In this document: piece after piece, positions 1 to 64,000 of the stretch
How positions within the stretch are numbered: the stretch's first letter is position 1
How the letters are laid out: every line of letters starts with the position of its first letter
Source: a virus
Virus record (IMG/VR): IMGVR_UViG_3300032214_001034
Location: 1-64,000 of that record
DNA: 64,000 bases
Strand: one strand, 5' to 3'
Position numbers and translations under genes: made by a program
Notes under the pieces: model-generated
What the model was told of the DNA's origin: nothing
The model's database searches: none
What the model saw: the letters and a program-made list of their open reading frames with translations, nothing else

Positions 1-156
1 CAATGGCAACGAATTCAAGATAGGATGAAAACTCCTGGTAAATCTATTGATCGTTACATGGACTATGCGTATAGTTGGATTGGTTGGGGGCATCATGGTG
101 CTCGCACTTCGTATGCTCATGATTATGCTTCCAGACTGATCACGGTAGAGGTTTGA
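1..156 (+). CDS. 3' end of a gene, probably a phage tail-type lysozyme domain protein (partial)
   Basis: Frame 1 is open from the window start (QWQRIQDRMKTPGKSIDRYMDYAYSWIGWGHHGARTSYAHDYASRLITVEV) to TGA at 154-156. It resembles the C-terminus of cyanophage tail-lysozyme-like proteins. Confidence 0.5.
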   Translation, partial: QWQRIQDRMKTPGKSIDRYMDYAYSWIGWGHHGARTSYAHDYASRLITVEV

Positions 157-187
157 TAAAATAAAATATAACAACAGAATAATAAAT

Positions 188-218
188 AGAGGGGAGTGGT
201 TGCTACTCCTCTTTTTTT
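188..218 (+). terminator. Intrinsic terminator
   Basis: Imperfect hairpin gaggggagtgg..ctactcctc followed by a T run. Confidence 0.55.
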
Positions 219-632
219 ATGTTTAATTTTAACTTTGGTAAGAAGAGACCAGATAAGAAGCAGATAATCTTTATAAGCGTCATACTCAGTGGTATTGTAG
301 CAACCCTCTCCCAATGCTCAGGAGTCCCCTCAGAGCGCCTCTGGGACCTCCTAGACGAGGTTCAGAGGTCTCTGTTCCCACAGACCATAATCAACGATGT
401 CCTGCTCCAGGATCCTGGCGTGGTGGATAGGAGAGTTGAGAGAGATGTGGATAAAGCAATAAGAGAATATGAACGCTTGACAAGAGATTCAGATCCACCT
501 AGAGTACCTTTGCCTAGGTTGATAGAGAAAGCTATAGATACTTCTAAGTGTTACTCTAAAGAGTGTAAAAAACTTGGAGGAGAAATGAGACTCTGTGCTC
601 CATGGATTGAAGACTGTGTTATAAGTGATTGA
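219..632 (+). CDS. Hypothetical protein with N-terminal hydrophobic segment
   Basis: 137 aa ORF with hydrophobic IIFISVILSGIVATL and a Cys-rich C-terminus. Confidence 0.7.
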   Translation: MFNFNFGKKRPDKKQIIFISVILSGIVATLSQCSGVPSERLWDLLDEVQRSLFPQTIINDVLLQDPGVVDRRVERDVDKAIREYERLTRDSDPPRVPLPRLIEKAIDTSKCYSKECKKLGGEMRLCAPWIEDCVISD

Positions 633-700
633 GACTTCAATTTAGTAAATCCTAGTAAATAAATATCTAAAAGTAATTTTTAGTTGTTTAATATCTTTCA

Positions 701-877
701 ATGAATACTTATTCTAGAGCTTTGCGACACATCAGTATGAAAGATGTTAAAGAAAAACACCAACAAAAACTTATTGAACAAAAAATACAAGAAGAAAAGC
801 AACAAAAAGAAGAAAAGTATATTGCTTCTATGATGGAAGAAAAAAAATATGACTGGAGAAAACCTCTAGAGGCTTGA
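701..877 (+). CDS. Small hypothetical protein (58 aa, below ORF-track cutoff)
   Basis: MNTYSRALRHISMKDVKEKHQQKLIEQKIQEEKQQ...DWRKPLEA, with TAAATA late motifs at 656-665. Confidence 0.55.
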   Translation: MNTYSRALRHISMKDVKEKHQQKLIEQKIQEEKQQKEEKYIASMMEEKKYDWRKPLEA

Positions 878-907
878 CAGGTCCAGAGCACCGTGCTATG
901 ATAAATA
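874..907 (+). promoter_or_regulatory. psbA promoter: sigma70-type plus overlapping late-promoter motif
   Basis: TTGACA (874-879), 17 bp spacer, TATGAT (897-902), with TAAATA at 902-907. Confidence 0.8.
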
Positions 908-949
908 GGTAAACAAATGTTACGGATTCCTCATAATTCGTAACATTGC

Positions 950-1052
950 TACTCCCATTAACCGAGACCTATGGGGAGTATAAATCACGTCTCTCATACC
1001 CACACTGGAGGGTGGTGTGGGGAATAACGTAATATCCAGTTCCCCCTGGACT
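950..1052 (+). ncRNA. PhotoRC-II-type cis-regulatory RNA in the psbA 5' UTR
   Basis: Pairings actccc/gggagt, gagac/gtctc (crossing), cccacac/gtgtggg and tccag/ctgga, directly upstream of a phage psbA as known for the PhotoRC-II motif. Confidence 0.7.
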
Positions 1053-1072
1053 TTTTACCTACCCTTTTTCAA

Positions 1073-2152
1073 ATGACTGCTACAATTTCACAACAACGAC
1101 AATCGAATACTTGGGAACAATTCTGTGAGTGGGTCACTTCGACCAACAACCGTCTTTATGTCGGTTGGTTTGGAACTCTAATGATTCCTACCCTGCTTGC
1201 TGCTACTATTTGCTTCATCGTTGCCTTCGTTGCTGCACCTCCTGTAGACATCGACGGAATCCGTGAACCCGTTGCTGGTTCACTCATGTACGGAAACAAC
1301 ATCATCTCTGGTGCTGTTATTCCTTCGTCCAACGCAATTGGACTGCACTTTTACCCCATCTGGGAAGCTGCTTCTCTGGATGAGTGGCTTTACAATGGTG
1401 GACCTTTCCAACTGATTGTGTTCCACTTCCTCATCGGCATCTACGCCTACATGGGTCGTGAGTGGGAACTTTCTTACCGTCTTGGTATGCGTCCTTGGAT
1501 CTGTGTTGCTTACAGCGCACCTGTTGCTGCTGCATCTGCAGTATTCCTGGTCTATCCTTTCGGTCAAGGTTCTTTCTCTGATGCGATGCCTCTTGGTATT
1601 TCTGGAACCTTCAACTACATGCTGGTGTTCCAGGCTGAGCACAACATCCTGATGCACCCCTTCCACATGCTTGGTGTGGCTGGTGTGTTCGGTGGTTCGC
1701 TGTTCAGTGCTATGCACGGTTCTCTGGTTACTTCCTCACTGGTTCGTGAAACTACTGAGCAAGAGTCACAGAATTATGGTTACAAGTTCGGTCAAGAAGA
1801 AGAGACTTATAACATCGTTGCTGCTCATGGCTATTTTGGTCGTCTTATCTTCCAATACGCTTCGTTCAACAACAGCCGTTCACTTCACTTCTTCCTTGCT
1901 GCTTGGCCTGTAGTTGGCATCTGGTTCACTGCTCTTGGTGTTTCCACGATGGCATTCAACCTCAACGGTTTCAACTTCAACCAGTCAATCATTGACTCTC
2001 AGGGTCGTGTGCTCAACACTTGGGCAGATGTTCTGAACCGTGCTGGTCTTGGTATGGAAGTAATGCACGAGCGTAATGCTCACAACTTCCCTCTCGATCT
2101 TGCTGCTGCTGAAAGCACCCCTGTTGCTCTCACCGCACCTGCAATCGGTTGA
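1073..2152 (+). CDS. psbA: Photosystem II reaction centre protein D1
   Basis: [31 protein letters not shown] and AHNFPLDLA; uninterrupted, no intron. Confidence 0.99.
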
Positions 2153-2179
2153 TTTACATCTAAATAACTGATAAAATAT

Positions 2180-2206
2180 GAGACCCCCTAAAAAGGGTCT
2201 CTTTTT
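2180..2206 (+). terminator. Intrinsic terminator after psbA
   Basis: gagaccc-cctaaaaa-gggtctc followed by ttttt. Confidence 0.75.
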
Positions 2207-2212
2207 ATTACT

Positions 2213-2479
2213 ATGAAAAAAAGAAAAACTATTTGGCGTTTATGGGCAAAAGCAATTGGAGAAAAAGCATCTAGATGTGACAGAGAATCTGATACTATTG
2301 CTTGGATACGCACCTTTATTTTTATTTCTTACCTGGTCACTAATTGCTTTATCGTGGCTGGAGTAATTCGACACTGGAACGATGATCACGACAACAACAC
2401 CTCACAAACTAGCGGAAATTATCAGAGATACTTGGCCAAATCTTTACAGACCCCAGAAACAGGTAGAAAAACCTATTGA
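2213..2479 (+). CDS. Cyanophage hypothetical membrane protein
   Basis: WRLWAKAIGEKA...IAWIRTFIFISYLVTNCFIVAGVIRHW, one predicted TM helix. Confidence 0.65.
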   Translation: MKKRKTIWRLWAKAIGEKASRCDRESDTIAWIRTFIFISYLVTNCFIVAGVIRHWNDDHDNNTSQTSGNYQRYLAKSLQTPETGRKTY

Positions 2480-2501
2480 CTCCAAACGTAAAGTTCTGTA
2501 A
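2382..2501 (+). CDS. Small hypothetical protein (39 aa)
   Basis: MITTTTPHKLAEIIRDTWPNLYRPQKQVEKPIDSKRKVL, overlapping the low-complexity tail of the previous ORF. Confidence 0.45.
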   Translation: MITTTTPHKLAEIIRDTWPNLYRPQKQVEKPIDSKRKVL

Positions 2502-2509
2502 ACTAAATA
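2476..2509 (+). promoter_or_regulatory. psbD promoter (sigma70-type plus late motif)
   Basis: TTGACT, 17 bp spacer, TAAACT, then TAAATA at 2504-2509; SD GGAGG before the start. Confidence 0.6.
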
Positions 2510-2533
2510 TGAGAAATAACAAACGGAGGTTTG

Positions 2534-3595
2534 ATGGTTTCATCTACATTACAACAACCAATTACACAAAGGGGATGGTTCGATGTTCTCGATGACTGGC
2601 TTAAGCGTGATCGGTTTGTTTTTGTCGGTTGGTCTGGCTTACTTTTATTTCCGACAGCTTATCTCGCTCTTGGTGGGTGGCTTACAGGGACCACCTTCGC
2701 AACTTCGTGGTACACCCATGGAATTGCGAGTTCATATCTTGAGGGGTGTAACTTTCTTACTGCTGCTGTATCTACTCCTGCTGATGCTCTCGGACATTCT
2801 CTTTTACTCTTATGGGGTCCTGAAGCTCAGGGAGATTTCGTCCGCTGGGTCCAACTTGGGGGACTCTGGACTTTTGTGGCGCTCCACGGAGCTTTCAGCC
2901 TGATTGGTTTCATGTTGCGTCAGTTTGAGATTGCTCGACTGGTTGGAATCCGTCCTTATAACGCAATCGCATTCTCTGGTCCTATCGCTGTATTCGTCAG
3001 CGTCTTCCTGATGTATCCTCTGGGTCAATCTAGTTGGTTCTTTGCTCCCTCCTTTGGTGTGGCAGCGATCTTCAGGTTCCTGCTGTTCCTTCAAGGTTTT
3101 CACAACTGGACTCTTAACCCATTCCACATGATGGGTGTAGCGGGTATTCTGGGTGGTGCTCTGCTTTGTGCAATTCACGGTGCTACTGTGGAGAATACTC
3201 TCTATGAAGATGGAGAACAGGCAAATACCTTTAAGGCTTTTGAACCGACGCAAGAGGAGGAAACTTATTCGATGGTTACTGCGAACCGTTACTGGTCACA
3301 GATTTTCGGTATTGCTTTTAGTAACAAGCGTTGGTTGCATTTCTTTATGCTCTTTGTTCCCGTCATGGGTTTATGGACATCTAGTATCGGTATTATTGGA
3401 CTTGCTCTTAATCTTCGTGCTTACGACTTTGTATCTCAAGAGATTCGTGCAGCGGAAGATCCGGAATTTGAAACGTTCTATACAAAGAACGTATTATTGA
3501 ATGAGGGGTTACGTGCTTGGATGTCACCAGTAGATCAACCTCACGAGAACTTTGTATTTCCAGAGGAAGTTCTCCCGAGGGGTAATGCACTCTAA
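2534..3595 (+). CDS. psbD: Photosystem II reaction centre protein D2
   Basis: [34 protein letters not shown] and [10 protein letters not shown]. Confidence 0.99.
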
Positions 3596-3605
3596 AATAA
3601 ATACA

Positions 3606-3630
3606 GGAGTTCTTTGGAACTCCTTTTTTT
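3606..3630 (+). terminator. Intrinsic terminator after psbD
   Basis: ggagttc-tttg-gaactcc followed by a T run. Confidence 0.8.
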
Positions 3631-3711
3631 ATGATCGGAATTCTTATATTCTTTATTATCTTCGGGATTTTTATGGTTCTCTTATCACTCACAGACCATT
3701 ATCATTATTGA
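3631..3711 (+). CDS. Possible 26 aa single-TM microprotein
   Basis: MIGILIFFIIFGIFMVLLSLTDHYHY; no clear SD. Confidence 0.3.
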   Translation: MIGILIFFIIFGIFMVLLSLTDHYHY

Positions 3712-3742
3712 TAAAATAAATACTCACAAGTCGCAAGCACTT

Positions 3743-4114
3743 ATGGGACCTCTCCAATCGCCTGAAGAATACTTGTTTAACTTACATGCAACAAGTCACT
3801 CAGAAGCAAAACGATTATGGAGGAAACAAATAAAAGAAAGTTGGAATCATAAATGTGCTTATTGTGGTTCAGAGGAAGATTTAACTCTGGACCATGTTAT
3901 TCCACAATCAAAAGGTGGATTAGATATTACGAGAAATGTAGTATGTTGCTGCAAATCTTGCAATCAATCCAAAGGGCATGACCACTGGAAATTGTGGTAT
4001 GTTCAACAAGACTTTTATTGTGAAGAGAAATTTGATACAATAGAAGAGTGGATGAAACCACCCAAACCAACTAATCTTTTTGCTTATCGCCCAAGAAAAA
4101 ATATTAGATACTAG
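3743..4114 (+). CDS. HNH endonuclease
   Basis: CAYCG...LTLDHVIPQSKGG...NVVCCCKSCNQSKG zinc-binding HNH signature; TAAATA at 3717-3722. Confidence 0.9.
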   Translation: MGPLQSPEEYLFNLHATSHSEAKRLWRKQIKESWNHKCAYCGSEEDLTLDHVIPQSKGGLDITRNVVCCCKSCNQSKGHDHWKLWYVQQDFYCEEKFDTIEEWMKPPKPTNLFAYRPRKNIRY

Positions 4115-4147
4115 CAATTTTATACATAAAGAGGTTGCTTTTTATAA

Positions 4148-4309
4148 ATGAAAACCCTAACACTCACAGAAGACCAAGTAAAACTTCTGGCGGATGCCGT
4201 ATGGATGCGTCAAAGATGTTTCATTGCTGGTGATAAAAGATTTAAAGAGTATGGTACGATGTTGGAAAATATTATTGGAGACCTTGAATATACACCATCA
4301 AGATATTGA
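4148..4309 (+). CDS. Small hypothetical protein (53 aa)
   Basis: MKTLTLTEDQVKLLADAVWMRQRCFIAGDKRFKEYGTMLENIIGDLEYTPSRY fills the intergenic gap. Confidence 0.55.
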   Translation: MKTLTLTEDQVKLLADAVWMRQRCFIAGDKRFKEYGTMLENIIGDLEYTPSRY

Positions 4310-4330
4310 AATAATTGCTTTGAGCAAATA

Positions 4331-4359
4331 TTTACAGGAAATCAATAGTGTCTTATAAT
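4331..4359 (+). promoter_or_regulatory. sigma70-type promoter
   Basis: TTTACA, 17 bp spacer, TATAAT; TAAATA also at 4370-4375. Confidence 0.6.
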
Positions 4360-4397
4360 TAGAACACAATAAATAATCTACAAAAATAAAAAGATAA

Positions 4398-4634
4398 ATG
4401 ACATTTACAGTTTATTCGAAAGACGGTTGCCCATATTGCACTAAGGTAGAACAAGTGCTACAATTAGCTGACCTGAAGCATGTTATTTACAAACTGAATA
4501 CAGATTTTACCCGCGAAGAATTTTACGCGGAGTTTGGTCAAGGATCCACATTCCCTCAAGTGATTGTTGATGACAAACATATTGGTGGATGTTCAGACAC
4601 TGTTCAATATCTTAAGGAGCAAAATTTGGTTTAA
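4398..4634 (+). CDS. nrdC: Glutaredoxin (NrdC-like)
   Basis: CPYC active site, TFPQV and IGG motifs. Confidence 0.9.
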   Translation: MTFTVYSKDGCPYCTKVEQVLQLADLKHVIYKLNTDFTREEFYAEFGQGSTFPQVIVDDKHIGGCSDTVQYLKEQNLV

Positions 4635-4993
4635 TGGACAACAACTTCCGCGAAATCTACACCGATGTTGAGAAAGCAATTGACTATGCTTTTGAAGGAC
4701 AGTTTGTTTTAAAATTTTATGACTATTTGAAAGTTCGTGGAACTAAAAAATTAGAAGTGGATGAGTTTATTGTAAGCAACACTGCTGTGGAATTAAATGA
4801 TCTAGTAAAGGAACTTGAAGAATATCTTGAAGGTGGTACAGACAATAATCATAAAATGCTTCGTGAAGCATATGGTCACATTCCCAAACCACAAGCAAGA
4901 AAAATTAAAAATTATCTAAGTGCCATCTTGGATGATGCTAAAAAATATAGCTATGACAGAAGACCTGGACGACGAAAAAAGATCTCTAAATAA
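4634..4993 (+). CDS. Cyanomyovirus hypothetical protein
   Basis: 119 aa, translationally coupled; LREAYGHIPKPQARKIKNYL. Confidence 0.75.
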   Translation: MDNNFREIYTDVEKAIDYAFEGQFVLKFYDYLKVRGTKKLEVDEFIVSNTAVELNDLVKELEEYLEGGTDNNHKMLREAYGHIPKPQARKIKNYLSAILDDAKKYSYDRRPGRRKKISK

Positions 4994-5159
4994 GTCAGAA
5001 CCCGAAATTAATCGGGGAGTTGAGTTATTACTACGCAATAGGAGGAGAAGATCAGAAAAACCAAAAACTTTTCAAGTGAAGTTTGGTAAAATGATCTCTC
5101 TCTTCCGAAGAGAGTTTCATTTCTTTATCGACTTTCACTTCGATATTAGGAAAAAATAA
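4953..5159 (+). CDS. Hypothetical protein
   Basis: Basic ORF (INRGVELLLRNRRR); start uncertain. Confidence 0.6.
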   Translation: MTEDLDDEKRSLNKSEPEINRGVELLLRNRRRRSEKPKTFQVKFGKMISLFRREFHFFIDFHFDIRKK

Positions 5160-5178
5160 AACTCTCTGGAGAAAAAAG

Positions 5179-5400
5179 ATGTTAGCAGTAACTCTAACCA
5201 TAGGAACATTGGTCTCAATCATGTTCTTTTTTGTAGGAGGAGTAGTAGGATGGTTGGCAAAAGAACACTTCTACCAAACTCAACCAGTTTATACACACCC
5301 AGAGATGTTTGATGAAAATGGGAATGTGATACCAGATGAAATTTTAGCAGTACGATTTGAAAACGATTATGACTACGACGACGAAGAAGACGACGACTAG
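5179..5400 (+). CDS. Hypothetical membrane protein
   Basis: N-terminal TM helix, HPEMFDENGN, acidic tail; SD GGAG. Confidence 0.75.
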   Translation: MLAVTLTIGTLVSIMFFFVGGVVGWLAKEHFYQTQPVYTHPEMFDENGNVIPDEILAVRFENDYDYDDEEDDD

Positions 5401-5953
5401 AAGTAAGAAGTCTTCTACAACAAATAATACCAAACTGCCTACAAATCCTTTTCAGCATGAAATTCTTGCTCTCGTAAGCTCTCAACGATCTAATGCAAAA
5501 AAGGTAGAACTCCTTCAGGAGTATGCAAATCCAGCTCTTAAGTCCATTCTTATTTGGAACTTTGATGAGTCTGTGATTAGTCTTCTTCCTGAAGGAGATG
5601 TGCCCTATGCAGATGCAAACGATCAAACAGTTTACTCTGGAAGTCTTTCCGATAATCTGAAGAGAGAAGCTGCTGGTGGAGAATCTGCAACTGGTCAAGA
5701 TTTGGATGGCAGAGGACGCACATCTCTTCGCAAAGAATTCCAAAACCTTTACCATTTTGTAAAGGGTGGTAATATGAAACTGAATAATATTCGAAGAGAG
5801 ATGATGTTTATTAATCTCCTTCGTGCTCTTCATCCTATGGAAGCAGAGTTATTAATTCTTGTTAAAGATAAAAATCTTGAATCTAAATATAAGATCACTA
5901 AAGAAACAGTAGCAGAGGCATATCCCGATATTCAGTGGGGTGGTCGTTCATGA
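5369..5953 (+). CDS. T4-like cyanophage hypothetical protein
   Basis: LIWNFDESVISLLPEGDVPY...RREMMFINLL..LHPMEAELL. Confidence 0.75.
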   Translation: MTTTTKKTTTRSKKSSTTNNTKLPTNPFQHEILALVSSQRSNAKKVELLQEYANPALKSILIWNFDESVISLLPEGDVPYADANDQTVYSGSLSDNLKREAAGGESATGQDLDGRGRTSLRKEFQNLYHFVKGGNMKLNNIRREMMFINLLRALHPMEAELLILVKDKNLESKYKITKETVAEAYPDIQWGGRS

Positions 5954-6288
5954 CTACTGCTGTAAGTACGGAGAAAAATATGTCAGATTACGGAAGAGAT
6001 GAAAGAGTAGTTCTTCCTTCTAGCTATGGATGCAATATTCTATTAGAGAATACTACATTAGAAACTGCAAAAGATCCTTCTTTCCCCAGTGACGCATACC
6101 TAATTTGGTATATTGTTGATGAAAAGCAAATTATTGATTTGGTAAGAGGATCAAGAACACGTATTTTTGATATGTATTACGACAAATATGGTCCTGGTGT
6201 AATTCAAAAAATTGACTTTGGATATGGCAGAACTAATCCTAAACTGTGGGGATATAAACAACCTGAGAAGAAAAAGAAAGGACGATGA
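5950..6288 (+). CDS. Hypothetical protein
   Basis: ATGA overlap with the upstream gene; IFDMYYDKYG...GYGRTNPKLWG. Confidence 0.7.
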   Translation: MTTAVSTEKNMSDYGRDERVVLPSSYGCNILLENTTLETAKDPSFPSDAYLIWYIVDEKQIIDLVRGSRTRIFDMYYDKYGPGVIQKIDFGYGRTNPKLWGYKQPEKKKKGR

Positions 6289-6503
6289 GCGAAGGTTTTA
6301 AAGGTTTTGCAAAACCTGCAAAAGATAAAGAATTTAAACTCTATATTAAAAACAGAGAAGTAGAGAAACTTATTAAGGAATATAAGAAACTTAAGAAGTA
6401 TCAAAAATCATCTATTTTTGAAATTGAAAAACTTTGTGGACAAGAAACAAAAATAGATAAACTAATCAACGAATATGGGATAGACCCCGAAGCAATTGAA
6501 TAA
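6285..6503 (+). CDS. Hypothetical protein
   Basis: 72 aa, ATGA-coupled. Confidence 0.65.
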   Translation: MSEGFKGFAKPAKDKEFKLYIKNREVEKLIKEYKKLKKYQKSSIFEIEKLCGQETKIDKLINEYGIDPEAIE

Positions 6504-6829
6504 TGGGAAAGCATTATCTTCTTAATTTGTATGGATGCTCGTTTGTCCTTTTGGACGACGAGCGTTGTCTTATTGACCTACTGGAAAACGCAGCAGTTGC
6601 TAGTGGCGCTACTGTGATTCAGACTATCTCAAAGAAGTTTGAACCACAAGGTGTAACTGTAGTCTGTTTGCTTTCAGAAAGTCATATCAGTATTCATACT
6701 TGGCCTGAGGAAGGTAAGGCTGCAGTAGATGTTTATACTTGTGGTGATTGCAATCCCAAGATTGGTTGTGATATTATCATTCAACAACTTTATGCAACAG
6801 AACATACGCTCAGTTATATTGAGCGTTAG
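6503..6829 (+). CDS. speD: S-adenosylmethionine decarboxylase proenzyme
   Basis: MGKH...FEPQGVT...LLSESHISIHTWPE (ES self-cleavage site)...DVYTCG. Confidence 0.92.
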   Translation: MGKHYLLNLYGCSFVLLDDERCLIDLLENAAVASGATVIQTISKKFEPQGVTVVCLLSESHISIHTWPEEGKAAVDVYTCGDCNPKIGCDIIIQQLYATEHTLSYIER

Positions 6830-6856
6830 ATAAATACACTATATCTGGAGAAGACT

Positions 6857-7174
6857 ATGCTCTCTACTCAATATCGTCTTCGTCTTGAAGCAATTTGTGA
6901 ACGTATTGTAAAAGGCGAATCCGTAGAGTTAAGTGATATGATATGGGCAGAGAAGTTGGCAAAGTCCAATCGCTCTGCTGCTACTATTTTAAGACAAGCA
7001 AGACGCCGTGCTTCTAATCCTAATATGACTGAAGATAGTCTAGATGGGTTTATGAATGCTCTTGACTTAGGAGATCCTGACCCATCAAATCATAGAACTG
7101 GATTTAATAGTGCTGATGACATTATTGATTTCTTCACTGGAGATAAACCAGAAGACTGGCGACAAAGAGATTAA
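6857..7174 (+). CDS. Cyanophage hypothetical protein
   Basis: MLSTQYRLRLEAIC..., with late motif TAAATA at 6831-6836 and SD GGAG. Confidence 0.75.
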   Translation: MLSTQYRLRLEAICERIVKGESVELSDMIWAEKLAKSNRSAATILRQARRRASNPNMTEDSLDGFMNALDLGDPDPSNHRTGFNSADDIIDFFTGDKPEDWRQRD

Positions 7175-7187
7175 AATATTATAAAAT

Positions 7188-7203
7188 TGTATCACAAGTT
7201 ACA
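7188..7203. promoter_or_regulatory. NtcA-type binding site
   Basis: tGTA-tcacaagt-TACa matches the TGTA-N8-TACA consensus. Confidence 0.6.
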
Positions 7204-7211
7204 ACAAAAAA

Positions 7212-7240
7212 TTGCTACATATATTGAATAGGTCTATAAT
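7212..7240 (+). promoter_or_regulatory. sigma70-type promoter for the riboswitch operon
   Basis: TTGCTA, 17 bp spacer, TATAAT; the predicted TSS falls at the 5' end of the aptamer. Confidence 0.7.
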
Positions 7241-7247
7241 GACCTTA

Positions 7248-7341
7248 CGTTCATCCCTATGGGACGGAAGTAAGCCGACGCGGAACGGATCGTTCATTCG
7301 CTATTCGCAAATAGCGAACGCAAACGCCGACTGAAGGAACG
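7248..7341 (+). ncRNA. Tandem glnA-motif (glutamine) riboswitch
   Basis: Two CGTTC...GAACG P1 units (7248-7287 and 7291-7341) with P2 hairpins, GGAAGTA and TGAAG elements, upstream of a DUF4278-type gene. Confidence 0.8.
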
Positions 7342-7374
7342 CTCTTTAACCTAAAAAACTAAGGAGAAAACCTA

Positions 7375-7512
7375 ATGTCTAAAGTAGTTTATCGCGGTGT
7401 AGAGTATGATACTCAGAAGCGTCTTGAGTATCAGCAGCAAATGATGCAGCAACCCCAACAGTACAACGAAACCTATCGTGGTGTTAAGTTTGTAAAGGAG
7501 GGTCACAAGTGA
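7375..7512 (+). CDS. DUF4278-type small protein (45 aa)
   Basis: MSKVVYRGVEYD...ETYRGVKF with two YRG motifs; strong SD AAGGAG. Confidence 0.8.
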   Translation: MSKVVYRGVEYDTQKRLEYQQQMMQQPQQYNETYRGVKFVKEGHK

Positions 7513-7610
7513 TGCAGAAACTCAACGTACTTCAACTCATTAAAGAGCAGAAGCAAAAAGAGCAACGTCGTCACCAAGCACTGCTTGCAAACGCAGGAGC
7601 GGGTAAGTGA
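7512..7610 (+). CDS. Small basic peptide (32 aa)
   Basis: MQKLNVLQLIKEQKQKEQRRHQALLANAGAGK; TGATG coupling and SD GGAGG. Confidence 0.55.
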   Translation: MQKLNVLQLIKEQKQKEQRRHQALLANAGAGK

Positions 7611-7693
7611 TTGCTACGATTGCATCTATTACAGTTGCATCGACTGCATTCATTTATATAATTTATTTTGAAGTTCTATTGCTAAACAAGTAA
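7607..7693 (+). CDS. Small hydrophobic peptide (28 aa)
   Basis: GTG start overlapping the upstream TGA, SD AGGAG; IATIASITVASTAFIYIIYFEVLLLNK. Confidence 0.4.
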   Translation: MIATIASITVASTAFIYIIYFEVLLLNK

Positions 7694-7848
7694 TGGAAGA
7701 CTATCATTATCACTATGATGATATGGACAAGGACAATAGGGGTCCTGCTTGTTATCTTTTAACATATCGTGGATGCCGATATTGGTCTTGTTATCGTATT
7801 CATCTGGTGGAATGGTTTGAAAAAATGTTTAATGTAGAGGGGTCTTGA
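7693..7848 (+). CDS. Small protein with LTYRG motif (51 aa)
   Basis: MEDYHYHYDDMDKDNRGPACYLLTYRGCRYWSCYRIHLVEWFEKMFNVEGS; TAATG coupling. Confidence 0.55.
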   Translation: MEDYHYHYDDMDKDNRGPACYLLTYRGCRYWSCYRIHLVEWFEKMFNVEGS

Positions 7849-7864
7849 CACCCCTCTTTTTTTT
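7836..7864 (+). terminator. Intrinsic terminator
   Basis: agaggggt-cttgac-acccctct followed by a T run. Confidence 0.8.
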
Positions 7865-7873
7865 AACTATAAT
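7845..7873 (+). promoter_or_regulatory. Consensus sigma70 (early) promoter
   Basis: TTGACA, 17 bp spacer, TATAAT. Confidence 0.85.
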
Positions 7874-7895
7874 ACCTTTGTTAAGGTTGATTCAG

Positions 7896-8075
7896 ATGGA
7901 TAGAGAAAAGCTTAAGCTGATTGTCAAAAACCTTGAGTCTCTGGTAGAATGTTTAAAGTCAGAAGTTTATTCTGATGTAGATTCATATAAGATGAACTAC
8001 GAAGAGATTTCAAATCACATTACTGATTACGACGAAGTATTTTATGACGGAGATGACGATGGATACCCAGATTGA
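7896..8075 (+). CDS. Hypothetical protein
   Basis: MDREKLKLIVKNLESLVECLKSEVYSD with acidic tail. Confidence 0.7.
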   Translation: MDREKLKLIVKNLESLVECLKSEVYSDVDSYKMNYEEISNHITDYDEVFYDGDDDGYPD

Positions 8076-8778
8076 TGAGTTTGAGTTTATGAAACCAGAA
8101 GTAAAACTCATCAGTGTTACACCAGACGCAGAGAAGCATATGGCTTACTGTGCGCGGGTAAGTAATCCTGCTAATCAACAAAACGAAAAGTTCTCAGGAC
8201 TGCTCAAGTATTGTATTCAGCATCAGCACTGGAGTATTTTTGAACAGGCAAGTATGACTGTTGAGATTAATACTACTCGTGGACTGGCAGCACAAATTCT
8301 TCGCCACCGTTCATTTACATATCAAGAATTTTCGCAACGGTATGCTGATGCTAATCTTCTAGGTGGTACTATTCCTCTGCCAGAACTTCGTCGTCAAGAT
8401 ACAAAGAATCGTCAGAACTCTATTGATGACCTTCCTGATTATTTGAAGTTGGTTTTGTTGGAAGATATTCGTGTTTTGTTTGAGCACTCTCAGAGGGTCT
8501 ACAATCGTCTTCTAGAGAAAGGAGTAGCAAAGGAGTGTGCAAGGTTCGTACTGCCTCTAGCGACCCCTACACGACTCTATATGACCGGTTCTGTCCGGTC
8601 ATGGATCCATTACATTGATCTTCGTTCTGCACATGGTACACAGAAAGAGCACATGGAGATCGCAGAACTAGTTCGTTGTATCTTTACCTGCCAATTCCCT
8701 GCCGTATCTGAAGCACTTGGTTGGACTCGTGAAGGATGTGCTGAGTGTAATGATGCCCCTTCTATTACTATTGAATAA
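8059..8778 (+). CDS. thyX: Flavin-dependent thymidylate synthase
   Basis: HWSIFEQ, QILRHRSFTYQEFSQRY (RHRX7S motif), ECARFVLP and HGTQKEH; start uncertain (8059 or 8089). Confidence 0.95.
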   Translation: MDTQIDEFEFMKPEVKLISVTPDAEKHMAYCARVSNPANQQNEKFSGLLKYCIQHQHWSIFEQASMTVEINTTRGLAAQILRHRSFTYQEFSQRYADANLLGGTIPLPELRRQDTKNRQNSIDDLPDYLKLVLLEDIRVLFEHSQRVYNRLLEKGVAKECARFVLPLATPTRLYMTGSVRSWIHYIDLRSAHGTQKEHMEIAELVRCIFTCQFPAVSEALGWTREGCAECNDAPSITIE

Positions 8779-8803
8779 ATATTCTTACAATTTGTTGAGA
8801 TCT

Positions 8804-9052
8804 ATGGCAGTATATCCCGTTATTAATAAAGAAACTGGTGAACAAAAAGAAGTGAAGATGAGTGTTCACGATTGGGATCAGTGGAAAGTAGATAATCCAG
8901 GTTGGGAAAGAGACTATTCTGACCCATCTACCTTTCCAAACTTTGGTGAAATCGGAGAAGTTTATGATAAACTCAGGGTTAAACATCCTGGGTGGAATGA
9001 AGTCCTCCGCAAAGCATCAAAAGCCCCTGGTTCCAACGTAAGACCTGTTTAA
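8804..9052 (+). CDS. T4-like hypothetical protein
   Basis: MAVYPVINKETGEQKE...PGWNEVLRKASKAPGS, upstream of phoH. Confidence 0.7.
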   Translation: MAVYPVINKETGEQKEVKMSVHDWDQWKVDNPGWERDYSDPSTFPNFGEIGEVYDKLRVKHPGWNEVLRKASKAPGSNVRPV

Positions 9053-9053
9053 A

Positions 9054-9809
9054 ATGCCAGCAAGAAAAAACACTCCCAAGTCTCCTGTACCTTTCGGAAT
9101 GAGCAACAGACAAATGAAAAGAAAGAAGCCAATTAATTCCGACTTAATGCGGACTATTGAACCTCTTACTGATAATCAAGAGGAACTTTTCCGTTGTTAC
9201 AAACTAGATCAAAACCTAGTTGCATACGGTTGTGCTGGTACTGGTAAAACATTTATCACTCTTTATAATGCTTTGAGGGATGTTTTGAATGAAAAAACTC
9301 CTTACGAAAAAATTTATATTGTACGTTCCCTTGTGGCAACTAGGGAGATTGGTTTTCTTCCAGGCGATCATGAGGATAAATCCTCTCTTTATCAGATTCC
9401 ATATAAGAATATGGTAAAGTACATGTTTGAGTTGCCCTCTGAAGCAGATTTTGAAATGCTTTATGGTAATCTTAAAACTCAAGGAACGATCAGCTTCTGG
9501 AGTACTTCCTTTATTCGTGGAACTACTCTAGACAATGCTATTATTATTGTTGATGAATTTCAAAACTTGAACTTCCATGAACTTGATAGTATAATTACTC
9601 GTGTTGGTGAAAACAGTAAGATTATGTTCTGTGGTGATGCTACTCAATCTGATCTTCTGAAAACGAATGAAAAGAATGGAATCATTGACTTCATGAAAGT
9701 TCTTCGTATCATGCCTTCAATTAATATTATTGAATTTGGAGTTGAAGATATTGTTCGCTCTGGATTTGTGAAGGAATACATTCTTGCAAAAATGGAAATC
9801 GGTGTATGA
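9054..9809 (+). CDS. phoH: PhoH-like ATPase
   Basis: GCAGTGKT Walker A, IGFLPG, FIRGTTLD, DEFQN, GDATQSD and DIVRSG. Confidence 0.95.
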   Translation: MPARKNTPKSPVPFGMSNRQMKRKKPINSDLMRTIEPLTDNQEELFRCYKLDQNLVAYGCAGTGKTFITLYNALRDVLNEKTPYEKIYIVRSLVATREIGFLPGDHEDKSSLYQIPYKNMVKYMFELPSEADFEMLYGNLKTQGTISFWSTSFIRGTTLDNAIIIVDEFQNLNFHELDSIITRVGENSKIMFCGDATQSDLLKTNEKNGIIDFMKVLRIMPSINIIEFGVEDIVRSGFVKEYILAKMEIGV

Positions 9810-10486
9810 GTTTTATTCATCATAATTACTTGGGTGATCTTGAATTAGAAAAGAAAGAAACAAATGGCATCCGTCTCTACAATCTTCCAAGTGGAGCATG
9901 GGTGCCTTCTATTACTTCTGTAACTTCTTTTTATAACCGACAGATTTTTATTGATTGGAGAAAGCGAGTTGGTCTTGAAGAAGCAAATCGCATCACGAAA
10001 CAAGCAACAGCAAGAGGTACTGATTTCCACGAAGTGTGTCAAGACTATCTGGAAAATAAAGAATTAAACTGGGATAATTACCAACCCCTGACAAAGTTTA
10101 TGTTTTATCATGTCAAAAATGAACTTGATAAGATAAATAACATACATGCTATTGAACGTACACTCTACTCAGAGTATCTTGGTTTGGCTGGTAGAGTTGA
10201 CTGTATTGCTGAATATGAAGGCGAACTTGCAGTCATAGACTTTAAAACATCCACAAAAATTAAACCCGAAAAGTGGATTGAAAATTATTTTGTTCAAGAA
10301 ATGTTTTACGCTGCAGCGTATTATGAACTGACTGGAATCCCAATCAAAAAACTTATCACTCTTATGGTTACTCCTGGTGGTGAAGTAAAAGTATTTGACA
10401 AACGAAACAAAGGGGATTATATTAAACTATTAGTACGTTACATTAAAGAATTTGTACATCACAATACTGGGTCAGATGGAGAATGA
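9806..10486 (+). CDS. PD-(D/E)XK exonuclease
   Basis: PSITSV, RGTDFH, AGRVDCIA..VIDFKTS and YFVQ..YA. Confidence 0.85.
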   Translation: MSFIHHNYLGDLELEKKETNGIRLYNLPSGAWVPSITSVTSFYNRQIFIDWRKRVGLEEANRITKQATARGTDFHEVCQDYLENKELNWDNYQPLTKFMFYHVKNELDKINNIHAIERTLYSEYLGLAGRVDCIAEYEGELAVIDFKTSTKIKPEKWIENYFVQEMFYAAAYYELTGIPIKKLITLMVTPGGEVKVFDKRNKGDYIKLLVRYIKEFVHHNTGSDGE

Positions 10487-10733
10487 ATTAGAAAAAGCAC
10501 TAGAAAGCAAATTCTTCTGCCCATCAAGATTTGCACAAGAAATTGAGACATTGGTTCATGTGAACGATGACATGAACTATATTGATGCAATCATTTTCTT
10601 TTGTGAAAAGAATAACATTGATGTTGAATCAGTTCCTAAGTTGATTTCAAAACCACTTAAGGAAAAGATCAAATATGAAGCGATGGAACTAAACTTTCTG
10701 AAGAGGAGCTCTAGAGCGAAACTACCACTTTGA
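10476..10733 (+). CDS. gp33: Late-transcription coactivator gp33
   Basis: YIDAIIFFCEKNNIDVESVPKLISKPLKEKIKYEAMELNFL; gp33-gp59-gp32 synteny. Confidence 0.85.
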   Translation: MENELEKALESKFFCPSRFAQEIETLVHVNDDMNYIDAIIFFCEKNNIDVESVPKLISKPLKEKIKYEAMELNFLKRSSRAKLPL

Positions 10734-10736
10734 TGA

Positions 10737-11333
10737 ATGATGCCTTTTGATGCCTACAAATGTTATTTGTCTTTGAAGAATCACTTCACCAAAGACAGTT
10801 ATGACTATCACAAATATTGTGGTAAAAGTCGTGCGACTGTGCAATCGTTTTACAAACGCAAAGATCGGTTCTGGTTTGAAAAGGTTGCACGAAATAAAAG
10901 CGATAAAGAAGTTGTCGATTTCTTTGTATCTAACTTTATCACCTGTACTGATCCAAGTAAACTTTGGATAGGAGAGATGATACGCGAAGGTGAAAGTAGA
11001 TACTCTGAGTGGAAGAAAAGAAATCAATCTCTATCTTATGTTTTCCGAGAAGAAACTCAAAGTCTATTTGAGAATAAAAAAGTAGATGATATTTTTGATT
11101 GTTCGAAGGGTCATCCACCAGTTTTGAAGAATTTCCTGAACGGGAATATTAGTATAGAAACTCTGGTGATTTATGATAAGATTTTCCTGTTCGGGAAAAA
11201 TTTTGATAAGCAATTAAAAGACCCTGTGTGGGAAACCGTCAGTATGAGAATGAAAAAGTATTCTTCGTTTCTAAATATTGATGTGCCACGTTATAAAAAC
11301 ATTTTGAAAGAAGTTGTCTTGGGAGAAAAATGA
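10737..11333 (+). CDS. gp59: Helicase loader gp59
   Basis: YKCYLSLKNHFTKDSYDYHKY...FYKRKDRFWF...ISIETLVI; synteny. Confidence 0.85.
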   Translation: MMPFDAYKCYLSLKNHFTKDSYDYHKYCGKSRATVQSFYKRKDRFWFEKVARNKSDKEVVDFFVSNFITCTDPSKLWIGEMIREGESRYSEWKKRNQSLSYVFREETQSLFENKKVDDIFDCSKGHPPVLKNFLNGNISIETLVIYDKIFLFGKNFDKQLKDPVWETVSMRMKKYSSFLNIDVPRYKNILKEVVLGEK

Positions 11334-11674
11334 GTTTCTTTAAATCTGAAGTTGTTCGTGCCGAGATGGCTGAAATTAGTGAGATGCAAGAAGAAGTTTA
11401 TTCAAACGTCTTCAAGTTTCCCACGATGACAAAAGAAGATAAACTGAAACATGTTAAACTCCTAGAAAGACTTCTTGAGAAACAAAAGGTTCTTTATACT
11501 CGCTTGAGTTTATCAGATGATCCTGAAGCGATTGAAATGAAGGAAAGAATCACACAATCTGCGTCTATGATGGGTCTCCCACCTAACGTTGATATGAATA
11601 TCATTTTAAATAACATGTCCAAAATGCTTGAGGTGATGAAGGAACAGATTGACAAAACTGGTTCCGACCTGTAG
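11330..11674 (+). CDS. Conserved hypothetical protein (DUF1825-like)
   Basis: MSFFKSEVVRAE...LLEKQKVLYTRLSLSDDPEA. Confidence 0.7.
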   Translation: MSFFKSEVVRAEMAEISEMQEEVYSNVFKFPTMTKEDKLKHVKLLERLLEKQKVLYTRLSLSDDPEAIEMKERITQSASMMGLPPNVDMNIILNNMSKMLEVMKEQIDKTGSDL

Positions 11675-11677
11675 AAT
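11649..11677 (+). promoter_or_regulatory. sigma70-type promoter for gp32
   Basis: TTGACA, 17 bp spacer, TAGAAT. Confidence 0.8.
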
Positions 11678-11724
11678 AACAAGGTACACACAAGCCAAAT
11701 CCGTACAAATCCGAGGTAATCCTA

Positions 11725-12651
11725 ATGTCTTTTGCTGACCTTAAAAAACAATCTTCTCTTGGTTCGCTGACTTCCAAACTGGTAAAGGAAGTAGAGAAGA
11801 TGAGTACAACTTCTGGTGGCGCTGATGAGCGTCTCTGGAAACCCGAAATGGATAAAACTGGTAATGGTTTTGCAGTCATCCGTTTCCTCCCTGCGCCTGA
11901 AGGTGAAGAACTTCCCTGGGCAAAGATGTATACCCATGCTTTCCAAAGCAATGGTGGTTGGTATATTGAGAACTCTCTGACTACTCTTGGTCAGAAAGAT
12001 CCCGTCTCTGAATACAACCGCGAACTGTGGAACAGTGGTATTGATGCTGATAAAGAAACTGTTCGTAAGCAGAAGCGTAAACTGTCTTACTACTCCAACA
12101 TCTATGTGGTGAAGGATCCTACCAATCCTCAGAACGAAGGTAAAGTCTTCCTGTTCAAGTATGGTAAGAAGATCTTTGACAAGATCATGGAAGCAATGCA
12201 ACCTGAGTTTGAAGATGAGACTCCTATCAATCCGTTTGATTTCTGGCAAGGTGCAAACTTCAAACTGAAGATCGTCAAGAAAGACGGTTACTGGAACTAT
12301 GATAAGTCAGAGTTTGATCGTGTTGCTCCTCTTCTGGACGACGATGATGCTCTGGAAGCAGTTTGGAAGAAGCAATATTCTCTTGCTGCTGTAACTGCTC
12401 CAGATCAGTTCAAGACTTATGAGCAACTGGAAGCACGTCTAAAGATGGTTCTCGGACAGAAAACTTCCCGTCCTCGTCTGGATGAAGAAGTTGAAGATGA
12501 AGATAATGATCGCGGTTCTTATACTCCCGACTTTACTTCACGTCGTTCTGAACTCGAACTTCCTTCTGTAAGTTCTTCTTCATCCTCTTCTTCTAATGAT
12601 GAAGATGAAGACGATGCTCTGTCTTACTTCCAGCGTCTTGCTGAAGAGTGA
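11725..12651 (+). CDS. gp32: Single-stranded DNA-binding protein gp32
   Basis: DERLWKP, GNGFAVIRFLP, WYIENSLTT, GANFKLK, NYDKSEF and an acidic tail. Confidence 0.95.
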   Translation: MSFADLKKQSSLGSLTSKLVKEVEKMSTTSGGADERLWKPEMDKTGNGFAVIRFLPAPEGEELPWAKMYTHAFQSNGGWYIENSLTTLGQKDPVSEYNRELWNSGIDADKETVRKQKRKLSYYSNIYVVKDPTNPQNEGKVFLFKYGKKIFDKIMEAMQPEFEDETPINPFDFWQGANFKLKIVKKDGYWNYDKSEFDRVAPLLDDDDALEAVWKKQYSLAAVTAPDQFKTYEQLEARLKMVLGQKTSRPRLDEEVEDEDNDRGSYTPDFTSRRSELELPSVSSSSSSSSNDEDEDDALSYFQRLAEE

Positions 12652-13317
12652 TTACTGAAATAGTCTAATATTTTCGGCAGTCTTCAAGGTTTCACTCTTA
12701 TACTGAGTGGAACCTTCTCTGTATGTCATCATATCTTCCATATCATCAAGAACTACATTTAAGTATCTTGGCTTAAGAATAAAGATATTTCTCTTATCAT
12801 TTTCCAAACCTTCTTCATACTCATAGTTTGTAACAGATATTACTGGAGTTCTTGTTACATTAGTATCGGTTAAGAAGTCATAGTATGTTACAGAGTAATC
12901 TGATTCAACCTGAAGACCAGCAGGAACGATTACAACATCTTCGCTATTTTTTACTTCTTCAGTTTCATAGTGATGAATACCGCTGTAAAGAGTATCATAA
13001 TTACCATATTTTTCTAAGAGAAAAGAGTCAAAGTCTGTTTGAGACATTGGCCATTCACTTTGGATATTAATGATGTTGTTTGTAATTAGAACAACCCAAT
13101 CTAAAGTAGAGTCTCCATAGACATTAGCAGCAACATTATCTGGTCTATCATTACCTTCAATTTTATATTTGGTGAAGAAAGATAGGTTCTGGAAAATATC
13201 CTCTCTTAAGACACCCCTTTTAAATAAATTCTTTACACGAACATAATCAGATATTTTGGCATTTGGAAGTCTGCTGACATATTCAAAATCTGGAAGTCTT
13301 TGAAAGTAGTTTGACAT
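12652..13317 (-). CDS. gp53: Baseplate wedge subunit gp53
   Basis: YF..LPDFEY, RPDNVAANVYGDSTLDWVVL, HHYET and YEYEEGLENDKRNI. Confidence 0.85.
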   Translation of the reverse strand: MSNYFQRLPDFEYVSRLPNAKISDYVRVKNLFKRGVLREDIFQNLSFFTKYKIEGNDRPDNVAANVYGDSTLDWVVLITNNIINIQSEWPMSQTDFDSFLLEKYGNYDTLYSGIHHYETEEVKNSEDVVIVPAGLQVESDYSVTYYDFLTDTNVTRTPVISVTNYEYEEGLENDKRNIFILKPRYLNVVLDDMEDMMTYREGSTQYKSETLKTAENIRLFQ

Positions 13318-13318
13318 T

Positions 13319-14737
13319 TTAGTAACCTATTTCTAAATCTGTTCCATTACCACCAGAACCTTGACCATAATCTTCATTAAATACTGGTTCGAGTTCTTGC
13401 AATTGCATGGTCATCTCATATGAAACTAAAACACCATCTCTAAAAGTTGCATATTGACCTTCTGGTGTATAGTTTACAGTAAAACTTTGTAAAGCACATT
13501 CTTTAATCTTACCTATGTATGGATGATCTTTTCCATTTGCTCCTAGGTGTAAATATTGAACTCTAAAAGTGTGTGGGGCTTTTAAGAAAAGGTTTGAAGC
13601 AGATTTTTGAGGTGACATACCTTGTTTAAAAAATCTAATAATAGAAATTATTTGACTTGCTTCATCAGAATTTCTTGCTGACATTTTAAAGGTAAAATTA
13701 AAAGGTCTTAGAGTGGGACCTTGAAATAATAATTCCATATTTGGGTTGAGAACTGCGCCTTGAGTTCTAGAAAGAAGACTTCCAGCATCTGTTCCAACTG
13801 CAGCTGCACCAAATAAACCAGCTAATCCAGTTCCTACCTCTCCAGAATTTTCTGATATTGCTTGCGCTCCTTCGCCAACTTTATCTGCAGCTGCACCAAG
13901 ACCTTTGGTAATTCCTTCTAGCGCCACATTCGCAGCAAAAGCTTTGGCAGCATCTAAATCTCCACCATTCCACGAGACAGCATTTGTGTCGGATATTCCA
14001 GATGGTATGGGTAAAACTACATAACCAATACCTTTTCTATTAGAATCTCTTTCCGAAAATCCTCCTAGATTGGATTCAGTAAGATTGGCAAATTTCTTAG
14101 GTTCGTATTTTAGCATTGTGAATTTAATCACATCTTGCTTTGTTTCTGCAATATCAATGGGATACTTTAATTCGGGAAATTGATTTCTTGTTTTATCACT
14201 ACCTTCTACTGCTGCTGGCAAATCAACTGGTTGTGAAGTATCCCCAGTATCTGTAGCACCATCAGCACCATTTCCTTTTGCCGAATCAACTATCTTTGCT
14301 TTATCTTGGGGTTTAGTTATTCCCGCTTTTTTAAGGGCATCACTAACATTTTTGTCAACATTTTTATGAATTGCTCCATTTGGATTTTGCAATTCTTTTT
14401 GTAATCCTACTCCAGCAACCCCAGCCATTGTTGGATAGTTTGGATCAGAAAAACTATAGGTTTTTCCTCCGTCTTTTGTAATTGCTGCTGGTTGCCAACT
14501 ACCATTTTTTTCAATATAAACTACAGTTTCTCCGCCACTAATATTTCCAGCACCATCTTGCTTTATTGTTGTGGTAGTTCTGTGATATATTCCAGTTCCC
14601 CCAGTAGTTTCTGTCACTGGTTTAGTGGAACCTTGAGTTCCTGGAACTACCCTTTGTACAGTTCTGGTTGTTGCGCCCACAAAAGTTCTTGCCTGATCAC
14701 TACAAATTGCTCCTGCAGGACAAGTAAATGACGCCAT
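13319..14737 (-). CDS. gp48: Baseplate tail-tube cap gp48
   Basis: NPNMELLFQGPTLRPFNFTFKM, IIRFFK and CALQSFTVNYTP. Confidence 0.8.
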   Translation of the reverse strand: MASFTCPAGAICSDQARTFVGATTRTVQRVVPGTQGSTKPVTETTGGTGIYHRTTTTIKQDGAGNISGGETVVYIEKNGSWQPAAITKDGGKTYSFSDPNYPTMAGVAGVGLQKELQNPNGAIHKNVDKNVSDALKKAGITKPQDKAKIVDSAKGNGADGATDTGDTSQPVDLPAAVEGSDKTRNQFPELKYPIDIAETKQDVIKFTMLKYEPKKFANLTESNLGGFSERDSNRKGIGYVVLPIPSGISDTNAVSWNGGDLDAAKAFAANVALEGITKGLGAAADKVGEGAQAISENSGEVGTGLAGLFGAAAVGTDAGSLLSRTQGAVLNPNMELLFQGPTLRPFNFTFKMSARNSDEASQIISIIRFFKQGMSPQKSASNLFLKAPHTFRVQYLHLGANGKDHPYIGKIKECALQSFTVNYTPEGQYATFRDGVLVSYEMTMQLQELEPVFNEDYGQGSGGNGTDLEIGY

Positions 14738-14762
14738 CGGATATACTTCTAAACAAAATCCT

Positions 14763-15152
14763 TTATTTATTTAGACGAAACTTCCCATACTGTAATGATA
14801 ATAATTCGTCAAGCTCACTATATTTTACGACGTGAAGTTTTCCTGCGACTTCTTCCCAAGTATATTGTCTTCCTTGTCTCCAATGGAAATTGATTCCTTT
14901 AAATCCCCACCTTTCTAATGATGTGCAAGCAATCAAAGGATGTTGATCATATTCGATGTTTGGTGTTTTGGGATTGTATATAAAGGTATAAAACTTTCCT
15001 GGTTCTGGATATAAAACTTCTTCTGTAAATATACTCATAATCATCAGCATAATTTCTTCCGGATCTTTTGTTCCAGACTCTTCAACTCTTCTTATAAGTT
15101 GTCTTGTTCTTGCTGTTCCGGTGCCTTTATACTTACCAAAACCTTCAGCCAT
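14763..15152 (-). CDS. gp2-like DNA end protector (short form)
   Basis: PGKFYTFIYNPKT..YDQHPLI...GFKGINFHW; next to gp4. Confidence 0.55.
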   Translation of the reverse strand: MAEGFGKYKGTGTARTRQLIRRVEESGTKDPEEIMLMIMSIFTEEVLYPEPGKFYTFIYNPKTPNIEYDQHPLIACTSLERWGFKGINFHWRQGRQYTWEEVAGKLHVVKYSELDELLSLQYGKFRLNK

Positions 15153-15595
15153 TACTTGATCCCCAGCTCTTCTTCTGTGATGATCTTAAACTCAATTAAT
15201 CTGTCATCGCAAAATTCTTTCGCTGCTTTCCACTTTGCTTTATTAACTTCATAGGTGACGCACTCGTGAATATATGATTTTGTCACTCTAGATTTTTTCA
15301 CAGGTGGTTTAGTTTGCTTCTTTGGTTTAACTTCAACAATATATGTTTTAACTTGTCCTGTGCTCTCCTTCACTTTGATAATAAAGTCTGGAAAATATCT
15401 ATGAACACGATTGTCAACTGGTGAGATATACGGAATTGAAAATTCTTCACTTCCCCATTCAAGAATACTTTCATTCAAGTCACACCAACGACAAAATTTT
15501 CTTTCCCAACTACTGCGACAAATAATATTATTTGGATTACCTTTGTACTTTTTAGGAAAGGATGGATAGTATTTGCTTTTAATACTTTCTGCCAT
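15152..15595 (-). CDS. gp4: Head completion nuclease gp4
   Basis: KYKGNP, RSSWE, WGSEE, HRYFPDF, VEVKP and KWKAA. Confidence 0.9.
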   Translation of the reverse strand: MAESIKSKYYPSFPKKYKGNPNNIICRSSWERKFCRWCDLNESILEWGSEEFSIPYISPVDNRVHRYFPDFIIKVKESTGQVKTYIVEVKPKKQTKPPVKKSRVTKSYIHECVTYEVNKAKWKAAKEFCDDRLIEFKIITEEELGIK

Positions 15596-15618
15596 ACATA
15601 ATATATAAGGTCAAAAAG

Positions 15619-15626
15619 TATTTATA
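15619..15626 (-). promoter_or_regulatory. T4 late promoter TATAAATA for the gp4 operon
   Basis: tatttata on the + strand in the divergent gp4/gp54 gap. Confidence 0.6.
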
Positions 15627-15627
15627 A

Positions 15628-16479
15628 ATGCCTTCAACAAGAAGCATTGCTGATATAAAATCAGCACTATTAAATCCAGCAACTACTTCTCACTTTGAGG
15701 TTAAAATTCCTTTTCCCACAGGAGCTCGCGCAGACTCTCAGTTTTGGAAGGATAATGGTGTTAAACTTGATCAAGATAAAATGCAATTGATGTGTCATGA
15801 AGCAACTTTACCTGGATCTAATCTTGCTACTTTAGAACTAACAAATGATCATACTGGTGTAACGGAAAGACACGCATACCGAAGGGTTTATGATGACAGA
15901 ATTGATTTAAGTTTTTATGTGGATGCAGAAAATTATTTACCTATTAGATTTTTTGAAACTTGGATAAAATATACTGCGTTTGAAAGCAAAGCAACTGATT
16001 CTGCTATAGGTGCAAGCCTTAGAAGTGATAATTATTTTTATCGTTTCAGATATAGGGATGAATATGTTGCAAAACAAGGTTTGGAAGTAACTAAATTTGA
16101 AAGAAGTAGTTACGCAGGAGCAAAGGGAAGACGTGCAACAGCATTAACATATAAGTTTGTTAATGCTTTTCCGATTAGCTTGAGTTCTATGCCAGTTTCA
16201 TATGATAGTTCTAGTCTTTTAAAGTGTACTGTTAGTATGAGTTATATTAGATATTACATTGATGAAACAGTTGATGAAAGTTCATCTAGTTCTTCTACAC
16301 CACAACAACAAGCACAATTCAATTCAAGCAATTTGAGTATTCCTGGTCTTGAAGGTGTAAATGCTTTCACAACTCCAGTAAATGGATTTAATCTTGGTGG
16401 TATTTCTCAATCATCTGCTAATGCTTCTGGAAATACAGTTTCTGGATTTACTGTTGGAGCGAACTCAAATATTGGATAA
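15628..16479 (+). CDS. Tail tube / baseplate-tube initiator family protein (gp19/gp54-like)
   Basis: LMCHEATLPG, FYVD...RFFETW and FVNAFPISLSSMPVSY..LLKCTVSMSY. Confidence 0.7.
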   Translation: MPSTRSIADIKSALLNPATTSHFEVKIPFPTGARADSQFWKDNGVKLDQDKMQLMCHEATLPGSNLATLELTNDHTGVTERHAYRRVYDDRIDLSFYVDAENYLPIRFFETWIKYTAFESKATDSAIGASLRSDNYFYRFRYRDEYVAKQGLEVTKFERSSYAGAKGRRATALTYKFVNAFPISLSSMPVSYDSSSLLKCTVSMSYIRYYIDETVDESSSSSSTPQQQAQFNSSNLSIPGLEGVNAFTTPVNGFNLGGISQSSANASGNTVSGFTVGANSNIG

Positions 16480-16512
16480 TAAATAATCACACTGAACATT
16501 CTATAGGACATT

Positions 16513-17232
16513 ATGCCTTTACCTAAGATTGCTACACCAACTTATGAACTTGAATTGCCATCAACAGGAGAGACAATTCAATATAGACCGTTCCTAGTCA
16601 AGGAAGAAAAATTGCTTGTAATTGCTCTAGAGAGTGAAGATAATAAGCAAATTACAACAGCAATCAAAACTGTAATCAAGAACTGTATTCTTACAAAGAA
16701 TATTAAAGTAGAATCACTTCCTACCTTTGATATTGAATATTTGTTTCTTAATATTCGCGGTAAGTCTGTTGGGGAAGAACTTGATGTAAATATTATCTGT
16801 CCAGATGACGGTGAAACGGAAGTTCCTGTCAAGATTAATCTTGATGATATTAAAGTTCAAAAGAATGATGAGCATTCGAATAAGATTAAACTTGATAATT
16901 CAATTATGATGGAAATGAAATATCCATCTTTGGACCAATTTATTAAGAATAATTTTGATTTTGATAATAAGAATGCAATGGATCAATCGTTTGAACTGAT
17001 TGGTTCGTGTATTGATAAAATCTACACAGAAGATGAAGTCTGGGCAACAGCAGATGTTTCTAAAAAAGAACTAAATGAGTTCTTGGAGTCTATGAACTCT
17101 TCTCAGTTTAAAGATATTGAGAAGTTCTTTGAAACGATGCCTAAACTTTCTCATACTGTTAAAGTTACTAATCCCAAAACAAAAGTTGAAAGTGAAGTTG
17201 TTCTTGAGGGCTTAGCGTCTTTTTTCGCGTAG
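16513..17232 (+). CDS. gp26: Baseplate hub assembly protein gp26
   Basis: MPLPKI.TPTYEL, YRPFLVKEEKLL, DIEYLFLNIRGKSVGE and LEGLASFF. Confidence 0.88.
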   Translation: MPLPKIATPTYELELPSTGETIQYRPFLVKEEKLLVIALESEDNKQITTAIKTVIKNCILTKNIKVESLPTFDIEYLFLNIRGKSVGEELDVNIICPDDGETEVPVKINLDDIKVQKNDEHSNKIKLDNSIMMEMKYPSLDQFIKNNFDFDNKNAMDQSFELIGSCIDKIYTEDEVWATADVSKKELNEFLESMNSSQFKDIEKFFETMPKLSHTVKVTNPKTKVESEVVLEGLASFFA

Positions 17233-17253
17233 CAATGGTCCATATGGACCTTG
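17206..17253 (+). other. Putative programmed -1 ribosomal frameshift cassette
   Basis: SD-like GAGGG (17206-17210), slippery T TTT TTC (17220-17226), 6 nt spacer and hairpin (17233-17253). The -1 frame is open into gp51. Confidence 0.6.
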
Positions 17254-17423
17254 AGAATTATTTCCGTCTCAACTTTTCCTTAATGCAGTACCATAAATAT
17301 TCATTAACGGAGATTGAAAATTGGATGCCTTGGGAAAGAGACATCTATGTTGGATTATTGCAACAGCATCTTGAAGAAGAGCAATTAAAACAACAGCAGC
17401 AGATGAGTAATGCCCACTTCTAA
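17235..17423 (+). CDS. gp51: Baseplate hub assembly chaperone gp51-like (possibly the frameshift extension of gp26)
   Basis: NFSLMQYHKYSLTEIENWMPWERDIY; no obvious SD of its own. Confidence 0.75.
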   Translation: MVHMDLENYFRLNFSLMQYHKYSLTEIENWMPWERDIYVGLLQQHLEEEQLKQQQQMSNAHF

Positions 17424-19770
17424 GGAACTAAAAGATTTAGATTCACAACTTAAGAAGACAGTCATCTCTGCTGAAAGTTTCAAGAGAGGGAGTTCTCTTG
17501 ACTCATCAAAAAGTATTGCCAATATTCACAAAACAATAGGAAATCTTGCTGGACATACAAGAAAACTTGCTGTTCGTTTTATTGATCTAGAAAAGGTTGT
17601 TGAAAATAATTCAAAAAAGATTACAAGTCTCAAAAATCTTTCTCAATCCCAAGGTAAAAGAATAAGTGGTGAAAATATTGGTGCGAAATTACCGGGTGGC
17701 ACTACCTCAAATGTAGAAGATAGTATCTCTGCGATTGCAAAGTCTGTAAACTCCATTGCAGAGATATTGGTAGGAAGAAAGAAACTTACAGATGATACTG
17801 CTGCTTATGAAAGAAGAAAGTCGGAACAGGAAAAGAGAGCACTTGCTGAAAGTAAGTTAGAAACTGTATTCAGCGGCATTGCTAAAACTGCAGAAAAAAT
17901 TATAGCACCTGTTAAAAGTATCCTTGATAGGATATTAGAATTTATTGGAACTGTTATTCTAGGAAGGATAGTTTTTAAAATTATTGAGTGGTTTGGAAAG
18001 AAAGAAAATCAAGAAAAATTACAATCACTTATTCGTTTCTTTAAGGATCATTGGCCAAAACTTCTTGCTTTATACCTTGTATTTGGTAATTCATTTGGAC
18101 GATTTGTTTTTAGTTTAACAAAGACTTTAATTGGTGGTGCAGTTAAACTTGGTATTGCGATTGCTAAACTATTAGCAGCGAAAAAAGTAGCGGGTGCTAA
18201 AGGTGTAGCAAAGTTTCTTGGTAAGCGTGGTGGTCTTATTGGTGCTGGACTAGCAACCGCTGTTACGGTTGGTGGTGCATTAGCAGCAACTAATGCTCTT
18301 AAAGGTGGAGAAGAGAAACCAAAAACTCAAAAGTTTTCTGGTGGTGGATTAGCAATCCCAAAATTTAGTGGTGGAGGATTTAACTTCAAAGGCATGATGG
18401 GTGGCGCTGGAATGGGCGCTATGTTTGGACCTCTTGGTATGCTTCTTGGTGGTGCATTTGGTTCTGGAAAACCACAACAAATGATGAGTGGATTTGTAAG
18501 TGGGGAGAAGGGTGTAGATAAAGTCCCTGCGATGCTTAGTGATGGTGAGTTTGTTATGTCTCGCGGTGCTGTCGCAAAGTATGGTGTTGGTACTTTGGAA
18601 GCAATGAACGCTGCTGGTGGTGGAACAAACAAACCAAAAATTATGAGCGGAACTGCTTTTGCTCAGGGTGGCGGTTATATTACAACCAAGGAAGAAAAGA
18701 AGGAGAAGGTAAAAGATCCTATACTAGAGAAAAGACAGAAAGAACTTGACAAATTATCAAATGCAGCATCGTTTGGTAATTACAGTGATGTTGAAATGGA
18801 CGCTAATAAATCCGTCTTGATTGATAAAAGATTAAAGAGAATAGAATCTCAAATGCAAGTTCAAAGAGCACTTGCATCAGGAAAAGGAATTTCTGTTAAA
18901 GGAGCAACTTTTGGTACTGATATTGGTACTGGATATGGTGCAAAGTATAAAGGAAGAGATGCTATAAAAGTAAAACTCCCTCCAGGTGGAAGTTATGAAC
19001 CACAAATAACACTTGCAGGCAAAATATATTATGCTATGAAGCAGGGAGATAATATAGTATACACTGCTCAAGACTCTAGAGATGTTGGTGGTGGAGGAAT
19101 ATTCAAACCAGGTGGGATGTTTGGTGGACCAAGAATGTCCGCTAGACAAAACTACGCTGCATCAAAAGGAAAATATTATGATCCTCGTGACCGAAAAACG
19201 TATGCAAGTAAAAATGATGCTGACTCTGCTTACAAATCCAGGATGACTAATTTAGCATCTCAACAAAGACTTATTAAGTTGAGTGGTCAGGGTGGAACAG
19301 GAGGTAGGAGTGGTATTAGATATGATACTGAAATGGAAGCGTTTCAAAACGAACAGGAAAAGAGAGGTGGTATTATTGGTCAGTTAAGTAGATGGAGTCA
19401 AAGAGCATTTGGTGGAAATGAAGCAAGAGAGAGATTAGATGCGGAACATAAAGCATCTCAGGCAAGAATAAAACAAAAAGGTGCAGAATCCATTGGTAGA
19501 TACTATTCATCCTCTGATGGAAAGTATTATAAAGATTATGCTGCTGCAAAGAAAGCAAGAGATTTGAGACTTGCTCAACAACAAAAGAGATCGGCACCAG
19601 GAATAACTCCTTCACCAAAACCACAGCAACAGACATATTCTCAGAGAATGAAAGCACGTCAAGATGCTAGAAGAGGTGGAGCACCAGCAGCACCTAAAAC
19701 TCCTAACTTTGGTGCAACTAATCCTGCAGCAAGCAGTGCAAAGTCTAAAACTCTTGGAGTTAAGGGGTAA
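17410..19770 (+). CDS. Tape-measure-like structural protein
   Basis: Long helical N-terminus, hydrophobic Gly/Ala stretch and GVDKVPAMLSDGEFVM motif; follows gp26/gp51. Confidence 0.6.
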   Translation: MPTSKELKDLDSQLKKTVISAESFKRGSSLDSSKSIANIHKTIGNLAGHTRKLAVRFIDLEKVVENNSKKITSLKNLSQSQGKRISGENIGAKLPGGTTSNVEDSISAIAKSVNSIAEILVGRKKLTDDTAAYERRKSEQEKRALAESKLETVFSGIAKTAEKIIAPVKSILDRILEFIGTVILGRIVFKIIEWFGKKENQEKLQSLIRFFKDHWPKLLALYLVFGNSFGRFVFSLTKTLIGGAVKLGIAIAKLLAAKKVAGAKGVAKFLGKRGGLIGAGLATAVTVGGALAATNALKGGEEKPKTQKFSGGGLAIPKFSGGGFNFKGMMGGAGMGAMFGPLGMLLGGAFGSGKPQQMMSGFVSGEKGVDKVPAMLSDGEFVMSRGAVAKYGVGTLEAMNAAGGGTNKPKIMSGTAFAQGGGYITTKEEKKEKVKDPILEKRQKELDKLSNAASFGNYSDVEMDANKSVLIDKRLKRIESQMQVQRALASGKGISVKGATFGTDIGTGYGAKYKGRDAIKVKLPPGGSYEPQITLAGKIYYAMKQGDNIVYTAQDSRDVGGGGIFKPGGMFGGPRMSARQNYAASKGKYYDPRDRKTYASKNDADSAYKSRMTNLASQQRLIKLSGQGGTGGRSGIRYDTEMEAFQNEQEKRGGIIGQLSRWSQRAFGGNEARERLDAEHKASQARIKQKGAESIGRYYSSSDGKYYKDYAAAKKARDLRLAQQQKRSAPGITPSPKPQQQTYSQRMKARQDARRGGAPAAPKTPNFGATNPAASSAKSKTLGVKG

Positions 19771-19776
19771 TAACAA

Positions 19777-22700
19777 ATGGCAATCACCTCAGAAAAACTC
19801 CTAAACAGATCATCAGAACTTCATAGACGTTATGGTGGAAGACTTGCTATGCAGAAAGCACTGCAAGAAAAAATGGTAAGTGGTGCTCCTTCTAATGTTG
19901 TTTTAACAAAAAAATCAATAAAAGATATTGAAGGTATTAAAGTCAATATTATTAAGATTGAAAGTATTTTAAAAGGGACTCTTGCTGTTGAGAAAAAATC
20001 ACTTGATGAAAAGAAAAGACAGGAGAGTGGAAAGAGAAGAGAAAAGCAAGAAGAAAAGTTGGAAACAAAACCACAAGCAGAAAAGGGTAAAATAAAAACT
20101 CCTGAAGTACCAAGAATGGGATTTCTTGATTGGGTAAAGAACTTTATTGGAAATGTTATTCTTGGATACTTTGCTGTAAGGATGCTTGATTATCTACCAA
20201 AGCTAATTCCTATTGTAAAGTTTCTTGGATCTGCCACAGATTTTGTAATCAACACTGGTGGAAAACTTTTAGATGGTTTGATTACTTTTGTTGACTGGGG
20301 TTACAAGGCGATTGATGCAACCAATGGATTTATTAAGAAGATTGGTGGAGCAGGTGCTGCAGATAATTTCGGAAAGTTTTTGGGTCTAATTGATAATGCT
20401 TTATTCTTAACAACTACTATCGCTGGTGCGATGGCAGTTGAGGCTTTGACCTCTGATAGTGGCGGTCGCGGAGATGTTGTATCAGATCAAATAACAAAAA
20501 GAGTTTTTCAGAAGGGAGCACAGCAGGCGGCAACAAGTGCAGCTGGTCAAGCTGGTGGTGCTGCTCAGGCTGGTGGATTGGGTGCTGGTGCAGTAGCAGG
20601 TATTGTTGCTGGAGCTGGACTTCTTGCATCTGCTTTAGGTGAGGGTGCATTTCAACTTCGTAAGGTTGCATCAGATCCTATAAAAAGGAAAGAAGATGAA
20701 TTTAGTAAACTGAGTTGGTTTGACCCAAGAAAGTACTTTGTCGGTGCTCAACTTGGTGGTATGAAAATGCTTCTTGGACCTTTAGCGGCCATTGGAGTAA
20801 TGCTTGATATTGTTGGTGCTCCTTTTAGATATGCTATTGAACTTCTTCGTTATCCATTCCTAAGTGAAGAAGATAAGAAAAAACAAGCATACAATCTTGC
20901 AAAATTTGATGCAAGAATTCGTGAAGATTTTAGAAAAGGATTGAATATGCTTACCCTTGGATTTGCTTTCAAGGAGAAGGGTTCTTTTGGAAACATTTAT
21001 GGAAACAAAGGTGCTCAAAAAGAAATGATGGGTAAGATGGCTGGTGGTGGAATTACAAGAGGTGGTAAAGCGCAAACTGGAGCAAGAAGAACTATAGGTG
21101 GAGATAAGAAGAAAGGAAAGTATAAGAGAGCTCTTGCAAGAAAACCATCAAAAACTCAATTCAAAGGAGATCCTAAAAATCCTTTAGTGAAAACAGGGCA
21201 AGAATTAGATAAAACAAAATACTTTGGTCCAGTCCTTGCAGTTTCAACTAAACTTGAAGCAAAGGAAGAACCAACTCAAAAGGATTATGATAATGTTGGA
21301 TTGGGTCTAAACTTATTGATTGCAAAAGGTCTTGAAGAAGGTCAACTGAAAGGTGGATTAGTTGCTGCTTTTGCTGAAGGTGGTATGGTCAACGATGAAT
21401 TTTTAGAAGCAGCAGAGAAAGGAGTTGATGTTAGTAGCTGGATTAGTAAAACATTTAGAACTGAATTTGAAACTAATGCACAAAAAACTTTAAGATTGAT
21501 AAGAGAAAGAAAAGAAACAAAGGAAGGTGCAGCAGGAGTTCCTGGATCTGAAACACCTGGTTCTCCCGATATGATTAATATTCAGGGAGGAGACGTTGAC
21601 TTCTGGACATTAGTTGCTGTTGCTTCTAGGGAAGATGGAGAACCACAAGCATGGGCAGATGTTGCACAATCAATTTATAATAGACTTGCATCTGGAGCTT
21701 ATACTGGAAAGACTATTAAGGATTTAATTCTTGGTCAAATGCAATATGAACCCACTTGGAAGTTTCCTAAACCGGGTGTAACCGGAAAACCAAACCAAGA
21801 GTGGTATGCAATCAAGGATGCTGCTAGTGCAGGAATAGCAGCAGGTCAATCTGAAGGTGCTATGAAAAAAGTTGCTGCTGCAATTTTGGACCCAACATTG
21901 CAAAAGAATGCACGAGAATTTATTCAAGGCAGAACAGATTTTAGAGGATATAGTGTGAGTGGAGGAGTTCAAAGAAAACCTGGTGACAATTACTATGGAT
22001 GGTATAACAATTACCGTGCAAATAAAGTAGGTTCTGTTCCAAACTTTGGCGCAACTGCAACTTCTACTGGATCTGGTCCTGGTGGAACATTTGTTGGTGG
22101 AGGAACTGGGTCTGGTTATGGAACTGGTGGTGTGAAAATTGCTGGTGATTTGGGTGATTATATGAAAGCAAATAGAGGTAAGATTGGTGTTACTGGTGAA
22201 ATTCACCAACACCCAAGACATCCTGGACAATCTAGACGTAATTATTTTTCATATCACAATCAAAATAGGGCACTTGACATTGGTGGATGGGGTCCAGCAC
22301 ACCCAAGTTCTGGTGGAAGAGATGAACAAGCACCAGTAATCAGAGCATTGTTGGAATGGAATAAGAAAAATGGATATCAACCTGTTGAGATTATTCATGG
22401 ATCTCCTGCATTTAAGGGACTTGGAAAGTACGAATCTTCACCTAATGCACTTCACTCCAATCACGTTCACGTTGCATATGCTTTGGGTGGAAGAGTAAGA
22501 AAACCTACTTATGCTATTGTTGGAGACAAGGGTCCTGAGTTTATATTTGACGCAGACACCACTGCAGGATTAGATAGACTTGCTCCTGGTATTTTAGAAA
22601 AACTTAACGTAGCAAAAACAAAACCACAACTTGCAAGTGTTCTTCAATCCTATGCTACATATGAGCAGCCATATGGTGAAACGCAAGTTATTGAAGTTCC

Positions 22701-22812
22701 TGTAGAAGTTCCTGTTTCTGTGGGTGGGGGTTCTTATGGATCTTCTGGTTCTTCCATAGTGTTTGCTGGTAAGAGAGATGATCCATTTGATACTCTGTAT
22801 CAAGGTGGGTAA
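19777..22812 (+). CDS. Tape-measure-like protein with cell-wall hydrolase domains
   Basis: Helical N-terminus; SleB/Hydrolase_2-like ASRE...VAQSIYNR...QYEP; His motifs SYH..RALDI and HSNHVHVA; GGRV..PT...GDKGPEF. Confidence 0.65.
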   Translation: MAITSEKLLNRSSELHRRYGGRLAMQKALQEKMVSGAPSNVVLTKKSIKDIEGIKVNIIKIESILKGTLAVEKKSLDEKKRQESGKRREKQEEKLETKPQAEKGKIKTPEVPRMGFLDWVKNFIGNVILGYFAVRMLDYLPKLIPIVKFLGSATDFVINTGGKLLDGLITFVDWGYKAIDATNGFIKKIGGAGAADNFGKFLGLIDNALFLTTTIAGAMAVEALTSDSGGRGDVVSDQITKRVFQKGAQQAATSAAGQAGGAAQAGGLGAGAVAGIVAGAGLLASALGEGAFQLRKVASDPIKRKEDEFSKLSWFDPRKYFVGAQLGGMKMLLGPLAAIGVMLDIVGAPFRYAIELLRYPFLSEEDKKKQAYNLAKFDARIREDFRKGLNMLTLGFAFKEKGSFGNIYGNKGAQKEMMGKMAGGGITRGGKAQTGARRTIGGDKKKGKYKRALARKPSKTQFKGDPKNPLVKTGQELDKTKYFGPVLAVSTKLEAKEEPTQKDYDNVGLGLNLLIAKGLEEGQLKGGLVAAFAEGGMVNDEFLEAAEKGVDVSSWISKTFRTEFETNAQKTLRLIRERKETKEGAAGVPGSETPGSPDMINIQGGDVDFWTLVAVASREDGEPQAWADVAQSIYNRLASGAYTGKTIKDLILGQMQYEPTWKFPKPGVTGKPNQEWYAIKDAASAGIAAGQSEGAMKKVAAAILDPTLQKNAREFIQGRTDFRGYSVSGGVQRKPGDNYYGWYNNYRANKVGSVPNFGATATSTGSGPGGTFVGGGTGSGYGTGGVKIAGDLGDYMKANRGKIGVTGEIHQHPRHPGQSRRNYFSYHNQNRALDIGGWGPAHPSSGGRDEQAPVIRALLEWNKKNGYQPVEIIHGSPAFKGLGKYESSPNALHSNHVHVAYALGGRVRKPTYAIVGDKGPEFIFDADTTAGLDRLAPGILEKLNVAKTKPQLASVLQSYATYEQPYGETQVIEVPVEVPVSVGGGSYGSSGSSIVFAGKRDDPFDTLYQGG

Positions 22813-22835
22813 ATAGAAATAAGAGGTAATATGAA

Positions 22836-24191
22836 ATGGCAAATCAAATAACAACCAAGTCAGCAGAAGCTTCTAATATAAAGCAACTTGACATCATATC
22901 AAATAAAGATGGTAAAAAGGTAAGTGTTGCTGGTGGTACAGTTGGTCTTTTGTATTATGAGAGCATCCTACAAGACTCTGTAAGAGCAACACTTACTTTT
23001 GCTGATGCGGGAAATACCATCAACAACAAAACTGCTTTAGACGGACTCCCTATAGTAGGTCAAGAAAAAATAGAAGTTAAATTCGCAGATAATAATAACA
23101 ATGAAATAAAATTATCTTTGTATGTGAATAAGGTTACACCTATGTCCGATGATACAACCAAGTCTTTGGTGCAACTTGATTTAACTTCCAAAGAATTTAT
23201 TATGAATGAAAAGGTAAGACTGAATAAAAGATTCGATGGAAAAATATCAGATCATATACAGAAAATATTGACCGATCCAAATTATCTTGGAACAAAGAAG
23301 AAAGTGGATGTTGAAGAAACATCGAACAACTATAACTTTGTAGGCAACAACCGTAAACCATATTATGCTATGAACTGGTTGTCTAAAAAAGCAGTGTCTG
23401 CAAAAAATCAAAAGCAGGGTGACAGTGCTGGATATTTTTTCTATGAAACATCTGAAGGATTTTTCTTTAAATCTATTGATGGATTACTTGCACAAGAAAA
23501 GAAGAAATCAATTATCTATAACCAAACACCAGATTCAAGAGGAGAAAATATACCTGCTGGATATGACATAAAGGCGCTTGATTATGTGAAGGATAATGCT
23601 GTGGATGTTCAAGATAAACTTCAGATGGGAGCATTCTCAACTAGAACTATTCTATTTGATCCTTTTACATGCTATTATGAGGTTATTACACCAAACGCTA
23701 AGGAAAAGGAAAAGTCATTAAAACTTGGCGGAAAAGAACTCCCTGTTTTAAATAAAGAATTTGATCGTGAAGGAAATAATAAAGAGTTTTCCAGAACACA
23801 ATATATGCTTCTTGATAAAGGAACTTTACCGACTGGTAGTGGAATTGGTAAAGGTCAGGAGCAACTCAACAAATCGAAGGAAGAAAATTTCCTTCCAAAA
23901 GATATATTGAATCAAGCGATTATGAGATATGGTCAGTTGTTTTCTCAGAAGTCAACGATTACAATTGCAGGAGATTTCTCACTTCATGCGGGCGATGTTA
24001 TATTCTTAGATGCTCCAGAACTACAGACAGAAACTAAGAATGATGATGTAAACAAAGAAAGTGGAGGTCTATATATTATAGCAGATTTATGTCACTACAT
24101 TTCCCCCAAAGAAACGTATACTAAGTTGAATTTGGTTAGAGATTCTTTTGGTAGGAAAGGAAATCACACATCAGGTAGTATTCCACTATGA
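22836..24191 (+). CDS. Baseplate hub/tail protein (gp27-like position)
   Basis: YYESIL, GYFFYETSEGFFFKSID, ITIAGDFSLHAGD and SGGLYII..LCH..TKLNLVRDS. Confidence 0.6.
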   Translation: MANQITTKSAEASNIKQLDIISNKDGKKVSVAGGTVGLLYYESILQDSVRATLTFADAGNTINNKTALDGLPIVGQEKIEVKFADNNNNEIKLSLYVNKVTPMSDDTTKSLVQLDLTSKEFIMNEKVRLNKRFDGKISDHIQKILTDPNYLGTKKKVDVEETSNNYNFVGNNRKPYYAMNWLSKKAVSAKNQKQGDSAGYFFYETSEGFFFKSIDGLLAQEKKKSIIYNQTPDSRGENIPAGYDIKALDYVKDNAVDVQDKLQMGAFSTRTILFDPFTCYYEVITPNAKEKEKSLKLGGKELPVLNKEFDREGNNKEFSRTQYMLLDKGTLPTGSGIGKGQEQLNKSKEENFLPKDILNQAIMRYGQLFSQKSTITIAGDFSLHAGDVIFLDAPELQTETKNDDVNKESGGLYIIADLCHYISPKETYTKLNLVRDSFGRKGNHTSGSIPL

Positions 24192-24406
24192 AAGATAGAA
24201 GCATACAACAACATATTAATGATGATAAAGACCTTTTGGACAACTCAACTCTCTCGCCGCAGATGAGAAGACATGTTGAGGATGAATTGACACATCTGGA
24301 AAAATATCATGCTAATCATCCAGATGAAGATCATGACCCAACTCCATTTGAAATGTACTGTGATGAGAACCCAAGTGCATTAGAATGTAAAATTTATGAA
24401 GATTAA
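24188..24406 (+). CDS. cp12: Calvin cycle inhibitor CP12
   Basis: C-terminal CP12 motif FEMYCDENPSALECKIYED; 72 aa phage/picocyanobacterial type. Confidence 0.9.
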   Translation: MKDRSIQQHINDDKDLLDNSTLSPQMRRHVEDELTHLEKYHANHPDEDHDPTPFEMYCDENPSALECKIYED

Positions 24407-24412
24407 TAACTG

Positions 24413-26206
24413 ATGGAAGGAGGATCTTTATTTAATCCTGGTTTTTTAGGTGGTAGTTTTCTCTGGTGGATCGGTCAGATTGCCGATGATTCCACCTGGA
24501 GAGATAATATCCTGCCTGGAAAATTTGAGAATAAAGATTCTATTCCAGGATGGGGAAGAAGATATAAGGTAAGAATCATTGGTCTCCATGATAAAGAAGA
24601 GGAGACTATTCCATCAGATCAACTTCCATGGGCTCAGGTGATGTATCCTGTGACCGGTGGTGGAGGTCAAACAAATGCAGGAGCAACAGCAAACCTAAGA
24701 CAAGGTAATTTTGTTTTTGGATTCTTCCTTGATGGTCAGGATCAACAAGTACCTGTAATCATGGGAGTGCTTGGAAACAATGCACAAACCGCATTAAATA
24801 CAAGGTTTCAAAATTTTGCAGCGACAAGTGGTTATGTAGAAGGAGCAGAACCGAAAACTGGAAGTGCTAAAGAAAGAGTTCCAGATGAAGGTCTTGTAAC
24901 AACCAAACCAAAGAGTCCGCAAGTATCTCAACAAACCGCTACTCCTCCGCCAGGAGTTAGACTCAATCAGTTTGGATTAAGACCTGATATTGCTCTCACG
25001 AGAGAACAACTAACTGTTGCACAGCAAGCAAGACAGACGGCAAGAGATCGGGGGTTGCCACCAGAACAAGTAGAAGCAGCAGCACAGCAAGCAGTTGCTG
25101 ATTTAATCAAGAACGATAGACAGCAAGCAAATTCTAAAACTGCACCATCTCAACCTGGTGCAACAAAAGAAAATGTTGATGCAGTTCATCAACAGAGTGC
25201 AAGTGATGTAAAACGTGAAGACAAGATGAAAGAGAAGATTTCTCTTTTGAAACCTTGCGATACTACCGAGTCTGCCATAAAAGCAATACAAACCGAAATT
25301 GAAAATGTAACAAAAAAGATTGAAAAGTATTTGAAGGCAATCAATAGTTATGTTGATGCAGTATCCAATACCATTTCCAATATACAAAAGGTTATTTCTG
25401 ATGCTGCTTGTATAATTGCAAAATATATGAAAATACTTTTTGATAAGATTATGGAATATGTTTTGAAACTACTTAATAAAGAACTCACGAAAGTTGTTTC
25501 GGCTATGCCATCCAGCATGAGACAAATGTTTGGTGACATAAAAGAAATCTTAACAGAATTGATTCTTTGTCTTTACAACAAAATTACAAATGGTCTTTGT
25601 GGACTGATTCAAGATCTTCTTAACAAAGCACTTAAACCAAAAGAACTTGAAGCAATAGTAAGAGCAAGACAGTTTGATGATCAAGTTACAGTCCCAGAAA
25701 TTCCCGTTTGTGCTGCTGAAGATTTTGTTGGTCAAGCAGTTTCTGCAAGTAAAGAGCAGATTGACCAAGCGAATAATACTATTATTGATAATCTAAATGC
25801 ATTCCTTGATGATATTCAAGGAGAACTTGCTGGAGTAAGTGGTGCATTATCTGACATTACTTCTTTAATAGGTAATATCAGTGGAGCACTTACTGCTGCT
25901 TTTGCTTTCGAGAATATTAAATTGAATGTATTTGGGTGCGAACTTGCTCCAAATTGTGCAGTATCTGATTACTATACATTCTCTCGTGGAGGATCATCTG
26001 CTCCAACTAAAGATAAGCCAAGTGCGAAAGGTGTTTCTGACGTTGCTGCTAAACCGACAAATGCAACTGCACCAACAGAAGTTCAGTATGTTGGTCCTAC
26101 CAAAAACACTCAAGACTTACCTACAGGTAAAACTTCTGGACAAACTAGAGCAGCTGGGGCTGGAACTCAAGCAGAGTTGAATCAAATTAACTCCGGTGTA
26201 GCATAA
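24413..26206 (+). CDS. gp5: Baseplate hub subunit gp5 (N-terminal OB domain plus helical extension)
   Basis: FLWWIGQI, RYKVRIIGLH, LPWAQV and VFGFFLDG..QQVPVIMG. Confidence 0.8.
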   Translation: MEGGSLFNPGFLGGSFLWWIGQIADDSTWRDNILPGKFENKDSIPGWGRRYKVRIIGLHDKEEETIPSDQLPWAQVMYPVTGGGGQTNAGATANLRQGNFVFGFFLDGQDQQVPVIMGVLGNNAQTALNTRFQNFAATSGYVEGAEPKTGSAKERVPDEGLVTTKPKSPQVSQQTATPPPGVRLNQFGLRPDIALTREQLTVAQQARQTARDRGLPPEQVEAAAQQAVADLIKNDRQQANSKTAPSQPGATKENVDAVHQQSASDVKREDKMKEKISLLKPCDTTESAIKAIQTEIENVTKKIEKYLKAINSYVDAVSNTISNIQKVISDAACIIAKYMKILFDKIMEYVLKLLNKELTKVVSAMPSSMRQMFGDIKEILTELILCLYNKITNGLCGLIQDLLNKALKPKELEAIVRARQFDDQVTVPEIPVCAAEDFVGQAVSASKEQIDQANNTIIDNLNAFLDDIQGELAGVSGALSDITSLIGNISGALTAAFAFENIKLNVFGCELAPNCAVSDYYTFSRGGSSAPTKDKPSAKGVSDVAAKPTNATAPTEVQYVGPTKNTQDLPTGKTSGQTRAAGAGTQAELNQINSGVA

Positions 26207-26248
26207 TAAATATGATTATGGCAAGCAAGATGGAAAAAATATAATAGC

Positions 26249-29200
26249 ATGTCATTCAATATTTTTGACTTCCCCAGAAAATCTGATATAACAGTTGGTT
26301 ATGTTGACCCAATTTTGGGATATGTAACAGGTGTATCAATTTGTGATGCAAATGAATATGCCAAAAAGAATCCTGGTACAACATTTGTTTTTGAAACGAG
26401 AGATGGAATCAGATATTTAAATATTAATGAAGTTAATCAATTAACACCAGAAGATCTTCCTTCATCCGCTGATACTTGTACAGGAATTGTAGTTGAAGGT
26501 CAAGCAGAATCTCCCTCAGTTACTTTTTCTGGATGTGGTGGAGTTGGTGCTGCAGGAAATCCTGTTTTTGGAAGAGATGGATCTTTACTTGCAGTTGATT
26601 TGATCTCTGGTGGATTTGGTTATCAATGTCCTCCTCTAGTTGAGGTTAGAGATGAAACTGGAATTGGAGTCGGTGCAGTTACTCGCTCTATTCTTGTAGG
26701 GGATCCTGAGTATCCTGACTGTACATTTGTTGATACTTTTGAAGTTTTTGATCAGGAAGATGACTTCGAAGACTATCAGATTTGTGATCCAGTTGATGAT
26801 GTTGAATATGGAACAAGATATGATCCAGATGGGAAACCAATAGGCAGGTGGGAACCAACTCTTTATGCGACTCTTTCTAGAGATCCAATTGCAAGAGAGA
26901 TACAAAAATATCAAGACTTCTTACAAAAATTAAGCACGCCTTGGTGGAGTACTAGAAAGGAAAACCCTTTAAGAGTTACGTCTGGAAATAGAACTACACG
27001 AATCAAACATGATGTTCAACATCCTGGGTGGGGTGGAGAGTATGGTATAGAAAAAAGTGAAAACTTTAAAGAAGTAACATTTAAGGTTTTTACTTCCGGT
27101 GGACAAGATAAGGGACTTGTTCTTAAATTTACATCACAAGATAAGTCTCATACTTTTAAAATTAAAGCGGATGATTTTAAAAATGATGAAACCGGTCAAA
27201 AAGTAACCGAGAGAGTTAAAATCAATACAATTTATAATGTATCATCTGAAGGATCTTTTCGCGGAAGGGGGACTGAGAAAGGTATAGTTAATGCATTGGG
27301 AAGAGGTGCAAAAGAAAAAAATCCAACAGGAAAAGAAGTAGTTATAAGTGGAAATACAATATTTGCAGACTTTTTAGAAAGTTCAAATGATAATGATGAC
27401 TTGCAAGTAGAAGCAACTTTAGGAAAGTTTACTTCTAAGCAAATTGGAAAAGGATCCAGCAGAAGTAATTTTGATTTAAAGTATGAACTGAGGGATAATT
27501 CATCCTATACGAAACCAGCAAAGATTGATGATAGTTTTATGAATAAGTATGCTATCTCACCAGTTCCCCCATCAAATGCCCCTGGTAGTGATTTTGCTGG
27601 ACAAGAATTTACTATAGAGTGGGAAGAAAATTTTCCTTATGATGGTGAGTATGTTTTTCGTGCTCAAGCAGATAATATTGGAAGATATTATTTGGATAAT
27701 GAAAAACTAATAGAGACAACTCAATTTAGAGCAGATCAAACTCCAAAGGTTGTTAAGAAGAATGTTAAAGCAGGTGTTCATCGCATCAGAGTTGATCTTT
27801 ACAATGTTCCAATCGTTCAAAACTCTCCATCACAACCAAAAACTATTTTTAATACGGTTGATTATATTGGAAAAGCAGACAGAAAACTTTGGAGACTTGA
27901 TCCTAGAGCTGGTAAAGATGCTGGATTTATAAACCAATATGGTGTTCTTCCATTTGATCCCAACTCTGATAGAGCACAGTCCGATGATTTTTCAGGAACT
28001 CATGTTATTCGTTGGGAATATGTTGAGTTTCCTAAAGATGGAAACTATAATATTGAAATAATGGTCGATGATAATGTTACTCTTTATATTGGAAACAGAG
28101 ATGGTGGTGGAGAAAAAGGAATTGGAAATGGATTAAGATCAGTGGATCAAGGTGGTGATGAAGTTATTATTAGGAAGGTTGGATATAGTTCTCCTAGTAG
28201 AAGCACTGGTAAGAGTTTAGAAACCAGATTCTTCAAAGCAGGAAAGTATAGAATTCGTGCTGAACTGGAACAAATTAAAGGAAGACCACTTTCTGGTGGT
28301 AATCCCATGGCTCTTGCCATTAATATTGAAACAACTGCCACTGAGCAACAGGTAGTTTCGGCAAGATCTTGGAATGACAATCCTATGGGTGCTGCATTAA
28401 CAATTGATGCACCTATGCCACCTATTCCACAGGAACCAATTCCTCAGCAGGAAGGTCGTTGTCCTAATAATCCAATTTGGACTACACGATTCCCAGGCGC
28501 AAAAGAAAAGTGGTGGCCTGTTAAATTTCAAAATGCTCCTGGTCTACCGTCCTGGAGTAGATTTATGAATCGCTATGCGATCTCTCCTATTCCACCATTA
28601 GCAAAACCTGGATCTGATGGTGGTGGCATTATCTATAGAAATCAATGGGATGTTGATATTCCTTATGATGGATTCTATGCATTTAAATCTACTGTAGATA
28701 ATGCTGGTAGAATCTTAATTGATGGTAAACCAGTCATGCAAGCAAACTACATTCCAACAACCCTAGAAAATACTAGAGGTGGTAGTGGTAGTGAAAGAAG
28801 AAGTGGAATTTCTGCAATCGGTAGTGATGGAATTATATACAACTGGAGAGAGGAAAATCCAAAGTCTAAAAAGATATTTTTAAGCAAAGGATTGCATAAG
28901 ATTGAGATTGAAGTTGAGAATGGAAAAACTAATACATTTCAAAAAATTGATAAGAAAATTTTTAGCACCAAAGATTGGTTAGTTCCTCCTCCTGCACCTT
29001 TACCATCTATTTCTCCAACAGAGTTAAATATTTCCTATGTTGGTTTGAATCCTACTAATACAAAACTAAATGTTAATGGTAATCGTATAAAGATAAAAGA
29101 TGGTGATGGGAATGATGCAAATGCAACATTCTCAATTGTTTCCTCCGATCCAGGAGTTAATGCAAGATTTTCTTCTGATGGAACTCGCATCGAGTATGAT

Positions 29201-30493
29201 GGATCTGGAAAAATAAAAATAAAGTTGGAGTGGAATGATAATCCATTTATAGCAGGGGTTGCTGTTAAAAGTATTAGTGTTGGTGGAGTTACTTTAACTC
29301 AAAACGACACAAGTGGTACAGAGACTAAAAATATTACAGTAAATAAGCAAATAACTTCTCCAACAACAATCAACAAATCTCAAACTGTTGATGGTGTTAA
29401 TTTTGAAGGACCAACACAAATCGCAAATTATAGAGGAGATTTTATTTCGCCAGTTTTGCAAAATGTGAATGCTTTCCCTAATGATGAAATTCAAGGAAAG
29501 AGTTGGACTTTCAGATGGACAAATGTTGATTTTCCAGTTGATGGTCAGTATACTCTTGAATCTGAGGCAGATGATGAATTAGTAATTAAAGTTGATGGTA
29601 TTAGAGTTGGTTCTTCAAAGGTATTTGAAGGTAGAAGAAAGACAACTTTTAATGCAACTAAAGGAAAGAAAACTATTGAATTAGAATTATCTAATATTCG
29701 TATACCTAATACAGGATTCCAACAAAATCCTACTGTAGGATTTGCTCAAATAACTGTACCAGTTGATGTTGCTACTGGGGTTGGACAGCCATGGTCAACA
29801 AACCCTGTTGGTATTTCTGCCATTCTAATTCCACCTCCTTGTCCAAAGAAAGTAACTGGAAAAGGTGTTGTTTGTAGAGTCGTTGTAGATGATCCTGGAA
29901 ATGGATATCCAACCACTCAGGGACCTGGATATCCTGCAGCACTCAGACTTAGAAGTGTTGAGGTTGAAAATCCAGGAATCAACTATAACTGTGGAGTAGA
30001 TCAAATTCAAATCACTCCAAGTAATGGTGCTCAACTAGGTTATGAGTGTGATACTTTTGGTAGAATTATAAGAGTAAATGTATTAAATCCTGGTCTTGGA
30101 TTTACTGAATATCCAGAAATATCTATTGTATCGCCTCCAGGTGTTGAACCAACTGGCGTTAATGCAACATTTAGACCTCAGTTTGAGATTGTAAGAGATC
30201 CAATCGTTGTTGATCCTGAGATCATTATTCAAGTCACAGATCTTGTTGGTCTTAAGCAGACTGGATATGTTGATGGTCGTCCTTACTACGGTGCCGTATA
30301 CTACAAGGATGGAGTTCGTTATGCTGGATTCTATCAAACGCCAGGAGAACTTGTTCAAGTTTATGATACTCTTCAAGAGAGCATTGATGGTGTTGTTGTT
30401 ACACGTCCATCTGCAATCCAGAGACAGGGTACTGATATTAGCAGTAATGATCCAAGACTCAATATTCCAGGCACGCCTGATGAAATCATTTAA
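26249..30493 (+). CDS. Large virion protein with repeated PA14-like domains
   Basis: Four copies of W..(F/I)P.DG.Y......(D)D/N....I.G, with GxGY baseplate-type segments at both ends. Confidence 0.6.
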   Translation: MSFNIFDFPRKSDITVGYVDPILGYVTGVSICDANEYAKKNPGTTFVFETRDGIRYLNINEVNQLTPEDLPSSADTCTGIVVEGQAESPSVTFSGCGGVGAAGNPVFGRDGSLLAVDLISGGFGYQCPPLVEVRDETGIGVGAVTRSILVGDPEYPDCTFVDTFEVFDQEDDFEDYQICDPVDDVEYGTRYDPDGKPIGRWEPTLYATLSRDPIAREIQKYQDFLQKLSTPWWSTRKENPLRVTSGNRTTRIKHDVQHPGWGGEYGIEKSENFKEVTFKVFTSGGQDKGLVLKFTSQDKSHTFKIKADDFKNDETGQKVTERVKINTIYNVSSEGSFRGRGTEKGIVNALGRGAKEKNPTGKEVVISGNTIFADFLESSNDNDDLQVEATLGKFTSKQIGKGSSRSNFDLKYELRDNSSYTKPAKIDDSFMNKYAISPVPPSNAPGSDFAGQEFTIEWEENFPYDGEYVFRAQADNIGRYYLDNEKLIETTQFRADQTPKVVKKNVKAGVHRIRVDLYNVPIVQNSPSQPKTIFNTVDYIGKADRKLWRLDPRAGKDAGFINQYGVLPFDPNSDRAQSDDFSGTHVIRWEYVEFPKDGNYNIEIMVDDNVTLYIGNRDGGGEKGIGNGLRSVDQGGDEVIIRKVGYSSPSRSTGKSLETRFFKAGKYRIRAELEQIKGRPLSGGNPMALAINIETTATEQQVVSARSWNDNPMGAALTIDAPMPPIPQEPIPQQEGRCPNNPIWTTRFPGAKEKWWPVKFQNAPGLPSWSRFMNRYAISPIPPLAKPGSDGGGIIYRNQWDVDIPYDGFYAFKSTVDNAGRILIDGKPVMQANYIPTTLENTRGGSGSERRSGISAIGSDGIIYNWREENPKSKKIFLSKGLHKIEIEVENGKTNTFQKIDKKIFSTKDWLVPPPAPLPSISPTELNISYVGLNPTNTKLNVNGNRIKIKDGDGNDANATFSIVSSDPGVNARFSSDGTRIEYDGSGKIKIKLEWNDNPFIAGVAVKSISVGGVTLTQNDTSGTETKNITVNKQITSPTTINKSQTVDGVNFEGPTQIANYRGDFISPVLQNVNAFPNDEIQGKSWTFRWTNVDFPVDGQYTLESEADDELVIKVDGIRVGSSKVFEGRRKTTFNATKGKKTIELELSNIRIPNTGFQQNPTVGFAQITVPVDVATGVGQPWSTNPVGISAILIPPPCPKKVTGKGVVCRVVVDDPGNGYPTTQGPGYPAALRLRSVEVENPGINYNCGVDQIQITPSNGAQLGYECDTFGRIIRVNVLNPGLGFTEYPEISIVSPPGVEPTGVNATFRPQFEIVRDPIVVDPEIIIQVTDLVGLKQTGYVDGRPYYGAVYYKDGVRYAGFYQTPGELVQVYDTLQESIDGVVVTRPSAIQRQGTDISSNDPRLNIPGTPDEII

Positions 30494-30517
30494 ATAGTAA
30501 AATAATGATAAGATAAA

Positions 30518-31165
30518 ATGCCAACATCCAGAAATTCAAAAGGTGATAGGTTGCCCAATAGTACAGGCACAAATCCAAATCCTAACGATACAGCAAAACA
30601 AAACTATACTGCAATTCGTCAAGGAAATGATCATGGATCAATTTCTTTTGGACATATTCATCAACCAGCTGACGTAACTGCTGCTGTTAAATTAGAAACT
30701 CCGGATGGAAGACATACCTTTTTCTTAGATGAAGATGGTCCAAGAAAAGGTTGGACTACTTCATTATCGCCAGGCAACTTTCAAGTTGAGTGTGGAAGCG
30801 ATAATGTAGAAGCACAAGACACCTTGATGTTAAATGCAAAAAATGGTAATATAGTTATTGTAGCAACTAATGGAAAAATAAGATTACAAGGAACTGATAT
30901 TGAACTCATTGCTGTAGGTGAAGGTGGTAGTAAGGGAAATATTGTAATGGAAGCAACTGAAACTGTTGCAGTTAGAAAATGTAAAAAGTTCTTAGTCAAC
31001 GCTTCAGTTAATTATAAATTGGCAACATCAGGTCTTGGTGAGATTACTTCTAATAGTAGACTTAAAATTTATGGATCTATTATTCAAGGTGTAACTGACG
31101 CATGTGCTAAGAAAGACTCCAAGAACGGAGGACAACGTTATCAAAAACAAAATAATCGAGTATAA
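30518..31165 (+). CDS. gp5 C-terminal beta-helix-like spike protein
   Basis: NGNIVIVATNGKIRLQGTDIELIA beta-repeat pattern; follows the gp5 region. Confidence 0.45.
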   Translation: MPTSRNSKGDRLPNSTGTNPNPNDTAKQNYTAIRQGNDHGSISFGHIHQPADVTAAVKLETPDGRHTFFLDEDGPRKGWTTSLSPGNFQVECGSDNVEAQDTLMLNAKNGNIVIVATNGKIRLQGTDIELIAVGEGGSKGNIVMEATETVAVRKCKKFLVNASVNYKLATSGLGEITSNSRLKIYGSIIQGVTDACAKKDSKNGGQRYQKQNNRV

Positions 31166-31176
31166 GGAGATTTAAA

Positions 31177-31968
31177 ATGACTGCTGGATGGGATGATGTT
31201 AATGTTGGTGGACAGCTTAAGGTAGGAACAGGTATTGTTCCTGCGATTAAGGAGGGTGATCAAAAAATTAATGGGTCTGCTTTTATTGAAGGACCTGCTG
31301 TGATTGGAAGTCCAACACACTTTCCAACTGCATATGCAACTTTAAATGTTGCGCCATTGACAAATAGTGATCCAGACTCGGTTCCTCCATTTGCTCCAGG
31401 TTCTTTATGTCAAGGATTAAGTAATCCCTATGCACTGTGTGTTTCTGACAATGCAGCAGTGATGGGAAATCTTGACGTGAATTTTAGAATTCAATCGGGA
31501 CGTGATATTATTGCGGGAGGAAATATAATTTCAAATTGTGGTGGACATATTCTTGCTGCTAAGAAAAACTTTGACATCCCTCACCCAACTAAACCAGGAT
31601 ATCGTTTACGTCACACTTGTCCTGAAGGTCCATCAAATGATGTATATTTCCGTGGAAGAGTGACTAATAAAAAAGAAATCATTCTCCCTGGATATTGGAA
31701 AAATCTTGTTGACTGGACAACAATTACGGTTAATTTAACTCCAGTTGGAGCACATCAAAATGTAATTGTAAAAAGAATTGATGAAGAAAAAGTATATCTT
31801 CAAGCACATGGTGGTATGCCAATTGATTGTTTCTACCATATCTTTGCCACTAGAGCGGATGGTGAGAGACTAATTCCAGAATATGAAGGAAAAACACCAG
31901 CAGACTATCCAGGAAACAATGATGAATATTCAGTTTCTGGATACCATTATGACAGAAGGGAGGTTTAA
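31177..31968 (+). CDS. Structural protein with a C-terminal chaperone-like domain
   Basis: KNFDIPHP...LRHTCPEGP..DVYFRG...LPGYW; paralogue of the next gene. Confidence 0.6.
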   Translation: MTAGWDDVNVGGQLKVGTGIVPAIKEGDQKINGSAFIEGPAVIGSPTHFPTAYATLNVAPLTNSDPDSVPPFAPGSLCQGLSNPYALCVSDNAAVMGNLDVNFRIQSGRDIIAGGNIISNCGGHILAAKKNFDIPHPTKPGYRLRHTCPEGPSNDVYFRGRVTNKKEIILPGYWKNLVDWTTITVNLTPVGAHQNVIVKRIDEEKVYLQAHGGMPIDCFYHIFATRADGERLIPEYEGKTPADYPGNNDEYSVSGYHYDRREV

Positions 31969-31970
31969 AC

Positions 31971-32660
31971 ATGGCTGCACCAGGACAACCAAAAAACGCA
32001 GAATTTCCAGGAGAATTTATTCCCTCTCAGGGAGATAAAGATTGTACTGATAGACAAGCTTGGGGTGAACCATCTGTAATTTATTCTTACATCTTTAAAG
32101 GAAACGCGGATCAAAACACATATCCTCCAGATGCATGTCCGCCATATTATCACAAGACTGCACAGATTGATGAACTTCAAGTAAATACAGAAATTAATGG
32201 TTCTGGTAACATTGATATTTCTGGATCTGTAAGAGCATCTCAAGTAACTGCCAGTGGAGTTACTCTAACTTCAAGAAAACCTTTTGATATTCCTCATCCA
32301 AATAAAGATGGGTGGAGGCTTCGTCATGTTTGTTTGGAAGGTCCAGAATCCGGTGTTTACTATCGTGGAAGACTCACTGATTCTAACATTATAAATCTTC
32401 CCGATTATTGGAAAGGATTGGTTGATCCAGAAACAATCACAGTTACTCTTACTCAGATAGGTTCATCTCAAGACTTAATTGTTGATTCTATCGAGTGGGG
32501 ATCTAAAGTAAAAATAAGATCTGGATCTGCATCCAAAATTGATTGTTTCTTTTTGGTTCATGCAGAAAGAGCGGATGGTGAAAAATTAATTGTTGAATAC
32601 CCAGGACAATCTTCCGATGATTATCCTGGAGATAATTCAATTTACAGTATTAATAAGTAG
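31971..32660 (+). CDS. Structural protein with a C-terminal chaperone-like domain
   Basis: KPFDIPHP...LRHVCLEGPESGVYYRG...LPDYW. Confidence 0.6.
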   Translation: MAAPGQPKNAEFPGEFIPSQGDKDCTDRQAWGEPSVIYSYIFKGNADQNTYPPDACPPYYHKTAQIDELQVNTEINGSGNIDISGSVRASQVTASGVTLTSRKPFDIPHPNKDGWRLRHVCLEGPESGVYYRGRLTDSNIINLPDYWKGLVDPETITVTLTQIGSSQDLIVDSIEWGSKVKIRSGSASKIDCFFLVHAERADGEKLIVEYPGQSSDDYPGDNSIYSINK

Positions 32661-32670
32661 GAGATAAAAT

Positions 32671-33015
32671 ATGTCAAAGCATTTTTATTTTATTGATGTC
32701 AATGTAGCAGCTGGTCAAAGCACTCTGACTGCTATTGCCAATGAGTCAGCGACTTTTGGTATTGGTGCAACTTCAATTTTAGAACCCAATGAATTAGTTG
32801 TAGGAACAGCATTGAGTGTTGGAGTAGCATTAAGTGTTGGAACAGGAGTTTCGGTTAGTAGTGGAATTGTAACTGCTACTGGTGGATTTATTAGTGGTAT
32901 TAGCACTAATGGACTGCTGGGAATTTCTACTACACCGATTCAAATAACTCTCAATGGAAATATACTTTCCTTTACTGCTGTGGGAATTGGATCAACTTTC
33001 TTCACACTGGCTTGA
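32671..33015 (+). CDS. Short fibre-like protein
   Basis: VGTALSVGVALSVGTG repeats and the GIVTATGGF motif shared with the fibre genes. Confidence 0.6.
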   Translation: MSKHFYFIDVNVAAGQSTLTAIANESATFGIGATSILEPNELVVGTALSVGVALSVGTGVSVSSGIVTATGGFISGISTNGLLGISTTPIQITLNGNILSFTAVGIGSTFFTLA

Positions 33016-33041
33016 CAGGGGTCCCGTCCATCCCCTATAAT
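33012..33041 (+). promoter_or_regulatory. sigma70-type promoter
   Basis: TTGACA, 18 bp spacer, TATAAT. Confidence 0.75.
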
Positions 33042-33066
33042 AAGAGGGTAATCAACGGACGACCGA

Positions 33067-33249
33067 ATGCAAGACGAGTACCTCACACGCTGCGTGGTGG
33101 ACCCTGTGAAGCGTACAGTGTACCTGTACTCTAATGAAGGGTCAGAAAAGGAAGTGACCTGTGAGACCGTGGAAGAGTTTATGAATGTGCTAGACTTTGT
33201 TCGTGCTACAGTGGATGAAGAAACTCTCTCATACGCAAATCCACTTTAA
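33067..33249 (+). CDS. Hypothetical protein
   Basis: 60 aa ORF downstream of the promoter. Confidence 0.65.
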   Translation: MQDEYLTRCVVDPVKRTVYLYSNEGSEKEVTCETVEEFMNVLDFVRATVDEETLSYANPL

Positions 33250-33308
33250 GTTCCATTTTTGGTCGAAAAAAATCCCGGTAAATTTTCTCACACGATACTT
33301 TTTTCAAA

Positions 33309-33515
33309 ATGAATCCTTATCGCATTAACTACAAAGCACTGAAAGAAGAACCAGTGAAAACCACACCAGAGAATGTGAAGGAAGCAAATGAGAACTTGTT
33401 TCGTGCTAAATGGAATCTTCCTCAAGCAGCAAAGCACTGTGGAATGTCACAAAAAGAAATGAAATTGACATTCTGGGAGTATCTCAAGTATAATCCTATG
33501 ACTTACCAAGCGTGA
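33309..33515 (+). CDS. Hypothetical protein (possible HTH)
   Basis: WNLPQAAKHCGMSQKEMK. Confidence 0.65.
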   Translation: MNPYRINYKALKEEPVKTTPENVKEANENLFRAKWNLPQAAKHCGMSQKEMKLTFWEYLKYNPMTYQA

Positions 33516-33521
33516 GTTTTT

Positions 33522-33594
33522 GCCCGTGTAGTCCAACGGCAGAGACAGGGGACTTAAAATCCCTCCAGTGTCGGTTCGAATCCGACCACGGGTA
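33522..33594 (+). tRNA. trnL: tRNA-Leu(TAA), short variable arm, no encoded CCA
   Basis: Acceptor stem gcccgtg/cacgggt, anticodon loop ctTAAaa, T arm gtcgg-ttcgaat-ccgac, discriminator A. Confidence 0.88.
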
Positions 33595-33638
33595 TGAGGT
33601 TTAACCTCTAAATAAACAAAAGTAATAGGAATATTACT

Positions 33639-33908
33639 ATGAAGTACAGGATTGATTCTGCATATGTTTGGTTCAATCGCGGAAGACAACTTGTTCTTAT
33701 GTACTTTGTAAATCAAGTTCCATTTACTTTTGATGAACTCCCTGACGAATCTTTATTTGACTTGGAGTTGATTGAACTAGCAGACAACGAAAGACGCTTT
33801 GAACCTGAGGACTTGTATCAATCTTCTTACTATCTTATGTTAGAAGAATGTCATCCTTTGCTTTATGAGTTGGATTTAGAAAATCCAGAAATGTTGCCTG
33901 TTGATTAA
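33639..33908 (+). CDS. Hypothetical protein
   Basis: 89 aa between the two tRNAs; TAAATA at 33609-33614. Confidence 0.7.
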   Translation: MKYRIDSAYVWFNRGRQLVLMYFVNQVPFTFDELPDESLFDLELIELADNERRFEPEDLYQSSYYLMLEECHPLLYELDLENPEMLPVD

Positions 33909-33909
33909 T

Positions 33910-33981
33910 GCCCTTGTAGCTCAGTGGTAGAGCAACGGTTTTGTAAACCGTTGGTCGCTGGTTCAAATCCAGTCGGGGGCT
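33910..33981 (+). tRNA. trnT: tRNA-Thr(TGT), no encoded CCA
   Basis: gcccttg/cgggggc, D arm gctc/gagc, anticodon arm acggt-ttTGTaa-accgt, T loop ttcaaat. Confidence 0.92.
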
Positions 33982-34000
33982 CTGAGTTCTATAACTCCAA

Positions 34001-34159
34001 ATGTCACTTATTTCACAACAAGACCGTCAAATGGTCATTGAAGCACTTGAATATTATGTTCAAAAACTTAAGGACGATAATTGTACAGATGCTTCCATCA
34101 CGGCATTTCAAACCCTCCTTAATTGGATCGAACTGGAACATTTCAAGCATGAAAATTAA
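34001..34159 (+). CDS. Small hypothetical protein (52 aa)
   Basis: MSLISQQDRQMVIEALEYYVQKLKDD...LLNWIELEHFKHEN. Confidence 0.55.
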   Translation: MSLISQQDRQMVIEALEYYVQKLKDDNCTDASITAFQTLLNWIELEHFKHEN

Positions 34160-34322
34160 TCTTTGGTATTGCGCTGATATGAATCAGTGGCGTTGGACTC
34201 TTACGGATAATAGTCGTCCTATTTGTCGCCAAGAATCGGGACAGAGACCTTTTCTTCGTGATGCGATGAATGACGTAGCAAATACTGTAGAATATATGTT
34301 AGAATGCAAACAAACTGAGTAA
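34149..34322 (+). CDS. Hypothetical protein
   Basis: MKINLWYCADMNQWRWTL...ESGQ...AMNDVANTVEY, the likely real part of track ORF 33924..34322. Confidence 0.6.
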   Translation: MKINLWYCADMNQWRWTLTDNSRPICRQESGQRPFLRDAMNDVANTVEYMLECKQTE

Positions 34323-34332
34323 AAATACTTAG

Positions 34333-34953
34333 ATGAAATCAGACTTTTATATAGATAGGGTAGGTAAAGAAGAAATCAAAGAACTTCTTTATACCTATCA
34401 TTATCTTAAAGACGAATCCAAAGATTTTAAATCTGGTTTCAATTATGGACTATATCGTAAATCTTTCACAGACATCCTTAGGGTTGGCAGCTGTCTTGGT
34501 GCTTGCGTTTTTACTGGTCTCCCAGTTCCAGAAATTGCCGTAGGTGCTTTTGGTTTAGAAAGAAATCAGCAAGAAGGAATATATGAACTCTCACGTTTGT
34601 GTATTCATCCAGATTTGCAAAAAGAAGAGTATAATATCACATCTTGGTTCGTTAGTCGTTGCATAAGGAGATTTAGGAAAGATGCCCGCGTTCGTGCTAT
34701 TCTTAGTTACGCTGATGCTAATCACCACTCTGGAACTATATACAGAGCTTCTAATTTTGGTTACTACGGTTTAACTGATAAGAAATCTGATTTCTGGATT
34801 AAACAACCAGATGGATCATTTATCAAACATTCAAGGGGTTCAACTAAAGGTGTAGAAGGTGAGTGGAGAGAAAGAAGTAGAAAACATAGATATTTGATGG
34901 TGTTTGACAAAGAACTTCAAAAACGCTTGACATGGGAAGAGGAGAAGTGGTAA
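34333..34953 (+). CDS. mom: Mom-like DNA modification protein (GNAT fold)
   Basis: YHYL, ELSRLC, SWFVSRCIR and ILSYAD..HSGTIYRASNF, typical of Mu Mom homologues. Confidence 0.75.
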   Translation: MKSDFYIDRVGKEEIKELLYTYHYLKDESKDFKSGFNYGLYRKSFTDILRVGSCLGACVFTGLPVPEIAVGAFGLERNQQEGIYELSRLCIHPDLQKEEYNITSWFVSRCIRRFRKDARVRAILSYADANHHSGTIYRASNFGYYGLTDKKSDFWIKQPDGSFIKHSRGSTKGVEGEWRERSRKHRYLMVFDKELQKRLTWEEEKW

Positions 34954-34956
34954 AAT
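34927..34956 (+). promoter_or_regulatory. sigma70-type promoter
   Basis: TTGACA, 18 bp spacer, TAAAAT preceded by TGG (extended -10). Confidence 0.65.
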
Positions 34957-34998
34957 ATAAGTTCCTTCCGTGTGAAAGAAGTCATTGTGCTTCCTTGA

Positions 34999-35022
34999 AC
35001 CTCTCTTCGGGGAGGTTTTTTT
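34999..35022 (+). terminator. Intrinsic terminator
   Basis: aacctctc-ttcg-gggaggtt with a UUCG tetraloop and T run. Confidence 0.8.
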
Positions 35023-35063
35023 ATGGATAAATAATCCATAACGGAACTATAAGCACTAATAAG

Positions 35064-38000
35064 ATGGGTCTTTCCAGATTAGATAATTTTCTGAAGTCTT
35101 CGCGTGGTACTATTCTTTATGTTGATCCAAACAGTTTGGATGCGACTGATAGTATTGAGAACCAAGGTAATTCACTTACACGCCCATTCAAAACAATTCA
35201 ACGTGCTCTGATTGAAGCGGCAAGATTTTCATATCAGAGAGGATTAAATAACGATAGATTTAGTAAGACAACAATTTTACTTTATCCTGGAGATCACATT
35301 GTTGACAACCGTCCTGGATGGATTCCTGATGGTGTAAACAATTTTAGATTGCGTAATGGATCAACATCAAATAACCTTCCACCATACGATTTAAACTCTA
35401 ATTTTGATTTAACAACAGCAGATAATGAACTTTATAAGCTGAATAGTATTCATGGTGGAGTAATTCTTCCAAGAGGAACATCAATTGTTGGTCTTGACCT
35501 GCGTAAGACTAAGATCAGACCAAAATATGTTCCTAGCCCAACAAACGACAATATTGAAAGATCTACAATTTTCAGAGTAACTGGAACTTGCTATTTGTGG
35601 CAATTCTCTCTGTTTGATGCTGATCCAAACGGAGTTTGTTACGTTGACTATACTTCAAACACATTCGTTCCAAACTTCTCACACCATAAACTTTCTTGCT
35701 TTGAGTATGCTGATGGTGTAAATGATGTCAATATTAATGATGACTTTATGACATATTCAACAGATCGTACAGATCTGGATATGTATTATGAAAAAGTTGG
35801 TCTTGTTTATGGTCAATCATCTGGTCGTGCAATTGAACCAGATTATCCGAGTTCTGGTCTTGACATTCAACCAAAAATTGATGAATTTCGTATTGTTGGT
35901 TCTACTGGTGCTTCAGTTGGAATTACCAGTATCAAATCGGGTGATGGTGTAACAGCAACTACTGACATTACTCTTACAACTGCATCAGCTATTGATGGTC
36001 TGGATGTCGATACGCCATTCCGTGTTAGAGGAATTACTTCAGATCCATCAATCTATAATGGTCAATTTGTAGTTGCAGAGAAGTTAAGTTCAACTGAGAT
36101 CATTTATCAAGTTCAAAATGCTCCTACAAATCCACTTCCAACTGTAACTGGATCTACGCTCTCACTTCAGTCAGATACTGTAACCTCAGCATCTCCATAT
36201 ATTTTCAATATCTCTCTGAGATCTGTATATGGAATGTGTGGTCTTCTTGCTGATGGTGATAAGGCAACTGGATTTAAATCCATGGTTGTTGCACAGTTCA
36301 CTGGTATTGGTCTGCAGAAAGACGATAATGCTTTTGTAAAATATAGCACAGTAACTGGAACTTATAATGACAGCACTCAACTAGCTGGTGCTAATCTTAG
36401 TAATGATTCAAGAGCAGTATTCAAGCCATCATATAGAAACTTCCATATTAGAGCAGCAAATAATGCATTCATTCAGTGCGTCTCAGTTTTCGCAATTGGA
36501 TATGCTGAGCATTTCTCTGCTGAGAATGGTGGTGATATGTCCATCACCAACTCTAACTCAAACTTTGGTGCAAAGGCACTGATTGCTTCTGGATTTAGAA
36601 AAGAAGCATTCCCTCAAGACGACACGGGATATATCACACACATTATTCCACCAAAAGAGATTCCTTTAACTGAAACTTCAATTGAATTTAGTTCTATTGA
36701 TGTTAATAAGACTGTAGGGGTTGCATCAACAGCACATCTCTTCCTTTATGGTGAAACAAATGCTGACGTTCCACCAGAAAATGTTATTGAAGGATATAGA
36801 ATTGGTGCAAGACAGGATGATAATCTGAGAGTTCTTGTCTCTTATGCTGGATCTGTTACAGAGTATAGTGCTCGCATCACGATGGATGGAGCAACATCTA
36901 GTTCTGAGAAAGTATTTACTGTAAATCAGAGTCCAACAGGTATTAATAGTATTGGTGCAACTTATGGTAATGGTGCAAATGTAATTACATTTACTCAAGC
37001 ACACACACTCGCTGATGGAGAATCTGTTCGCGTAATTAGTGACAATGGTCAATTGCCAGATGGATTGATTCCAAATAACGTTTTCTATGCAATTACCAGC
37101 GGATTAACTACAAACACTGATATTAAACTTGCTAAAACATTAAACGAAGCTCTGATTGGAACTGCTCTTCCCATTAATGAAAAGGGCGGTCTCCTGAAAG
37201 TTGTAAGTAGAGTATCTGATAAGAATTCGGGTGATATTGGACACCCAATTCAGTATGATACTACTAATTCGCAATGGTTTATCAACGTATCCGCAGCATC
37301 AACTGAGAACTCAATCTACTCAACAATTGTTGGACTTGGTTCTACTGCACTTGGAGATGCAACTCCAAGAACATTCATAAAAAGAAAGTCTGATAATAGA
37401 AACGCAAACGACACATTATATCGTTTAAGATATGTTGTTCCTAAGAATATCAATTCTGGAGTAGCAAGACCTCCAAGTGATGGATTTATTCTTCAAGAAT
37501 CCAATACATCTATCGGTTCTACTGATGGCGAAATTCAAACCTATTTTGGTAGTGGATCTCTATCAAATGTAAATGAGCAAAGAAACTTTAGATTTATTGC
37601 TGATGCAACTTGGGATGGATCATCGACAGTTAATGTAACTACAGAACTTCCGCACAATCTGATCGTTGGATCTGAAGTTGAACTTGTAAATGTCACAAGT
37701 ACCCTTAATACTACAGGTGTTGCTGGAACAGCATTCAATAGAAAGTATTATGTTACTGGAATCAGCAGTGCAAAGCACTTTGCTGTTGGATTAACAACCA
37801 ATCCAGGAACATTTACGAATGATACTTCGGCAAGAAACACTTCATTGCCATATTTCAGAAGAAAAACATATAATAACTCCTACTACATTTACAGAAATCA
37901 GGAAGCACAAAAGTTTGTAAGTGGTGAGCAAGACGGTATTTACTATCTGACTGTATTGAATTCTTCTAATTCACCAACAGTTGCTCCATTCACTAATGAA

Positions 38001-40949
38001 AAATACTCACAACCAGTAAAAGAACTCTATCCACAAACAAATAGAGATAATCCAATATCAGATCCAGATGAGACAACCTGTTTTGCTACTTCTTCTCTGA
38101 TTGGTGAAGTTGTTGTAAATGATGTAAGAAACAGTGTTACAAAAGAAACTCTAACTAAGTTTGTTAAGGATACTGATGTTGGTGTTGGTATTAACAATAT
38201 TGTATCTCAAACTGGCACAGCACATACAATCTTTACCACCATTGATCATGGTTTAAATCGTATCACGAGAGCAAGTGTTACTAACGTAGGTGCTGGATAC
38301 AGTGATGGAACTTATTATAATATTAAATTAGTAGGCGCTGCAGCATCCACTACTGGTAAGTTTGCAACTGCAAAGGTTACTGTTTCCAGTAACTCTATTG
38401 ATGCTGCTTCCATAAGAATTATGGATGGTGGATCTGCATATGGAATTGGTAATACTCTAAGTTTTGTTGGTATTCCAACTACTGGATCTGGAACATTCAC
38501 TGAGGCTATTGCAACGGTTGACGCAATTTACAATAACGTTGGTGATACTTTAAGAGTTGTTGGTGTATCTTCTGAGGGATATGCTGGATATAATCAACTT
38601 TATAGAATCACTGGAGTTAATGTAGGTGCAGCAACTTCTATTAATGTAGAATCGGTTGCCAGTGTTGCTGGATTCAACACAGTAACTGGAGTAGGTGTAA
38701 CCCTGACTGCAGATGCGTTTATGTATCTGACAGGCGAAGCAATCCGAATTAATTCACTTGCATATGATAATGGCAGTGGAATCGCTACAATCACAACTCA
38801 GAATAGTCATGGTCTGAGAGTTGACCAAAAGGTTAAACTGGTTGGATTTAATGAGAGCACTTATACTGGTGACTTTGTTGTTACTGAGGTTCTTGATGTA
38901 TTAACATCTTCTCCAACATATAGATTCTCTGTTAATCTTGGTGCAGGAACATCTGCTCCAGTTCCAACAGCAGGTGCAGGCACCACATATGTTTATCGTT
39001 TAGGTTATACATCTAATGACGGTGTAATCACTGAGAATAATGAGAATCTTGGTGGTAGAATGATTCCTACCTATGCAGGTATTACAACCACGCTTTCTGC
39101 TGATATTCCAAACGCAACTACAGATGAAGTATACCTCACAAATCTCAATAATCTTAATGTTAATGTTGGAGATTATCTCTTAATTGATGATGAAATTGTA
39201 AGAGTCAAGACAACTGTAACTGGAACAAATCCACTTTATGTTTTCCGTGGAGTTCTTGGAACAAAACCAACGGTTCACTTCATCAATGGAACTGCAAGAA
39301 AGATCTTCATAAATCCAACAGAACTAAGAAGACACTCTATTAACAGAGCGTCTGGTCATACATTTGAATATGTTGGTTTTGGTCCTGGTAATTATTCAAC
39401 TGCATTACCAGATAGACAAGATCGTATTATTACAGCACAAGAAGAACTTCTGGCTCAATCAACCAAGAGAGAAGGTGGAATCAACTTCTACACGGGTATG
39501 AATGACAGAGGTATTTCATACTCTGGTAATAAGAAGTTAAGCACCATTACTGGTATTGAAGAAATCTTTGATACTCCAGTACAAACGATTACTGGTGAAG
39601 ACATTGGCATCATTCCTAACATCAACGTTGTCAATCCACTCGAAGGTCTCTTCACAAGATCAATTCGTGTTGAGGGTGGTTCGGATAATAAGGTTTCTTC
39701 CGAATTTAATGGTCCAGTCATCGTTAATAACAAACTGACAGTCAACTCAACTAAGGGTCTAGAAGCAAATAATCTCTTCTTACAGGGTGATGCAACAGTT
39801 TCTAGAAAGTATACTGTGGGTATTGCAACTCCAGTACTTGCAGGTAATCCAGGTGACATGACTTACTATGCTAATCCTGATGAAGGTGGATATGTTGGTT
39901 GGGTCTACACTCTGCAAAATGATTGGAAGAGATTTGGAAATGTAAGTCTGTCTAAAGACGCTAATATTAGTATTTTTGATCAGGTTGGTATTGCAACTAC
40001 ATCTCCTGGATCGCTCAAATTCCTTGTTGGATCTGGTTCTACCCAGTTCTCTATTGATAATGGAGAAGTTGGCATCGGAACAACTGGAAATGGATATTCT
40101 CTGCACGTTATTGGAAATACAAATATTGTAGGAACAGTAACTGCATCCTACTTCTCAGGTGACGGATCACTTTTAACTAATCTGAATGCTTCTGCACTTG
40201 GTTGGACTGTTATTGCTGGTGGAATTTATAATACAGCTTTGAATAATGTTGGTATTGGAACTTCAGTACCAAGATTTAATTTAGAACTTGGATCTGTTGG
40301 TACAGCATCAACTTCTCTTTATGTAAATGGAGAAGCAAAGTTTGTAGGACTTATCACTGCTAATAATGTTAATGTAACTGGTATTCTTACGGCATCTGGA
40401 TTTGATCTTCAAAATTCATCCACGGGCAGAATCACAACTGGTATTATAACTTCATCTACGATTCACGTTGGAACTGCACTCACTACTCTTTATGCAAGTG
40501 GTACTGATGTTGGTATTGGAACTTCAGCACCAAGAGCTAAGTTAGACGTTGAGGGACATGCTAGATTTAAGACCTACTCCGAAAATGTAGAATATGTTAC
40601 ACCATTTGCTAGTGTTGTAACTATTGATCTTTCTAAAGCACAAACATTTATCTGTACTGCCACTTCAAATATTAACCAGTTTACCTTAACAAATGCTCCA
40701 TCAGGATCTACTGAATTTACAATTAGAATTGATCAGGATGGAACAGGTAATCGTTCAGTTGGAATTGACACCTTTAGAACATCTGGAGGTGTAACAATTC
40801 CAGTTTATTGGCCAGGTGGAGGTGTTCTCCCAATTGTAACTCCAACTGCAAATAGATCTGATATTTACACCTTCAAAGTATTTGATGGTAATAATATTAC
40901 GAGTGTGGGATTATATGGAGTTGTTGTTGGTCAAAACTTTACTAATTGA
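35064..40949 (+). CDS. Very large virion structural / tail-fibre protein (1961 aa)
   Basis: ILYVDPN..GNSLTRPFKTIQRAL N-terminus, HGL/HTL/HNL beta-domain repeats, VGIGT fibre repeats; TAAATA at 35028-35033. Confidence 0.75.
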   Translation: MGLSRLDNFLKSSRGTILYVDPNSLDATDSIENQGNSLTRPFKTIQRALIEAARFSYQRGLNNDRFSKTTILLYPGDHIVDNRPGWIPDGVNNFRLRNGSTSNNLPPYDLNSNFDLTTADNELYKLNSIHGGVILPRGTSIVGLDLRKTKIRPKYVPSPTNDNIERSTIFRVTGTCYLWQFSLFDADPNGVCYVDYTSNTFVPNFSHHKLSCFEYADGVNDVNINDDFMTYSTDRTDLDMYYEKVGLVYGQSSGRAIEPDYPSSGLDIQPKIDEFRIVGSTGASVGITSIKSGDGVTATTDITLTTASAIDGLDVDTPFRVRGITSDPSIYNGQFVVAEKLSSTEIIYQVQNAPTNPLPTVTGSTLSLQSDTVTSASPYIFNISLRSVYGMCGLLADGDKATGFKSMVVAQFTGIGLQKDDNAFVKYSTVTGTYNDSTQLAGANLSNDSRAVFKPSYRNFHIRAANNAFIQCVSVFAIGYAEHFSAENGGDMSITNSNSNFGAKALIASGFRKEAFPQDDTGYITHIIPPKEIPLTETSIEFSSIDVNKTVGVASTAHLFLYGETNADVPPENVIEGYRIGARQDDNLRVLVSYAGSVTEYSARITMDGATSSSEKVFTVNQSPTGINSIGATYGNGANVITFTQAHTLADGESVRVISDNGQLPDGLIPNNVFYAITSGLTTNTDIKLAKTLNEALIGTALPINEKGGLLKVVSRVSDKNSGDIGHPIQYDTTNSQWFINVSAASTENSIYSTIVGLGSTALGDATPRTFIKRKSDNRNANDTLYRLRYVVPKNINSGVARPPSDGFILQESNTSIGSTDGEIQTYFGSGSLSNVNEQRNFRFIADATWDGSSTVNVTTELPHNLIVGSEVELVNVTSTLNTTGVAGTAFNRKYYVTGISSAKHFAVGLTTNPGTFTNDTSARNTSLPYFRRKTYNNSYYIYRNQEAQKFVSGEQDGIYYLTVLNSSNSPTVAPFTNEKYSQPVKELYPQTNRDNPISDPDETTCFATSSLIGEVVVNDVRNSVTKETLTKFVKDTDVGVGINNIVSQTGTAHTIFTTIDHGLNRITRASVTNVGAGYSDGTYYNIKLVGAAASTTGKFATAKVTVSSNSIDAASIRIMDGGSAYGIGNTLSFVGIPTTGSGTFTEAIATVDAIYNNVGDTLRVVGVSSEGYAGYNQLYRITGVNVGAATSINVESVASVAGFNTVTGVGVTLTADAFMYLTGEAIRINSLAYDNGSGIATITTQNSHGLRVDQKVKLVGFNESTYTGDFVVTEVLDVLTSSPTYRFSVNLGAGTSAPVPTAGAGTTYVYRLGYTSNDGVITENNENLGGRMIPTYAGITTTLSADIPNATTDEVYLTNLNNLNVNVGDYLLIDDEIVRVKTTVTGTNPLYVFRGVLGTKPTVHFINGTARKIFINPTELRRHSINRASGHTFEYVGFGPGNYSTALPDRQDRIITAQEELLAQSTKREGGINFYTGMNDRGISYSGNKKLSTITGIEEIFDTPVQTITGEDIGIIPNINVVNPLEGLFTRSIRVEGGSDNKVSSEFNGPVIVNNKLTVNSTKGLEANNLFLQGDATVSRKYTVGIATPVLAGNPGDMTYYANPDEGGYVGWVYTLQNDWKRFGNVSLSKDANISIFDQVGIATTSPGSLKFLVGSGSTQFSIDNGEVGIGTTGNGYSLHVIGNTNIVGTVTASYFSGDGSLLTNLNASALGWTVIAGGIYNTALNNVGIGTSVPRFNLELGSVGTASTSLYVNGEAKFVGLITANNVNVTGILTASGFDLQNSSTGRITTGIITSSTIHVGTALTTLYASGTDVGIGTSAPRAKLDVEGHARFKTYSENVEYVTPFASVVTIDLSKAQTFICTATSNINQFTLTNAPSGSTEFTIRIDQDGTGNRSVGIDTFRTSGGVTIPVYWPGGGVLPIVTPTANRSDIYTFKVFDGNNITSVGLYGVVVGQNFTN

Positions 40950-40960
40950 GGTGAAGTAGA

Positions 40961-43399
40961 ATGAAACAAACAACTCTAGATCTTAACGGTCCCGTCCTTT
41001 CGTTCACCACAAATCCAGTTGGTGTTGCATCAACTGGAGTGGTTTCTGGGACAGGGAGTGGTATTGCAACTTTTACTGGAATTGCAACAGCATCATTCCC
41101 AACAGGTGTAAGCACAGGATCTCCTGATGCACCAACAAATACAGCTTCAAATAGTGGTATTATTACATATCGTTGGTATGAGGTTGGTGTTGGTGCTTTG
41201 TCGGATAGTCAGTATGTAACTGGAACAGCAACATCAACTCTTACTTTATCAAGACTTATTACTCCAACGGATAATAGAAGACAGTTTTATCTGACTGCAG
41301 ATTATATTGCATCTGCTTATCAATCTTCATCTCCAGTTACTGCAGGCACTGCAAGATCAACTGGTAATGCTATAAATGAACCTTTTAGTTCTGGTATTGG
41401 AACTCTTACGGTTTATCCATTACTTGAAGTTATTGGTCAACCATCAAATAGAAGTGCGTTAATCAATAACAATGCAACGTTTACCGTTAATGCTGGATTA
41501 ACTGATTCTTCATTTGATGATAGTCTGACCACATATCAGTGGTATGTGGATGGAAATCTTGCTAATGATGGTACAATAGACACTACATCATCAACATCAA
41601 CTACTACCACAACTACTTTTAATGATACTTATACGAATGACACTTCACTATCATTACCATCAGCAACAACAAACGTTACTATAACTGTTGCAGGAGCAAG
41701 AGGTGGTAATGGTGGATCAGATGCTGGTGGTGGAGGAGGTGCTGGTGGTAGTGGAAGAGCTGGAAGATTCTCATATGCAAACGGTGGAAGAACTTTAAGA
41801 TTTAGAATTGGTAGAAGAGGTGGTGATGGAGGAACTGGAACTGGATGTTGTGCTGGCGGTGGCGGATCCAGTCCATTTGGTGGTGGAGGAAGAGGAGGAA
41901 ATACTGGTGGATCCGGATGGTCTGGCGGCGGAGCAGGTGGTGGAGGTGCTACGGGAGTTTTTGATGACAATAAAGGTGGATATACTATCGTCGCTGGCGG
42001 TGGCGGCGGTGGCGGTGGTGGATCAAATAATAGAGGTGGATCAAACGGAGGAGCATCTCCTGGGTTTGGTCAAGGAAATGTAAATTCCGTTGGTGGTGGT
42101 GGACAAGGTGGTGATAAAGGTGGTGATGGCGGCGGTGGCGGCGGTGGTGGCGGCGGCGCTCCTGGTGGTGGTGGAGGCGGTGCTGGTGAAGATAATTCTT
42201 TTGGTGGTGGCGGTGGAAATGGTGGATTAAGTGCATATGACACAAACTATGCTACTTTTGGATTTGATGGTTGGTTGCACGATGGAGATGGGTATGTTAA
42301 TATTCAGTACACAACTTTAAAATCTGATACAGTAGTAGTAAACAGAAAGACAGTTGTTTCTGGAACAAAGACTCCAACTCTTACAATGAGAGCAGACTTT
42401 GTTGGAATTCAAACAGTCCAATGTAGAATTTCTCATCCATCTGCTACAAATTCACCAATTTTTACTGATGTTGCTTACTTCACTTCACTCTCAACAGCAG
42501 ATCAATATAATGTTCAACTAGAAACGATTGGTGTCAGCAATACTGCAACTATTTCAACGTTTGATCTATTCAGTGGAGATAGAGAAATTATAACTTCATT
42601 ATCAGATCCTACTGTAGAAGGAATTAATAGTTACTATAGTTTCTTTGCACCTGATAGAGATATTCCTGTTGAAATAGATCTTTATGGTGGAAAGGGATAT
42701 GATAGAGGATCTTTTGTTGGAGGAGAGGGTGGATTCTCTAGAATCAGATTTACTATGACAAGAAATACCGAATATGTTATTTCTGGTTTATCAACATCTA
42801 TCAATGCCCCATTCCTTTATAGAAAGGGTCAATTGATTGCTTGTGTTGGTAGAGGTGGAGATGCTGGAACATCTGGTAATGGTGGATTTGGTGGTGGAAT
42901 CGGAATTGCAGGTGCATCTGGATCTGGTAGAAATGGTGGATCGGGTGGATCGGTGATTGCAGTTGGTTCTTTGGGATCAAATGGTGTTTTTGGATCACTA
43001 ACAACACTCTCTGCAACATCACCAGATACAAAAACTACAATTCCAAATGGTGGAAGAACTATTAAATGTACCAAAGGTGTTTACTGGCAGCAACAAGGAA
43101 TCTCTGCTTGTAGTGATGTTGGTACAACCTTGTTTAGATTGTCAGATGGCACACAAGTTACAAACACTGCTTCTATTACTAGAGGATATAAAGCAGGATA
43201 TGATATTATTCAAACTGCAGGAAGATCTATAGGAAATGGTGGTAATGGTGGCAGTGGTGCTGCAGGTGGTGCTGGTGGTGATGGTTCATCTGGTGGTGGA
43301 GGTGGATCTGGATATACTGATGGATCTGTAACTGTGGTTTCAAATACTCTTGGTGGAAGTACTGGTAATGCGAGAGTAATTATTAGACTTGCGACTTAA
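40961..43399 (+). CDS. Structural protein with Ig-like and glycine-rich domains
   Basis: TYRWY/TYQWY..TLT Ig-like motifs and two Gly-rich blocks. Confidence 0.7.
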   Translation: MKQTTLDLNGPVLSFTTNPVGVASTGVVSGTGSGIATFTGIATASFPTGVSTGSPDAPTNTASNSGIITYRWYEVGVGALSDSQYVTGTATSTLTLSRLITPTDNRRQFYLTADYIASAYQSSSPVTAGTARSTGNAINEPFSSGIGTLTVYPLLEVIGQPSNRSALINNNATFTVNAGLTDSSFDDSLTTYQWYVDGNLANDGTIDTTSSTSTTTTTTFNDTYTNDTSLSLPSATTNVTITVAGARGGNGGSDAGGGGGAGGSGRAGRFSYANGGRTLRFRIGRRGGDGGTGTGCCAGGGGSSPFGGGGRGGNTGGSGWSGGGAGGGGATGVFDDNKGGYTIVAGGGGGGGGGSNNRGGSNGGASPGFGQGNVNSVGGGGQGGDKGGDGGGGGGGGGGAPGGGGGGAGEDNSFGGGGGNGGLSAYDTNYATFGFDGWLHDGDGYVNIQYTTLKSDTVVVNRKTVVSGTKTPTLTMRADFVGIQTVQCRISHPSATNSPIFTDVAYFTSLSTADQYNVQLETIGVSNTATISTFDLFSGDREIITSLSDPTVEGINSYYSFFAPDRDIPVEIDLYGGKGYDRGSFVGGEGGFSRIRFTMTRNTEYVISGLSTSINAPFLYRKGQLIACVGRGGDAGTSGNGGFGGGIGIAGASGSGRNGGSGGSVIAVGSLGSNGVFGSLTTLSATSPDTKTTIPNGGRTIKCTKGVYWQQQGISACSDVGTTLFRLSDGTQVTNTASITRGYKAGYDIIQTAGRSIGNGGNGGSGAAGGAGGDGSSGGGGGSGYTDGSVTVVSNTLGGSTGNARVIIRLAT

Positions 43400-43438
43400 C
43401 TAAATAGTTAAAACTAACCGGGGGAGAGTGAACCCGAA

Positions 43439-44656
43439 ATGGCTGTAAATAAGAATTTTGTAGTCAAAAATGGTTTAGAGGTCGATACCAACCTCATTCT
43501 CGCGGATGCTACAACGAATAGTGTTGGTATTGGCACCACAGTTCCCGAATATACCCTTCACGTTTTTGAAGGGAGTGGTATTGGTGCTACTACCGTTTAT
43601 GTTACTGGCGTAACAACATCCCTTCAGGGATTAAGAGTTGGTGCCGGTGGAACAGTTTTAACGGTTGTTGCAAGCCCAGGAATTGGATATTCTGTTGGTG
43701 TTGGTTCATCCCAACCAGAATATCTGTTAGATGTTCGTTCACCAGTTTCTACTGGACAAACAGCACTTTATGTTCAGGGTGATGTCAGAATTACTGGTGA
43801 TATAAATCTAGACGACATCACGCTTGATGATGCAACAATTCAAGATCTGAGGGTTCAGAACACTTTATTTGTTGGTGCTGATGGTGGAACTGGCGTTTCT
43901 ACCTTTGTTGGTTTCACTACATTCCAAAATAACGTTTATATTGCAGGTGTTACAACACTTGCTGCCAACGGAGGAATCACTACAACAGGTGGTGATTTTT
44001 ATGTCGGTGGAAACTTCTTTAGCAGTGGTGGAATAATTGTTGACAGCGACCTCTATATTATTGGTATTGCTACTGTTGGGACATTAGATGTCAACGATAA
44101 TGCAAATATTGATGGTAATCTTCTTGTAACAGGACTATCCACATTTGTTGGACTTAGTACCTTCCAGGATTACGTTTTTGTTCAAGATGGTCTAATTAAT
44201 GCTGGTGTTACAACATCAAATGCATATACAATTAATGGAACTCAAGTAGTTAGTTCTGCAAGAGAACTGCAGAATATTGCTTCTCTTGATGCAACTACAA
44301 CTGCAACGATTGAAGCAGCAATTGCTAATGCACCAAACACCTTTACTGATATTGAGGTTACTGGTCTTTCCACATTTGTTGGATTCAGTACATTCCAAAA
44401 TGATGTTTATGTTGCTGGTGTAGTAACTGCAACTTCATTCTATGGTAATGGATCAAATCTGACTGGTATTGCTACTGGTTTAACTGCAACAATTGGCGTT
44501 GGTTCTGAATCAACTTTTGTTGGTGCAGGAGTTACTGAAATTTACTTTGCAACAACCACAGGAACAAACGTAAGTGTTGTTTCTGCTGGAACAAGTGCAA
44601 CTGTTACAATTACTCCAGGTGTTTCACTTGGACTTGCAATCGCTCTTGGCGGTTAA
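43439..44656 (+). CDS. Tail-fibre shaft protein
   Basis: KNFVVKNGL, three TG.STFVG..TFQ..V repeats, ATSFYGNGSNLTGI, C-terminal GLAIALGG. Confidence 0.7.
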   Translation: MAVNKNFVVKNGLEVDTNLILADATTNSVGIGTTVPEYTLHVFEGSGIGATTVYVTGVTTSLQGLRVGAGGTVLTVVASPGIGYSVGVGSSQPEYLLDVRSPVSTGQTALYVQGDVRITGDINLDDITLDDATIQDLRVQNTLFVGADGGTGVSTFVGFTTFQNNVYIAGVTTLAANGGITTTGGDFYVGGNFFSSGGIIVDSDLYIIGIATVGTLDVNDNANIDGNLLVTGLSTFVGLSTFQDYVFVQDGLINAGVTTSNAYTINGTQVVSSARELQNIASLDATTTATIEAAIANAPNTFTDIEVTGLSTFVGFSTFQNDVYVAGVVTATSFYGNGSNLTGIATGLTATIGVGSESTFVGAGVTEIYFATTTGTNVSVVSAGTSATVTITPGVSLGLAIALGG

Positions 44657-44682
44657 TAAATACTCTTAACACATAAAGAAAA

Positions 44683-45222
44683 ATGGCAGAATCATTTTCA
44701 AACGCATTATCAAGAGCAGCAGGAATTGTAACAACCAGTTCTGCTGGTTCTATTGGAATCACGACTAACTTAATCACTGGTATTTCAACGGCATCAGTTT
44801 CTGTAGGTGATCTGATTGATAATGCAAACTTTATTGCGGGAACTAAAGTTTCTACAATTGGATCTGGGCAAGTTACTGCAGATAGAAATTCTACAAACAC
44901 TGCACCAACATCAGCTCAAAACGTCAAGTTCCTTGGTGTTACAAACGTCTATACTTCGCCATCAGCAACGAAGAGTATTCTGATTGGCGGAACTTTTGCT
45001 AATAACACTAATAATCAAGTAAATTTGACTGTTGAAGTTTTTGATAATAGTGCGGGAATCAGTGCTGCGATCGCAAGTAAGATTCCAGTTCCTGCAGGAA
45101 GTTCATTCGTCATCTCTGATACAGGTAAGACACTTTTAGAAGGTGATGATGTGTTGAGGGTATACTGTGATACTGCAAATGCAATTGATGTAAGCCTCAG
45201 CATTCTCACAGGAGTAGCGTGA
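44683..45222 (+). CDS. Fibre adaptor-like beta protein (type B)
   Basis: VYTSPSATKSILIG..AN...IPVPAGSSFVI...LLEGDDVLRV. Confidence 0.6.
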   Translation: MAESFSNALSRAAGIVTTSSAGSIGITTNLITGISTASVSVGDLIDNANFIAGTKVSTIGSGQVTADRNSTNTAPTSAQNVKFLGVTNVYTSPSATKSILIGGTFANNTNNQVNLTVEVFDNSAGISAAIASKIPVPAGSSFVISDTGKTLLEGDDVLRVYCDTANAIDVSLSILTGVA

Positions 45223-45223
45223 T

Positions 45224-46024
45224 ATGGCAGATCGTAACGGTTATATTGGAAGAGCTCCTGGTGATTCATCAGTAGTTGTTGCTAGACAGGTATTTTCTCC
45301 ATCAGGAGTTCAAACAAACTTTACGTTTGCATCTGGATATACTGTTGGTTATTTGGACGCATACCTGAATGGCGTTCGTCTGATTGAAGGTCAAGACTAT
45401 AGTGCAACTGATACATCAACTGTTGGTCTGACTAGTTTTGCTCAGAACGGTGATGTTCTTGAGTTAGTTGCATATAAAGCATTTAATGTTGCAACAATTG
45501 ACACTGCACCAGGAAATCTTACCGTTGGTGGATATATTTCTGCTGGTGGATCTATCACTGGATCTGCATTTTATGGTGATGGAAGTAACCTAACAGGAAT
45601 TTCTTCTGTTTCATTTGCAACTACAGCATTCACTCTTGCTAATAATGCAACAGGAATCAATGCAACATTTACTGGTAATGTGTCAATTGGTGGCACATTA
45701 ACGTATGAAGATGTAACAAATGTTGATGCGGTAGGAGTTATTACTGCAAGAAGCGGTATTGAACTTGGTGCTTCTGGGGTAGGTGGAACAATTACCTCTG
45801 GTGGAAATGCAACTTTTGCTGGAATTGTAACTGCAACTGGTGGATTTAATCTTGGTATTAGTTCTGCTGGATCTGTTATTACTTCAGGACCAGTAAAAAC
45901 TTTGAATTTTGTAGGAACCGGTAATACATTTGCAGTAAATGGAACTACCGTTGATATTAGTATTCAAGGTGGTGGTGGAGGAGGGATTACTTCTCTGGAT
46001 ATTACTTCATCATTATTCATTTAA
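45224..46024 (+). CDS. Tail-fibre shaft protein
   Basis: YIGRAP N-terminus, YLNGVRL..DY, LTYEDVTNVD, C-terminal DITSSLFI. Confidence 0.7.
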   Translation: MADRNGYIGRAPGDSSVVVARQVFSPSGVQTNFTFASGYTVGYLDAYLNGVRLIEGQDYSATDTSTVGLTSFAQNGDVLELVAYKAFNVATIDTAPGNLTVGGYISAGGSITGSAFYGDGSNLTGISSVSFATTAFTLANNATGINATFTGNVSIGGTLTYEDVTNVDAVGVITARSGIELGASGVGGTITSGGNATFAGIVTATGGFNLGISSAGSVITSGPVKTLNFVGTGNTFAVNGTTVDISIQGGGGGGITSLDITSSLFI

Positions 46025-46048
46025 ATAAATACCTAAAAAGATAAAGAG

Positions 46049-46447
46049 ATGGCACTCCAGAAAACTAAAGTATTAAGTATCACATCGGTTACAGGCATTA
46101 GCACTGTTGGAATCTTTACTGCTGGTGTGACCGCTACTGATGCAGGAACAGCATCAACAACTTATGTAAGAAGTGTTGTGATGCATAACACTGGATTGGG
46201 AACTGCTAGGGTTTCACTCTACATTAACCCAGACACTAATCCTGTTATTACTGGTTATGGAATCACTGCAAATAGAATTTTAAGAGTTGATCTTGCTCCA
46301 AGTGAAACAACATTCTTTGAAACTAACTATCCGATTGTTCTCACGCCAACTGATGCAATTTCAGTAGAGGTAAATGCTCCTGATACTGGCGGAACGGGTA
46401 TTGGTTCAGCAGTTAATTTCCTAGTAAACGGCGATGTTGAAGTCTGA
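46049..46447 (+). CDS. Fibre adaptor-like beta protein (type A)
   Basis: TYVRSVVMHN...ETTFFETNYPIVL...VNFLVNGD; paralogue of 52416 and 63874. Confidence 0.65.
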   Translation: MALQKTKVLSITSVTGISTVGIFTAGVTATDAGTASTTYVRSVVMHNTGLGTARVSLYINPDTNPVITGYGITANRILRVDLAPSETTFFETNYPIVLTPTDAISVEVNAPDTGGTGIGSAVNFLVNGDVEV

Positions 46448-46449
46448 TT

Positions 46450-47448
46450 ATGAGCGTCAAATCATTTGGCAATCCATCATCAAGTTTTAGATACAGATTC
46501 GGTAGAACTGGAAATAGAGCTTCTAAGCCTTATGCAGTATCAATTCCAATATCTGCTTCTGGTGGAAATGTAAGTGCTCTGGAGCCAGGAAATGGATATA
46601 AGTATCATACATTTACAAGTCCAGGAACATTTACAGTAACTTCTGGTGTTGGTAATATTGAATATATTGTAGTTGCTGGTGGTGGCGGAGGAGGAGAATC
46701 TGGTGGTGGTGGTGCTGGTGGATTATTATCAAACTCTGTTGAAATGCCTTCTCCAACTAGACAGGCACCTTTTCCAGTTTCTGGACCAGTATCATATTCA
46801 GTTGTAATTGGTGGTGGTGGTAGTGCAGGTGTATCTGGTCCTGGCGCGGTTGATGGATCTCAAGGAAGTCCGTCTTCATTTGGACCAGTATCAACAAATG
46901 GTGGTGGAGGGGGAACATCGGCTGATGCACCATCTCCATTTGTTGGTGGATCAGGTGGTTCTGGTGGGGGTGCATCAACTCCTACAGCATTTGATCCTGG
47001 TGGAGCGGCAACTAACTATCCTGGACCAACACAACAAGGTTATCCTGGTGGTGGTGCATATGGATATTTGGCAGGAAATGGAAATAGTGGAGGTGGTGGT
47101 GGTGCCGGAGCAGCAGGTCAAGATGGAAGTCCGCCTGGAGGATCACCATTAAAAGGAGGTGATGGTGGAAATGGACTTCAGTTTCCTGCCTTTACTGGAC
47201 CTTTAATTGGAGTTCCTGCTCTTGCACCATTGAGTGGTTACTTTGCAGGTGGCGGCGGTGGCGGTTCTTGGGGGAATCCAGGTGGTGCTGGTGGTTTGGG
47301 TGGTGGTGTTCCTGGATCTGGTACTGGAACTACTCCCGCAGCTGCCCAAGCAAATACTGGAGGAGGTGGTGGTGGATCTGGATATCCACCTTGGGTTCCT
47401 GGTGGTGCTGGTGGTTCTGGCATCGTCATCATTCGTTACTTAGCATAA
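46450..47448 (+). CDS. Glycine-rich domain protein (single domain), putative adhesin
   Basis: ASGG...HTFTSPGTF...EYIVVAGGG...GGSGIVIIRY. Confidence 0.75.
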   Translation: MSVKSFGNPSSSFRYRFGRTGNRASKPYAVSIPISASGGNVSALEPGNGYKYHTFTSPGTFTVTSGVGNIEYIVVAGGGGGGESGGGGAGGLLSNSVEMPSPTRQAPFPVSGPVSYSVVIGGGGSAGVSGPGAVDGSQGSPSSFGPVSTNGGGGGTSADAPSPFVGGSGGSGGGASTPTAFDPGGAATNYPGPTQQGYPGGGAYGYLAGNGNSGGGGGAGAAGQDGSPPGGSPLKGGDGGNGLQFPAFTGPLIGVPALAPLSGYFAGGGGGGSWGNPGGAGGLGGGVPGSGTGTTPAAAQANTGGGGGGSGYPPWVPGGAGGSGIVIIRYLA

Positions 47449-47466
47449 ATATTCAAAAACTATAAA

Positions 47467-49452
47467 ATGGCATTAAGAGCACTCGGAAATCCACTTGCAA
47501 GTTTTATAGATTACCTAGCAAAGACTGGTACTGATGCTTCTACTCCACCACCAACCTTAGAAGGTTTAACAGCAACTGGTGGTGTGATTAGTGATTATGT
47601 TGATCCGGGATCTGGCGCAATTTATCGAGCACATATATTTAATTCTACGGGTACTTTTTCCGTAACTTCTGTCGGTGATTATGGTGATACTGTTGATTAT
47701 TTGCTTGTAGGTGGTGGTGGTGCCGGTGGAATGGGTTTAAATGGTGGTGGTGGTGGAGGAGCAGGAAGATACTTGACGGGCACTACTCCAATTCCATCAC
47801 CATCTTCTTTTTCAATTTCTGTTGGTGGTGGTGGTGCAATAAATTTTCCTGGAGATGGAATAACGGGATCTAATAGTGTTGCATCTTTCCCAGCAGGAAC
47901 AATCACCGCACAAGGAGGTGGTGGAGGAGGTGGAAATGCCAATGCTGGTCTTGCTGGCGGTTCTGGTGGTGGTGCAGGTAGAGATTCTAATGGTGCTGCT
48001 GGTGGATCTGCAACTCCTGGTCCTGGTGGAAATGCTGGTGGAACTTCTGGTTCTTCTACCTCTTTTTCCGCATCTGGTGGTGGTGGTGGTGCTGGGAGTG
48101 CTGGACAACCATTTCAAGCACCACCAGGACCTGGTGTAGAAGTTTCTGGTGGTGGTGGAAATGGACTTCCAAATAGTATTTCCGGAACTGAAACAATCTA
48201 TGCAGCAGGTGGAGGAGGGGCAGGAAGATTAAAAACTGCTGGTGGTTCCTCTGGTGTTGGTGGAGGAGGTGCTGGATATGCAGATCCCACTAATCCAACT
48301 GACCCAAATTACTATAAAGGTAGACAAAGCACTGGATCTGGTGGTGGAGGATCTGGGTATTCTTCACCATTTACTTGGAACCCACCACAAATTCCAGGTG
48401 GAACTGGTGCATCTGGCGTTGCTGTAATTAGATATCAAATAGGACAATTAACAGCAGCAGCAAAAGCAACTGGTGGTGCGATTAGTTATTATCAAGGACA
48501 AACCATTCATACCTTTACAAGTTCTGGTACTTTTACTTTACCAGCGTCTTATCCATCAATTTCAGCACAAATATTAGTTGTTGCTGGTGGTGGTGCAGGT
48601 GGATATAGGCATGGTGGTGGTGGAGGAGGAGGAGGTGTTGTCCACGTTCCTCTTGCAAATGGTTCAATTTCTAATGGAACTTATACTATAACTGTTGGTG
48701 GTGGTGGAGCAGCAAAAACTGTTGATTATGATGGGGGGGATGATGGAAGTCCTTCGTCATTTGGTCCACCTTCATCTGCTTCTGCACCAACTCATCTTCT
48801 TGCTCTTGGTGGAGGAGGTGGTGGAACTTGGCAACCTGCTACATCTGGTCCTTGGGGATCAGGACATCCAGGTGGTTCCGGTGGTGGAGAATATGGAAAT
48901 CCAGATCAATCTGGTGGAACTGGTTCTCAACCCGCACCAACGGTATTTGGTACATCAACCGGATATGGAACAAATGGTGGAAGTGGAATCAATTATCCAG
49001 GAGATGGTAGAATAGGTGGTGGAGGTGGTGGAGCAGGTGGAGCAGGTGTTCCTGGTGGACCTTCTGCACCAGAAACAGGAAATGGTGGACCCGGTATTCA
49101 AATACAAATAGCATCAAATCCAAATAATAACTACTATTGGGCTGGTGGTGGTGGTGCTGGTGCTTGGAATGCACCAGATTTTAGATCTGCTAATAAAGGA
49201 GTTGGTGGTGCTGGTGGTGGTGGCGGTGGATCATCTTGGGATGCTGGAGTTCCTGGTGGTCCTGGTGCTTCTGGTGGACTTGGAGTTGGTGGAACGGGAA
49301 CTGCTGGTGCAGTAAATATTGGTGGTGATGGGGCACAATCTACAGGTGGTGGTGGAGGTGGAAACGGTCAGTCGGACTATTCCACTTGGCCTGCTGTTGG
49401 AAGAGGTGGATTTGGTGGTTCTGGTATTGTTATTATTGCTTATCCTTCATAA
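47467..49452 (+). CDS. Glycine-rich domain protein (two domains), putative adhesin
   Basis: Two ATGG..H.F.S.GTF..V.GGG...SG...I.Y units; ends in IAYPS. Confidence 0.75.
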   Translation: MALRALGNPLASFIDYLAKTGTDASTPPPTLEGLTATGGVISDYVDPGSGAIYRAHIFNSTGTFSVTSVGDYGDTVDYLLVGGGGAGGMGLNGGGGGGAGRYLTGTTPIPSPSSFSISVGGGGAINFPGDGITGSNSVASFPAGTITAQGGGGGGGNANAGLAGGSGGGAGRDSNGAAGGSATPGPGGNAGGTSGSSTSFSASGGGGGAGSAGQPFQAPPGPGVEVSGGGGNGLPNSISGTETIYAAGGGGAGRLKTAGGSSGVGGGGAGYADPTNPTDPNYYKGRQSTGSGGGGSGYSSPFTWNPPQIPGGTGASGVAVIRYQIGQLTAAAKATGGAISYYQGQTIHTFTSSGTFTLPASYPSISAQILVVAGGGAGGYRHGGGGGGGGVVHVPLANGSISNGTYTITVGGGGAAKTVDYDGGDDGSPSSFGPPSSASAPTHLLALGGGGGGTWQPATSGPWGSGHPGGSGGGEYGNPDQSGGTGSQPAPTVFGTSTGYGTNGGSGINYPGDGRIGGGGGGAGGAGVPGGPSAPETGNGGPGIQIQIASNPNNNYYWAGGGGAGAWNAPDFRSANKGVGGAGGGGGGSSWDAGVPGGPGASGGLGVGGTGTAGAVNIGGDGAQSTGGGGGGNGQSDYSTWPAVGRGGFGGSGIVIIAYPS

Positions 49453-49455
49453 ATA
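49450..49455 (+). promoter_or_regulatory. Late-promoter motif TAAATA fused to a stop codon (representative)
   Basis: tatccttcaTAAATA at four gene ends (motif at 49450, 51445, 54742, 57458); similar at 46022, 47446, 52391, 63849. Confidence 0.65.
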
Positions 49456-49470
49456 CTCAAAAAGCATAAA

Positions 49471-51447
49471 ATGGGCGTAAGATCGGTCAATAATTCACTA
49501 CAACAGTTTTTAGACACTTTTGTAAGAAGTGGTACTGATGCGTCTACCCCTTCTGTTGCGCCATCAGGATTAACAGCAACTGGTGGCGTTATTAGTGATT
49601 ATGTAGATGGTTCTAATGTTTATAGAGCACACATCTTTACATCAACAGGAACATTTTCAGTAAGTTCTATTGGATCTTATGGTTCTAATGTTGAATATCT
49701 CGTGGTTGCTGGTGGTGGAGGAGGTGGTGGACATAATACTGGTGGTGGAGGAGGTGCTGGAGGTTTAAGAACTAATCTTACCGGACATCCATTAGCAGGT
49801 TCAGCATTTCCAGTATCAACTTCGCCCGGATCTTATACAGTTACTATTGGATCTGGTGGAATAGGAGGAGCTCCCTCAGGAAATTCTGGCACTCAGGGTG
49901 GTCCATCATCTTTTGGTCCTATTACATCAACAGGTGGTGGATATGGTGGTAAAGGTGTAACTGCATCCCCAAATGCTGCTCCTGGTGGACCTGGTGGATC
50001 TGGTGGAGGTGGAGGTGGAGATGATACTGCTGGCCCATATCCCGGTGGTACTGGCACTTCCGGACAAGGAAATAATGGTGGATTTGGATATGCACCAGGA
50101 GCAAGAGGTGGCGGCGGCGGTGGAATAAGTGCCGAAGGAACTCCCGGTGCATCTGTTGCTGGTCCTGGTGGCGCAGGTGTTCAAGTTGCTATTGCTGGCC
50201 CACCAACATCTACTGGCATAGTTGGCGCATTAAATCCTGGTCCGGGTGAATATCAGTGGTTTGCTGGTGGTGGCGGCGGCGGTGGAAATGTCAATGCCGG
50301 AACTGGTGGTGTAGGTGGTGGTGGAACTGGTGGAACTGGAGGTGGACCTCCAGGAATACCATTTTCTGCTCCATCACGAGGAACTTATGCTACTGGAGGC
50401 GGTGGAGGTGGTGCCGCTGGATGGGGAACAGCAGTTCCTGGAGGTAATGGCGGTTCCGGAATCGTAGTAGTAAGATATAAAATTGGACAATTAACAGCAA
50501 CCGCAAAAGCAACTGGTGGTTCTATAAGTTACTATGATGGTAAGACAATTCATACCTTTACGACTTCTGGTACTTTTACTGCTCCAGGATCATTTAATGA
50601 GACTGTAGAATATGTTGTAATTGCTGGTGGTGGTAGTGGTGCTGCTGTATTTGGTGGAGGTGGTGCTGGTGGATACAGAGAAGGAAGTGTGCCAATTTCC
50701 GGTCCATCATCTACTACAATTCAAGTTGGAGCTGGTGCAGCAGGAGTTTCTTACCCTGCCGGTGGTGCATTATCTGGTTCACAAGGAACTTCATCTTATT
50801 TTGGAGCACCAATAACATCCGATGGTGGGGGTTTTGGTGCCAGTGGACCTGGTGTAGTTGGTGGACCTGGTGGATCTGGTGGTGGTGGATCCGACTGGGC
50901 AGCAACAGGAGCTGCTGGTGGACCGGCAACTGGATATCCAGGACCATCTCAACAAGGATTTCCTGGAGGAAGTGGATCTGGTGTTGATGCTGGCGGTGGC
51001 GGTGGTGGCGGCGCTGGCGGTGCGGGAGGAAATGGTTCTTCTCCATCTGGTGGACTTGGTGGATTGGGAAGACAAGTACCAGCAACATTTAGAAACCCAA
51101 AATCATCTACATCATTAGGATCTTCTGGACCAACGGGACCAGTTCCTGCAACAAATCCTGGAGGAGATACTAGTGGTCTATATTGGTTTGCAGGTGGTGG
51201 TGGTGGTGGAGCATATCACGGACCAACAGGAGCTAATCCAGCATCAACTGGTGGTGGTGGAGGAGGAGGGCCTGTCCCATCTCCATATGCAGGTGCTGGT
51301 AATGGTGGAATAAATCCAAATGGAAATGGTAGTCCCGGAAAGGAAAACACTGGTGGCGGAGGAGGAGGAGGAACTAGAGATCTTGTTACAAAAAGTGCCA
51401 GTGGATCTGGTGGTTCCGGAATAGTCCTAATTGCTTATCCTTCATAA
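49471..51447 (+). CDS. Glycine-rich domain protein (two domains), putative adhesin
   Basis: Same architecture as 47467; ends in IAYPS. Confidence 0.75.
   Translation: MGVRSVNNSLQQFLDTFVRSGTDASTPSVAPSGLTATGGVISDYVDGSNVYRAHIFTSTGTFSVSSIGSYGSNVEYLVVAGGGGGGGHNTGGGGGAGGLRTNLTGHPLAGSAFPVSTSPGSYTVTIGSGGIGGAPSGNSGTQGGPSSFGPITSTGGGYGGKGVTASPNAAPGGPGGSGGGGGGDDTAGPYPGGTGTSGQGNNGGFGYAPGARGGGGGGISAEGTPGASVAGPGGAGVQVAIAGPPTSTGIVGALNPGPGEYQWFAGGGGGGGNVNAGTGGVGGGGTGGTGGGPPGIPFSAPSRGTYATGGGGGGAAGWGTAVPGGNGGSGIVVVRYKIGQLTATAKATGGSISYYDGKTIHTFTTSGTFTAPGSFNETVEYVVIAGGGSGAAVFGGGGAGGYREGSVPISGPSSTTIQVGAGAAGVSYPAGGALSGSQGTSSYFGAPITSDGGGFGASGPGVVGGPGGSGGGGSDWAATGAAGGPATGYPGPSQQGFPGGSGSGVDAGGGGGGGAGGAGGNGSSPSGGLGGLGRQVPATFRNPKSSTSLGSSGPTGPVPATNPGGDTSGLYWFAGGGGGGAYHGPTGANPASTGGGGGGGPVPSPYAGAGNGGINPNGNGSPGKENTGGGGGGGTRDLVTKSASGSGGSGIVLIAYPS
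50488..50577 (+). repeat. Inter-domain nucleotide repeat block shared by four Gly-rich genes
   Basis: caattaacagcaaccgcaaaagcaactggtggttctataagtta is identical at 50488 and 53824; close variants at ~48445 and ~56485. Confidence 0.85.
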
Positions 51448-51467
51448 ATAACTAAAAAAGAAATAAG

Positions 51468-52160
51468 ATGGCAATAGGACGCCCAGTATCATTAACATCG
51501 AATGTGGCTTCTAAAACCATCAGTGTAACTGCAACAGCATCTCAGACGCTTTTTACAGTCACTGGTGGTTATAGAATCAATCAACTTGCAGTATTTCGTA
51601 ATGGTGTTCGTTTAGTTGATGGGACTGATTACACTGCAAGAGATGGTGCATCAGTCACTCTTCTTTCTGCAGCAACTGCAGGAGATACATTAGAGTTTCA
51701 GATTTTTGATGATTTCCGTGTTGCTGATGCGATTGTTTCTGCTGAGTCAGATCAAACAATCTATGGAAATCTAACTGTTACTGGTACATTAACTGGTGCA
51801 TCAATTGGTATTCAGTCTGCAGGAACTTCTGTTGGTTCTGCAACAACACTTAACTTTATAGGTGTTGGTAATACCTTTGCGGTTAATGGCAATACAATTG
51901 ATATTAGTATTGCTGGTGGCGGTGGTGGTGGTCTTGGAACTGCAATCAACTATTCCAATGGAACTACCACACCATTTAGTTACATTGATAGAGAAGCAAC
52001 AATAGGTCAAGATATTGTTCTTGATACTTTAAATGCTGGTGAGAGTTCATCAATTATCGTTTCAGTTATTCCAAACATTACTATTGCATCTGGTGTTGGA
52101 GTAACTGTTGGTGCAGGTAAGACAATGGTTATTGATGTCCTTCAAATCGGAGATCTCTGA
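51468..52160 (+). CDS. Tail-fibre shaft protein
   Basis: FRNGVRL..DY and TLNFIG.GNTFAVNG shared with 45224; C-terminal ITIASGVGVTVGAGKTMVI. Confidence 0.7.
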   Translation: MAIGRPVSLTSNVASKTISVTATASQTLFTVTGGYRINQLAVFRNGVRLVDGTDYTARDGASVTLLSAATAGDTLEFQIFDDFRVADAIVSAESDQTIYGNLTVTGTLTGASIGIQSAGTSVGSATTLNFIGVGNTFAVNGNTIDISIAGGGGGGLGTAINYSNGTTTPFSYIDREATIGQDIVLDTLNAGESSSIIVSVIPNITIASGVGVTVGAGKTMVIDVLQIGDL

Positions 52161-52393
52161 TGTCAAGTTTAAGAGTTACTACTTTAAGAGGTAGATCAGG
52201 TAATGAAAGCCCATCATTACCTGATGGTGTCGTCATTACTGGTATTGCAACTGCTACTGGATTTAGTGGCAATTTAACTGGTAATGCAACGGGACTTTCT
52301 GGTACTCCAGATATTGTTGTTGGAACTATCACTGCATCGACGTATGTGGGTGTTCCAGCGTCATCAGATTGGCGTGATAGTTCACTCTTCTAA
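52160..52393 (+). CDS. Short fibre connector protein
   Basis: MSSLRVTTLRGRSG, TGIATATGFSG, C-terminal DWRDSSLF. Confidence 0.65.
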   Translation: MSSLRVTTLRGRSGNESPSLPDGVVITGIATATGFSGNLTGNATGLSGTPDIVVGTITASTYVGVPASSDWRDSSLF

Positions 52394-52415
52394 ATAGATA
52401 TAAAACAGAAATAAG

Positions 52416-52778
52416 ATGGCACTTAATAGAGGCAACTTAGGGAATGTAACGCAGGTTTCAGCAGCGACCACGACTGCAGTATATACTGTTGGTTCTGCTC
52501 AGACTGCTTATATTAAGAGTGTTCTGATCACCAATCTGAGTGCATCTGCAACTCAAAATGTTCAGGTTCATGTAGTTCCAAACAGCGGTGGAAGTGCTGG
52601 GACTGCATCATCAACCACAAGAATTGCAAGAATTGGTATATCAACAGATGATACATTCTTCTTTGAGCCAGCATATCCAATCACATTAACCGCAACTGGA
52701 GATACTTTACAGGTTTATAATGAAGGTTTAACATCAAACTCCGTTAATGTTCTGGTATTAGGCGACAAAGAGGTATGA
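52416..52778 (+). CDS. Fibre adaptor-like beta protein (type A)
   Basis: AYIKSVLITN...DTFFFEPAYPITL...VNVLVLGD. Confidence 0.65.
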   Translation: MALNRGNLGNVTQVSAATTTAVYTVGSAQTAYIKSVLITNLSASATQNVQVHVVPNSGGSAGTASSTTRIARIGISTDDTFFFEPAYPITLTATGDTLQVYNEGLTSNSVNVLVLGDKEV

Positions 52779-52779
52779 T

Positions 52780-54744
52780 ATGGCATTTAAGAATATTCAA
52801 GGCAACGTAAGAAATAGTCTTTTAGATTATTTCGTAAGTGGTAAAGCAGTTCAGTATCATTCTAATCAGTTTGGTGGAGCAGTAATATTATCAGGATTAA
52901 CAGCAACTGGTGGTGTCATTAGTGATTATACTGACGGTTCTACTGTTTATAGAGCTCATATCTTTACTTCATCGGGAACTTTTAATGTAACTGCTACTGG
53001 TTCTTATGGTGATACTGTAGAATATCTTGTGGTTGCTGGTGGAGGTGGAGGCGCTGCTAGGCATGGCGGAGGTGGTGGAGCTGGAGGTCTTTTAGTGAGT
53101 CCGGGATTTACTGGAATTCCAACATCACAAAATCAAGGATCATCTATAACAATTCCAGGAACTTTACCCGCACCTTATTCTATAACCGTTGGTGCTGGTG
53201 GTGTTGGAGGTATGGGTCCAGATAGCAACAATTCACCAACAACCATTGGAACCCAAGGTGGTCCATCATCATTTGGTCCTGTTTCTACAACTGGTGGTGG
53301 TTATGGTGCTTCATATATACCATCTCCACCGGGAGCAAATCCTGGTGGTCCTGGTGGATCTGGTGGTGGAGGTTCTAATTTTGATACTTCAACGTTTGGA
53401 ATTGGTGGACCTGCAACTAATTATCCTGGACCAACGCAGCAAGGTTTTCCTGGTGGTGCTGGAGGTCCGGGAGTCCCATCTCATGGTGCAGGCGCCGGCG
53501 GCGGCGCGGGTGAAGCAGGTCAAAATGCAGTTTCTCCTCAAACTGGTGGAAGAGGTGGTGCTGGACTAACAGTTTATATTGCATCCCCACCAGCACAACC
53601 AGCACCACAAAACTCCTTTGCCGGTGGTGGAGGTGGTGGTGGAGATATTGCCGGCGCAGGATCACCAATAGGAGGTGGAGGTGCTGGTGGAGCTGGTGGT
53701 GGACAAAGTGGAACTGCCGGAACTTTTGCAACTGGTGGAGGCGGAGGAGGATCAAGAACTATTGGACCAGGTAATGGTGGCAACGGTGGTTCCGGAATCG
53801 TAGTAGTTCGCTACCAAATCGCTCAATTAACAGCAACCGCAAAAGCAACTGGTGGTTCTATAAGTTATTATAATGGCAAGACAATTCATACCTTTACGAG
53901 TTCTGGTACTTTTGCTGCACCTTCACCACTAAACCCAACATCATTGTCTGTTGAGTATGTTGTAGTTGGTGGTGGAGGTGCAGGTGGATCTGGACAAAGA
54001 GCTGGTGGTGGTGGAGGTGCTGGACAATATCTTACTGGTTCATCAACTATTCCATCTGGTTCTTCTTTCCCAATTTCTATTGGTGCTGGTGGAGCACAAG
54101 TAACAACATCAACCGAAGGGACATCTGCAAGTGATGGTGCTCTTGGAACACAAACTGTAGCAACATTCCCAGCAGGAACTATAACCTCTGGTGGTGGGGG
54201 CGGTGGTGGTGGATATCAAAGAGCAGGTAAAGCAGGTTCTCCTACCGGCGCATCTGGTGGAGGTGGTGGTAGAGATGGATCATCTGCAGGACCATCTGCT
54301 GGACCTGGAGGAAATCCAGGAGGAACTGGGGGACCAGGATCTGGATATGGAGGTGCTGGTGGAGGCGGTGGTGCTGGTGGTGCTGGAGTGAATGGATCAA
54401 ATCCAGGAGCTTCAACAGAAACTGCCGGACCAGGTGGACCCGGAGTACAAGTTCCTGCAACATTTAGAAATCCACAATCAGCAACATCTTTAGGAACTCC
54501 TGGTCCAGGAGGTGCATATTATATTGCAGGTGGAGGTGGTGGTACTGCTTATAGACCTGGTGGACAGGGAACTGGTGGTGTTGGTGGTGGAGGAGCAGGA
54601 TCTTCGGAAGTTTCAGGAGGCACTCCCGGACAACAATATGCTAAAGAAAACACCGGAAGTGGAGGTGGTGGTGGAGGAACAGGAACATATCTTCCTGCTG
54701 GTTCTGGTGGTTCCGGAATTGTCCTCATCGCATATCCTTCATAA
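52780..54744 (+). CDS. Glycine-rich domain protein (two domains), putative adhesin
   Basis: Same architecture as 47467; ends in IAYPS. Confidence 0.75.
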   Translation: MAFKNIQGNVRNSLLDYFVSGKAVQYHSNQFGGAVILSGLTATGGVISDYTDGSTVYRAHIFTSSGTFNVTATGSYGDTVEYLVVAGGGGGAARHGGGGGAGGLLVSPGFTGIPTSQNQGSSITIPGTLPAPYSITVGAGGVGGMGPDSNNSPTTIGTQGGPSSFGPVSTTGGGYGASYIPSPPGANPGGPGGSGGGGSNFDTSTFGIGGPATNYPGPTQQGFPGGAGGPGVPSHGAGAGGGAGEAGQNAVSPQTGGRGGAGLTVYIASPPAQPAPQNSFAGGGGGGGDIAGAGSPIGGGGAGGAGGGQSGTAGTFATGGGGGGSRTIGPGNGGNGGSGIVVVRYQIAQLTATAKATGGSISYYNGKTIHTFTSSGTFAAPSPLNPTSLSVEYVVVGGGGAGGSGQRAGGGGGAGQYLTGSSTIPSGSSFPISIGAGGAQVTTSTEGTSASDGALGTQTVATFPAGTITSGGGGGGGGYQRAGKAGSPTGASGGGGGRDGSSAGPSAGPGGNPGGTGGPGSGYGGAGGGGGAGGAGVNGSNPGASTETAGPGGPGVQVPATFRNPQSATSLGTPGPGGAYYIAGGGGGTAYRPGGQGTGGVGGGGAGSSEVSGGTPGQQYAKENTGSGGGGGGTGTYLPAGSGGSGIVLIAYPS

Positions 54745-54764
54745 ATACCTAAAAACATAGACAA

Positions 54765-55001
54765 ATGTCAAAGATACAAGTTGATGAAATCGTAGATAAA
54801 CTAGATGCAGGTGCTCCCACATTTACAAAGGGAGTATCTGTAGCTGGTGTTGCTACTGCTACAACTTTTAATGGAAACGTAACTGGTATTGCTATTACTG
54901 CAACATCAACGATTAGTGTTGGTGGAACAAGTGTAAATACTTTGATTGACAATAAAACATCACCAGGAAAAGCAATTGCTTTGTCAATGGTCTTCGGTTG
55001 A
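54765..55001 (+). CDS. Short fibre connector protein
   Basis: MSKIQVDEI, GVATATTFNG, C-terminal GKAIALSMVFG. Confidence 0.65.
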   Translation: MSKIQVDEIVDKLDAGAPTFTKGVSVAGVATATTFNGNVTGIAITATSTISVGGTSVNTLIDNKTSPGKAIALSMVFG

Positions 55002-55030
55002 TAAATAAACAAAAGAGGTATTGTAAGTAA

Positions 55031-55432
55031 ATGGCTGCTCCGAATATAGTAAATGTTGCATCTATTGCAGGAATAACGACATATCACGCAGGTATTGCCG
55101 CAACTACTGGTGGTCGTGGTGCATTAGGTATTACAACTGTTGTTTCTAACGCAGCAGCAAGCGGAAAAGTTTTAAAAATTAACTCTTTAGTTGCAGCAGG
55201 AATTGGAAACACAACGGGAGTTACTTTACAACACTTCAATAACGTAAATCACGTTTCTGCATCAAGTACAGTTTCCATCGCAATGACTGTATCAGTACCA
55301 ACATACTCTACATTAGTACTGATCAGTAAAGAAAATTCAATATACTTAGAAGAAAATACCTCTCTTGGAGTCTTTGCTCAACCAGGCACAGGACGTATTG
55401 ATGTAGTTTGCTCTTACGAAGAAATTAGTTGA
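55031..55432 (+). CDS. Fibre adaptor-like beta protein (type B)
   Basis: MAAPNIV...SGKVLKINSL...VSVPTYSTLVLI...IYLEE...SYEEIS. Confidence 0.65.
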   Translation: MAAPNIVNVASIAGITTYHAGIAATTGGRGALGITTVVSNAAASGKVLKINSLVAAGIGNTTGVTLQHFNNVNHVSASSTVSIAMTVSVPTYSTLVLISKENSIYLEENTSLGVFAQPGTGRIDVVCSYEEIS

Positions 55433-55444
55433 GGAGAGTGAACA

Positions 55445-57460
55445 ATGAGTTATCTTGGAAGAAGAATTGGTAAGTCACAGGATACTGCTACTGATACTGG
55501 AGATGGTGCAGGTGGTGGTCTTTTAGATCTTTTTACAAACGGATATTTTCAAAGACAAGGAAACATTTATAATGCTCCTGGAATAATACCACAAGGATTA
55601 ACAGCAACTGGTGGTATTATTAGTGATTATGTAGATGGATCGACGGTTTATAGAGCACATATCTTTACTTCATCAGGTACTTTTAGTGTAAGTTCTATTG
55701 GTGGTTATGGATCTAATGTAGAGTATCTTGTTGTTGCTGGTGGCGGCGGCGGTGGCGGAGGATGGCAGGCAGGTGGCGGAGGCGCTGGTGGGTACAGAAG
55801 TAGTGTATCTGGCGAAAGTTCTGGTGGTGGAGCAAGTGCAGAAAGCGCATTTCCAGTATCAGCATCTCCCGGTTCATATACAGTAACAATTGGTGCTGGT
55901 GGTGTTGGTGGTCAACCCAGTCCAGGATCATTCGGAGCATTTACTGGTAGTCAAGGAGGACCATCTTCATTTGGTCCTATAACGTCTACAGGTGGTGGTT
56001 ATGGTGCAACTTATATAAATCCCGGTGATAATCCAGGAGGACCTGGTGGTTCAGGTGGTGGTGCTGGTGATAGTGGAACTTCAGCAACCGCATCAGGAGG
56101 AACTGGTACTCCTGGACAGGGGTATAATGGTGGTGGTAGATCAGGTCCTTATGCACCAAACTATACCGGTGGCGGCGGCGGAGGCGCTGGCGGAGTTGGA
56201 TCTACCGGAGGTACTAGTCTTGCACCAGGTGGTAATGGTGTTGCATCATCTATTACAGGTTCTTCTGTGATAAGAGCTGGTGGTGGTGGAGGAGGATCAT
56301 ATAGTTTATCTGTGGGTGGAACAGGTGGTTCTGGTGGTGGTGGAACAGGTGGTGGAGGATCTCCAGCCACAAATTCAACTGAAGGAACTTACTCAACCGG
56401 CGGGGGCGGTGGTGGACAAGGTACATTAGCCGTTGGATCTAATGGTGGTTCTGGAATCGTAGTAGTAAGATATCAAATAGGTTTATTAACAGCAACCGCA
56501 AAAGCAACTGGTGGTGCTATTAGTTACTATGGTGGTAAGACTATTCATACCTTTACGAGTTCTGGTACTTTTGCAACAGAACCTAATTGGACTTCAACTA
56601 ATGTAGAGTATGTTGTAGTTGGTGGGGGGGCTGGTGGAGCAGGTGGGACTGGTGGTGCTGGTTCAGGTGGTGGTGGAGGTGCTGGTGGATTTATTACAAA
56701 TACAAATCATCCAATTGGCACTCATCCAGTATCAGTATCCGTTGTTGTTGGAGCAGGAGGTAGATTGGGATATGCTCCAGGACCTACTGCACCAGATACA
56801 AGAGGAACTAATGGATCTCCATCTTATTTTGGTCCATCATTAGTTGGTTATGGTGGTGGTCGTGGTAGTGGTGGATATCCAACACCATCACAATCTGCAG
56901 ATAATGGGGGATCTGGTGGTGGAGCACAGCCTCGTGCTGGTGCTGGTGCTCCTGATAATATTGGAGGTCTTGGTGATAGACAAACTGGAACTTCCACTCC
57001 TGCACCAATCACTCCACAAGGATTCCCTGGCGGTAATTCTTTAGGACCTGTTGCGATTGGTGGTGGTGGCGGAGGTGCAGGCGGCGCTGGTACTGATGGT
57101 GGACCAGGAGCAGCTCATGGTGGTATTGGAAAACAAGTTCCAGCGACATTTAGAAATCCATTATCAGCACCAGGACCAAATGGAGGTGGTTTAGGATTCC
57201 CTGGACCTTCCGGATCTTATTGGCTTGCTGGAGGTGGTGGAGGTGGTGGATGGTCTGCAACCGCAGGTGGATCAGGTGGTGGTCCTGGTGGACCTTATGC
57301 TGGTGCAGGTAGTGGAGGACCATCAAGTTCACCTAGTGATGGATTTGCTGCAAAAGAAAATTCTGGATCTGGTGGAGGCGGAGGTGGAGAAAATCCTGAT
57401 CCATTTAGTCCGGGTGCTTCGGGTGGTTCCGGAATCGTCCTCATTGCTTATCCTTCATAA
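55445..57460 (+). CDS. Glycine-rich domain protein (two domains), putative adhesin
   Basis: N-terminal YLGRRIG; same two-domain body; ends in IAYPS. Confidence 0.75.
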   Translation: MSYLGRRIGKSQDTATDTGDGAGGGLLDLFTNGYFQRQGNIYNAPGIIPQGLTATGGIISDYVDGSTVYRAHIFTSSGTFSVSSIGGYGSNVEYLVVAGGGGGGGGWQAGGGGAGGYRSSVSGESSGGGASAESAFPVSASPGSYTVTIGAGGVGGQPSPGSFGAFTGSQGGPSSFGPITSTGGGYGATYINPGDNPGGPGGSGGGAGDSGTSATASGGTGTPGQGYNGGGRSGPYAPNYTGGGGGGAGGVGSTGGTSLAPGGNGVASSITGSSVIRAGGGGGGSYSLSVGGTGGSGGGGTGGGGSPATNSTEGTYSTGGGGGGQGTLAVGSNGGSGIVVVRYQIGLLTATAKATGGAISYYGGKTIHTFTSSGTFATEPNWTSTNVEYVVVGGGAGGAGGTGGAGSGGGGGAGGFITNTNHPIGTHPVSVSVVVGAGGRLGYAPGPTAPDTRGTNGSPSYFGPSLVGYGGGRGSGGYPTPSQSADNGGSGGGAQPRAGAGAPDNIGGLGDRQTGTSTPAPITPQGFPGGNSLGPVAIGGGGGGAGGAGTDGGPGAAHGGIGKQVPATFRNPLSAPGPNGGGLGFPGPSGSYWLAGGGGGGGWSATAGGSGGGPGGPYAGAGSGGPSSSPSDGFAAKENSGSGGGGGGENPDPFSPGASGGSGIVLIAYPS

Positions 57461-57481
57461 ATATCTAAAAAGTAGTTAAAA

Positions 57482-58279
57482 ATGTCGCAGCTATACGTTG
57501 ACAACATCAAAAACAGAACAGGTGGATCAGTTGGATTTCCGACTGGAATTGTTGTAACGGGGGTTGCGACTGCTACGCAATTTAGTGGAAACATCACAGG
57601 AACAACAGCAACATTCTCTGGTAATGTGTCAGTTGGAGGCACATTAAGTTATGAAGATGTAACGAATGTTGATTCAGTCGGATTGATCACTGCAAGAAAT
57701 GGTATTGATGTAACAGCGGGTGGTATTAATGCTGTTGGTGTTGTAAGTGCTACTAGTTTTGTCGGAACTGCATTAAGTATTTCTGGTATTGGAACTATCA
57801 GCGACCTAAGTATAAAAGCAGCTGCAGAAACAGTATCAGTCGCCTCAACAAGTGATTTGGGTGGGGGAAAGGTTGTAATTGAGTGTGATGCAACAAATGG
57901 AACAGTATTTACTCACAATCTTGTGAATGGAACTGTTGGTATTGTTTCATTAAAAAATTTCCCAGTTAGAGGAAATTCTGTTACAACATATTCAATTATA
58001 TTCAACCAACTTCCAACAACTCCTGCAGGGGCTGGTAATACAACTCCAGCAACAGGTATTGGAACTAATATTACATTAACTCCTTCAGGTGTTTCTGGAT
58101 TTACAACATCAGCAAGAGTTGCAACAGCATCTACTGTAACTCTTTCAACAACTGCAAATGATGTAGATATTGTAACTCTTGCAGTTCATTACAATGGTTC
58201 TGGAACAGGAACTCCAGGAAATTACAGAGTATTTGCAACAGGAAATACTGGATATAGATTCGGAACTATTGGATTCTGA
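57482..58279 (+). CDS. Fibre connector with a fused C-terminal beta domain
   Basis: MSQLYVDNIKNRTG, LSYEDVTNVD and TLSTTANDVDIV. Confidence 0.65.
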   Translation: MSQLYVDNIKNRTGGSVGFPTGIVVTGVATATQFSGNITGTTATFSGNVSVGGTLSYEDVTNVDSVGLITARNGIDVTAGGINAVGVVSATSFVGTALSISGIGTISDLSIKAAAETVSVASTSDLGGGKVVIECDATNGTVFTHNLVNGTVGIVSLKNFPVRGNSVTTYSIIFNQLPTTPAGAGNTTPATGIGTNITLTPSGVSGFTTSARVATASTVTLSTTANDVDIVTLAVHYNGSGTGTPGNYRVFATGNTGYRFGTIGF

Positions 58280-58292
58280 TAGGAGGTAGATT

Positions 58293-59300
58293 ATGGCACC
58301 ATTTTTTACTGGAATTGCAAAGAATATAGGTGGTTATGGATTTGGTAGAAGAAGAAGTGGGCCCGTTCCATTTTCTGCTACTGGAGGTACTTTAGTTTCT
58401 CCGGGAAATGGATATAATTATCACGTTTTTCTTACACCCGGAACTTTTACAGTAACTTCAGGAACTGCTAATGTAGAATATCTGGTAGTTGCTGGTGGTG
58501 GAGCAGGTGCTTATGATGGAAGATCCCCATCAGACCGACAAGCAACAGGTGGTGGTGCTGGAGGTTTAAGAACTAACTCACCAACAGCACCAGCACCATT
58601 AAAGGCACCAGATTTACCTCTAGACGCAGGAACATATCCTGTTAGTGTTGGTCCTGGAGGAGTTGGTGGTTTTGTTACTGGACCCGGTTCTGATGGATTT
58701 AGAGTAGGAAATAAGGGCGGAGATTCAACATTTCATACTATAACTTCAAACGCAGGTGGTGGTGGAGGAGGTCATTATCCACCAGCTGGAGGTAATGTCT
58801 ATCCAGATATAACAGTATATAAAGGTGGATCTGGATCTAGTGGAAATGGACCATCAACATCTGATGGAAACTTTCCACCAACTTCTCCGCCACAAGGAAA
58901 TCCTTCTGGTGCTGCAAGCGGACCTGGAGCTAGTGTTGGTGGTGCTGGTGGTGCTGGTGGTGTTGGGGGTCCAGGATTAACTGGTGCTGGCGGCGCTGGA
59001 TTGGCAGTTCCTGCTTTTGCTGCGCCACTAATTTCGCCGGCAATCCCCGCACCAGTTCAACCAACTTGGATACCTGCTGTTGGACCTACAGGGTTGTATG
59101 CTGGTGGTGGTGGATCTACGAGTAATTTTTCTGATGGAACAATTATTGGACCTGGTGGACCGGGTGGAGGCGGAAGTGCTGGTAGACCTGCAGGATCTGC
59201 AGCAGTTACTTATACAGGTGGTGGTGGTGGGGGATCTGGTGGATCTGCAACTTTTGCATCTGGTGGATCCGGAATTGTTATTGTTAGATATGTTGCATAA
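58293..59300 (+). CDS. Glycine-rich domain protein (single domain), putative adhesin
   Basis: ATGG..PGNGYNYHVF..PGTF...GGSGIVIVRY; paralogue of 46450. Confidence 0.75.
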   Translation: MAPFFTGIAKNIGGYGFGRRRSGPVPFSATGGTLVSPGNGYNYHVFLTPGTFTVTSGTANVEYLVVAGGGAGAYDGRSPSDRQATGGGAGGLRTNSPTAPAPLKAPDLPLDAGTYPVSVGPGGVGGFVTGPGSDGFRVGNKGGDSTFHTITSNAGGGGGGHYPPAGGNVYPDITVYKGGSGSSGNGPSTSDGNFPPTSPPQGNPSGAASGPGASVGGAGGAGGVGGPGLTGAGGAGLAVPAFAAPLISPAIPAPVQPTWIPAVGPTGLYAGGGGSTSNFSDGTIIGPGGPGGGGSAGRPAGSAAVTYTGGGGGGSGGSATFASGGSGIVIVRYVA

Positions 59301-59303
59301 AGT

Positions 59304-59332
59304 TTGACACTCCAACAAACATCCTATATAAT
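59304..59332 (+). promoter_or_regulatory. Consensus sigma70 (early) promoter for the oxygenase/halogenase operon
   Basis: TTGACA, 17 bp spacer, TATAAT. Confidence 0.85.
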
Positions 59333-59355
59333 ATCACTGAATACATTATTCAAAT

Positions 59356-59976
59356 ATGGCATTTCAATCAATTTGGTATTTTTCTGATCTACCAGAAGAA
59401 GTAGTAGATCTTGTAGAACGAGACCTTTCAGAAAAGTTCGAAGAGCAAATGGCAGACTCCAGATTGCATGGAGACGCACTGAACAAAGATAAACGAAACT
59501 CACAAAACGCTTGGATCCCCACCACACATTGGGTTGGTGGATTCGTATGGCACTATATTGAACGTGCAAACCGCGAGAACTTCCTCTATGACCTTCGTTG
59601 TATTGATGGAGAATCAATGCAGTTCACGAAGTATAGTGAAGGACAGTTCTATGGTTGGCATAATGACGCAGGTTTAGCGACTCAATACAAACCTGTAAGT
59701 GTTGGTAATCGTCAGGATGGTCTGGCACAAGATTTCTTGAATGAGAATATTGAACTTGTACGTAAACTTTCATTCGTGGTCCAACTCTCTGACCCCGATG
59801 ATTATGAAGGTGGCAATCTCCAACTTCTTGATGAAGCAGGGAATAGTTATATTGCTCCCCGTAAGCGTGGCACTGTGATTCTGTTTGATTCCCGCACACA
59901 ACATAGAGTTCTTAAAGTTACAAAAGGAACCCGTAAGAGTTTGGTAGGTTGGTGCGTAGGCAGCCGTTGGAAATAG
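59356..59976 (+). CDS. 2OG-Fe(II) oxygenase (prolyl-4-hydroxylase/PKHD-like)
   Basis: YGWHND, RKLS, YEGG and FDS..QHRV..VTKGTRKSLV. Confidence 0.9.
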   Translation: MAFQSIWYFSDLPEEVVDLVERDLSEKFEEQMADSRLHGDALNKDKRNSQNAWIPTTHWVGGFVWHYIERANRENFLYDLRCIDGESMQFTKYSEGQFYGWHNDAGLATQYKPVSVGNRQDGLAQDFLNENIELVRKLSFVVQLSDPDDYEGGNLQLLDEAGNSYIAPRKRGTVILFDSRTQHRVLKVTKGTRKSLVGWCVGSRWK

Positions 59977-60025
59977 AAACTTCGGTGGAACTGACTAAAT
60001 AGTTATATCTATATTGAATAAAACT

Positions 60026-60736
60026 ATGGAAAATCATTATGTTTACTATTCTTATGAGGAGTTTGGGAGGGGTTACATAGGTTGTAGGACCTGCGAATGT
60101 CTCCCAGAAGAAGATCAATATATGGGGTCTTTTACTGATGAAACATTCAATCCAACCAACAAGATAATCCTTGAAACTTTTTCTACAAGAAAAGAAGCAC
60201 TTCAAGCAGAAGTAGATCTCCATAAGTTTTATCAAGTAGACAAAAATTCTCACTTTGCTAATAAAGCAAGACAAAAAACAACTGGATTTTATTATTCATT
60301 TAAAGGAGCAATTCGCACAGAAGAATACAAAAAGAAAATGAGCGAAAGACTTAAAGGTAGAGAAATAAAACCAGAATGGATTGAAAAAATGAAAGAAAAT
60401 CTAAAACCTGCTTTTGGTGAAGATAATCATTTTTATGGAAAAAATCACACAGAAAAATCTAGAAAAGAAATTTCAAATTCCCTCAAAGAATATTATACAA
60501 ATAATTCACATCCTTGGTCTGGTAGAAAACATAGTGAAGAATCAAAAGTAAAATTTAGAATAAAAAACTCTGGTGAAAATAATCCAAATTTTGGAAAAAT
60601 ACAAAGTGAAGAAACAAAGGAAAAAGTTAGATTAGCAAAAATTGGTAAAAATTGGTGGTCTAATCAAATGGAAGAAAAATTTTGTAAAGAATGTCCTGGT
60701 GAAGGATGGAAACTTGGTAGAAAGAAAAGGAGGTAA
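60026..60736 (+). CDS. Free-standing GIY-YIG homing endonuclease with NUMOD3-type repeats
   Basis: YVY...YIG, YMGS, EAL.AE and (G)K.H(T/S)EE.K.K repeats; late motif TAAATA at 59996-60001. Confidence 0.82.
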   Translation: MENHYVYYSYEEFGRGYIGCRTCECLPEEDQYMGSFTDETFNPTNKIILETFSTRKEALQAEVDLHKFYQVDKNSHFANKARQKTTGFYYSFKGAIRTEEYKKKMSERLKGREIKPEWIEKMKENLKPAFGEDNHFYGKNHTEKSRKEISNSLKEYYTNNSHPWSGRKHSEESKVKFRIKNSGENNPNFGKIQSEETKEKVRLAKIGKNWWSNQMEEKFCKECPGEGWKLGRKKRR

Positions 60737-60739
60737 GTT

Positions 60740-61462
60740 ATGGCAGAACAAATGAGCGAACTGCAACTAATGATGCAGGAAAGGATGAATACGGGAACTG
60801 CTTGGACTCGTAATGAATCCTTTGAAAAGAATGGATATTTGGTAATCAAAGACCTTTGGGACCCAGAAGAACTTTATCATCCTCTGCCACCAGAACGTGG
60901 ACAGATGAACTGGTGGGGTAAAAAGATTGACCAGTTTACTCATACACCAGTAGAACAACAGGTTGAAGGTTCACTTGCGCGTTATTGGCACCCACAATAT
61001 CGTCAGATTCACTGTGGTATTCGCACAAAACTAGAAGAAGCACTGGGTCGTAAACTTTATAATACTTATTATTATGATAGATATTACTTCCCTGGTCAGG
61101 AACTTACACGTCACGCAGACCGTGATGCCTGTGAGATTTCTGTGACGGTTCATATCAGCACTAATCTGGAAGGTAAGGATGCTGATTGGCCGATCTTTAT
61201 TAAGACACCAGACCAATACGCAGACAAAAAGAAAACCCAGGTATTAGTTCCTGGTGAGAACCGTTCTGTGGTTCTCAAAGCAGGTGATGGTATGGTTTAT
61301 AAAGGTTGTGAACGCCCACACTGGCGTGATCCGATGCCTGGTGCAAAGAAGAATAAAAAACTGTTTGGTAAAACTTCTGAACTTTATTTTCATCAGATCT
61401 TTTTTCACTACGTGCTTCAAGATGGACAACGTGCCCACTGTGCTTGGGATAGAGCACGATGA
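60740..61462 (+). CDS. 2OG-Fe(II) oxygenase
   Basis: LTRHADRDACEISVT, WPIFI, GDGMVYKGCERPHWR and QIFFHYV. Confidence 0.8.
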   Translation: MAEQMSELQLMMQERMNTGTAWTRNESFEKNGYLVIKDLWDPEELYHPLPPERGQMNWWGKKIDQFTHTPVEQQVEGSLARYWHPQYRQIHCGIRTKLEEALGRKLYNTYYYDRYYFPGQELTRHADRDACEISVTVHISTNLEGKDADWPIFIKTPDQYADKKKTQVLVPGENRSVVLKAGDGMVYKGCERPHWRDPMPGAKKNKKLFGKTSELYFHQIFFHYVLQDGQRAHCAWDRAR

Positions 61463-62010
61463 AAACTCCACTTTTTGAATACCCTTCTTATCAATATCAA
61501 ATTGATGATTGGGATTTTAAAAAGAAGGGACTGCTAAATCGTATCAACTCTCAAAAGTTTGTAAGGACTACACTTCAAACTTTTGAGACCGACAGACAAA
61601 CAAACAAGAAGTCATATCTACATTACTTCCAAGACCTTATCAAACCTCAACTGTTTGAGTTTTGTCGGGAAGCAGAAGTTTCTTGTAGTATGACTGATTG
61701 TTGGTCTGTGAGATATAAACAAGGAGACCATCAGACCATTCACAATCATCGTAGTTGGGGATTTTCTGGTGTTCTTTATGTTGAGTATGATCCCAAACTT
61801 CATACTCCTACTTGTTTCGTTGCTCCTTGGCAAGACCCAAGAACTGATACAACAACATTAGCATATCCACAAAATGTAAAGGAGGGAACATTAGTGATTG
61901 TTCCTTCTTATACTTTACATTTTGTACATCCCAATCAAGTAAGAAAGCAGAGAACGATTATATCTTTTGACTTACTTCCCAAACTACCAGAACACCAAGC
62001 AATCCAGTGA
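61459..62010 (+). CDS. 2OG-Fe(II) oxygenase (HxH type)
   Basis: W..Y..GD..IHNH..FSGVLYV, EGTLVIVPSYTLHFV.PN and RTIISFD. Confidence 0.8.
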   Translation: MKTPLFEYPSYQYQIDDWDFKKKGLLNRINSQKFVRTTLQTFETDRQTNKKSYLHYFQDLIKPQLFEFCREAEVSCSMTDCWSVRYKQGDHQTIHNHRSWGFSGVLYVEYDPKLHTPTCFVAPWQDPRTDTTTLAYPQNVKEGTLVIVPSYTLHFVHPNQVRKQRTIISFDLLPKLPEHQAIQ

Positions 62011-63428
62011 AAATAGTTATTGTAGGAGGCGGAACCGCAGGATGGATTTCCGCCCTCATTCTTCAAAAGGAAACAGATCATAACATCACTTTGATTGATA
62101 GTTCTTCTATCGGACCATTAGGTGTTGGTGAAAGTACAACAGGACTCTTTGGACAAGTTATTCGTGCATACTTGTCTGAGGAGGACTTTGTTGAAAAGTG
62201 TGGTTTAACTCCTAAATTAGGAACACAATTTATCGGATGGTCCGATAAAGATTTTTATTCTCCATTAGAAGGTACATTCTCAGCACATGATGAGTTTGAT
62301 TATGCCTTCTATTATGGATTAGAAAACTCAAGACTGAATGATTATTCTGTATTCAGTTTATTTGCAAGTCAAGATAAGATTAATTTTAATAAGACAACTA
62401 CAAAAGAAAAGTTTGTCTCTGATAGAAGGTATGCATATCATTTAGATACTTACAAAACAATTGCATATCTAAAAGAAAAATGTGTTGAATCTGGTGTCCA
62501 ATTTATTGATTCAAAAGTTGTAGATATTTCTTTAGATAAATTCAGAAACGTAAATCAAATCTATACAGAAGACTCTGCGATAGAGTGTGATTTTGTAATT
62601 GACTGTAGTGGTTTCAATCGTACAGTCATATCAGCATATAATCCTAACTTTGTATCTTATGAGAAATGGATGAGTGTCAATACAGGACTTCCATTTAACT
62701 TAAGTTGGGATGAGATTGAATATAAAAAACCTGTTACTACATCAAGAGCTTTATCTTGTGGTTGGATGTGGATGATTCCAACACAACATAGTATTGGTTG
62801 TGGAATTGTATATGACAATAACTTTGCAACACAAGATGAAATAGTTGCAGAAGTCAATGAAATACTTGGAGTCAATATAAAAATAAGAAAAGAAATTAAA
62901 TTTAGATCTGGAAGACTGGATCAATCTTTGTGTCATAATGTTGCATCAATTGGCACTTGCTATTCATTCTTGGAACCATTACAAGCAACAAGTATTCATA
63001 CAACAATTCTACAAATAGAACGATTGGTTCATCTATTAGAGAATAGTATTACTGTAGATGACTATAATCTTTTTTGTGCAGATGTAGTTGATAATTATGC
63101 TGACTTTGTATCATTACATTATCAATTTAAGCATATTAATAATGAGTTCTGGCAAAGTAGAATTCCAAGAGAATATACAGCAGAAATGATTGAAAAATCA
63201 AAGAGACAAGCATTAACACCATATGATTATGATATTAATCGAGGACATTATGAACTAGTTGGTCATAATTTATGGAGTTATATACTTGCTGGTGGTCATT
63301 TAGTAACTCATCAAAGAATAAGTTATACGGAAGAGCAGTTAAATAATATTCAACTTTGGGAAAATCAAATTCCAGAAGTTTTAGAGAACTCTATGACATT
63401 CACCGATTTTCTGGGGATGTATAAATAA
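62007..63428 (+). CDS. Flavin-dependent (tryptophan) halogenase family protein
   Basis: GGGTAGW, GVGEST, K in TPKLG, IDCSGF, WMWMIP and FLEPLQATSI. Confidence 0.85.
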   Translation: MKIVIVGGGTAGWISALILQKETDHNITLIDSSSIGPLGVGESTTGLFGQVIRAYLSEEDFVEKCGLTPKLGTQFIGWSDKDFYSPLEGTFSAHDEFDYAFYYGLENSRLNDYSVFSLFASQDKINFNKTTTKEKFVSDRRYAYHLDTYKTIAYLKEKCVESGVQFIDSKVVDISLDKFRNVNQIYTEDSAIECDFVIDCSGFNRTVISAYNPNFVSYEKWMSVNTGLPFNLSWDEIEYKKPVTTSRALSCGWMWMIPTQHSIGCGIVYDNNFATQDEIVAEVNEILGVNIKIRKEIKFRSGRLDQSLCHNVASIGTCYSFLEPLQATSIHTTILQIERLVHLLENSITVDDYNLFCADVVDNYADFVSLHYQFKHINNEFWQSRIPREYTAEMIEKSKRQALTPYDYDINRGHYELVGHNLWSYILAGGHLVTHQRISYTEEQLNNIQLWENQIPEVLENSMTFTDFLGMYK

Positions 63429-63443
63429 CTAGAAAGTCATAAA

Positions 63444-63851
63444 ATGACAAGAGCAAGAGACCTAGCAAGATTAGGCAATAGCCAAGCACTTTCGGTTGAT
63501 AGTAACTTTAATGTTGGTATTAACTCCACACAACCCGATTCAAAGTTAGATGTTGTTGGTGTTGTTAGTGCTACTTCATTTTATGGTGATGGTTCAAACT
63601 TAACTGGTATTGCTGCTACTGATACAGTAAGCACCAGTTCTTTAAACGTTATTGGTATTTCCACTCTCGGTGGATTTACTACTTTTGGTAATAATGCTTT
63701 TATTGCGGGTATTGTAACTGCTACTAGTTTCAGCGGAACAGTCCCATCATCAAACTTAAGTGGAGCATTACCTGCTCTTGATGGTTCTGCACTTACAAAT
63801 CTCAATATTCCTGCAGGTTTTAACGAACTTGATGCAGCTTTGTTTAACTAA
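63444..63851 (+). CDS. Fibre shaft/connector protein
   Basis: MTRARDLA, ATSFYGDGSNLTGI, GALPALDGSALTN, C-terminal ELDAALFN. Confidence 0.7.
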   Translation: MTRARDLARLGNSQALSVDSNFNVGINSTQPDSKLDVVGVVSATSFYGDGSNLTGIAATDTVSTSSLNVIGISTLGGFTTFGNNAFIAGIVTATSFSGTVPSSNLSGALPALDGSALTNLNIPAGFNELDAALFN

Positions 63852-63873
63852 ATAATACAAAAAGTATATACCA

Positions 63874-64000
63874 ATGGGACTTAAAAGAACTAAACTCTTA
63901 GGAATTCAAGCAGTTACTGGTATTAATACCGTTGGTATTTTGACGGTTGGCACCACTCCAACTGCTGGTGGTGTTGGTATTGCATCAACCACTTATCTGC
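63874..64000 (+). CDS. Fibre adaptor-like protein type A (partial)
   Basis: MGLKRTKLLGIQAVTGINTVGILTVG...ASTTYL is a clear paralogue of the 46049 N-terminus. Confidence 0.65.
   Translation, partial: MGLKRTKLLGIQAVTGINTVGILTVGTTPTAGGVGIASTTYL

Follow-up and report, generated by a model that had tools for sequence, protein, structure and literature searches.

A predicted programmed −1 ribosomal frameshift joining gp26 to gp51 in a marine T4-like cyanomyovirus and its relatives

The DNA analysed here, hereafter the window, is a stretch of 64,000 nucleotides (IMG/VR record IMGVR_UViG_3300032214_001034) from a 74.5-kb fragment of an uncultured marine T4-like cyanomyovirus. The closest named relative is Synechococcus phage SynMITS9220M01, with 80.6% nucleotide identity over this region. 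The plus strand carries, in this order, a tail-tube-like gene, gp26, a gp51 ORF, genes for a 786-aa and a 1011-aa protein, a "tail protein" gene and gp5, and the minus-strand genes before the tail-tube-like gene are gp48 (tube cap), gp2 and gp4. The tail-tube-like gene (15628–16479, plus strand) matches PF23849 Phage_TTP_2 (E = 2.9e-17) and phrog_45 "tail tube" (E = 3.3e-36); the equivalent slot in Aeh1, Assk and phi-ST2 is occupied by a gene annotated gp54, the baseplate tail tube initiator, and the window's gene is probably a gp54 homolog rather than the major tube protein. The next gene, gp26 (16513–17232, plus strand), encodes a zero-frame product of 239 aa, assigned as a baseplate hub assembly chaperone, that matches phrog_150 (E = 2.6e-83) and, in a profile search, the T4_baseplate family PF12322 (E = 3.5e-78; 262.7 bits against a curated cut-off of 24.5), and it is the single PF12322 copy in the whole 74-kb record. 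Immediately after it lies the gp51 ORF of 62 codons (17235–17423, plus strand), usually annotated as baseplate hub assembly catalyst. This ORF matches phrog_634 (E = 2.9e-27) as well as phrog_150 at profile positions 241–281 of 282, and precomputed tables give PF28602, the gp51 C-terminal domain, for its homologs.

Two large genes follow on the plus strand. The 786-aa protein (17410–19770), whose gene start overlaps the end of the −1 extension described below by 14 nt, is a candidate tape measure: it matches phrog_23013 TMP (E = 8.5e-5 over 56 residues), Atlas leads connect it to T4_Tape_measure and other TMP families (0.79–0.81), and a BLASTP comparison with T4 gp29 gave no match and no detectable similarity. 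Together these signals point weakly to a tape measure. The 1011-aa protein (19777–22812), a second large tail/hub protein, matches phrog_35997 and shows a weak cell-wall hydrolase signal (PF07486, E = 0.0087, below its cut-off). In relatives, the gene directly 3′ of the gp26/gp51 pair is annotated as endolysin or peptidase M15, and this gene may correspond to either the 1011-aa or the 786-aa gene. An earlier note on this DNA had described two tape-measure-like genes after the pair; two large genes are indeed present, but the tape-measure signals (phrog_23013, the Atlas leads, no gp29 match) are weak only.

The 3′ end of gp26 reads TCT TTT TTC GCG TAG, with the stop TAG at 17230–17232, and contains the heptamer T_TTT_TTC (17220–17226, plus strand), which is of the slippery X XXY YYZ type, in phase with gp26 (zero-frame codons at 17221–17223 and 17224–17226) and invariant in relatives. 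In the −1 frame the same region reads TTT TTT CGC GTA GCA ATG (FFRVAM...) and is stop-free up to 17423. The resulting −1 extension comprises 65 codons from the re-read base 17226 to 17423 (plus strand; TAA at 17421–17423) and aligns colinearly with the C-terminal part of T4 gp51. Joined to 16513–17226, it would give a gp26-51 fusion of 303 aa (238 + 65) with the predicted junction peptide VESEVVLEGLASFFR. The letters thus confirm the gp26 end, the in-phase heptamer, the open −1 frame and the fusion of about 303 aa that the earlier note had reported. Two possible stimulators flank the site. A Shine-Dalgarno (SD)-like GAGGG lies upstream at 17207–17211 (plus strand), separated from the heptamer by 8 nt, where the earlier note had counted 9. 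Downstream, a stem-loop at 17233–17253 (plus strand), consisting of 3 bp, a bulge, 5 bp and an ATAT loop, begins 6 nt past the heptamer as previously described, though it is modest: its folding energy of −9.7 kcal/mol corresponds to a z-score of −1.45, and 18 of 200 shuffled sequences fold equally well, so that it is not significant alone. The gp51 ORF had also been said to have no SD of its own, and no SD-like motif was found at 5–12 nt from ATG 17235. The window contains 29 copies of TTTTTTC where 30.9 would be expected, which is chance level. Neither the mere presence of the heptamer nor the hairpin alone is above chance; position, phase and conservation are, and the case for a frameshift rests on comparison with relatives.

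The chance-level count and the insignificant hairpin are what would be expected if a common heptamer happened to precede a small overlapping ORF, with no slipping and no function. This explanation can be set against the junctions of relatives. Among close IMG/VR relatives (gp26 identity 74–92%), TTTTTTC, the −1 phase and the open bridge were kept in 78 of the 78 that were usable. Named phages and the loci of two additional scans brought the collection to 166 distinct junctions; a scan of IMG/VR for Aeh1-type loci gave only 7, as did one for T4-type loci. The heptamer was in phase as T_TTT_TTC in 159 junctions and as T_TTT_TTT in 4, and all 163 are followed by 50–69 open −1 codons. The junction alignment that the earlier note had proposed accordingly yields the heptamer, the −1 phase and the open bridge in 163/166 cases. 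Carriers include distant phages, namely Aeromonas phages Aeh1 and Assk, the KVP40-like Vibrio phage phi-ST2, Delftia phage PhiW-14, Stenotrophomonas phage Marzo, Caulobacter phage Cr30 and Pseudomonas phage pf16, whose gp26 proteins share only 23–37% identity with that of the window.

Codon usage within gp26 was examined in the 78 sequences. Only 3 of 124 conserved degenerate codon columns are without synonymous change, and two of these three never-varying columns are the TTT and TTC of the heptamer, whereas the other Phe columns of gp26 hold a mixture of TTT and TTC. The codon preceding the heptamer is AGT, TCT, GAT, AAT, GCT or GGT; the encoded residue varies, and the third base is always T. 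This pattern indicates that the nucleotide-level constraint on the heptamer exceeds the requirement of the protein. With sequence, phase and open frame conserved down to 23% gp26 identity, synonymous change suppressed, and a complementary pattern in two-gene phages (see below), the coincidence explanation is already contradicted by the comparative data, and we assign it a negligible probability.

Constraint is also apparent in the −1 frame itself. In 148 of the 163 junctions the first −1 codon is one for Arg (CGC, CGG, CGA or CGT), whereas these bases, read in the zero frame, give a residue that varies among A, G, S, V, E and D. This pattern indicates that the −1 frame is under selection from the slip site onward. 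A different account of the locus would have no frameshift: a separate gp51 of 62 or 59 aa would be made from ATG 17235 or 17244 by termination-reinitiation, and the T-run would be kept for another reason. The window's two ATGs lie 2 and 11 nt past the gp26 stop TAG, so a free peptide of either length could arise by reinitiation; moreover, an ATG stands at the third −1 codon in 94 of the 166 junctions and at the sixth in 28, and public records annotate gp26 and gp51 as two CDSs. In 31 heptamer-bearing junctions, however, no ATG occurs for at least 16 −1 codons, and in about 24 there is no ATG, GTG or TTG for at least 14 codons, yet the peptide encoded there is conserved (for example, RIALLHTNLxxYYEGNFxLIHHHKW before the first possible start). 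The dN/dS of this start-less stretch is about 0.32, a value for which the other frame, which has stops, supplies no control. Since the conserved peptide precedes any possible start, the stretch would be translatable only from gp26. Independent initiation of gp51, which the earlier note had named as the competing expectation, thus finds no start codon for the gp51-like ORF in many relatives. A separate gp51 would also leave unexplained the Arg conserved in the −1 frame ahead of the gp26 stop, the invariant T_TTT_TTC with its preceding NNT rule, and the fact that two-gene phages have lost the T-run, and it does not sit easily with T4, where the domain forms one protein with a paralog of gp26. 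We consider this account unlikely, although free gp51 initiation may coexist with slipping in this clade.

The same 303-aa protein could in principle arise one step earlier, by transcriptional slippage, if RNA polymerase added a U within the T-run and the altered message were translated in the ordinary way. An extra T in the run would give exactly the FFR junction, and among metagenomic proteins there are 35 singletons, with lengths reaching 357 aa, most of which combine PF12322 with the gp51-domain family; those inspected at the junction (about 301–357 aa) carry FFR. Sequencing errors in the homopolymer would explain these singletons just as well, and for this reason they were not counted as evidence. 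The run of six Ts is shorter than typical bacterial slippage tracts, which counts against polymerase slippage. Furthermore, polymerase slippage requires neither an in-phase register, which is nevertheless kept in 163/166 junctions, nor a C at position 7 of the heptamer, nor a downstream hairpin. In three RNA libraries, which come from two studies, contigs span the site and show no added base; this is weak evidence, since rare variants are lost from contigs and DNA may be present in them. Transcriptional slippage is accordingly judged very unlikely. That gp26 ends in a programmed −1 ribosomal frameshift site is, on the comparative sequence evidence, highly probable. In E. coli, UUY codons and homogeneous pyrimidine heptamers are known to be shift-prone (PMC4066793).

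The candidate stimulatory elements were then compared among relatives. Across 75 relatives, 73.7% of the cells of the stem (alignment columns 28–36 / 41–48) are paired, and stem covariation reaches 0.280 against 0.192 in shuffled alignments, none of 500 shuffles being as high. Compensatory changes are seen at pair 33–44 (GC 28, AU 20, GU 14) and at pair 35–42 (CG 38, UA 13, UG 11). RNAalifold retains four pairs only, and the consensus energy is weak. Over the 163 junctions, the 45 nt downstream of the heptamer fold with a mean z-score of −2.08; strong hairpins were predicted in S-PRM1, S-SSM7, P-HM2 and Cr30, and folding of the same 45 nt gave no clear hairpin in P-SSM7, Assk, Aeh1 and pf16. 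Upstream, a motif of the AGGG/GAGG/AGGA type ends 8–9 nt before the heptamer in 156 of the 163 junctions. Within it, GGG is the next codon after GAA in 23/32 cases and after GAG in 14/120, so that AGGG is kept (Fisher 6e-11, uncorrected for relatedness). The SD-like element overlaps conserved Glu-Gly codons, and its stimulating role is for this reason an inferred one. The stem-loop and the upstream AGGG probably raise the rate of slipping.

The arrangement in T4 was compared with that of the window. T4 gp26 (208 aa) and gp51 (249 aa) are listed as chaperones of hub assembly (Leiman et al. 2010, PMC3004832), and the same paper gives gp51 as essential, as a protein whose function is unknown and as missing from the particle. 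Genes 26 and 51 lie on opposite strands in T4, and in this phage, as in Enterobacter phage AS6, they are transcribed divergently, which makes a fusion impossible there. Residues 1–201 of T4 gp51 match PF12322 (E = 3.9e-52), which identifies gp51 as a paralog of gp26, and its last 59 residues match phrog_634 and positions 224–281 of phrog_150, the profile regions to which the 62-aa ORF of the window also matches. The predicted fusions align colinearly with T4 gp51 across the junction, where the T4 segment reads SFFRVAMVHMDLENYFRLNF; the C-terminal end of T4 gp26 is ...GLKEFFELL. When the 62-aa ORF and gp26 were each compared with T4 gp51 by BLASTP, nothing useful emerged, and the relation was found by profiles. 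The copy number of PF12322 follows the same division: one copy is present in each of 8 complete genomes with a short −1-frame ORF directly after gp26, and two copies are present in T4 and AS6. Among the one-copy genomes, S-SSM7, P-SSM7, Aeh1, phi-ST2, Cr30 and pf16 have the canonical heptamer, and K474 and Kuja have CTT TTT instead.

Conversely, none of 10 two-gene Straboviridae has an in-phase T-run at the C-terminal motif of gp26; the motif codons there are TTC TTT, TTC TTC, TTT GTT, TTT TTA, TTC CTT or TTT ATT, or the motif is absent. Whether the FF motif is ever encoded without a T-run was a check put forward in the earlier note, and this is seen only where no downstream −1 ORF exists (10/10 two-gene phages). 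The window and T4 share the PF12322 family and, as predicted for the window, a short/long pair, the −1 extension of the window being homologous to the last ~59 residues of gp51. They differ in that the T4 pair consists of two diverged paralogs, with no T-run at the FF motif and no frameshift, whereas in the window one gene with a predicted slip would give both forms, whose N-terminal 238 residues would be identical, unlike those of T4.

Structural comparison was used to ask what kind of protein the fusion resembles. The protein modelled was a 302-aa metagenomic homolog with the predicted fusion junction (P0009), and AF2 with a 103-row alignment gave a model of mean pLDDT 91.7 and pTM 0.80 in which the extension is helical. 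The best structural matches among 48,161 chains were HK97 gp13 (2OB9; Z = 7.1, 85 residues), Rbstp2171 (3FGX; Z = 7.0) and YqbN (3KLU; Z = 6.7), ranked first to third; the PLE1 chaperone (5IR0) scored Z = 4.6, and chains that are not tail assembly chaperones (TACs) reached at most Z = 4.0 over the same region. All four of these proteins have been described as tail assembly chaperones (PMC9603447; PMC12987554). They align to model residues 1–96 over 84–86 residues, which is most of each TAC chain, at a sequence identity of 5–12%. A Z of about 7 can be reached by unrelated folds and is ambiguous alone, but the filling of the top ranks by the few solved TACs would be hard to ascribe to chance. 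A Foldseek search of the PDB gave no significant row, yet its top rows were TACs, 2OB9 and 3KLU among them. We conclude from the model that the N-terminal ~90 residues of the predicted fusion have the tail-assembly-chaperone fold. Sequence searches with gp26 gave PF12322 only and no TAC family in Pfam, a single chance-level pyrophosphatase match far under the cut-off in NCBIfam, and no matches among solved structures. Unlike gp26, the four TACs are without the ~150 further residues that it carries.

Frameshifting of the G-T type is regarded in reviews as conserved in long-tailed phages "except T4" (PMC5009743), which agrees with the statement in the earlier note that T4 is not known to follow the lambda rule. 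Two known systems are instructive for comparison. In P2, the E/E+E′ gene slips on TTTTTTG (Christie et al. 2002, as described in PMC3091744); there, as predicted for the window, the ribosome slips by −1 on a T-run close to where the short ORF of a myovirus tail gene ends. In both phages the two products would share an N-terminus, and the extra part of the long form measures 51 residues in P2 and about 65 in the window. P2 E is a classical small TAC of 91 aa, whereas gp26 has 239 aa and is TAC-like over its first ~90 residues only; P2 also has no downstream hairpin (PMC3091744), and no sequence similarity between gp26 and P2 E was detected. The second system, lambda G/GT (Levin 1993; Xu 2004, 2013, 2014; as reviewed in PMC5009743), follows the logic predicted for the pair here: −1 slipping close to the 3′ end is low-level, short and long product are made in a fixed ratio, neither of them is expected in the virion, and the gene stands before a large one, in the window the candidate tape measure. 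The two differ in the slippery sequence and in the family, gp26 being PF12322 only. In addition, the window pair has a gp54-like tube initiator and not the major tube protein as its upstream neighbour, and the assignment of the T4 homologs is to hub assembly and not to tube polymerisation.

These comparisons lead us to the following proposal. The majority of ribosomes would decode TTT TTC GCG and terminate at TAG 17230–17232, giving a short chaperone of 239 aa. Some ribosomes, with a tRNA-Phe in the P site and another in the A site over U_UUU_UUC, would slip back by one base and read CGC GTA GCA ATG on to 17423, giving the 303-aa protein, and the stem-loop 6 nt downstream together with the AGGG 8 nt upstream would probably increase slipping. 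The long form would consist of gp26 plus the helical domain annotated as gp51. Made in a fixed ratio, both products would serve as a short/long chaperone pair for the baseplate hub and the tape measure, filling the role of lambda G/GT and P2 E/E+E′, a role that T4 would fill with its diverged paralogs 26 (short) and 51 (long). A putative G/GT-like chaperone role is supported by the fold and by T4 genetics. By analogy with T4 gp51, which is not in the particle (PMC3004832), the products would be expected to be absent from virions. The suggestion of the earlier note that the short cyanophage gp51 is a GT-type extension of gp26 gains support from the junctions, the start-less relatives, T4 gp51 and the TAC fold.

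We lean, by a narrow preference, towards a broader reading in which gp26 and gp26-51 are the missing G/GT-type TACs of the T4 superfamily, with the one-gene slip ancestral and with duplication in the Tevenvirinae type to 26 and a hard-wired 51. The results suggest that the frameshift is in use in most of the T4 superfamily and that the two-gene state of T4 is the derived one. If this is true, the "except T4" clause would drop from the rule on frameshifting in tail chaperones, and the phages compared here would represent a natural experiment in which recoding was replaced by gene duplication. The frameshift reading would also provide a testable role for both gp26 and gp51.

A gp26-gp51 slip was not reported in the literature searched, although the wider literature may hold such a report, and none of the public records examined annotates one. 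In these records the consequence would be a systematic annotation error, in which the extension is absent, cut short or labelled as a "hub assembly catalyst" in its own right. The gp51-like ORF is unannotated in Aeh1, Assk, S-CAM8, S-WAM2 and S-PRM1, and the P-SSM7 and P-HM2 records show only a stub of 30–31 aa for it.

In one of the compared relatives, a single 236-kb IMG/VR contig, the gp26/gp51 junction (L183:2150-2300) carries tctttttggttagg in place of tcttttttcggttagg, a replacement that is 2 bases shorter. Because these 2 bases are missing, the gp51 domain continues the gp26 reading frame (...LEGLTSFWLGMAHVDL...). This in-frame gp26-gp51 is either a long form that is hard-wired in nature or the product of an error in contig assembly. 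The T-run itself is replaced by CTT TTT (Leu-Phe) in two Vibrio phages, K474 (locus L092) and Kuja (locus L097; Ackermannviridae), both of which have a gp51-like ORF downstream in the -1 frame and a single copy of PF12322. In these phages, slippage may occur on the U_UUU tetramer only, or the gp51-like ORF may be initiated independently; alongside the latter option, we note that K474 carries TAATGATGG.

Within gp26 itself, a further Phe-Phe pair is encoded by TTC TTT at window positions 17125-17130 (residues 205-206, within KFFETMP). The TTT of this pair is invariant across 77 sequences and is the sole conserved codon column outside the heptamer without synonymous change.

The gp51 domain is assigned to the Pfam family PF28602 in precomputed tables covering the metagenomic proteins P0001-P0035. 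The C-terminal tail of the extension differs in length between relatives (59-69 codons), and one of the metagenomic proteins, P0005 (357 aa), runs approximately 55 residues beyond the usual end. A 9-nt insertion (CAGCAACAC) was found in this tail, which is Gln-rich, at the equivalent of window position 17390, in an RNA-library contig of one relative.

The ORF encoding the 786-aa protein, the candidate tape measure, starts with an ATG at 17410, which lies 14 nt upstream of the extension stop (overlap 17410-17423), and its translation may be coupled to any ribosomes that finish the -1 frame. The 1011-aa protein, encoded 3′ of the candidate tape measure (19777-22812), contains a hydrophobic Gly/Ala-rich stretch and gives a weak match to a cell-wall hydrolase family (PF07486, E = 0.0087); its C-terminal part looks peptidase-like. 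In relatives, the first gene 3′ of gp26/gp51 is annotated as an endolysin or peptidase M15, and its counterpart here may be the 1011-aa or the 786-aa protein.

Follow-up and report, generated by a model that had tools for sequence, protein, structure and literature searches.

Small jelly-roll proteins as probable joints between separately encoded fibre segments in a cyanomyovirus fibre island

The window, a stretch of viral DNA of 64,000 nucleotides, carries a fibre island of the T4-like cyanomyovirus type, that of an ocean cyanophage, in which host-binding fibres are encoded as many separate pieces. The genes considered here are the following.

43439..44656, plus strand: g3, putative root fibre segment of 405 aa, C-terminus ..GLAIALGG (putative type B plug)
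44683..45222, plus strand: g4, type B connector of 179 aa (phrog_26609), after g3
45224..46024, plus strand: g5, second fibre segment of 266 aa, N-terminus MADRNGYIGR (putative YIG socket partner), C-terminus ..DITSSLFI (putative type A plug)
46049..46447, plus strand: g6, type A connector of 132 aa (phrog_20100), after g5
46450-47448, plus strand: g7, Gly_rich_2 tip, directly behind adaptor g6
47467-49452, plus strand: g8, Gly_rich_2 tip, scanned
49471-51447, plus strand: g9, Gly_rich_2 tip, assigned by paralogy
51468..52160, plus strand: g10, 230 aa, C-terminus ..DVLQIGDL
52160..52393, plus strand: g11, mini-segment of 77 aa, MS-type N-terminus MSSLRVTTL, C-terminus ..DWRDSSLF (putative type A plug)
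52416..52778, plus strand: g12, type A connector of 120 aa, after g11
52780..54744, plus strand: g13, two-domain Gly_rich_2 tip, beginning 1 nt past g12
54765..55001, plus strand: g14, mini-segment of 78 aa, MS-type N-terminus MSKIQVDEI, C-terminus ..GKAIALSMVFG (putative type B plug)
55031..55432, plus strand: g15, type B connector of 133 aa, after g14, without PHROG or Pfam match
55445..57460, plus strand: g16, Gly_rich_2 tip, N-terminus MSYLGRR
57482-58279, plus strand: g17, MS-type N-terminus MSQLYVDNI, end ..GYRFGTIGF
58293-59300, plus strand: g18, Gly_rich_2 tip, start MAPFF..GFGRRR
63444..63851, plus strand: g24, fibre segment of 135 aa, end ..ELDAALFN (putative type A plug)
63874..64000, plus strand: g25, type A connector, truncated at the window edge (in the contig it spans 63874-64275 and has 133 aa)
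64291-65325 of the contig, beyond the window: g26, Gly_rich_2 tip, following g25

All six tips within the window are Gly_rich_2 proteins (PF21722), five by scan and g9 by paralogy, with bit scores, at a gathering threshold of 24.3, of 82 (g7), 102 (g8), 104 (g13), 81.5 (g16) and 75 (g18), and of 47 for g26; the scanned tips carry one or two such domains each. An A1-type N-terminal peptide, M-x-x-K/R-x-x-x-N..F, is common to g7, g8 and g9 (block 46450..51447). The N-terminal ~136 aa of g3 are similar to a baseplate-wedge or fibre anchor (phrog_8215, E 3e-40), and Bellamy gp29 is a homologue of g3. The N-terminal domain of g10 resembles that of g5, with MAIGRP in place of YIGR, and the g10 stop overlaps the g11 start (ATGA). 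The g17-g18 cassette (57482..59300) is without an adaptor. The initial annotation of this DNA had placed type A adaptors behind g5, g11 and g24 and type B adaptors behind g3 and g14; all of its coordinates and peptides were recovered, as were the Y(I/L)GR start of both genes that follow type B adaptors (g5 and g16) and the MS-type N-terminus common to the three connectors g11, g14 and g17.

The adaptors fall into two sequence families. Among type A proteins, g6 is 31% identical to g12 (E 1e-14) and 57% to g25 (60% over the full alignment), and both g6 (E 3.6e-44) and g12 (E 1.7e-24) give full-length profile matches to phrog_20100, a family of unknown function. Likewise, type B protein g4 matches phrog_26609, also of unknown function, over its full length (E 8.7e-82); g15 matches no PHROG at E 0.01 and is linked to g4 by a weak blastp relationship (31% over 97 aa, E 2.6e-5), by joint profile A4 and by fold. 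A search of PDB sequences with both adaptor types and tip g7 gave no solved relatives. AlphaFold2 models of g12 (pLDDT 87.5) and g15 (pLDDT 70) are all-beta single domains with the same predicted 8-stranded jelly roll. The type A model aligns with the KHP40 cement protein (7dou_4; Z 10.6, rmsd 2.6, 107 residues aligned), the STIV turret (4ind, Z 9.8), the HFTV1 turret (8qpg_TD, Z 9.7) and an Ena pilus subunit (Z 9.0), and the type B model with 9i0y (Z 9.3), 8qpg_TD (9.2), 7a02 (9.1), 4ind (8.8) and 7dou (8.6). On these models, the two families have one fold, so that the two adaptor classes originally proposed stand as separate sequence families with their own end motifs but are not unrelated. 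In 331 representative clusters, the adaptor family is nearly always a stand-alone protein of 100-140 aa, with no clean fibre-adaptor or adaptor-tip (Rosetta-stone) fusion; the few longer matches are either double jelly rolls in tandem or unusual chimeras (P0037, P0131), the latter maybe assembly artefacts.

Each type A protein of the island (phrog_20100, ~120-135 aa) stands after a segment ending ..LF(x) and before a Gly_rich_2 tip starting M-x-x-K/R, and each type B protein comes between a segment with the end ..AIALG(G) or ..MVFG and a protein starting ..Y(I/L)G. The gene-order statistics that the initial annotation had called for were compiled over 763 distinct gene junctions from 89 related viral loci and this contig, and they bear out both the repeated order of shaft, adaptor and tip or next shaft, in the contig and in about 90 related viral contigs, and the claim that the C-terminal peptide of the shaft predicts the adaptor class. 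An ..LF(x) end leads to type A in 62 junctions and to something else in 8, and 62 of 62 type A adaptors have such an end upstream (Fisher p 7e-83). A strict IALG/VFG end leads to type B in 27 junctions and to other genes in none (p 1e-43), and 27 of 34 type B adaptors have the strict motif upstream, three of the remaining seven having a near-motif. These p values overstate the case because the junctions are phylogenetically non-independent; it is recurrence in unrelated phage families that lends the rule independence. The motif-adaptor-motif rule is far beyond chance and near absolute in related loci, and the N-terminal motif of the gene after the adaptor is class-specific as well. Further junction types are adaptor-free, with ..DVLQIxDL followed by MSxLxVxxI, and ..GYRFGxxGF by MAP..GFG.

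Over 50 distinct trios, adaptor identity correlates with that of the upstream C-terminal 12 aa and with that of the tip N-terminal 30 aa (Spearman 0.57 for each), against 0.20 for the upstream body and -0.05 for the tip body: adaptor identity tracks the flanking end peptides only, not the bodies of the neighbours. Average pairwise identity is 58% among type A adaptors as compared to 35% among tip bodies. The codons of the conserved end peptides show synonymous variation under fixed residues, and selection on these peptides therefore acts at the protein level. On the same grounds, DNA-level anchors were rejected as the sole cause of the motifs.

Between adaptor and next gene there are 1-15 nt (1 nt from the g4 stop codon to the g5 start), and in some related loci the pair abuts or overlaps. 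Stop codons and a promoter-like TAAATA occur in the shaft-adaptor spacers, which measure 18-35 nt; joining of shaft and adaptor by read-through or frameshift was rejected for these reasons. The sites are these.

46022..46027, plus strand: TAAATA, T4-type late-promoter-like core, beginning at the g5 stop codon
44657 (right after the g3 stop), 52391, 55002 and 63849: TAAATA in the same arrangement, ahead of every adaptor

The adaptor is transcriptionally and translationally tied to its distal partner, and not to the shaft whose peptide predicts the adaptor class.

At least nine further phage groups contain the type B trio, among them pelagiphages and SAR116, Roseobacter, OM43, Rhizobium, Delftia and Yersinia phages. 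It was found, without DNA similarity, in HTVC010P, HTVC106P, HMO-2011, CRP-13, Melnitz (twice), RHph_I1_18, S-TIM5, PhiW-14 and Yersinia GN1, in each case with an ..A(L/M)AIALG-like upstream end and an M.Y(I/L)G-like downstream start. Type A occurs in the unrelated phage S-CBWM1, where it follows a collagen-like mini-fibre ending ..PLFFF. Profile search identifies ORF27 of S-SCSM1 as a type B member (E 1.2e-7). Its gene is flanked by one for a long tail fibre with the end ..PFILALGGN and by one for a further fibre protein, and the GenBank product name 'virion protein' is its record label. The S-SCSM1 paper reports 45 proteins by mass spectrometry in CsCl-purified virions (PMC9602691). Records of type B homologues in HTVC010P, S-TIM5 and HMO-2011 bear structural labels; the labels in the RCA-phage paper and the pelagiphage preprint are homology-based only. 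An HMO-2011 protein labelled tail fiber protein has the same C-terminal motif as the 'tail assembly chaperone' of Melnitz. Type A comprises more than 5000 clusters at 90% identity, all annotated 'hypothetical'.

We consider it probable, at roughly 0.58, that these jelly-roll proteins of 110-180 aa are structural joints that plug distal modules onto the ends of proximal fibres, giving multi-segment tail fibres. The observations beneath this reading are gene order, motifs, conservation, combinatorics, fold and the co-variation of adaptors and end peptides, and from them we infer physical binding, the presence of these proteins in the virion, their stoichiometry and the root of each chain. A joint would be co-produced with its distal partner, the late-promoter-like TAAATA lying at the proximal stop codon, and would bind the proximal segment by its short conserved C-terminal peptide, with type A taking ..D-x-x-x-L-F(x) and type B ..A-I-A-L-G(G) or ..M-V-F-G. 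Its opposite face would hold the distal segment by a conserved N-terminal peptide: for a type A joint this is M-x-x-K/R.., from an adhesin-like Gly_rich_2 tip, and for a type B joint ..Y-I/L-G.., from a further shaft or tip. One chain would then run from the baseplate through g3, joint g4 (B), g5 and joint g6 (A) to g7, g8 or g9; the others would be g10, g11, joint g12 (A) and g13; g14, joint g15 (B) and g16; and g24, joint g25 (A) and g26.

Several further findings bear on the joint assignment. In its favour, the predicted jelly roll of both families is a fold found in oligomeric virion parts, the end motifs occur on very different bodies (37 to >1300 aa, with beta-repeat or collagen-like shafts), and N-end and C-end motif classes are freely combined. 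Against it, much of the co-variation between adaptors and neighbours is expected from co-inheritance alone because the genes are adjacent; distant g15 relatives (loci L003, L042-44 and L071) violate the upstream rule; of the tips g7, g8 and g9 only g7 directly follows an adaptor, g8 and g9 having none of their own; and a g15-like 'putative lectin' of S-CBWM1 lies among metabolic genes outside any fibre context. The profile comparison of types A and B also counts against it (hhalign probability 21%, E 1e-3), the two families being weakly related by sequence and linked by fold and marginal blastp hits.

Joints of this kind would belong with multi-segment or adaptor-mediated phage fibres. The initial annotation had put the arrangement forward as a system not described before; literature searches indeed returned no description of the type A and type B connector families, but docking by terminal modules or adaptors is an established idea and not a new principle. 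The T4-type long tail fibre (gp34, gp35, gp36 and gp37, with the gp38 adhesin in T2/T6/S16-type phages) is likewise made of several separately encoded segments, with a small knee protein, a Gly-rich adhesin held non-covalently at the distal end and genes in assembly order, and we take the MS-type N-terminus of g11, g14 and g17 to be reminiscent of that of T4 gp36. A sequence relationship is nevertheless undetectable by Pfam for segments and adaptors: at E 0.1 and with Phage_T4_gp36 included, g3, g5, g10, g11, g14, g17 and the adaptors gave zero matches. The island differs from the T4 arrangement in that its putative joints are 110-180 aa jelly rolls of two families with cognate terminal peptides, and from T4/T2-type fibres in encoding many parallel cassettes rather than one fibre, with tips that match PF21722 alone in Pfam and not the GP38 family; nor did phmmer against PDB sequences return a gp38 match for g7. 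In the K1-5/SP6 adaptor (K1-5 is discussed in PMC4819975), the CBA120/ViI tailspike complexes and the Klebsiella KP32-type receptor-binding protein pairs, short terminal modules dock interchangeable receptor-binding proteins on a common anchor, and several specificities are encoded side by side, as here. There, however, N-terminal domains dock on an anchor protein at the tail, whereas in the island a separate jelly roll would sit between C- and N-terminal peptides, possibly repeatedly along one chain, and joints of the island type occur in marine myo- and podophages. The Ena fibre is built by a terminal peptide of one subunit docking into its neighbours. Ena appendage subunits and virion cement and turret jelly rolls (7a02, 9i0y, 8pdz, 7dou, 8qpg, 4ind) are the best structural matches of both adaptor models (Z 8.0-10.6) and are themselves small jelly rolls from which oligomeric fibres or decorations are made, but at 6-16% identity the likeness is one of fold and lends no support to homology or to the same assembly chemistry.

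Alternatively, the small jelly rolls might be fibre-assembly chaperones that bind the upstream C-terminal peptide, or the downstream tip while it is still nascent, assist in folding, trimerisation or attachment, and dissociate before virion maturation. A gene directly behind a fibre gene is in the classic chaperone position, as with T4 gp38/gp57, lambda Tfa, Mu U and P2 G, and the coupling of the adaptor with the downstream gene in one late unit fits a chaperone too. The closest case is cyanophage Pam3, where fibre protein gp24 carries a jelly-roll (TNF-like) domain beside a glycine-rich receptor-binding domain and the adjoining gene encodes a small beta-sandwich-containing protein, gp25, whose beta-sandwich binds the glycine-rich tip and which is released before maturation (PMC9608196). 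In Pam3, however, jelly roll and glycine-rich domain share one polypeptide and the chaperone has a helical trimeriser (PMC9608196), whereas the island encodes its all-beta jelly roll as a protein of its own, ahead of the tip gene. The helical oligomerisation domain of Tfa- or gp25-type chaperones is absent from both AlphaFold2 adaptor models, and Pfam at E 0.1 gave zero matches for g4, g6, g12 and g15, hence none to Tfa/Caudo_TAP or gp38-type chaperone families. The virion label of the S-SCSM1 homologue and the structural labels of others would speak against a released factor, although they concern type B homologues and not type A. Moreover, Yersinia GN1 has a separate tail fiber assembly protein adjoining its type B trio, the Melnitz cassette is also annotated with a 'tail assembly chaperone', and a chaperone for one neighbour would leave class-specific motifs on both neighbours unexplained. 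We regard a chaperone role as unlikely.

Two other explanations seem to us more improbable still. The end motifs might be mainly recombination joints for swapping fibre and tip modules, with the small proteins in an unrelated role, for instance as lectin-like accessory binders. The decoupling of the bodies on either side from the joint, the free recombination of N- and C-end classes and the 'putative lectin' annotation of g15-like proteins in S-CBWM1 and in phage DSL-LC04 agree with this, but peptide codons vary synonymously under constant residues, type B motifs persist across phage families without DNA similarity, and anchors need no class-specific match to the protein between them, so that we hold this very unlikely. 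It is scarcely probable that the small proteins, as lectin-like decoration or accessory domains carried distally at the fibre knees, themselves contribute to host binding: CBM32 and CBM62 (Z 7-8) and, by Foldseek, a Photorhabdus TNF-like lectin are among the fold matches of the adaptor models, and the lectin labels point the same way, but these matches are generic and the adaptors are far more conserved than the tips, the opposite of what an arms race expects of a receptor binder.

A doubtful extension of the structural-joint assignment is a widespread two-letter joint code in tailed phages, in which type A would pair ..LF with M-x-x-K/R and type B ..AIALG with YIG, next to adaptor-free joints. 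A trimeric proximal fibre would bear three jelly-roll joints, each taking any tip with the cognate N-peptide; the g6 joint could serve g7, g8 and g9 alike, and the g10 end likewise g11, g14 and g17. At least six to eight adhesins, in a branched or combinatorial set, might then be displayed by a single virion or a single burst, with new specificity gained by insertion of a single promoter-adaptor-tip cassette.

If the jelly rolls are joints, end motif, adaptor family and start motif would together order fibre parts into chains from sequence, a rule usable in thousands of uncultured marine phages, and two unnamed protein families would gain a function. It would account for cyanomyoviruses carrying many adhesins and turning them over, indicate which units move as host range shifts, and provide defined plug-and-socket pairs for exchanging receptor-binding modules between phages that infect laboratory strains. 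The type B joint, common to phages of SAR11, SAR116, Roseobacter, OM43, Rhizobium and cyanobacteria, would then be a general fibre building element.

The window belongs to a 74.5-kb contig of a T4-like cyanomyovirus, to which the Synechococcus phages S-SM2 and Bellamy are weak DNA matches. From 43.4 kb on, the + strand carries a dense late-gene run of fibre segments, small proteins of 120-180 aa and glycine-rich proteins of 330-670 aa, the genes of the island being numbered here in order (g2-g26). The initial annotation had read this run as shafts joined through small adaptors of two classes (types A and B) to glycine-rich tips, and every peptide and coordinate in it proved correct when checked against the sequence. 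Past the end of the window, shaft g24 is followed by the type A protein g25 (133 aa) and then by g26, a glycine-rich protein of 344 aa. The features of the island are as follows.

Features of the fibre island (window positions unless marked as contig)
40961-43399: g2, an 812-aa protein of phrog_24848 with a glycine-rich C-terminal end
44657, 46022, 52391, 55002 and 63849: TAAATA before all five adaptors, overlapping or abutting the preceding stop codon
51468-52393: adaptor-free third junction type (also Bellamy gp35/gp36 and gp52/gp53, and related loci L031 and L080)
57482-59300: adaptor-free fourth junction type (also contig 66747-68600)
59356-63428: three 2OG-Fe(II) oxygenase-like genes and one flavin-dependent halogenase-like gene, inside the fibre island
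contig 65446-65874 (L001:2446-2874): conserved protein of about 140 aa, phrog_7759 (unknown function)
contig 66747-68600: adaptor-free pair

The N-terminal region of shaft g3 resembles a baseplate-wedge or fibre anchor. Upstream of it, g2, for which no Pfam match was found, finishes in ..ARVIIRLAT, an end similar to that of the Gly_rich_2 tips (..GIVIIRYLA). The oxygenase/halogenase block (59.3-63.4 kb) breaks up the fibre-gene run, and Bellamy has oxygenases at the equivalent site of its island. The phrog_7759 protein lies behind a glycine-rich tip in three phages (this one, Bellamy with gp34 and Melnitz with gp172), starts with MAHFAQLDENN.. or MSHYAKVKDG.., and is, by analogy with Pam3 gp25 behind gp24, a candidate tip chaperone.

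The type A proteins g6, g12 and g25 are assigned to phrog_20100 (function unknown) and have no Pfam match; of the type B proteins, g4 is assigned to phrog_26609, g15 has no PHROG match, and the two are weakly related. A Pfam scan placed one or two PF21722 Gly_rich_2 domains in each of the tips g7, g8, g13, g16, g18 and g26, while g9, outside that scan, is a close paralogue of them. AlphaFold2 models of g12 (pLDDT 87.5) and g15 (pLDDT 70) are each an 8-stranded jelly roll, and both match the KHP40 trimeric cement protein, the STIV and HFTV1 turret proteins, Ena pilus subunits and nucleoplasmin among solved structures (Z 8.7-10.6 for type A, 8.0-9.3 for type B). On these models the two types are treated as sharing one fold; profile-profile comparison between them is marginal, and they probably belong to one superfamily.

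To follow the junctions outside the window, neighbouring genes were tabulated in 69 viral-contig loci that carry relatives of type A (29-98% identity) and in 19 that carry relatives of g4. Every type A gene with an upstream gene stands behind an end of the form ..D(I/V)T(A/S)xLF(x), ..ELDAALF(N/S), ..DWRDSSLF or ..(I)LxVMLF(T/A), in which only L and F are invariant, on proteins of 37 to >1300 aa that include beta-repeat and collagen-like G-x-y shafts. Collagen-like shafts with the ..LF end were seen in L063, L066 and phage S-CBWM1 (gp85, L106:6072-6332). The gene downstream of type A nearly always encodes a glycine-rich protein with the start M-(G/A/S)-x-(K/R). Type B relatives of g4 are always preceded by ..(S/T)(L/I)GL(A/V)IALG(G/A/S) and followed by a MADRNGYIGR-like start that abuts or overlaps the adaptor stop (gap -1 to 2 nt); closer g15 relatives follow ..GKA(I/A)A(L/M)(S/A)(M/I)VFG, and more distant ones (L003, L042-44, L071) violate the upstream rule. 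Counted over 763 distinct junctions, the proposed prediction of adaptor class from the shaft's C-terminal peptide holds: a ..LF(x) end precedes type A in 62 cases and something else in 8, with no type A lacking it, and the strict type B motif precedes type B in 27 cases and anything else in none, seven type B genes lacking it (three near-motif). YIG starts lie behind 28 of 34 type B genes, against a background of 8/602. Among cultured phages, tblastn finds type A in Bellamy alone; this phage, grown on WH8109, reproduces the entire scheme in gp29-gp44, which are annotated throughout as hypothetical or "tail fiber". Two metagenomic proteins (P0037 and P0131) are chimera-like: in one, a tip N-terminus runs into a type A C-terminal half; in the other, a type A N-terminal half is joined to a fibre repeat whose end is ..DWRDSSLF. 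Either natural recombination or faulty sequence assembly could have produced them.

The trio of upstream segment, type B adaptor and downstream protein extends beyond cyanophages. Homologues were found by tblastn in Pelagibacter podophages HTVC010P and HTVC106P, SAR116 phage HMO-2011, Roseobacter phage CRP-13, OM43 myophage Melnitz (two copies), Rhizobium phage RHph_I1_18, cyanophage S-TIM5, Delftia phage PhiW-14 and Yersinia phage vB_Yru_GN1. In all type B phages inspected the upstream end is ..A(L/M)AIALG or a close variant (..AMAIAL, ..ALSIALG, ..IWAIVMG), and the downstream start is M.Y(I/L)G, MPHIGN, MGAFIGN or MALAGFIG. In S-SCSM1 the gene order is a long tail fibre of 1478 aa that ends ..PFILALGGN, a 112-aa type B member and a second fibre protein. 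For type A, the best BFVD match (TM 0.90) is the type A member of the unrelated phage S-CBWM1, whose upstream neighbour is a collagen-like "tail fiber protein" of 86 aa with the end ..PLFFF.

Across 50 distinct trios, type A identity follows that of the last 12 residues upstream and of the first 30 residues of the tip (Spearman 0.57 for each), but little that of the upstream body (0.20) and not that of the tip body (-0.05), all these co-variation measures being inflated by gene adjacency. The codons of ELDAALFN and DITxSLF differ at synonymous sites, and the constraint therefore lies on the peptide rather than on a DNA anchor. N-end and C-end classes combine freely: ..LF-ended segments start with YIG (15), MS (18), MAVNK/MTRAR (4) or otherwise (28), and MS starts are paired with LF, VFG, GFRxGxxG and YEVFG ends. 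At the third junction type the end ..(I/L)D(V/I)LQ(I/L)xDL leads, often via an ATGA overlap, to a segment starting MSxLxVxxI; at the fourth, ..G(Y/F)RxGxxG(F/V) leads directly to a Gly_rich_2 tip starting MAP..G(F)G. The MSxLxVxxI start also opens cassettes located behind glycine-rich tips.

TAAATA, which resembles the core of T4-type late promoters, overlaps or abuts the proximal-gene stop codon at almost every type A junction in the related loci, as it does before all five adaptors here. It also lies 21-24 nt upstream of g8, g9, g10, g14, g17 and g24; altogether, 12 of the 24 genes listed have it 21-29 nt upstream, and its same-strand density is 0.79 per kb. None was found in front of g5, g7, g11, g13, g16, g18 and g26, whose spacing to the previous gene ranges between a 1-nt overlap and a 15-nt gap. 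This placement and tight coupling make it likely, as read from sequence, that adaptor and distal partner form a unit, the proximal shaft lying in the preceding one.

The most economical reading is that the small jelly-roll proteins are structural joints, which we hold somewhat better than an even bet (about 0.58). The jelly roll would be produced together with its distal partner, grip the N-terminal peptide of that partner and dock on the C-terminal peptide of the proximal segment. The initial annotation's plug-and-socket proposal is partly supported: the motif/adaptor gene-order rule stands on the junction counts, and docking stays a sequence-based proposal. The chains might be branched; g7, g8 and g9 might share the g6 joint, and g11, g14 and g17 the g10 end. 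The main rival, that these proteins are assembly chaperones, is favored by gene position and has a precedent in Pam3 gp25 (PMC9608196), but the models, which predict a single all-beta domain, speak against it, as do the class-specific motifs carried by both neighbours and the virion labels on homologues. As support for a virion role we count the "virion protein" label of the S-SCSM1 homologue, the "structural" annotation labels in HTVC010P, S-TIM5 and HMO-2011, and separate annotations of a tail fiber assembly protein beside the trio in Yersinia GN1 and of a "tail assembly chaperone" within the same Melnitz cassette; the S-SCSM1 paper gives 45 proteins detected by mass spectrometry from CsCl-purified particles (PMC9602691). 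At odds with the joint reading is an orphan, the "putative lectin" gp16 of S-CBWM1 (L104:8001-8396), a clear g15-like protein with the same MAAPNI start and ..YEEIS end, which lies among sugar-nucleotide and tRNA genes without a fibre neighbour or upstream motif.

Multi-segment fibres with knee proteins (T4 gp34-37) and glycine-rich adhesins attached non-covalently (T2/S16 gp38) are established, as are adaptor or anchor-branch systems that dock through short peptides (K1-5, CBA120, KP32-type), and the principle is therefore not new. Literature searches returned no description of these jelly-roll connectors. Type A forms >5000 clusters in ocean metagenomes, all hypothetical and without a Pfam family. 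Three things appear undescribed: a pair of jelly-roll connector families, each matched to C-terminal and N-terminal motifs of its own, the spread of the type B joint over phage families, and how abundant type A is in ocean metagenomes.
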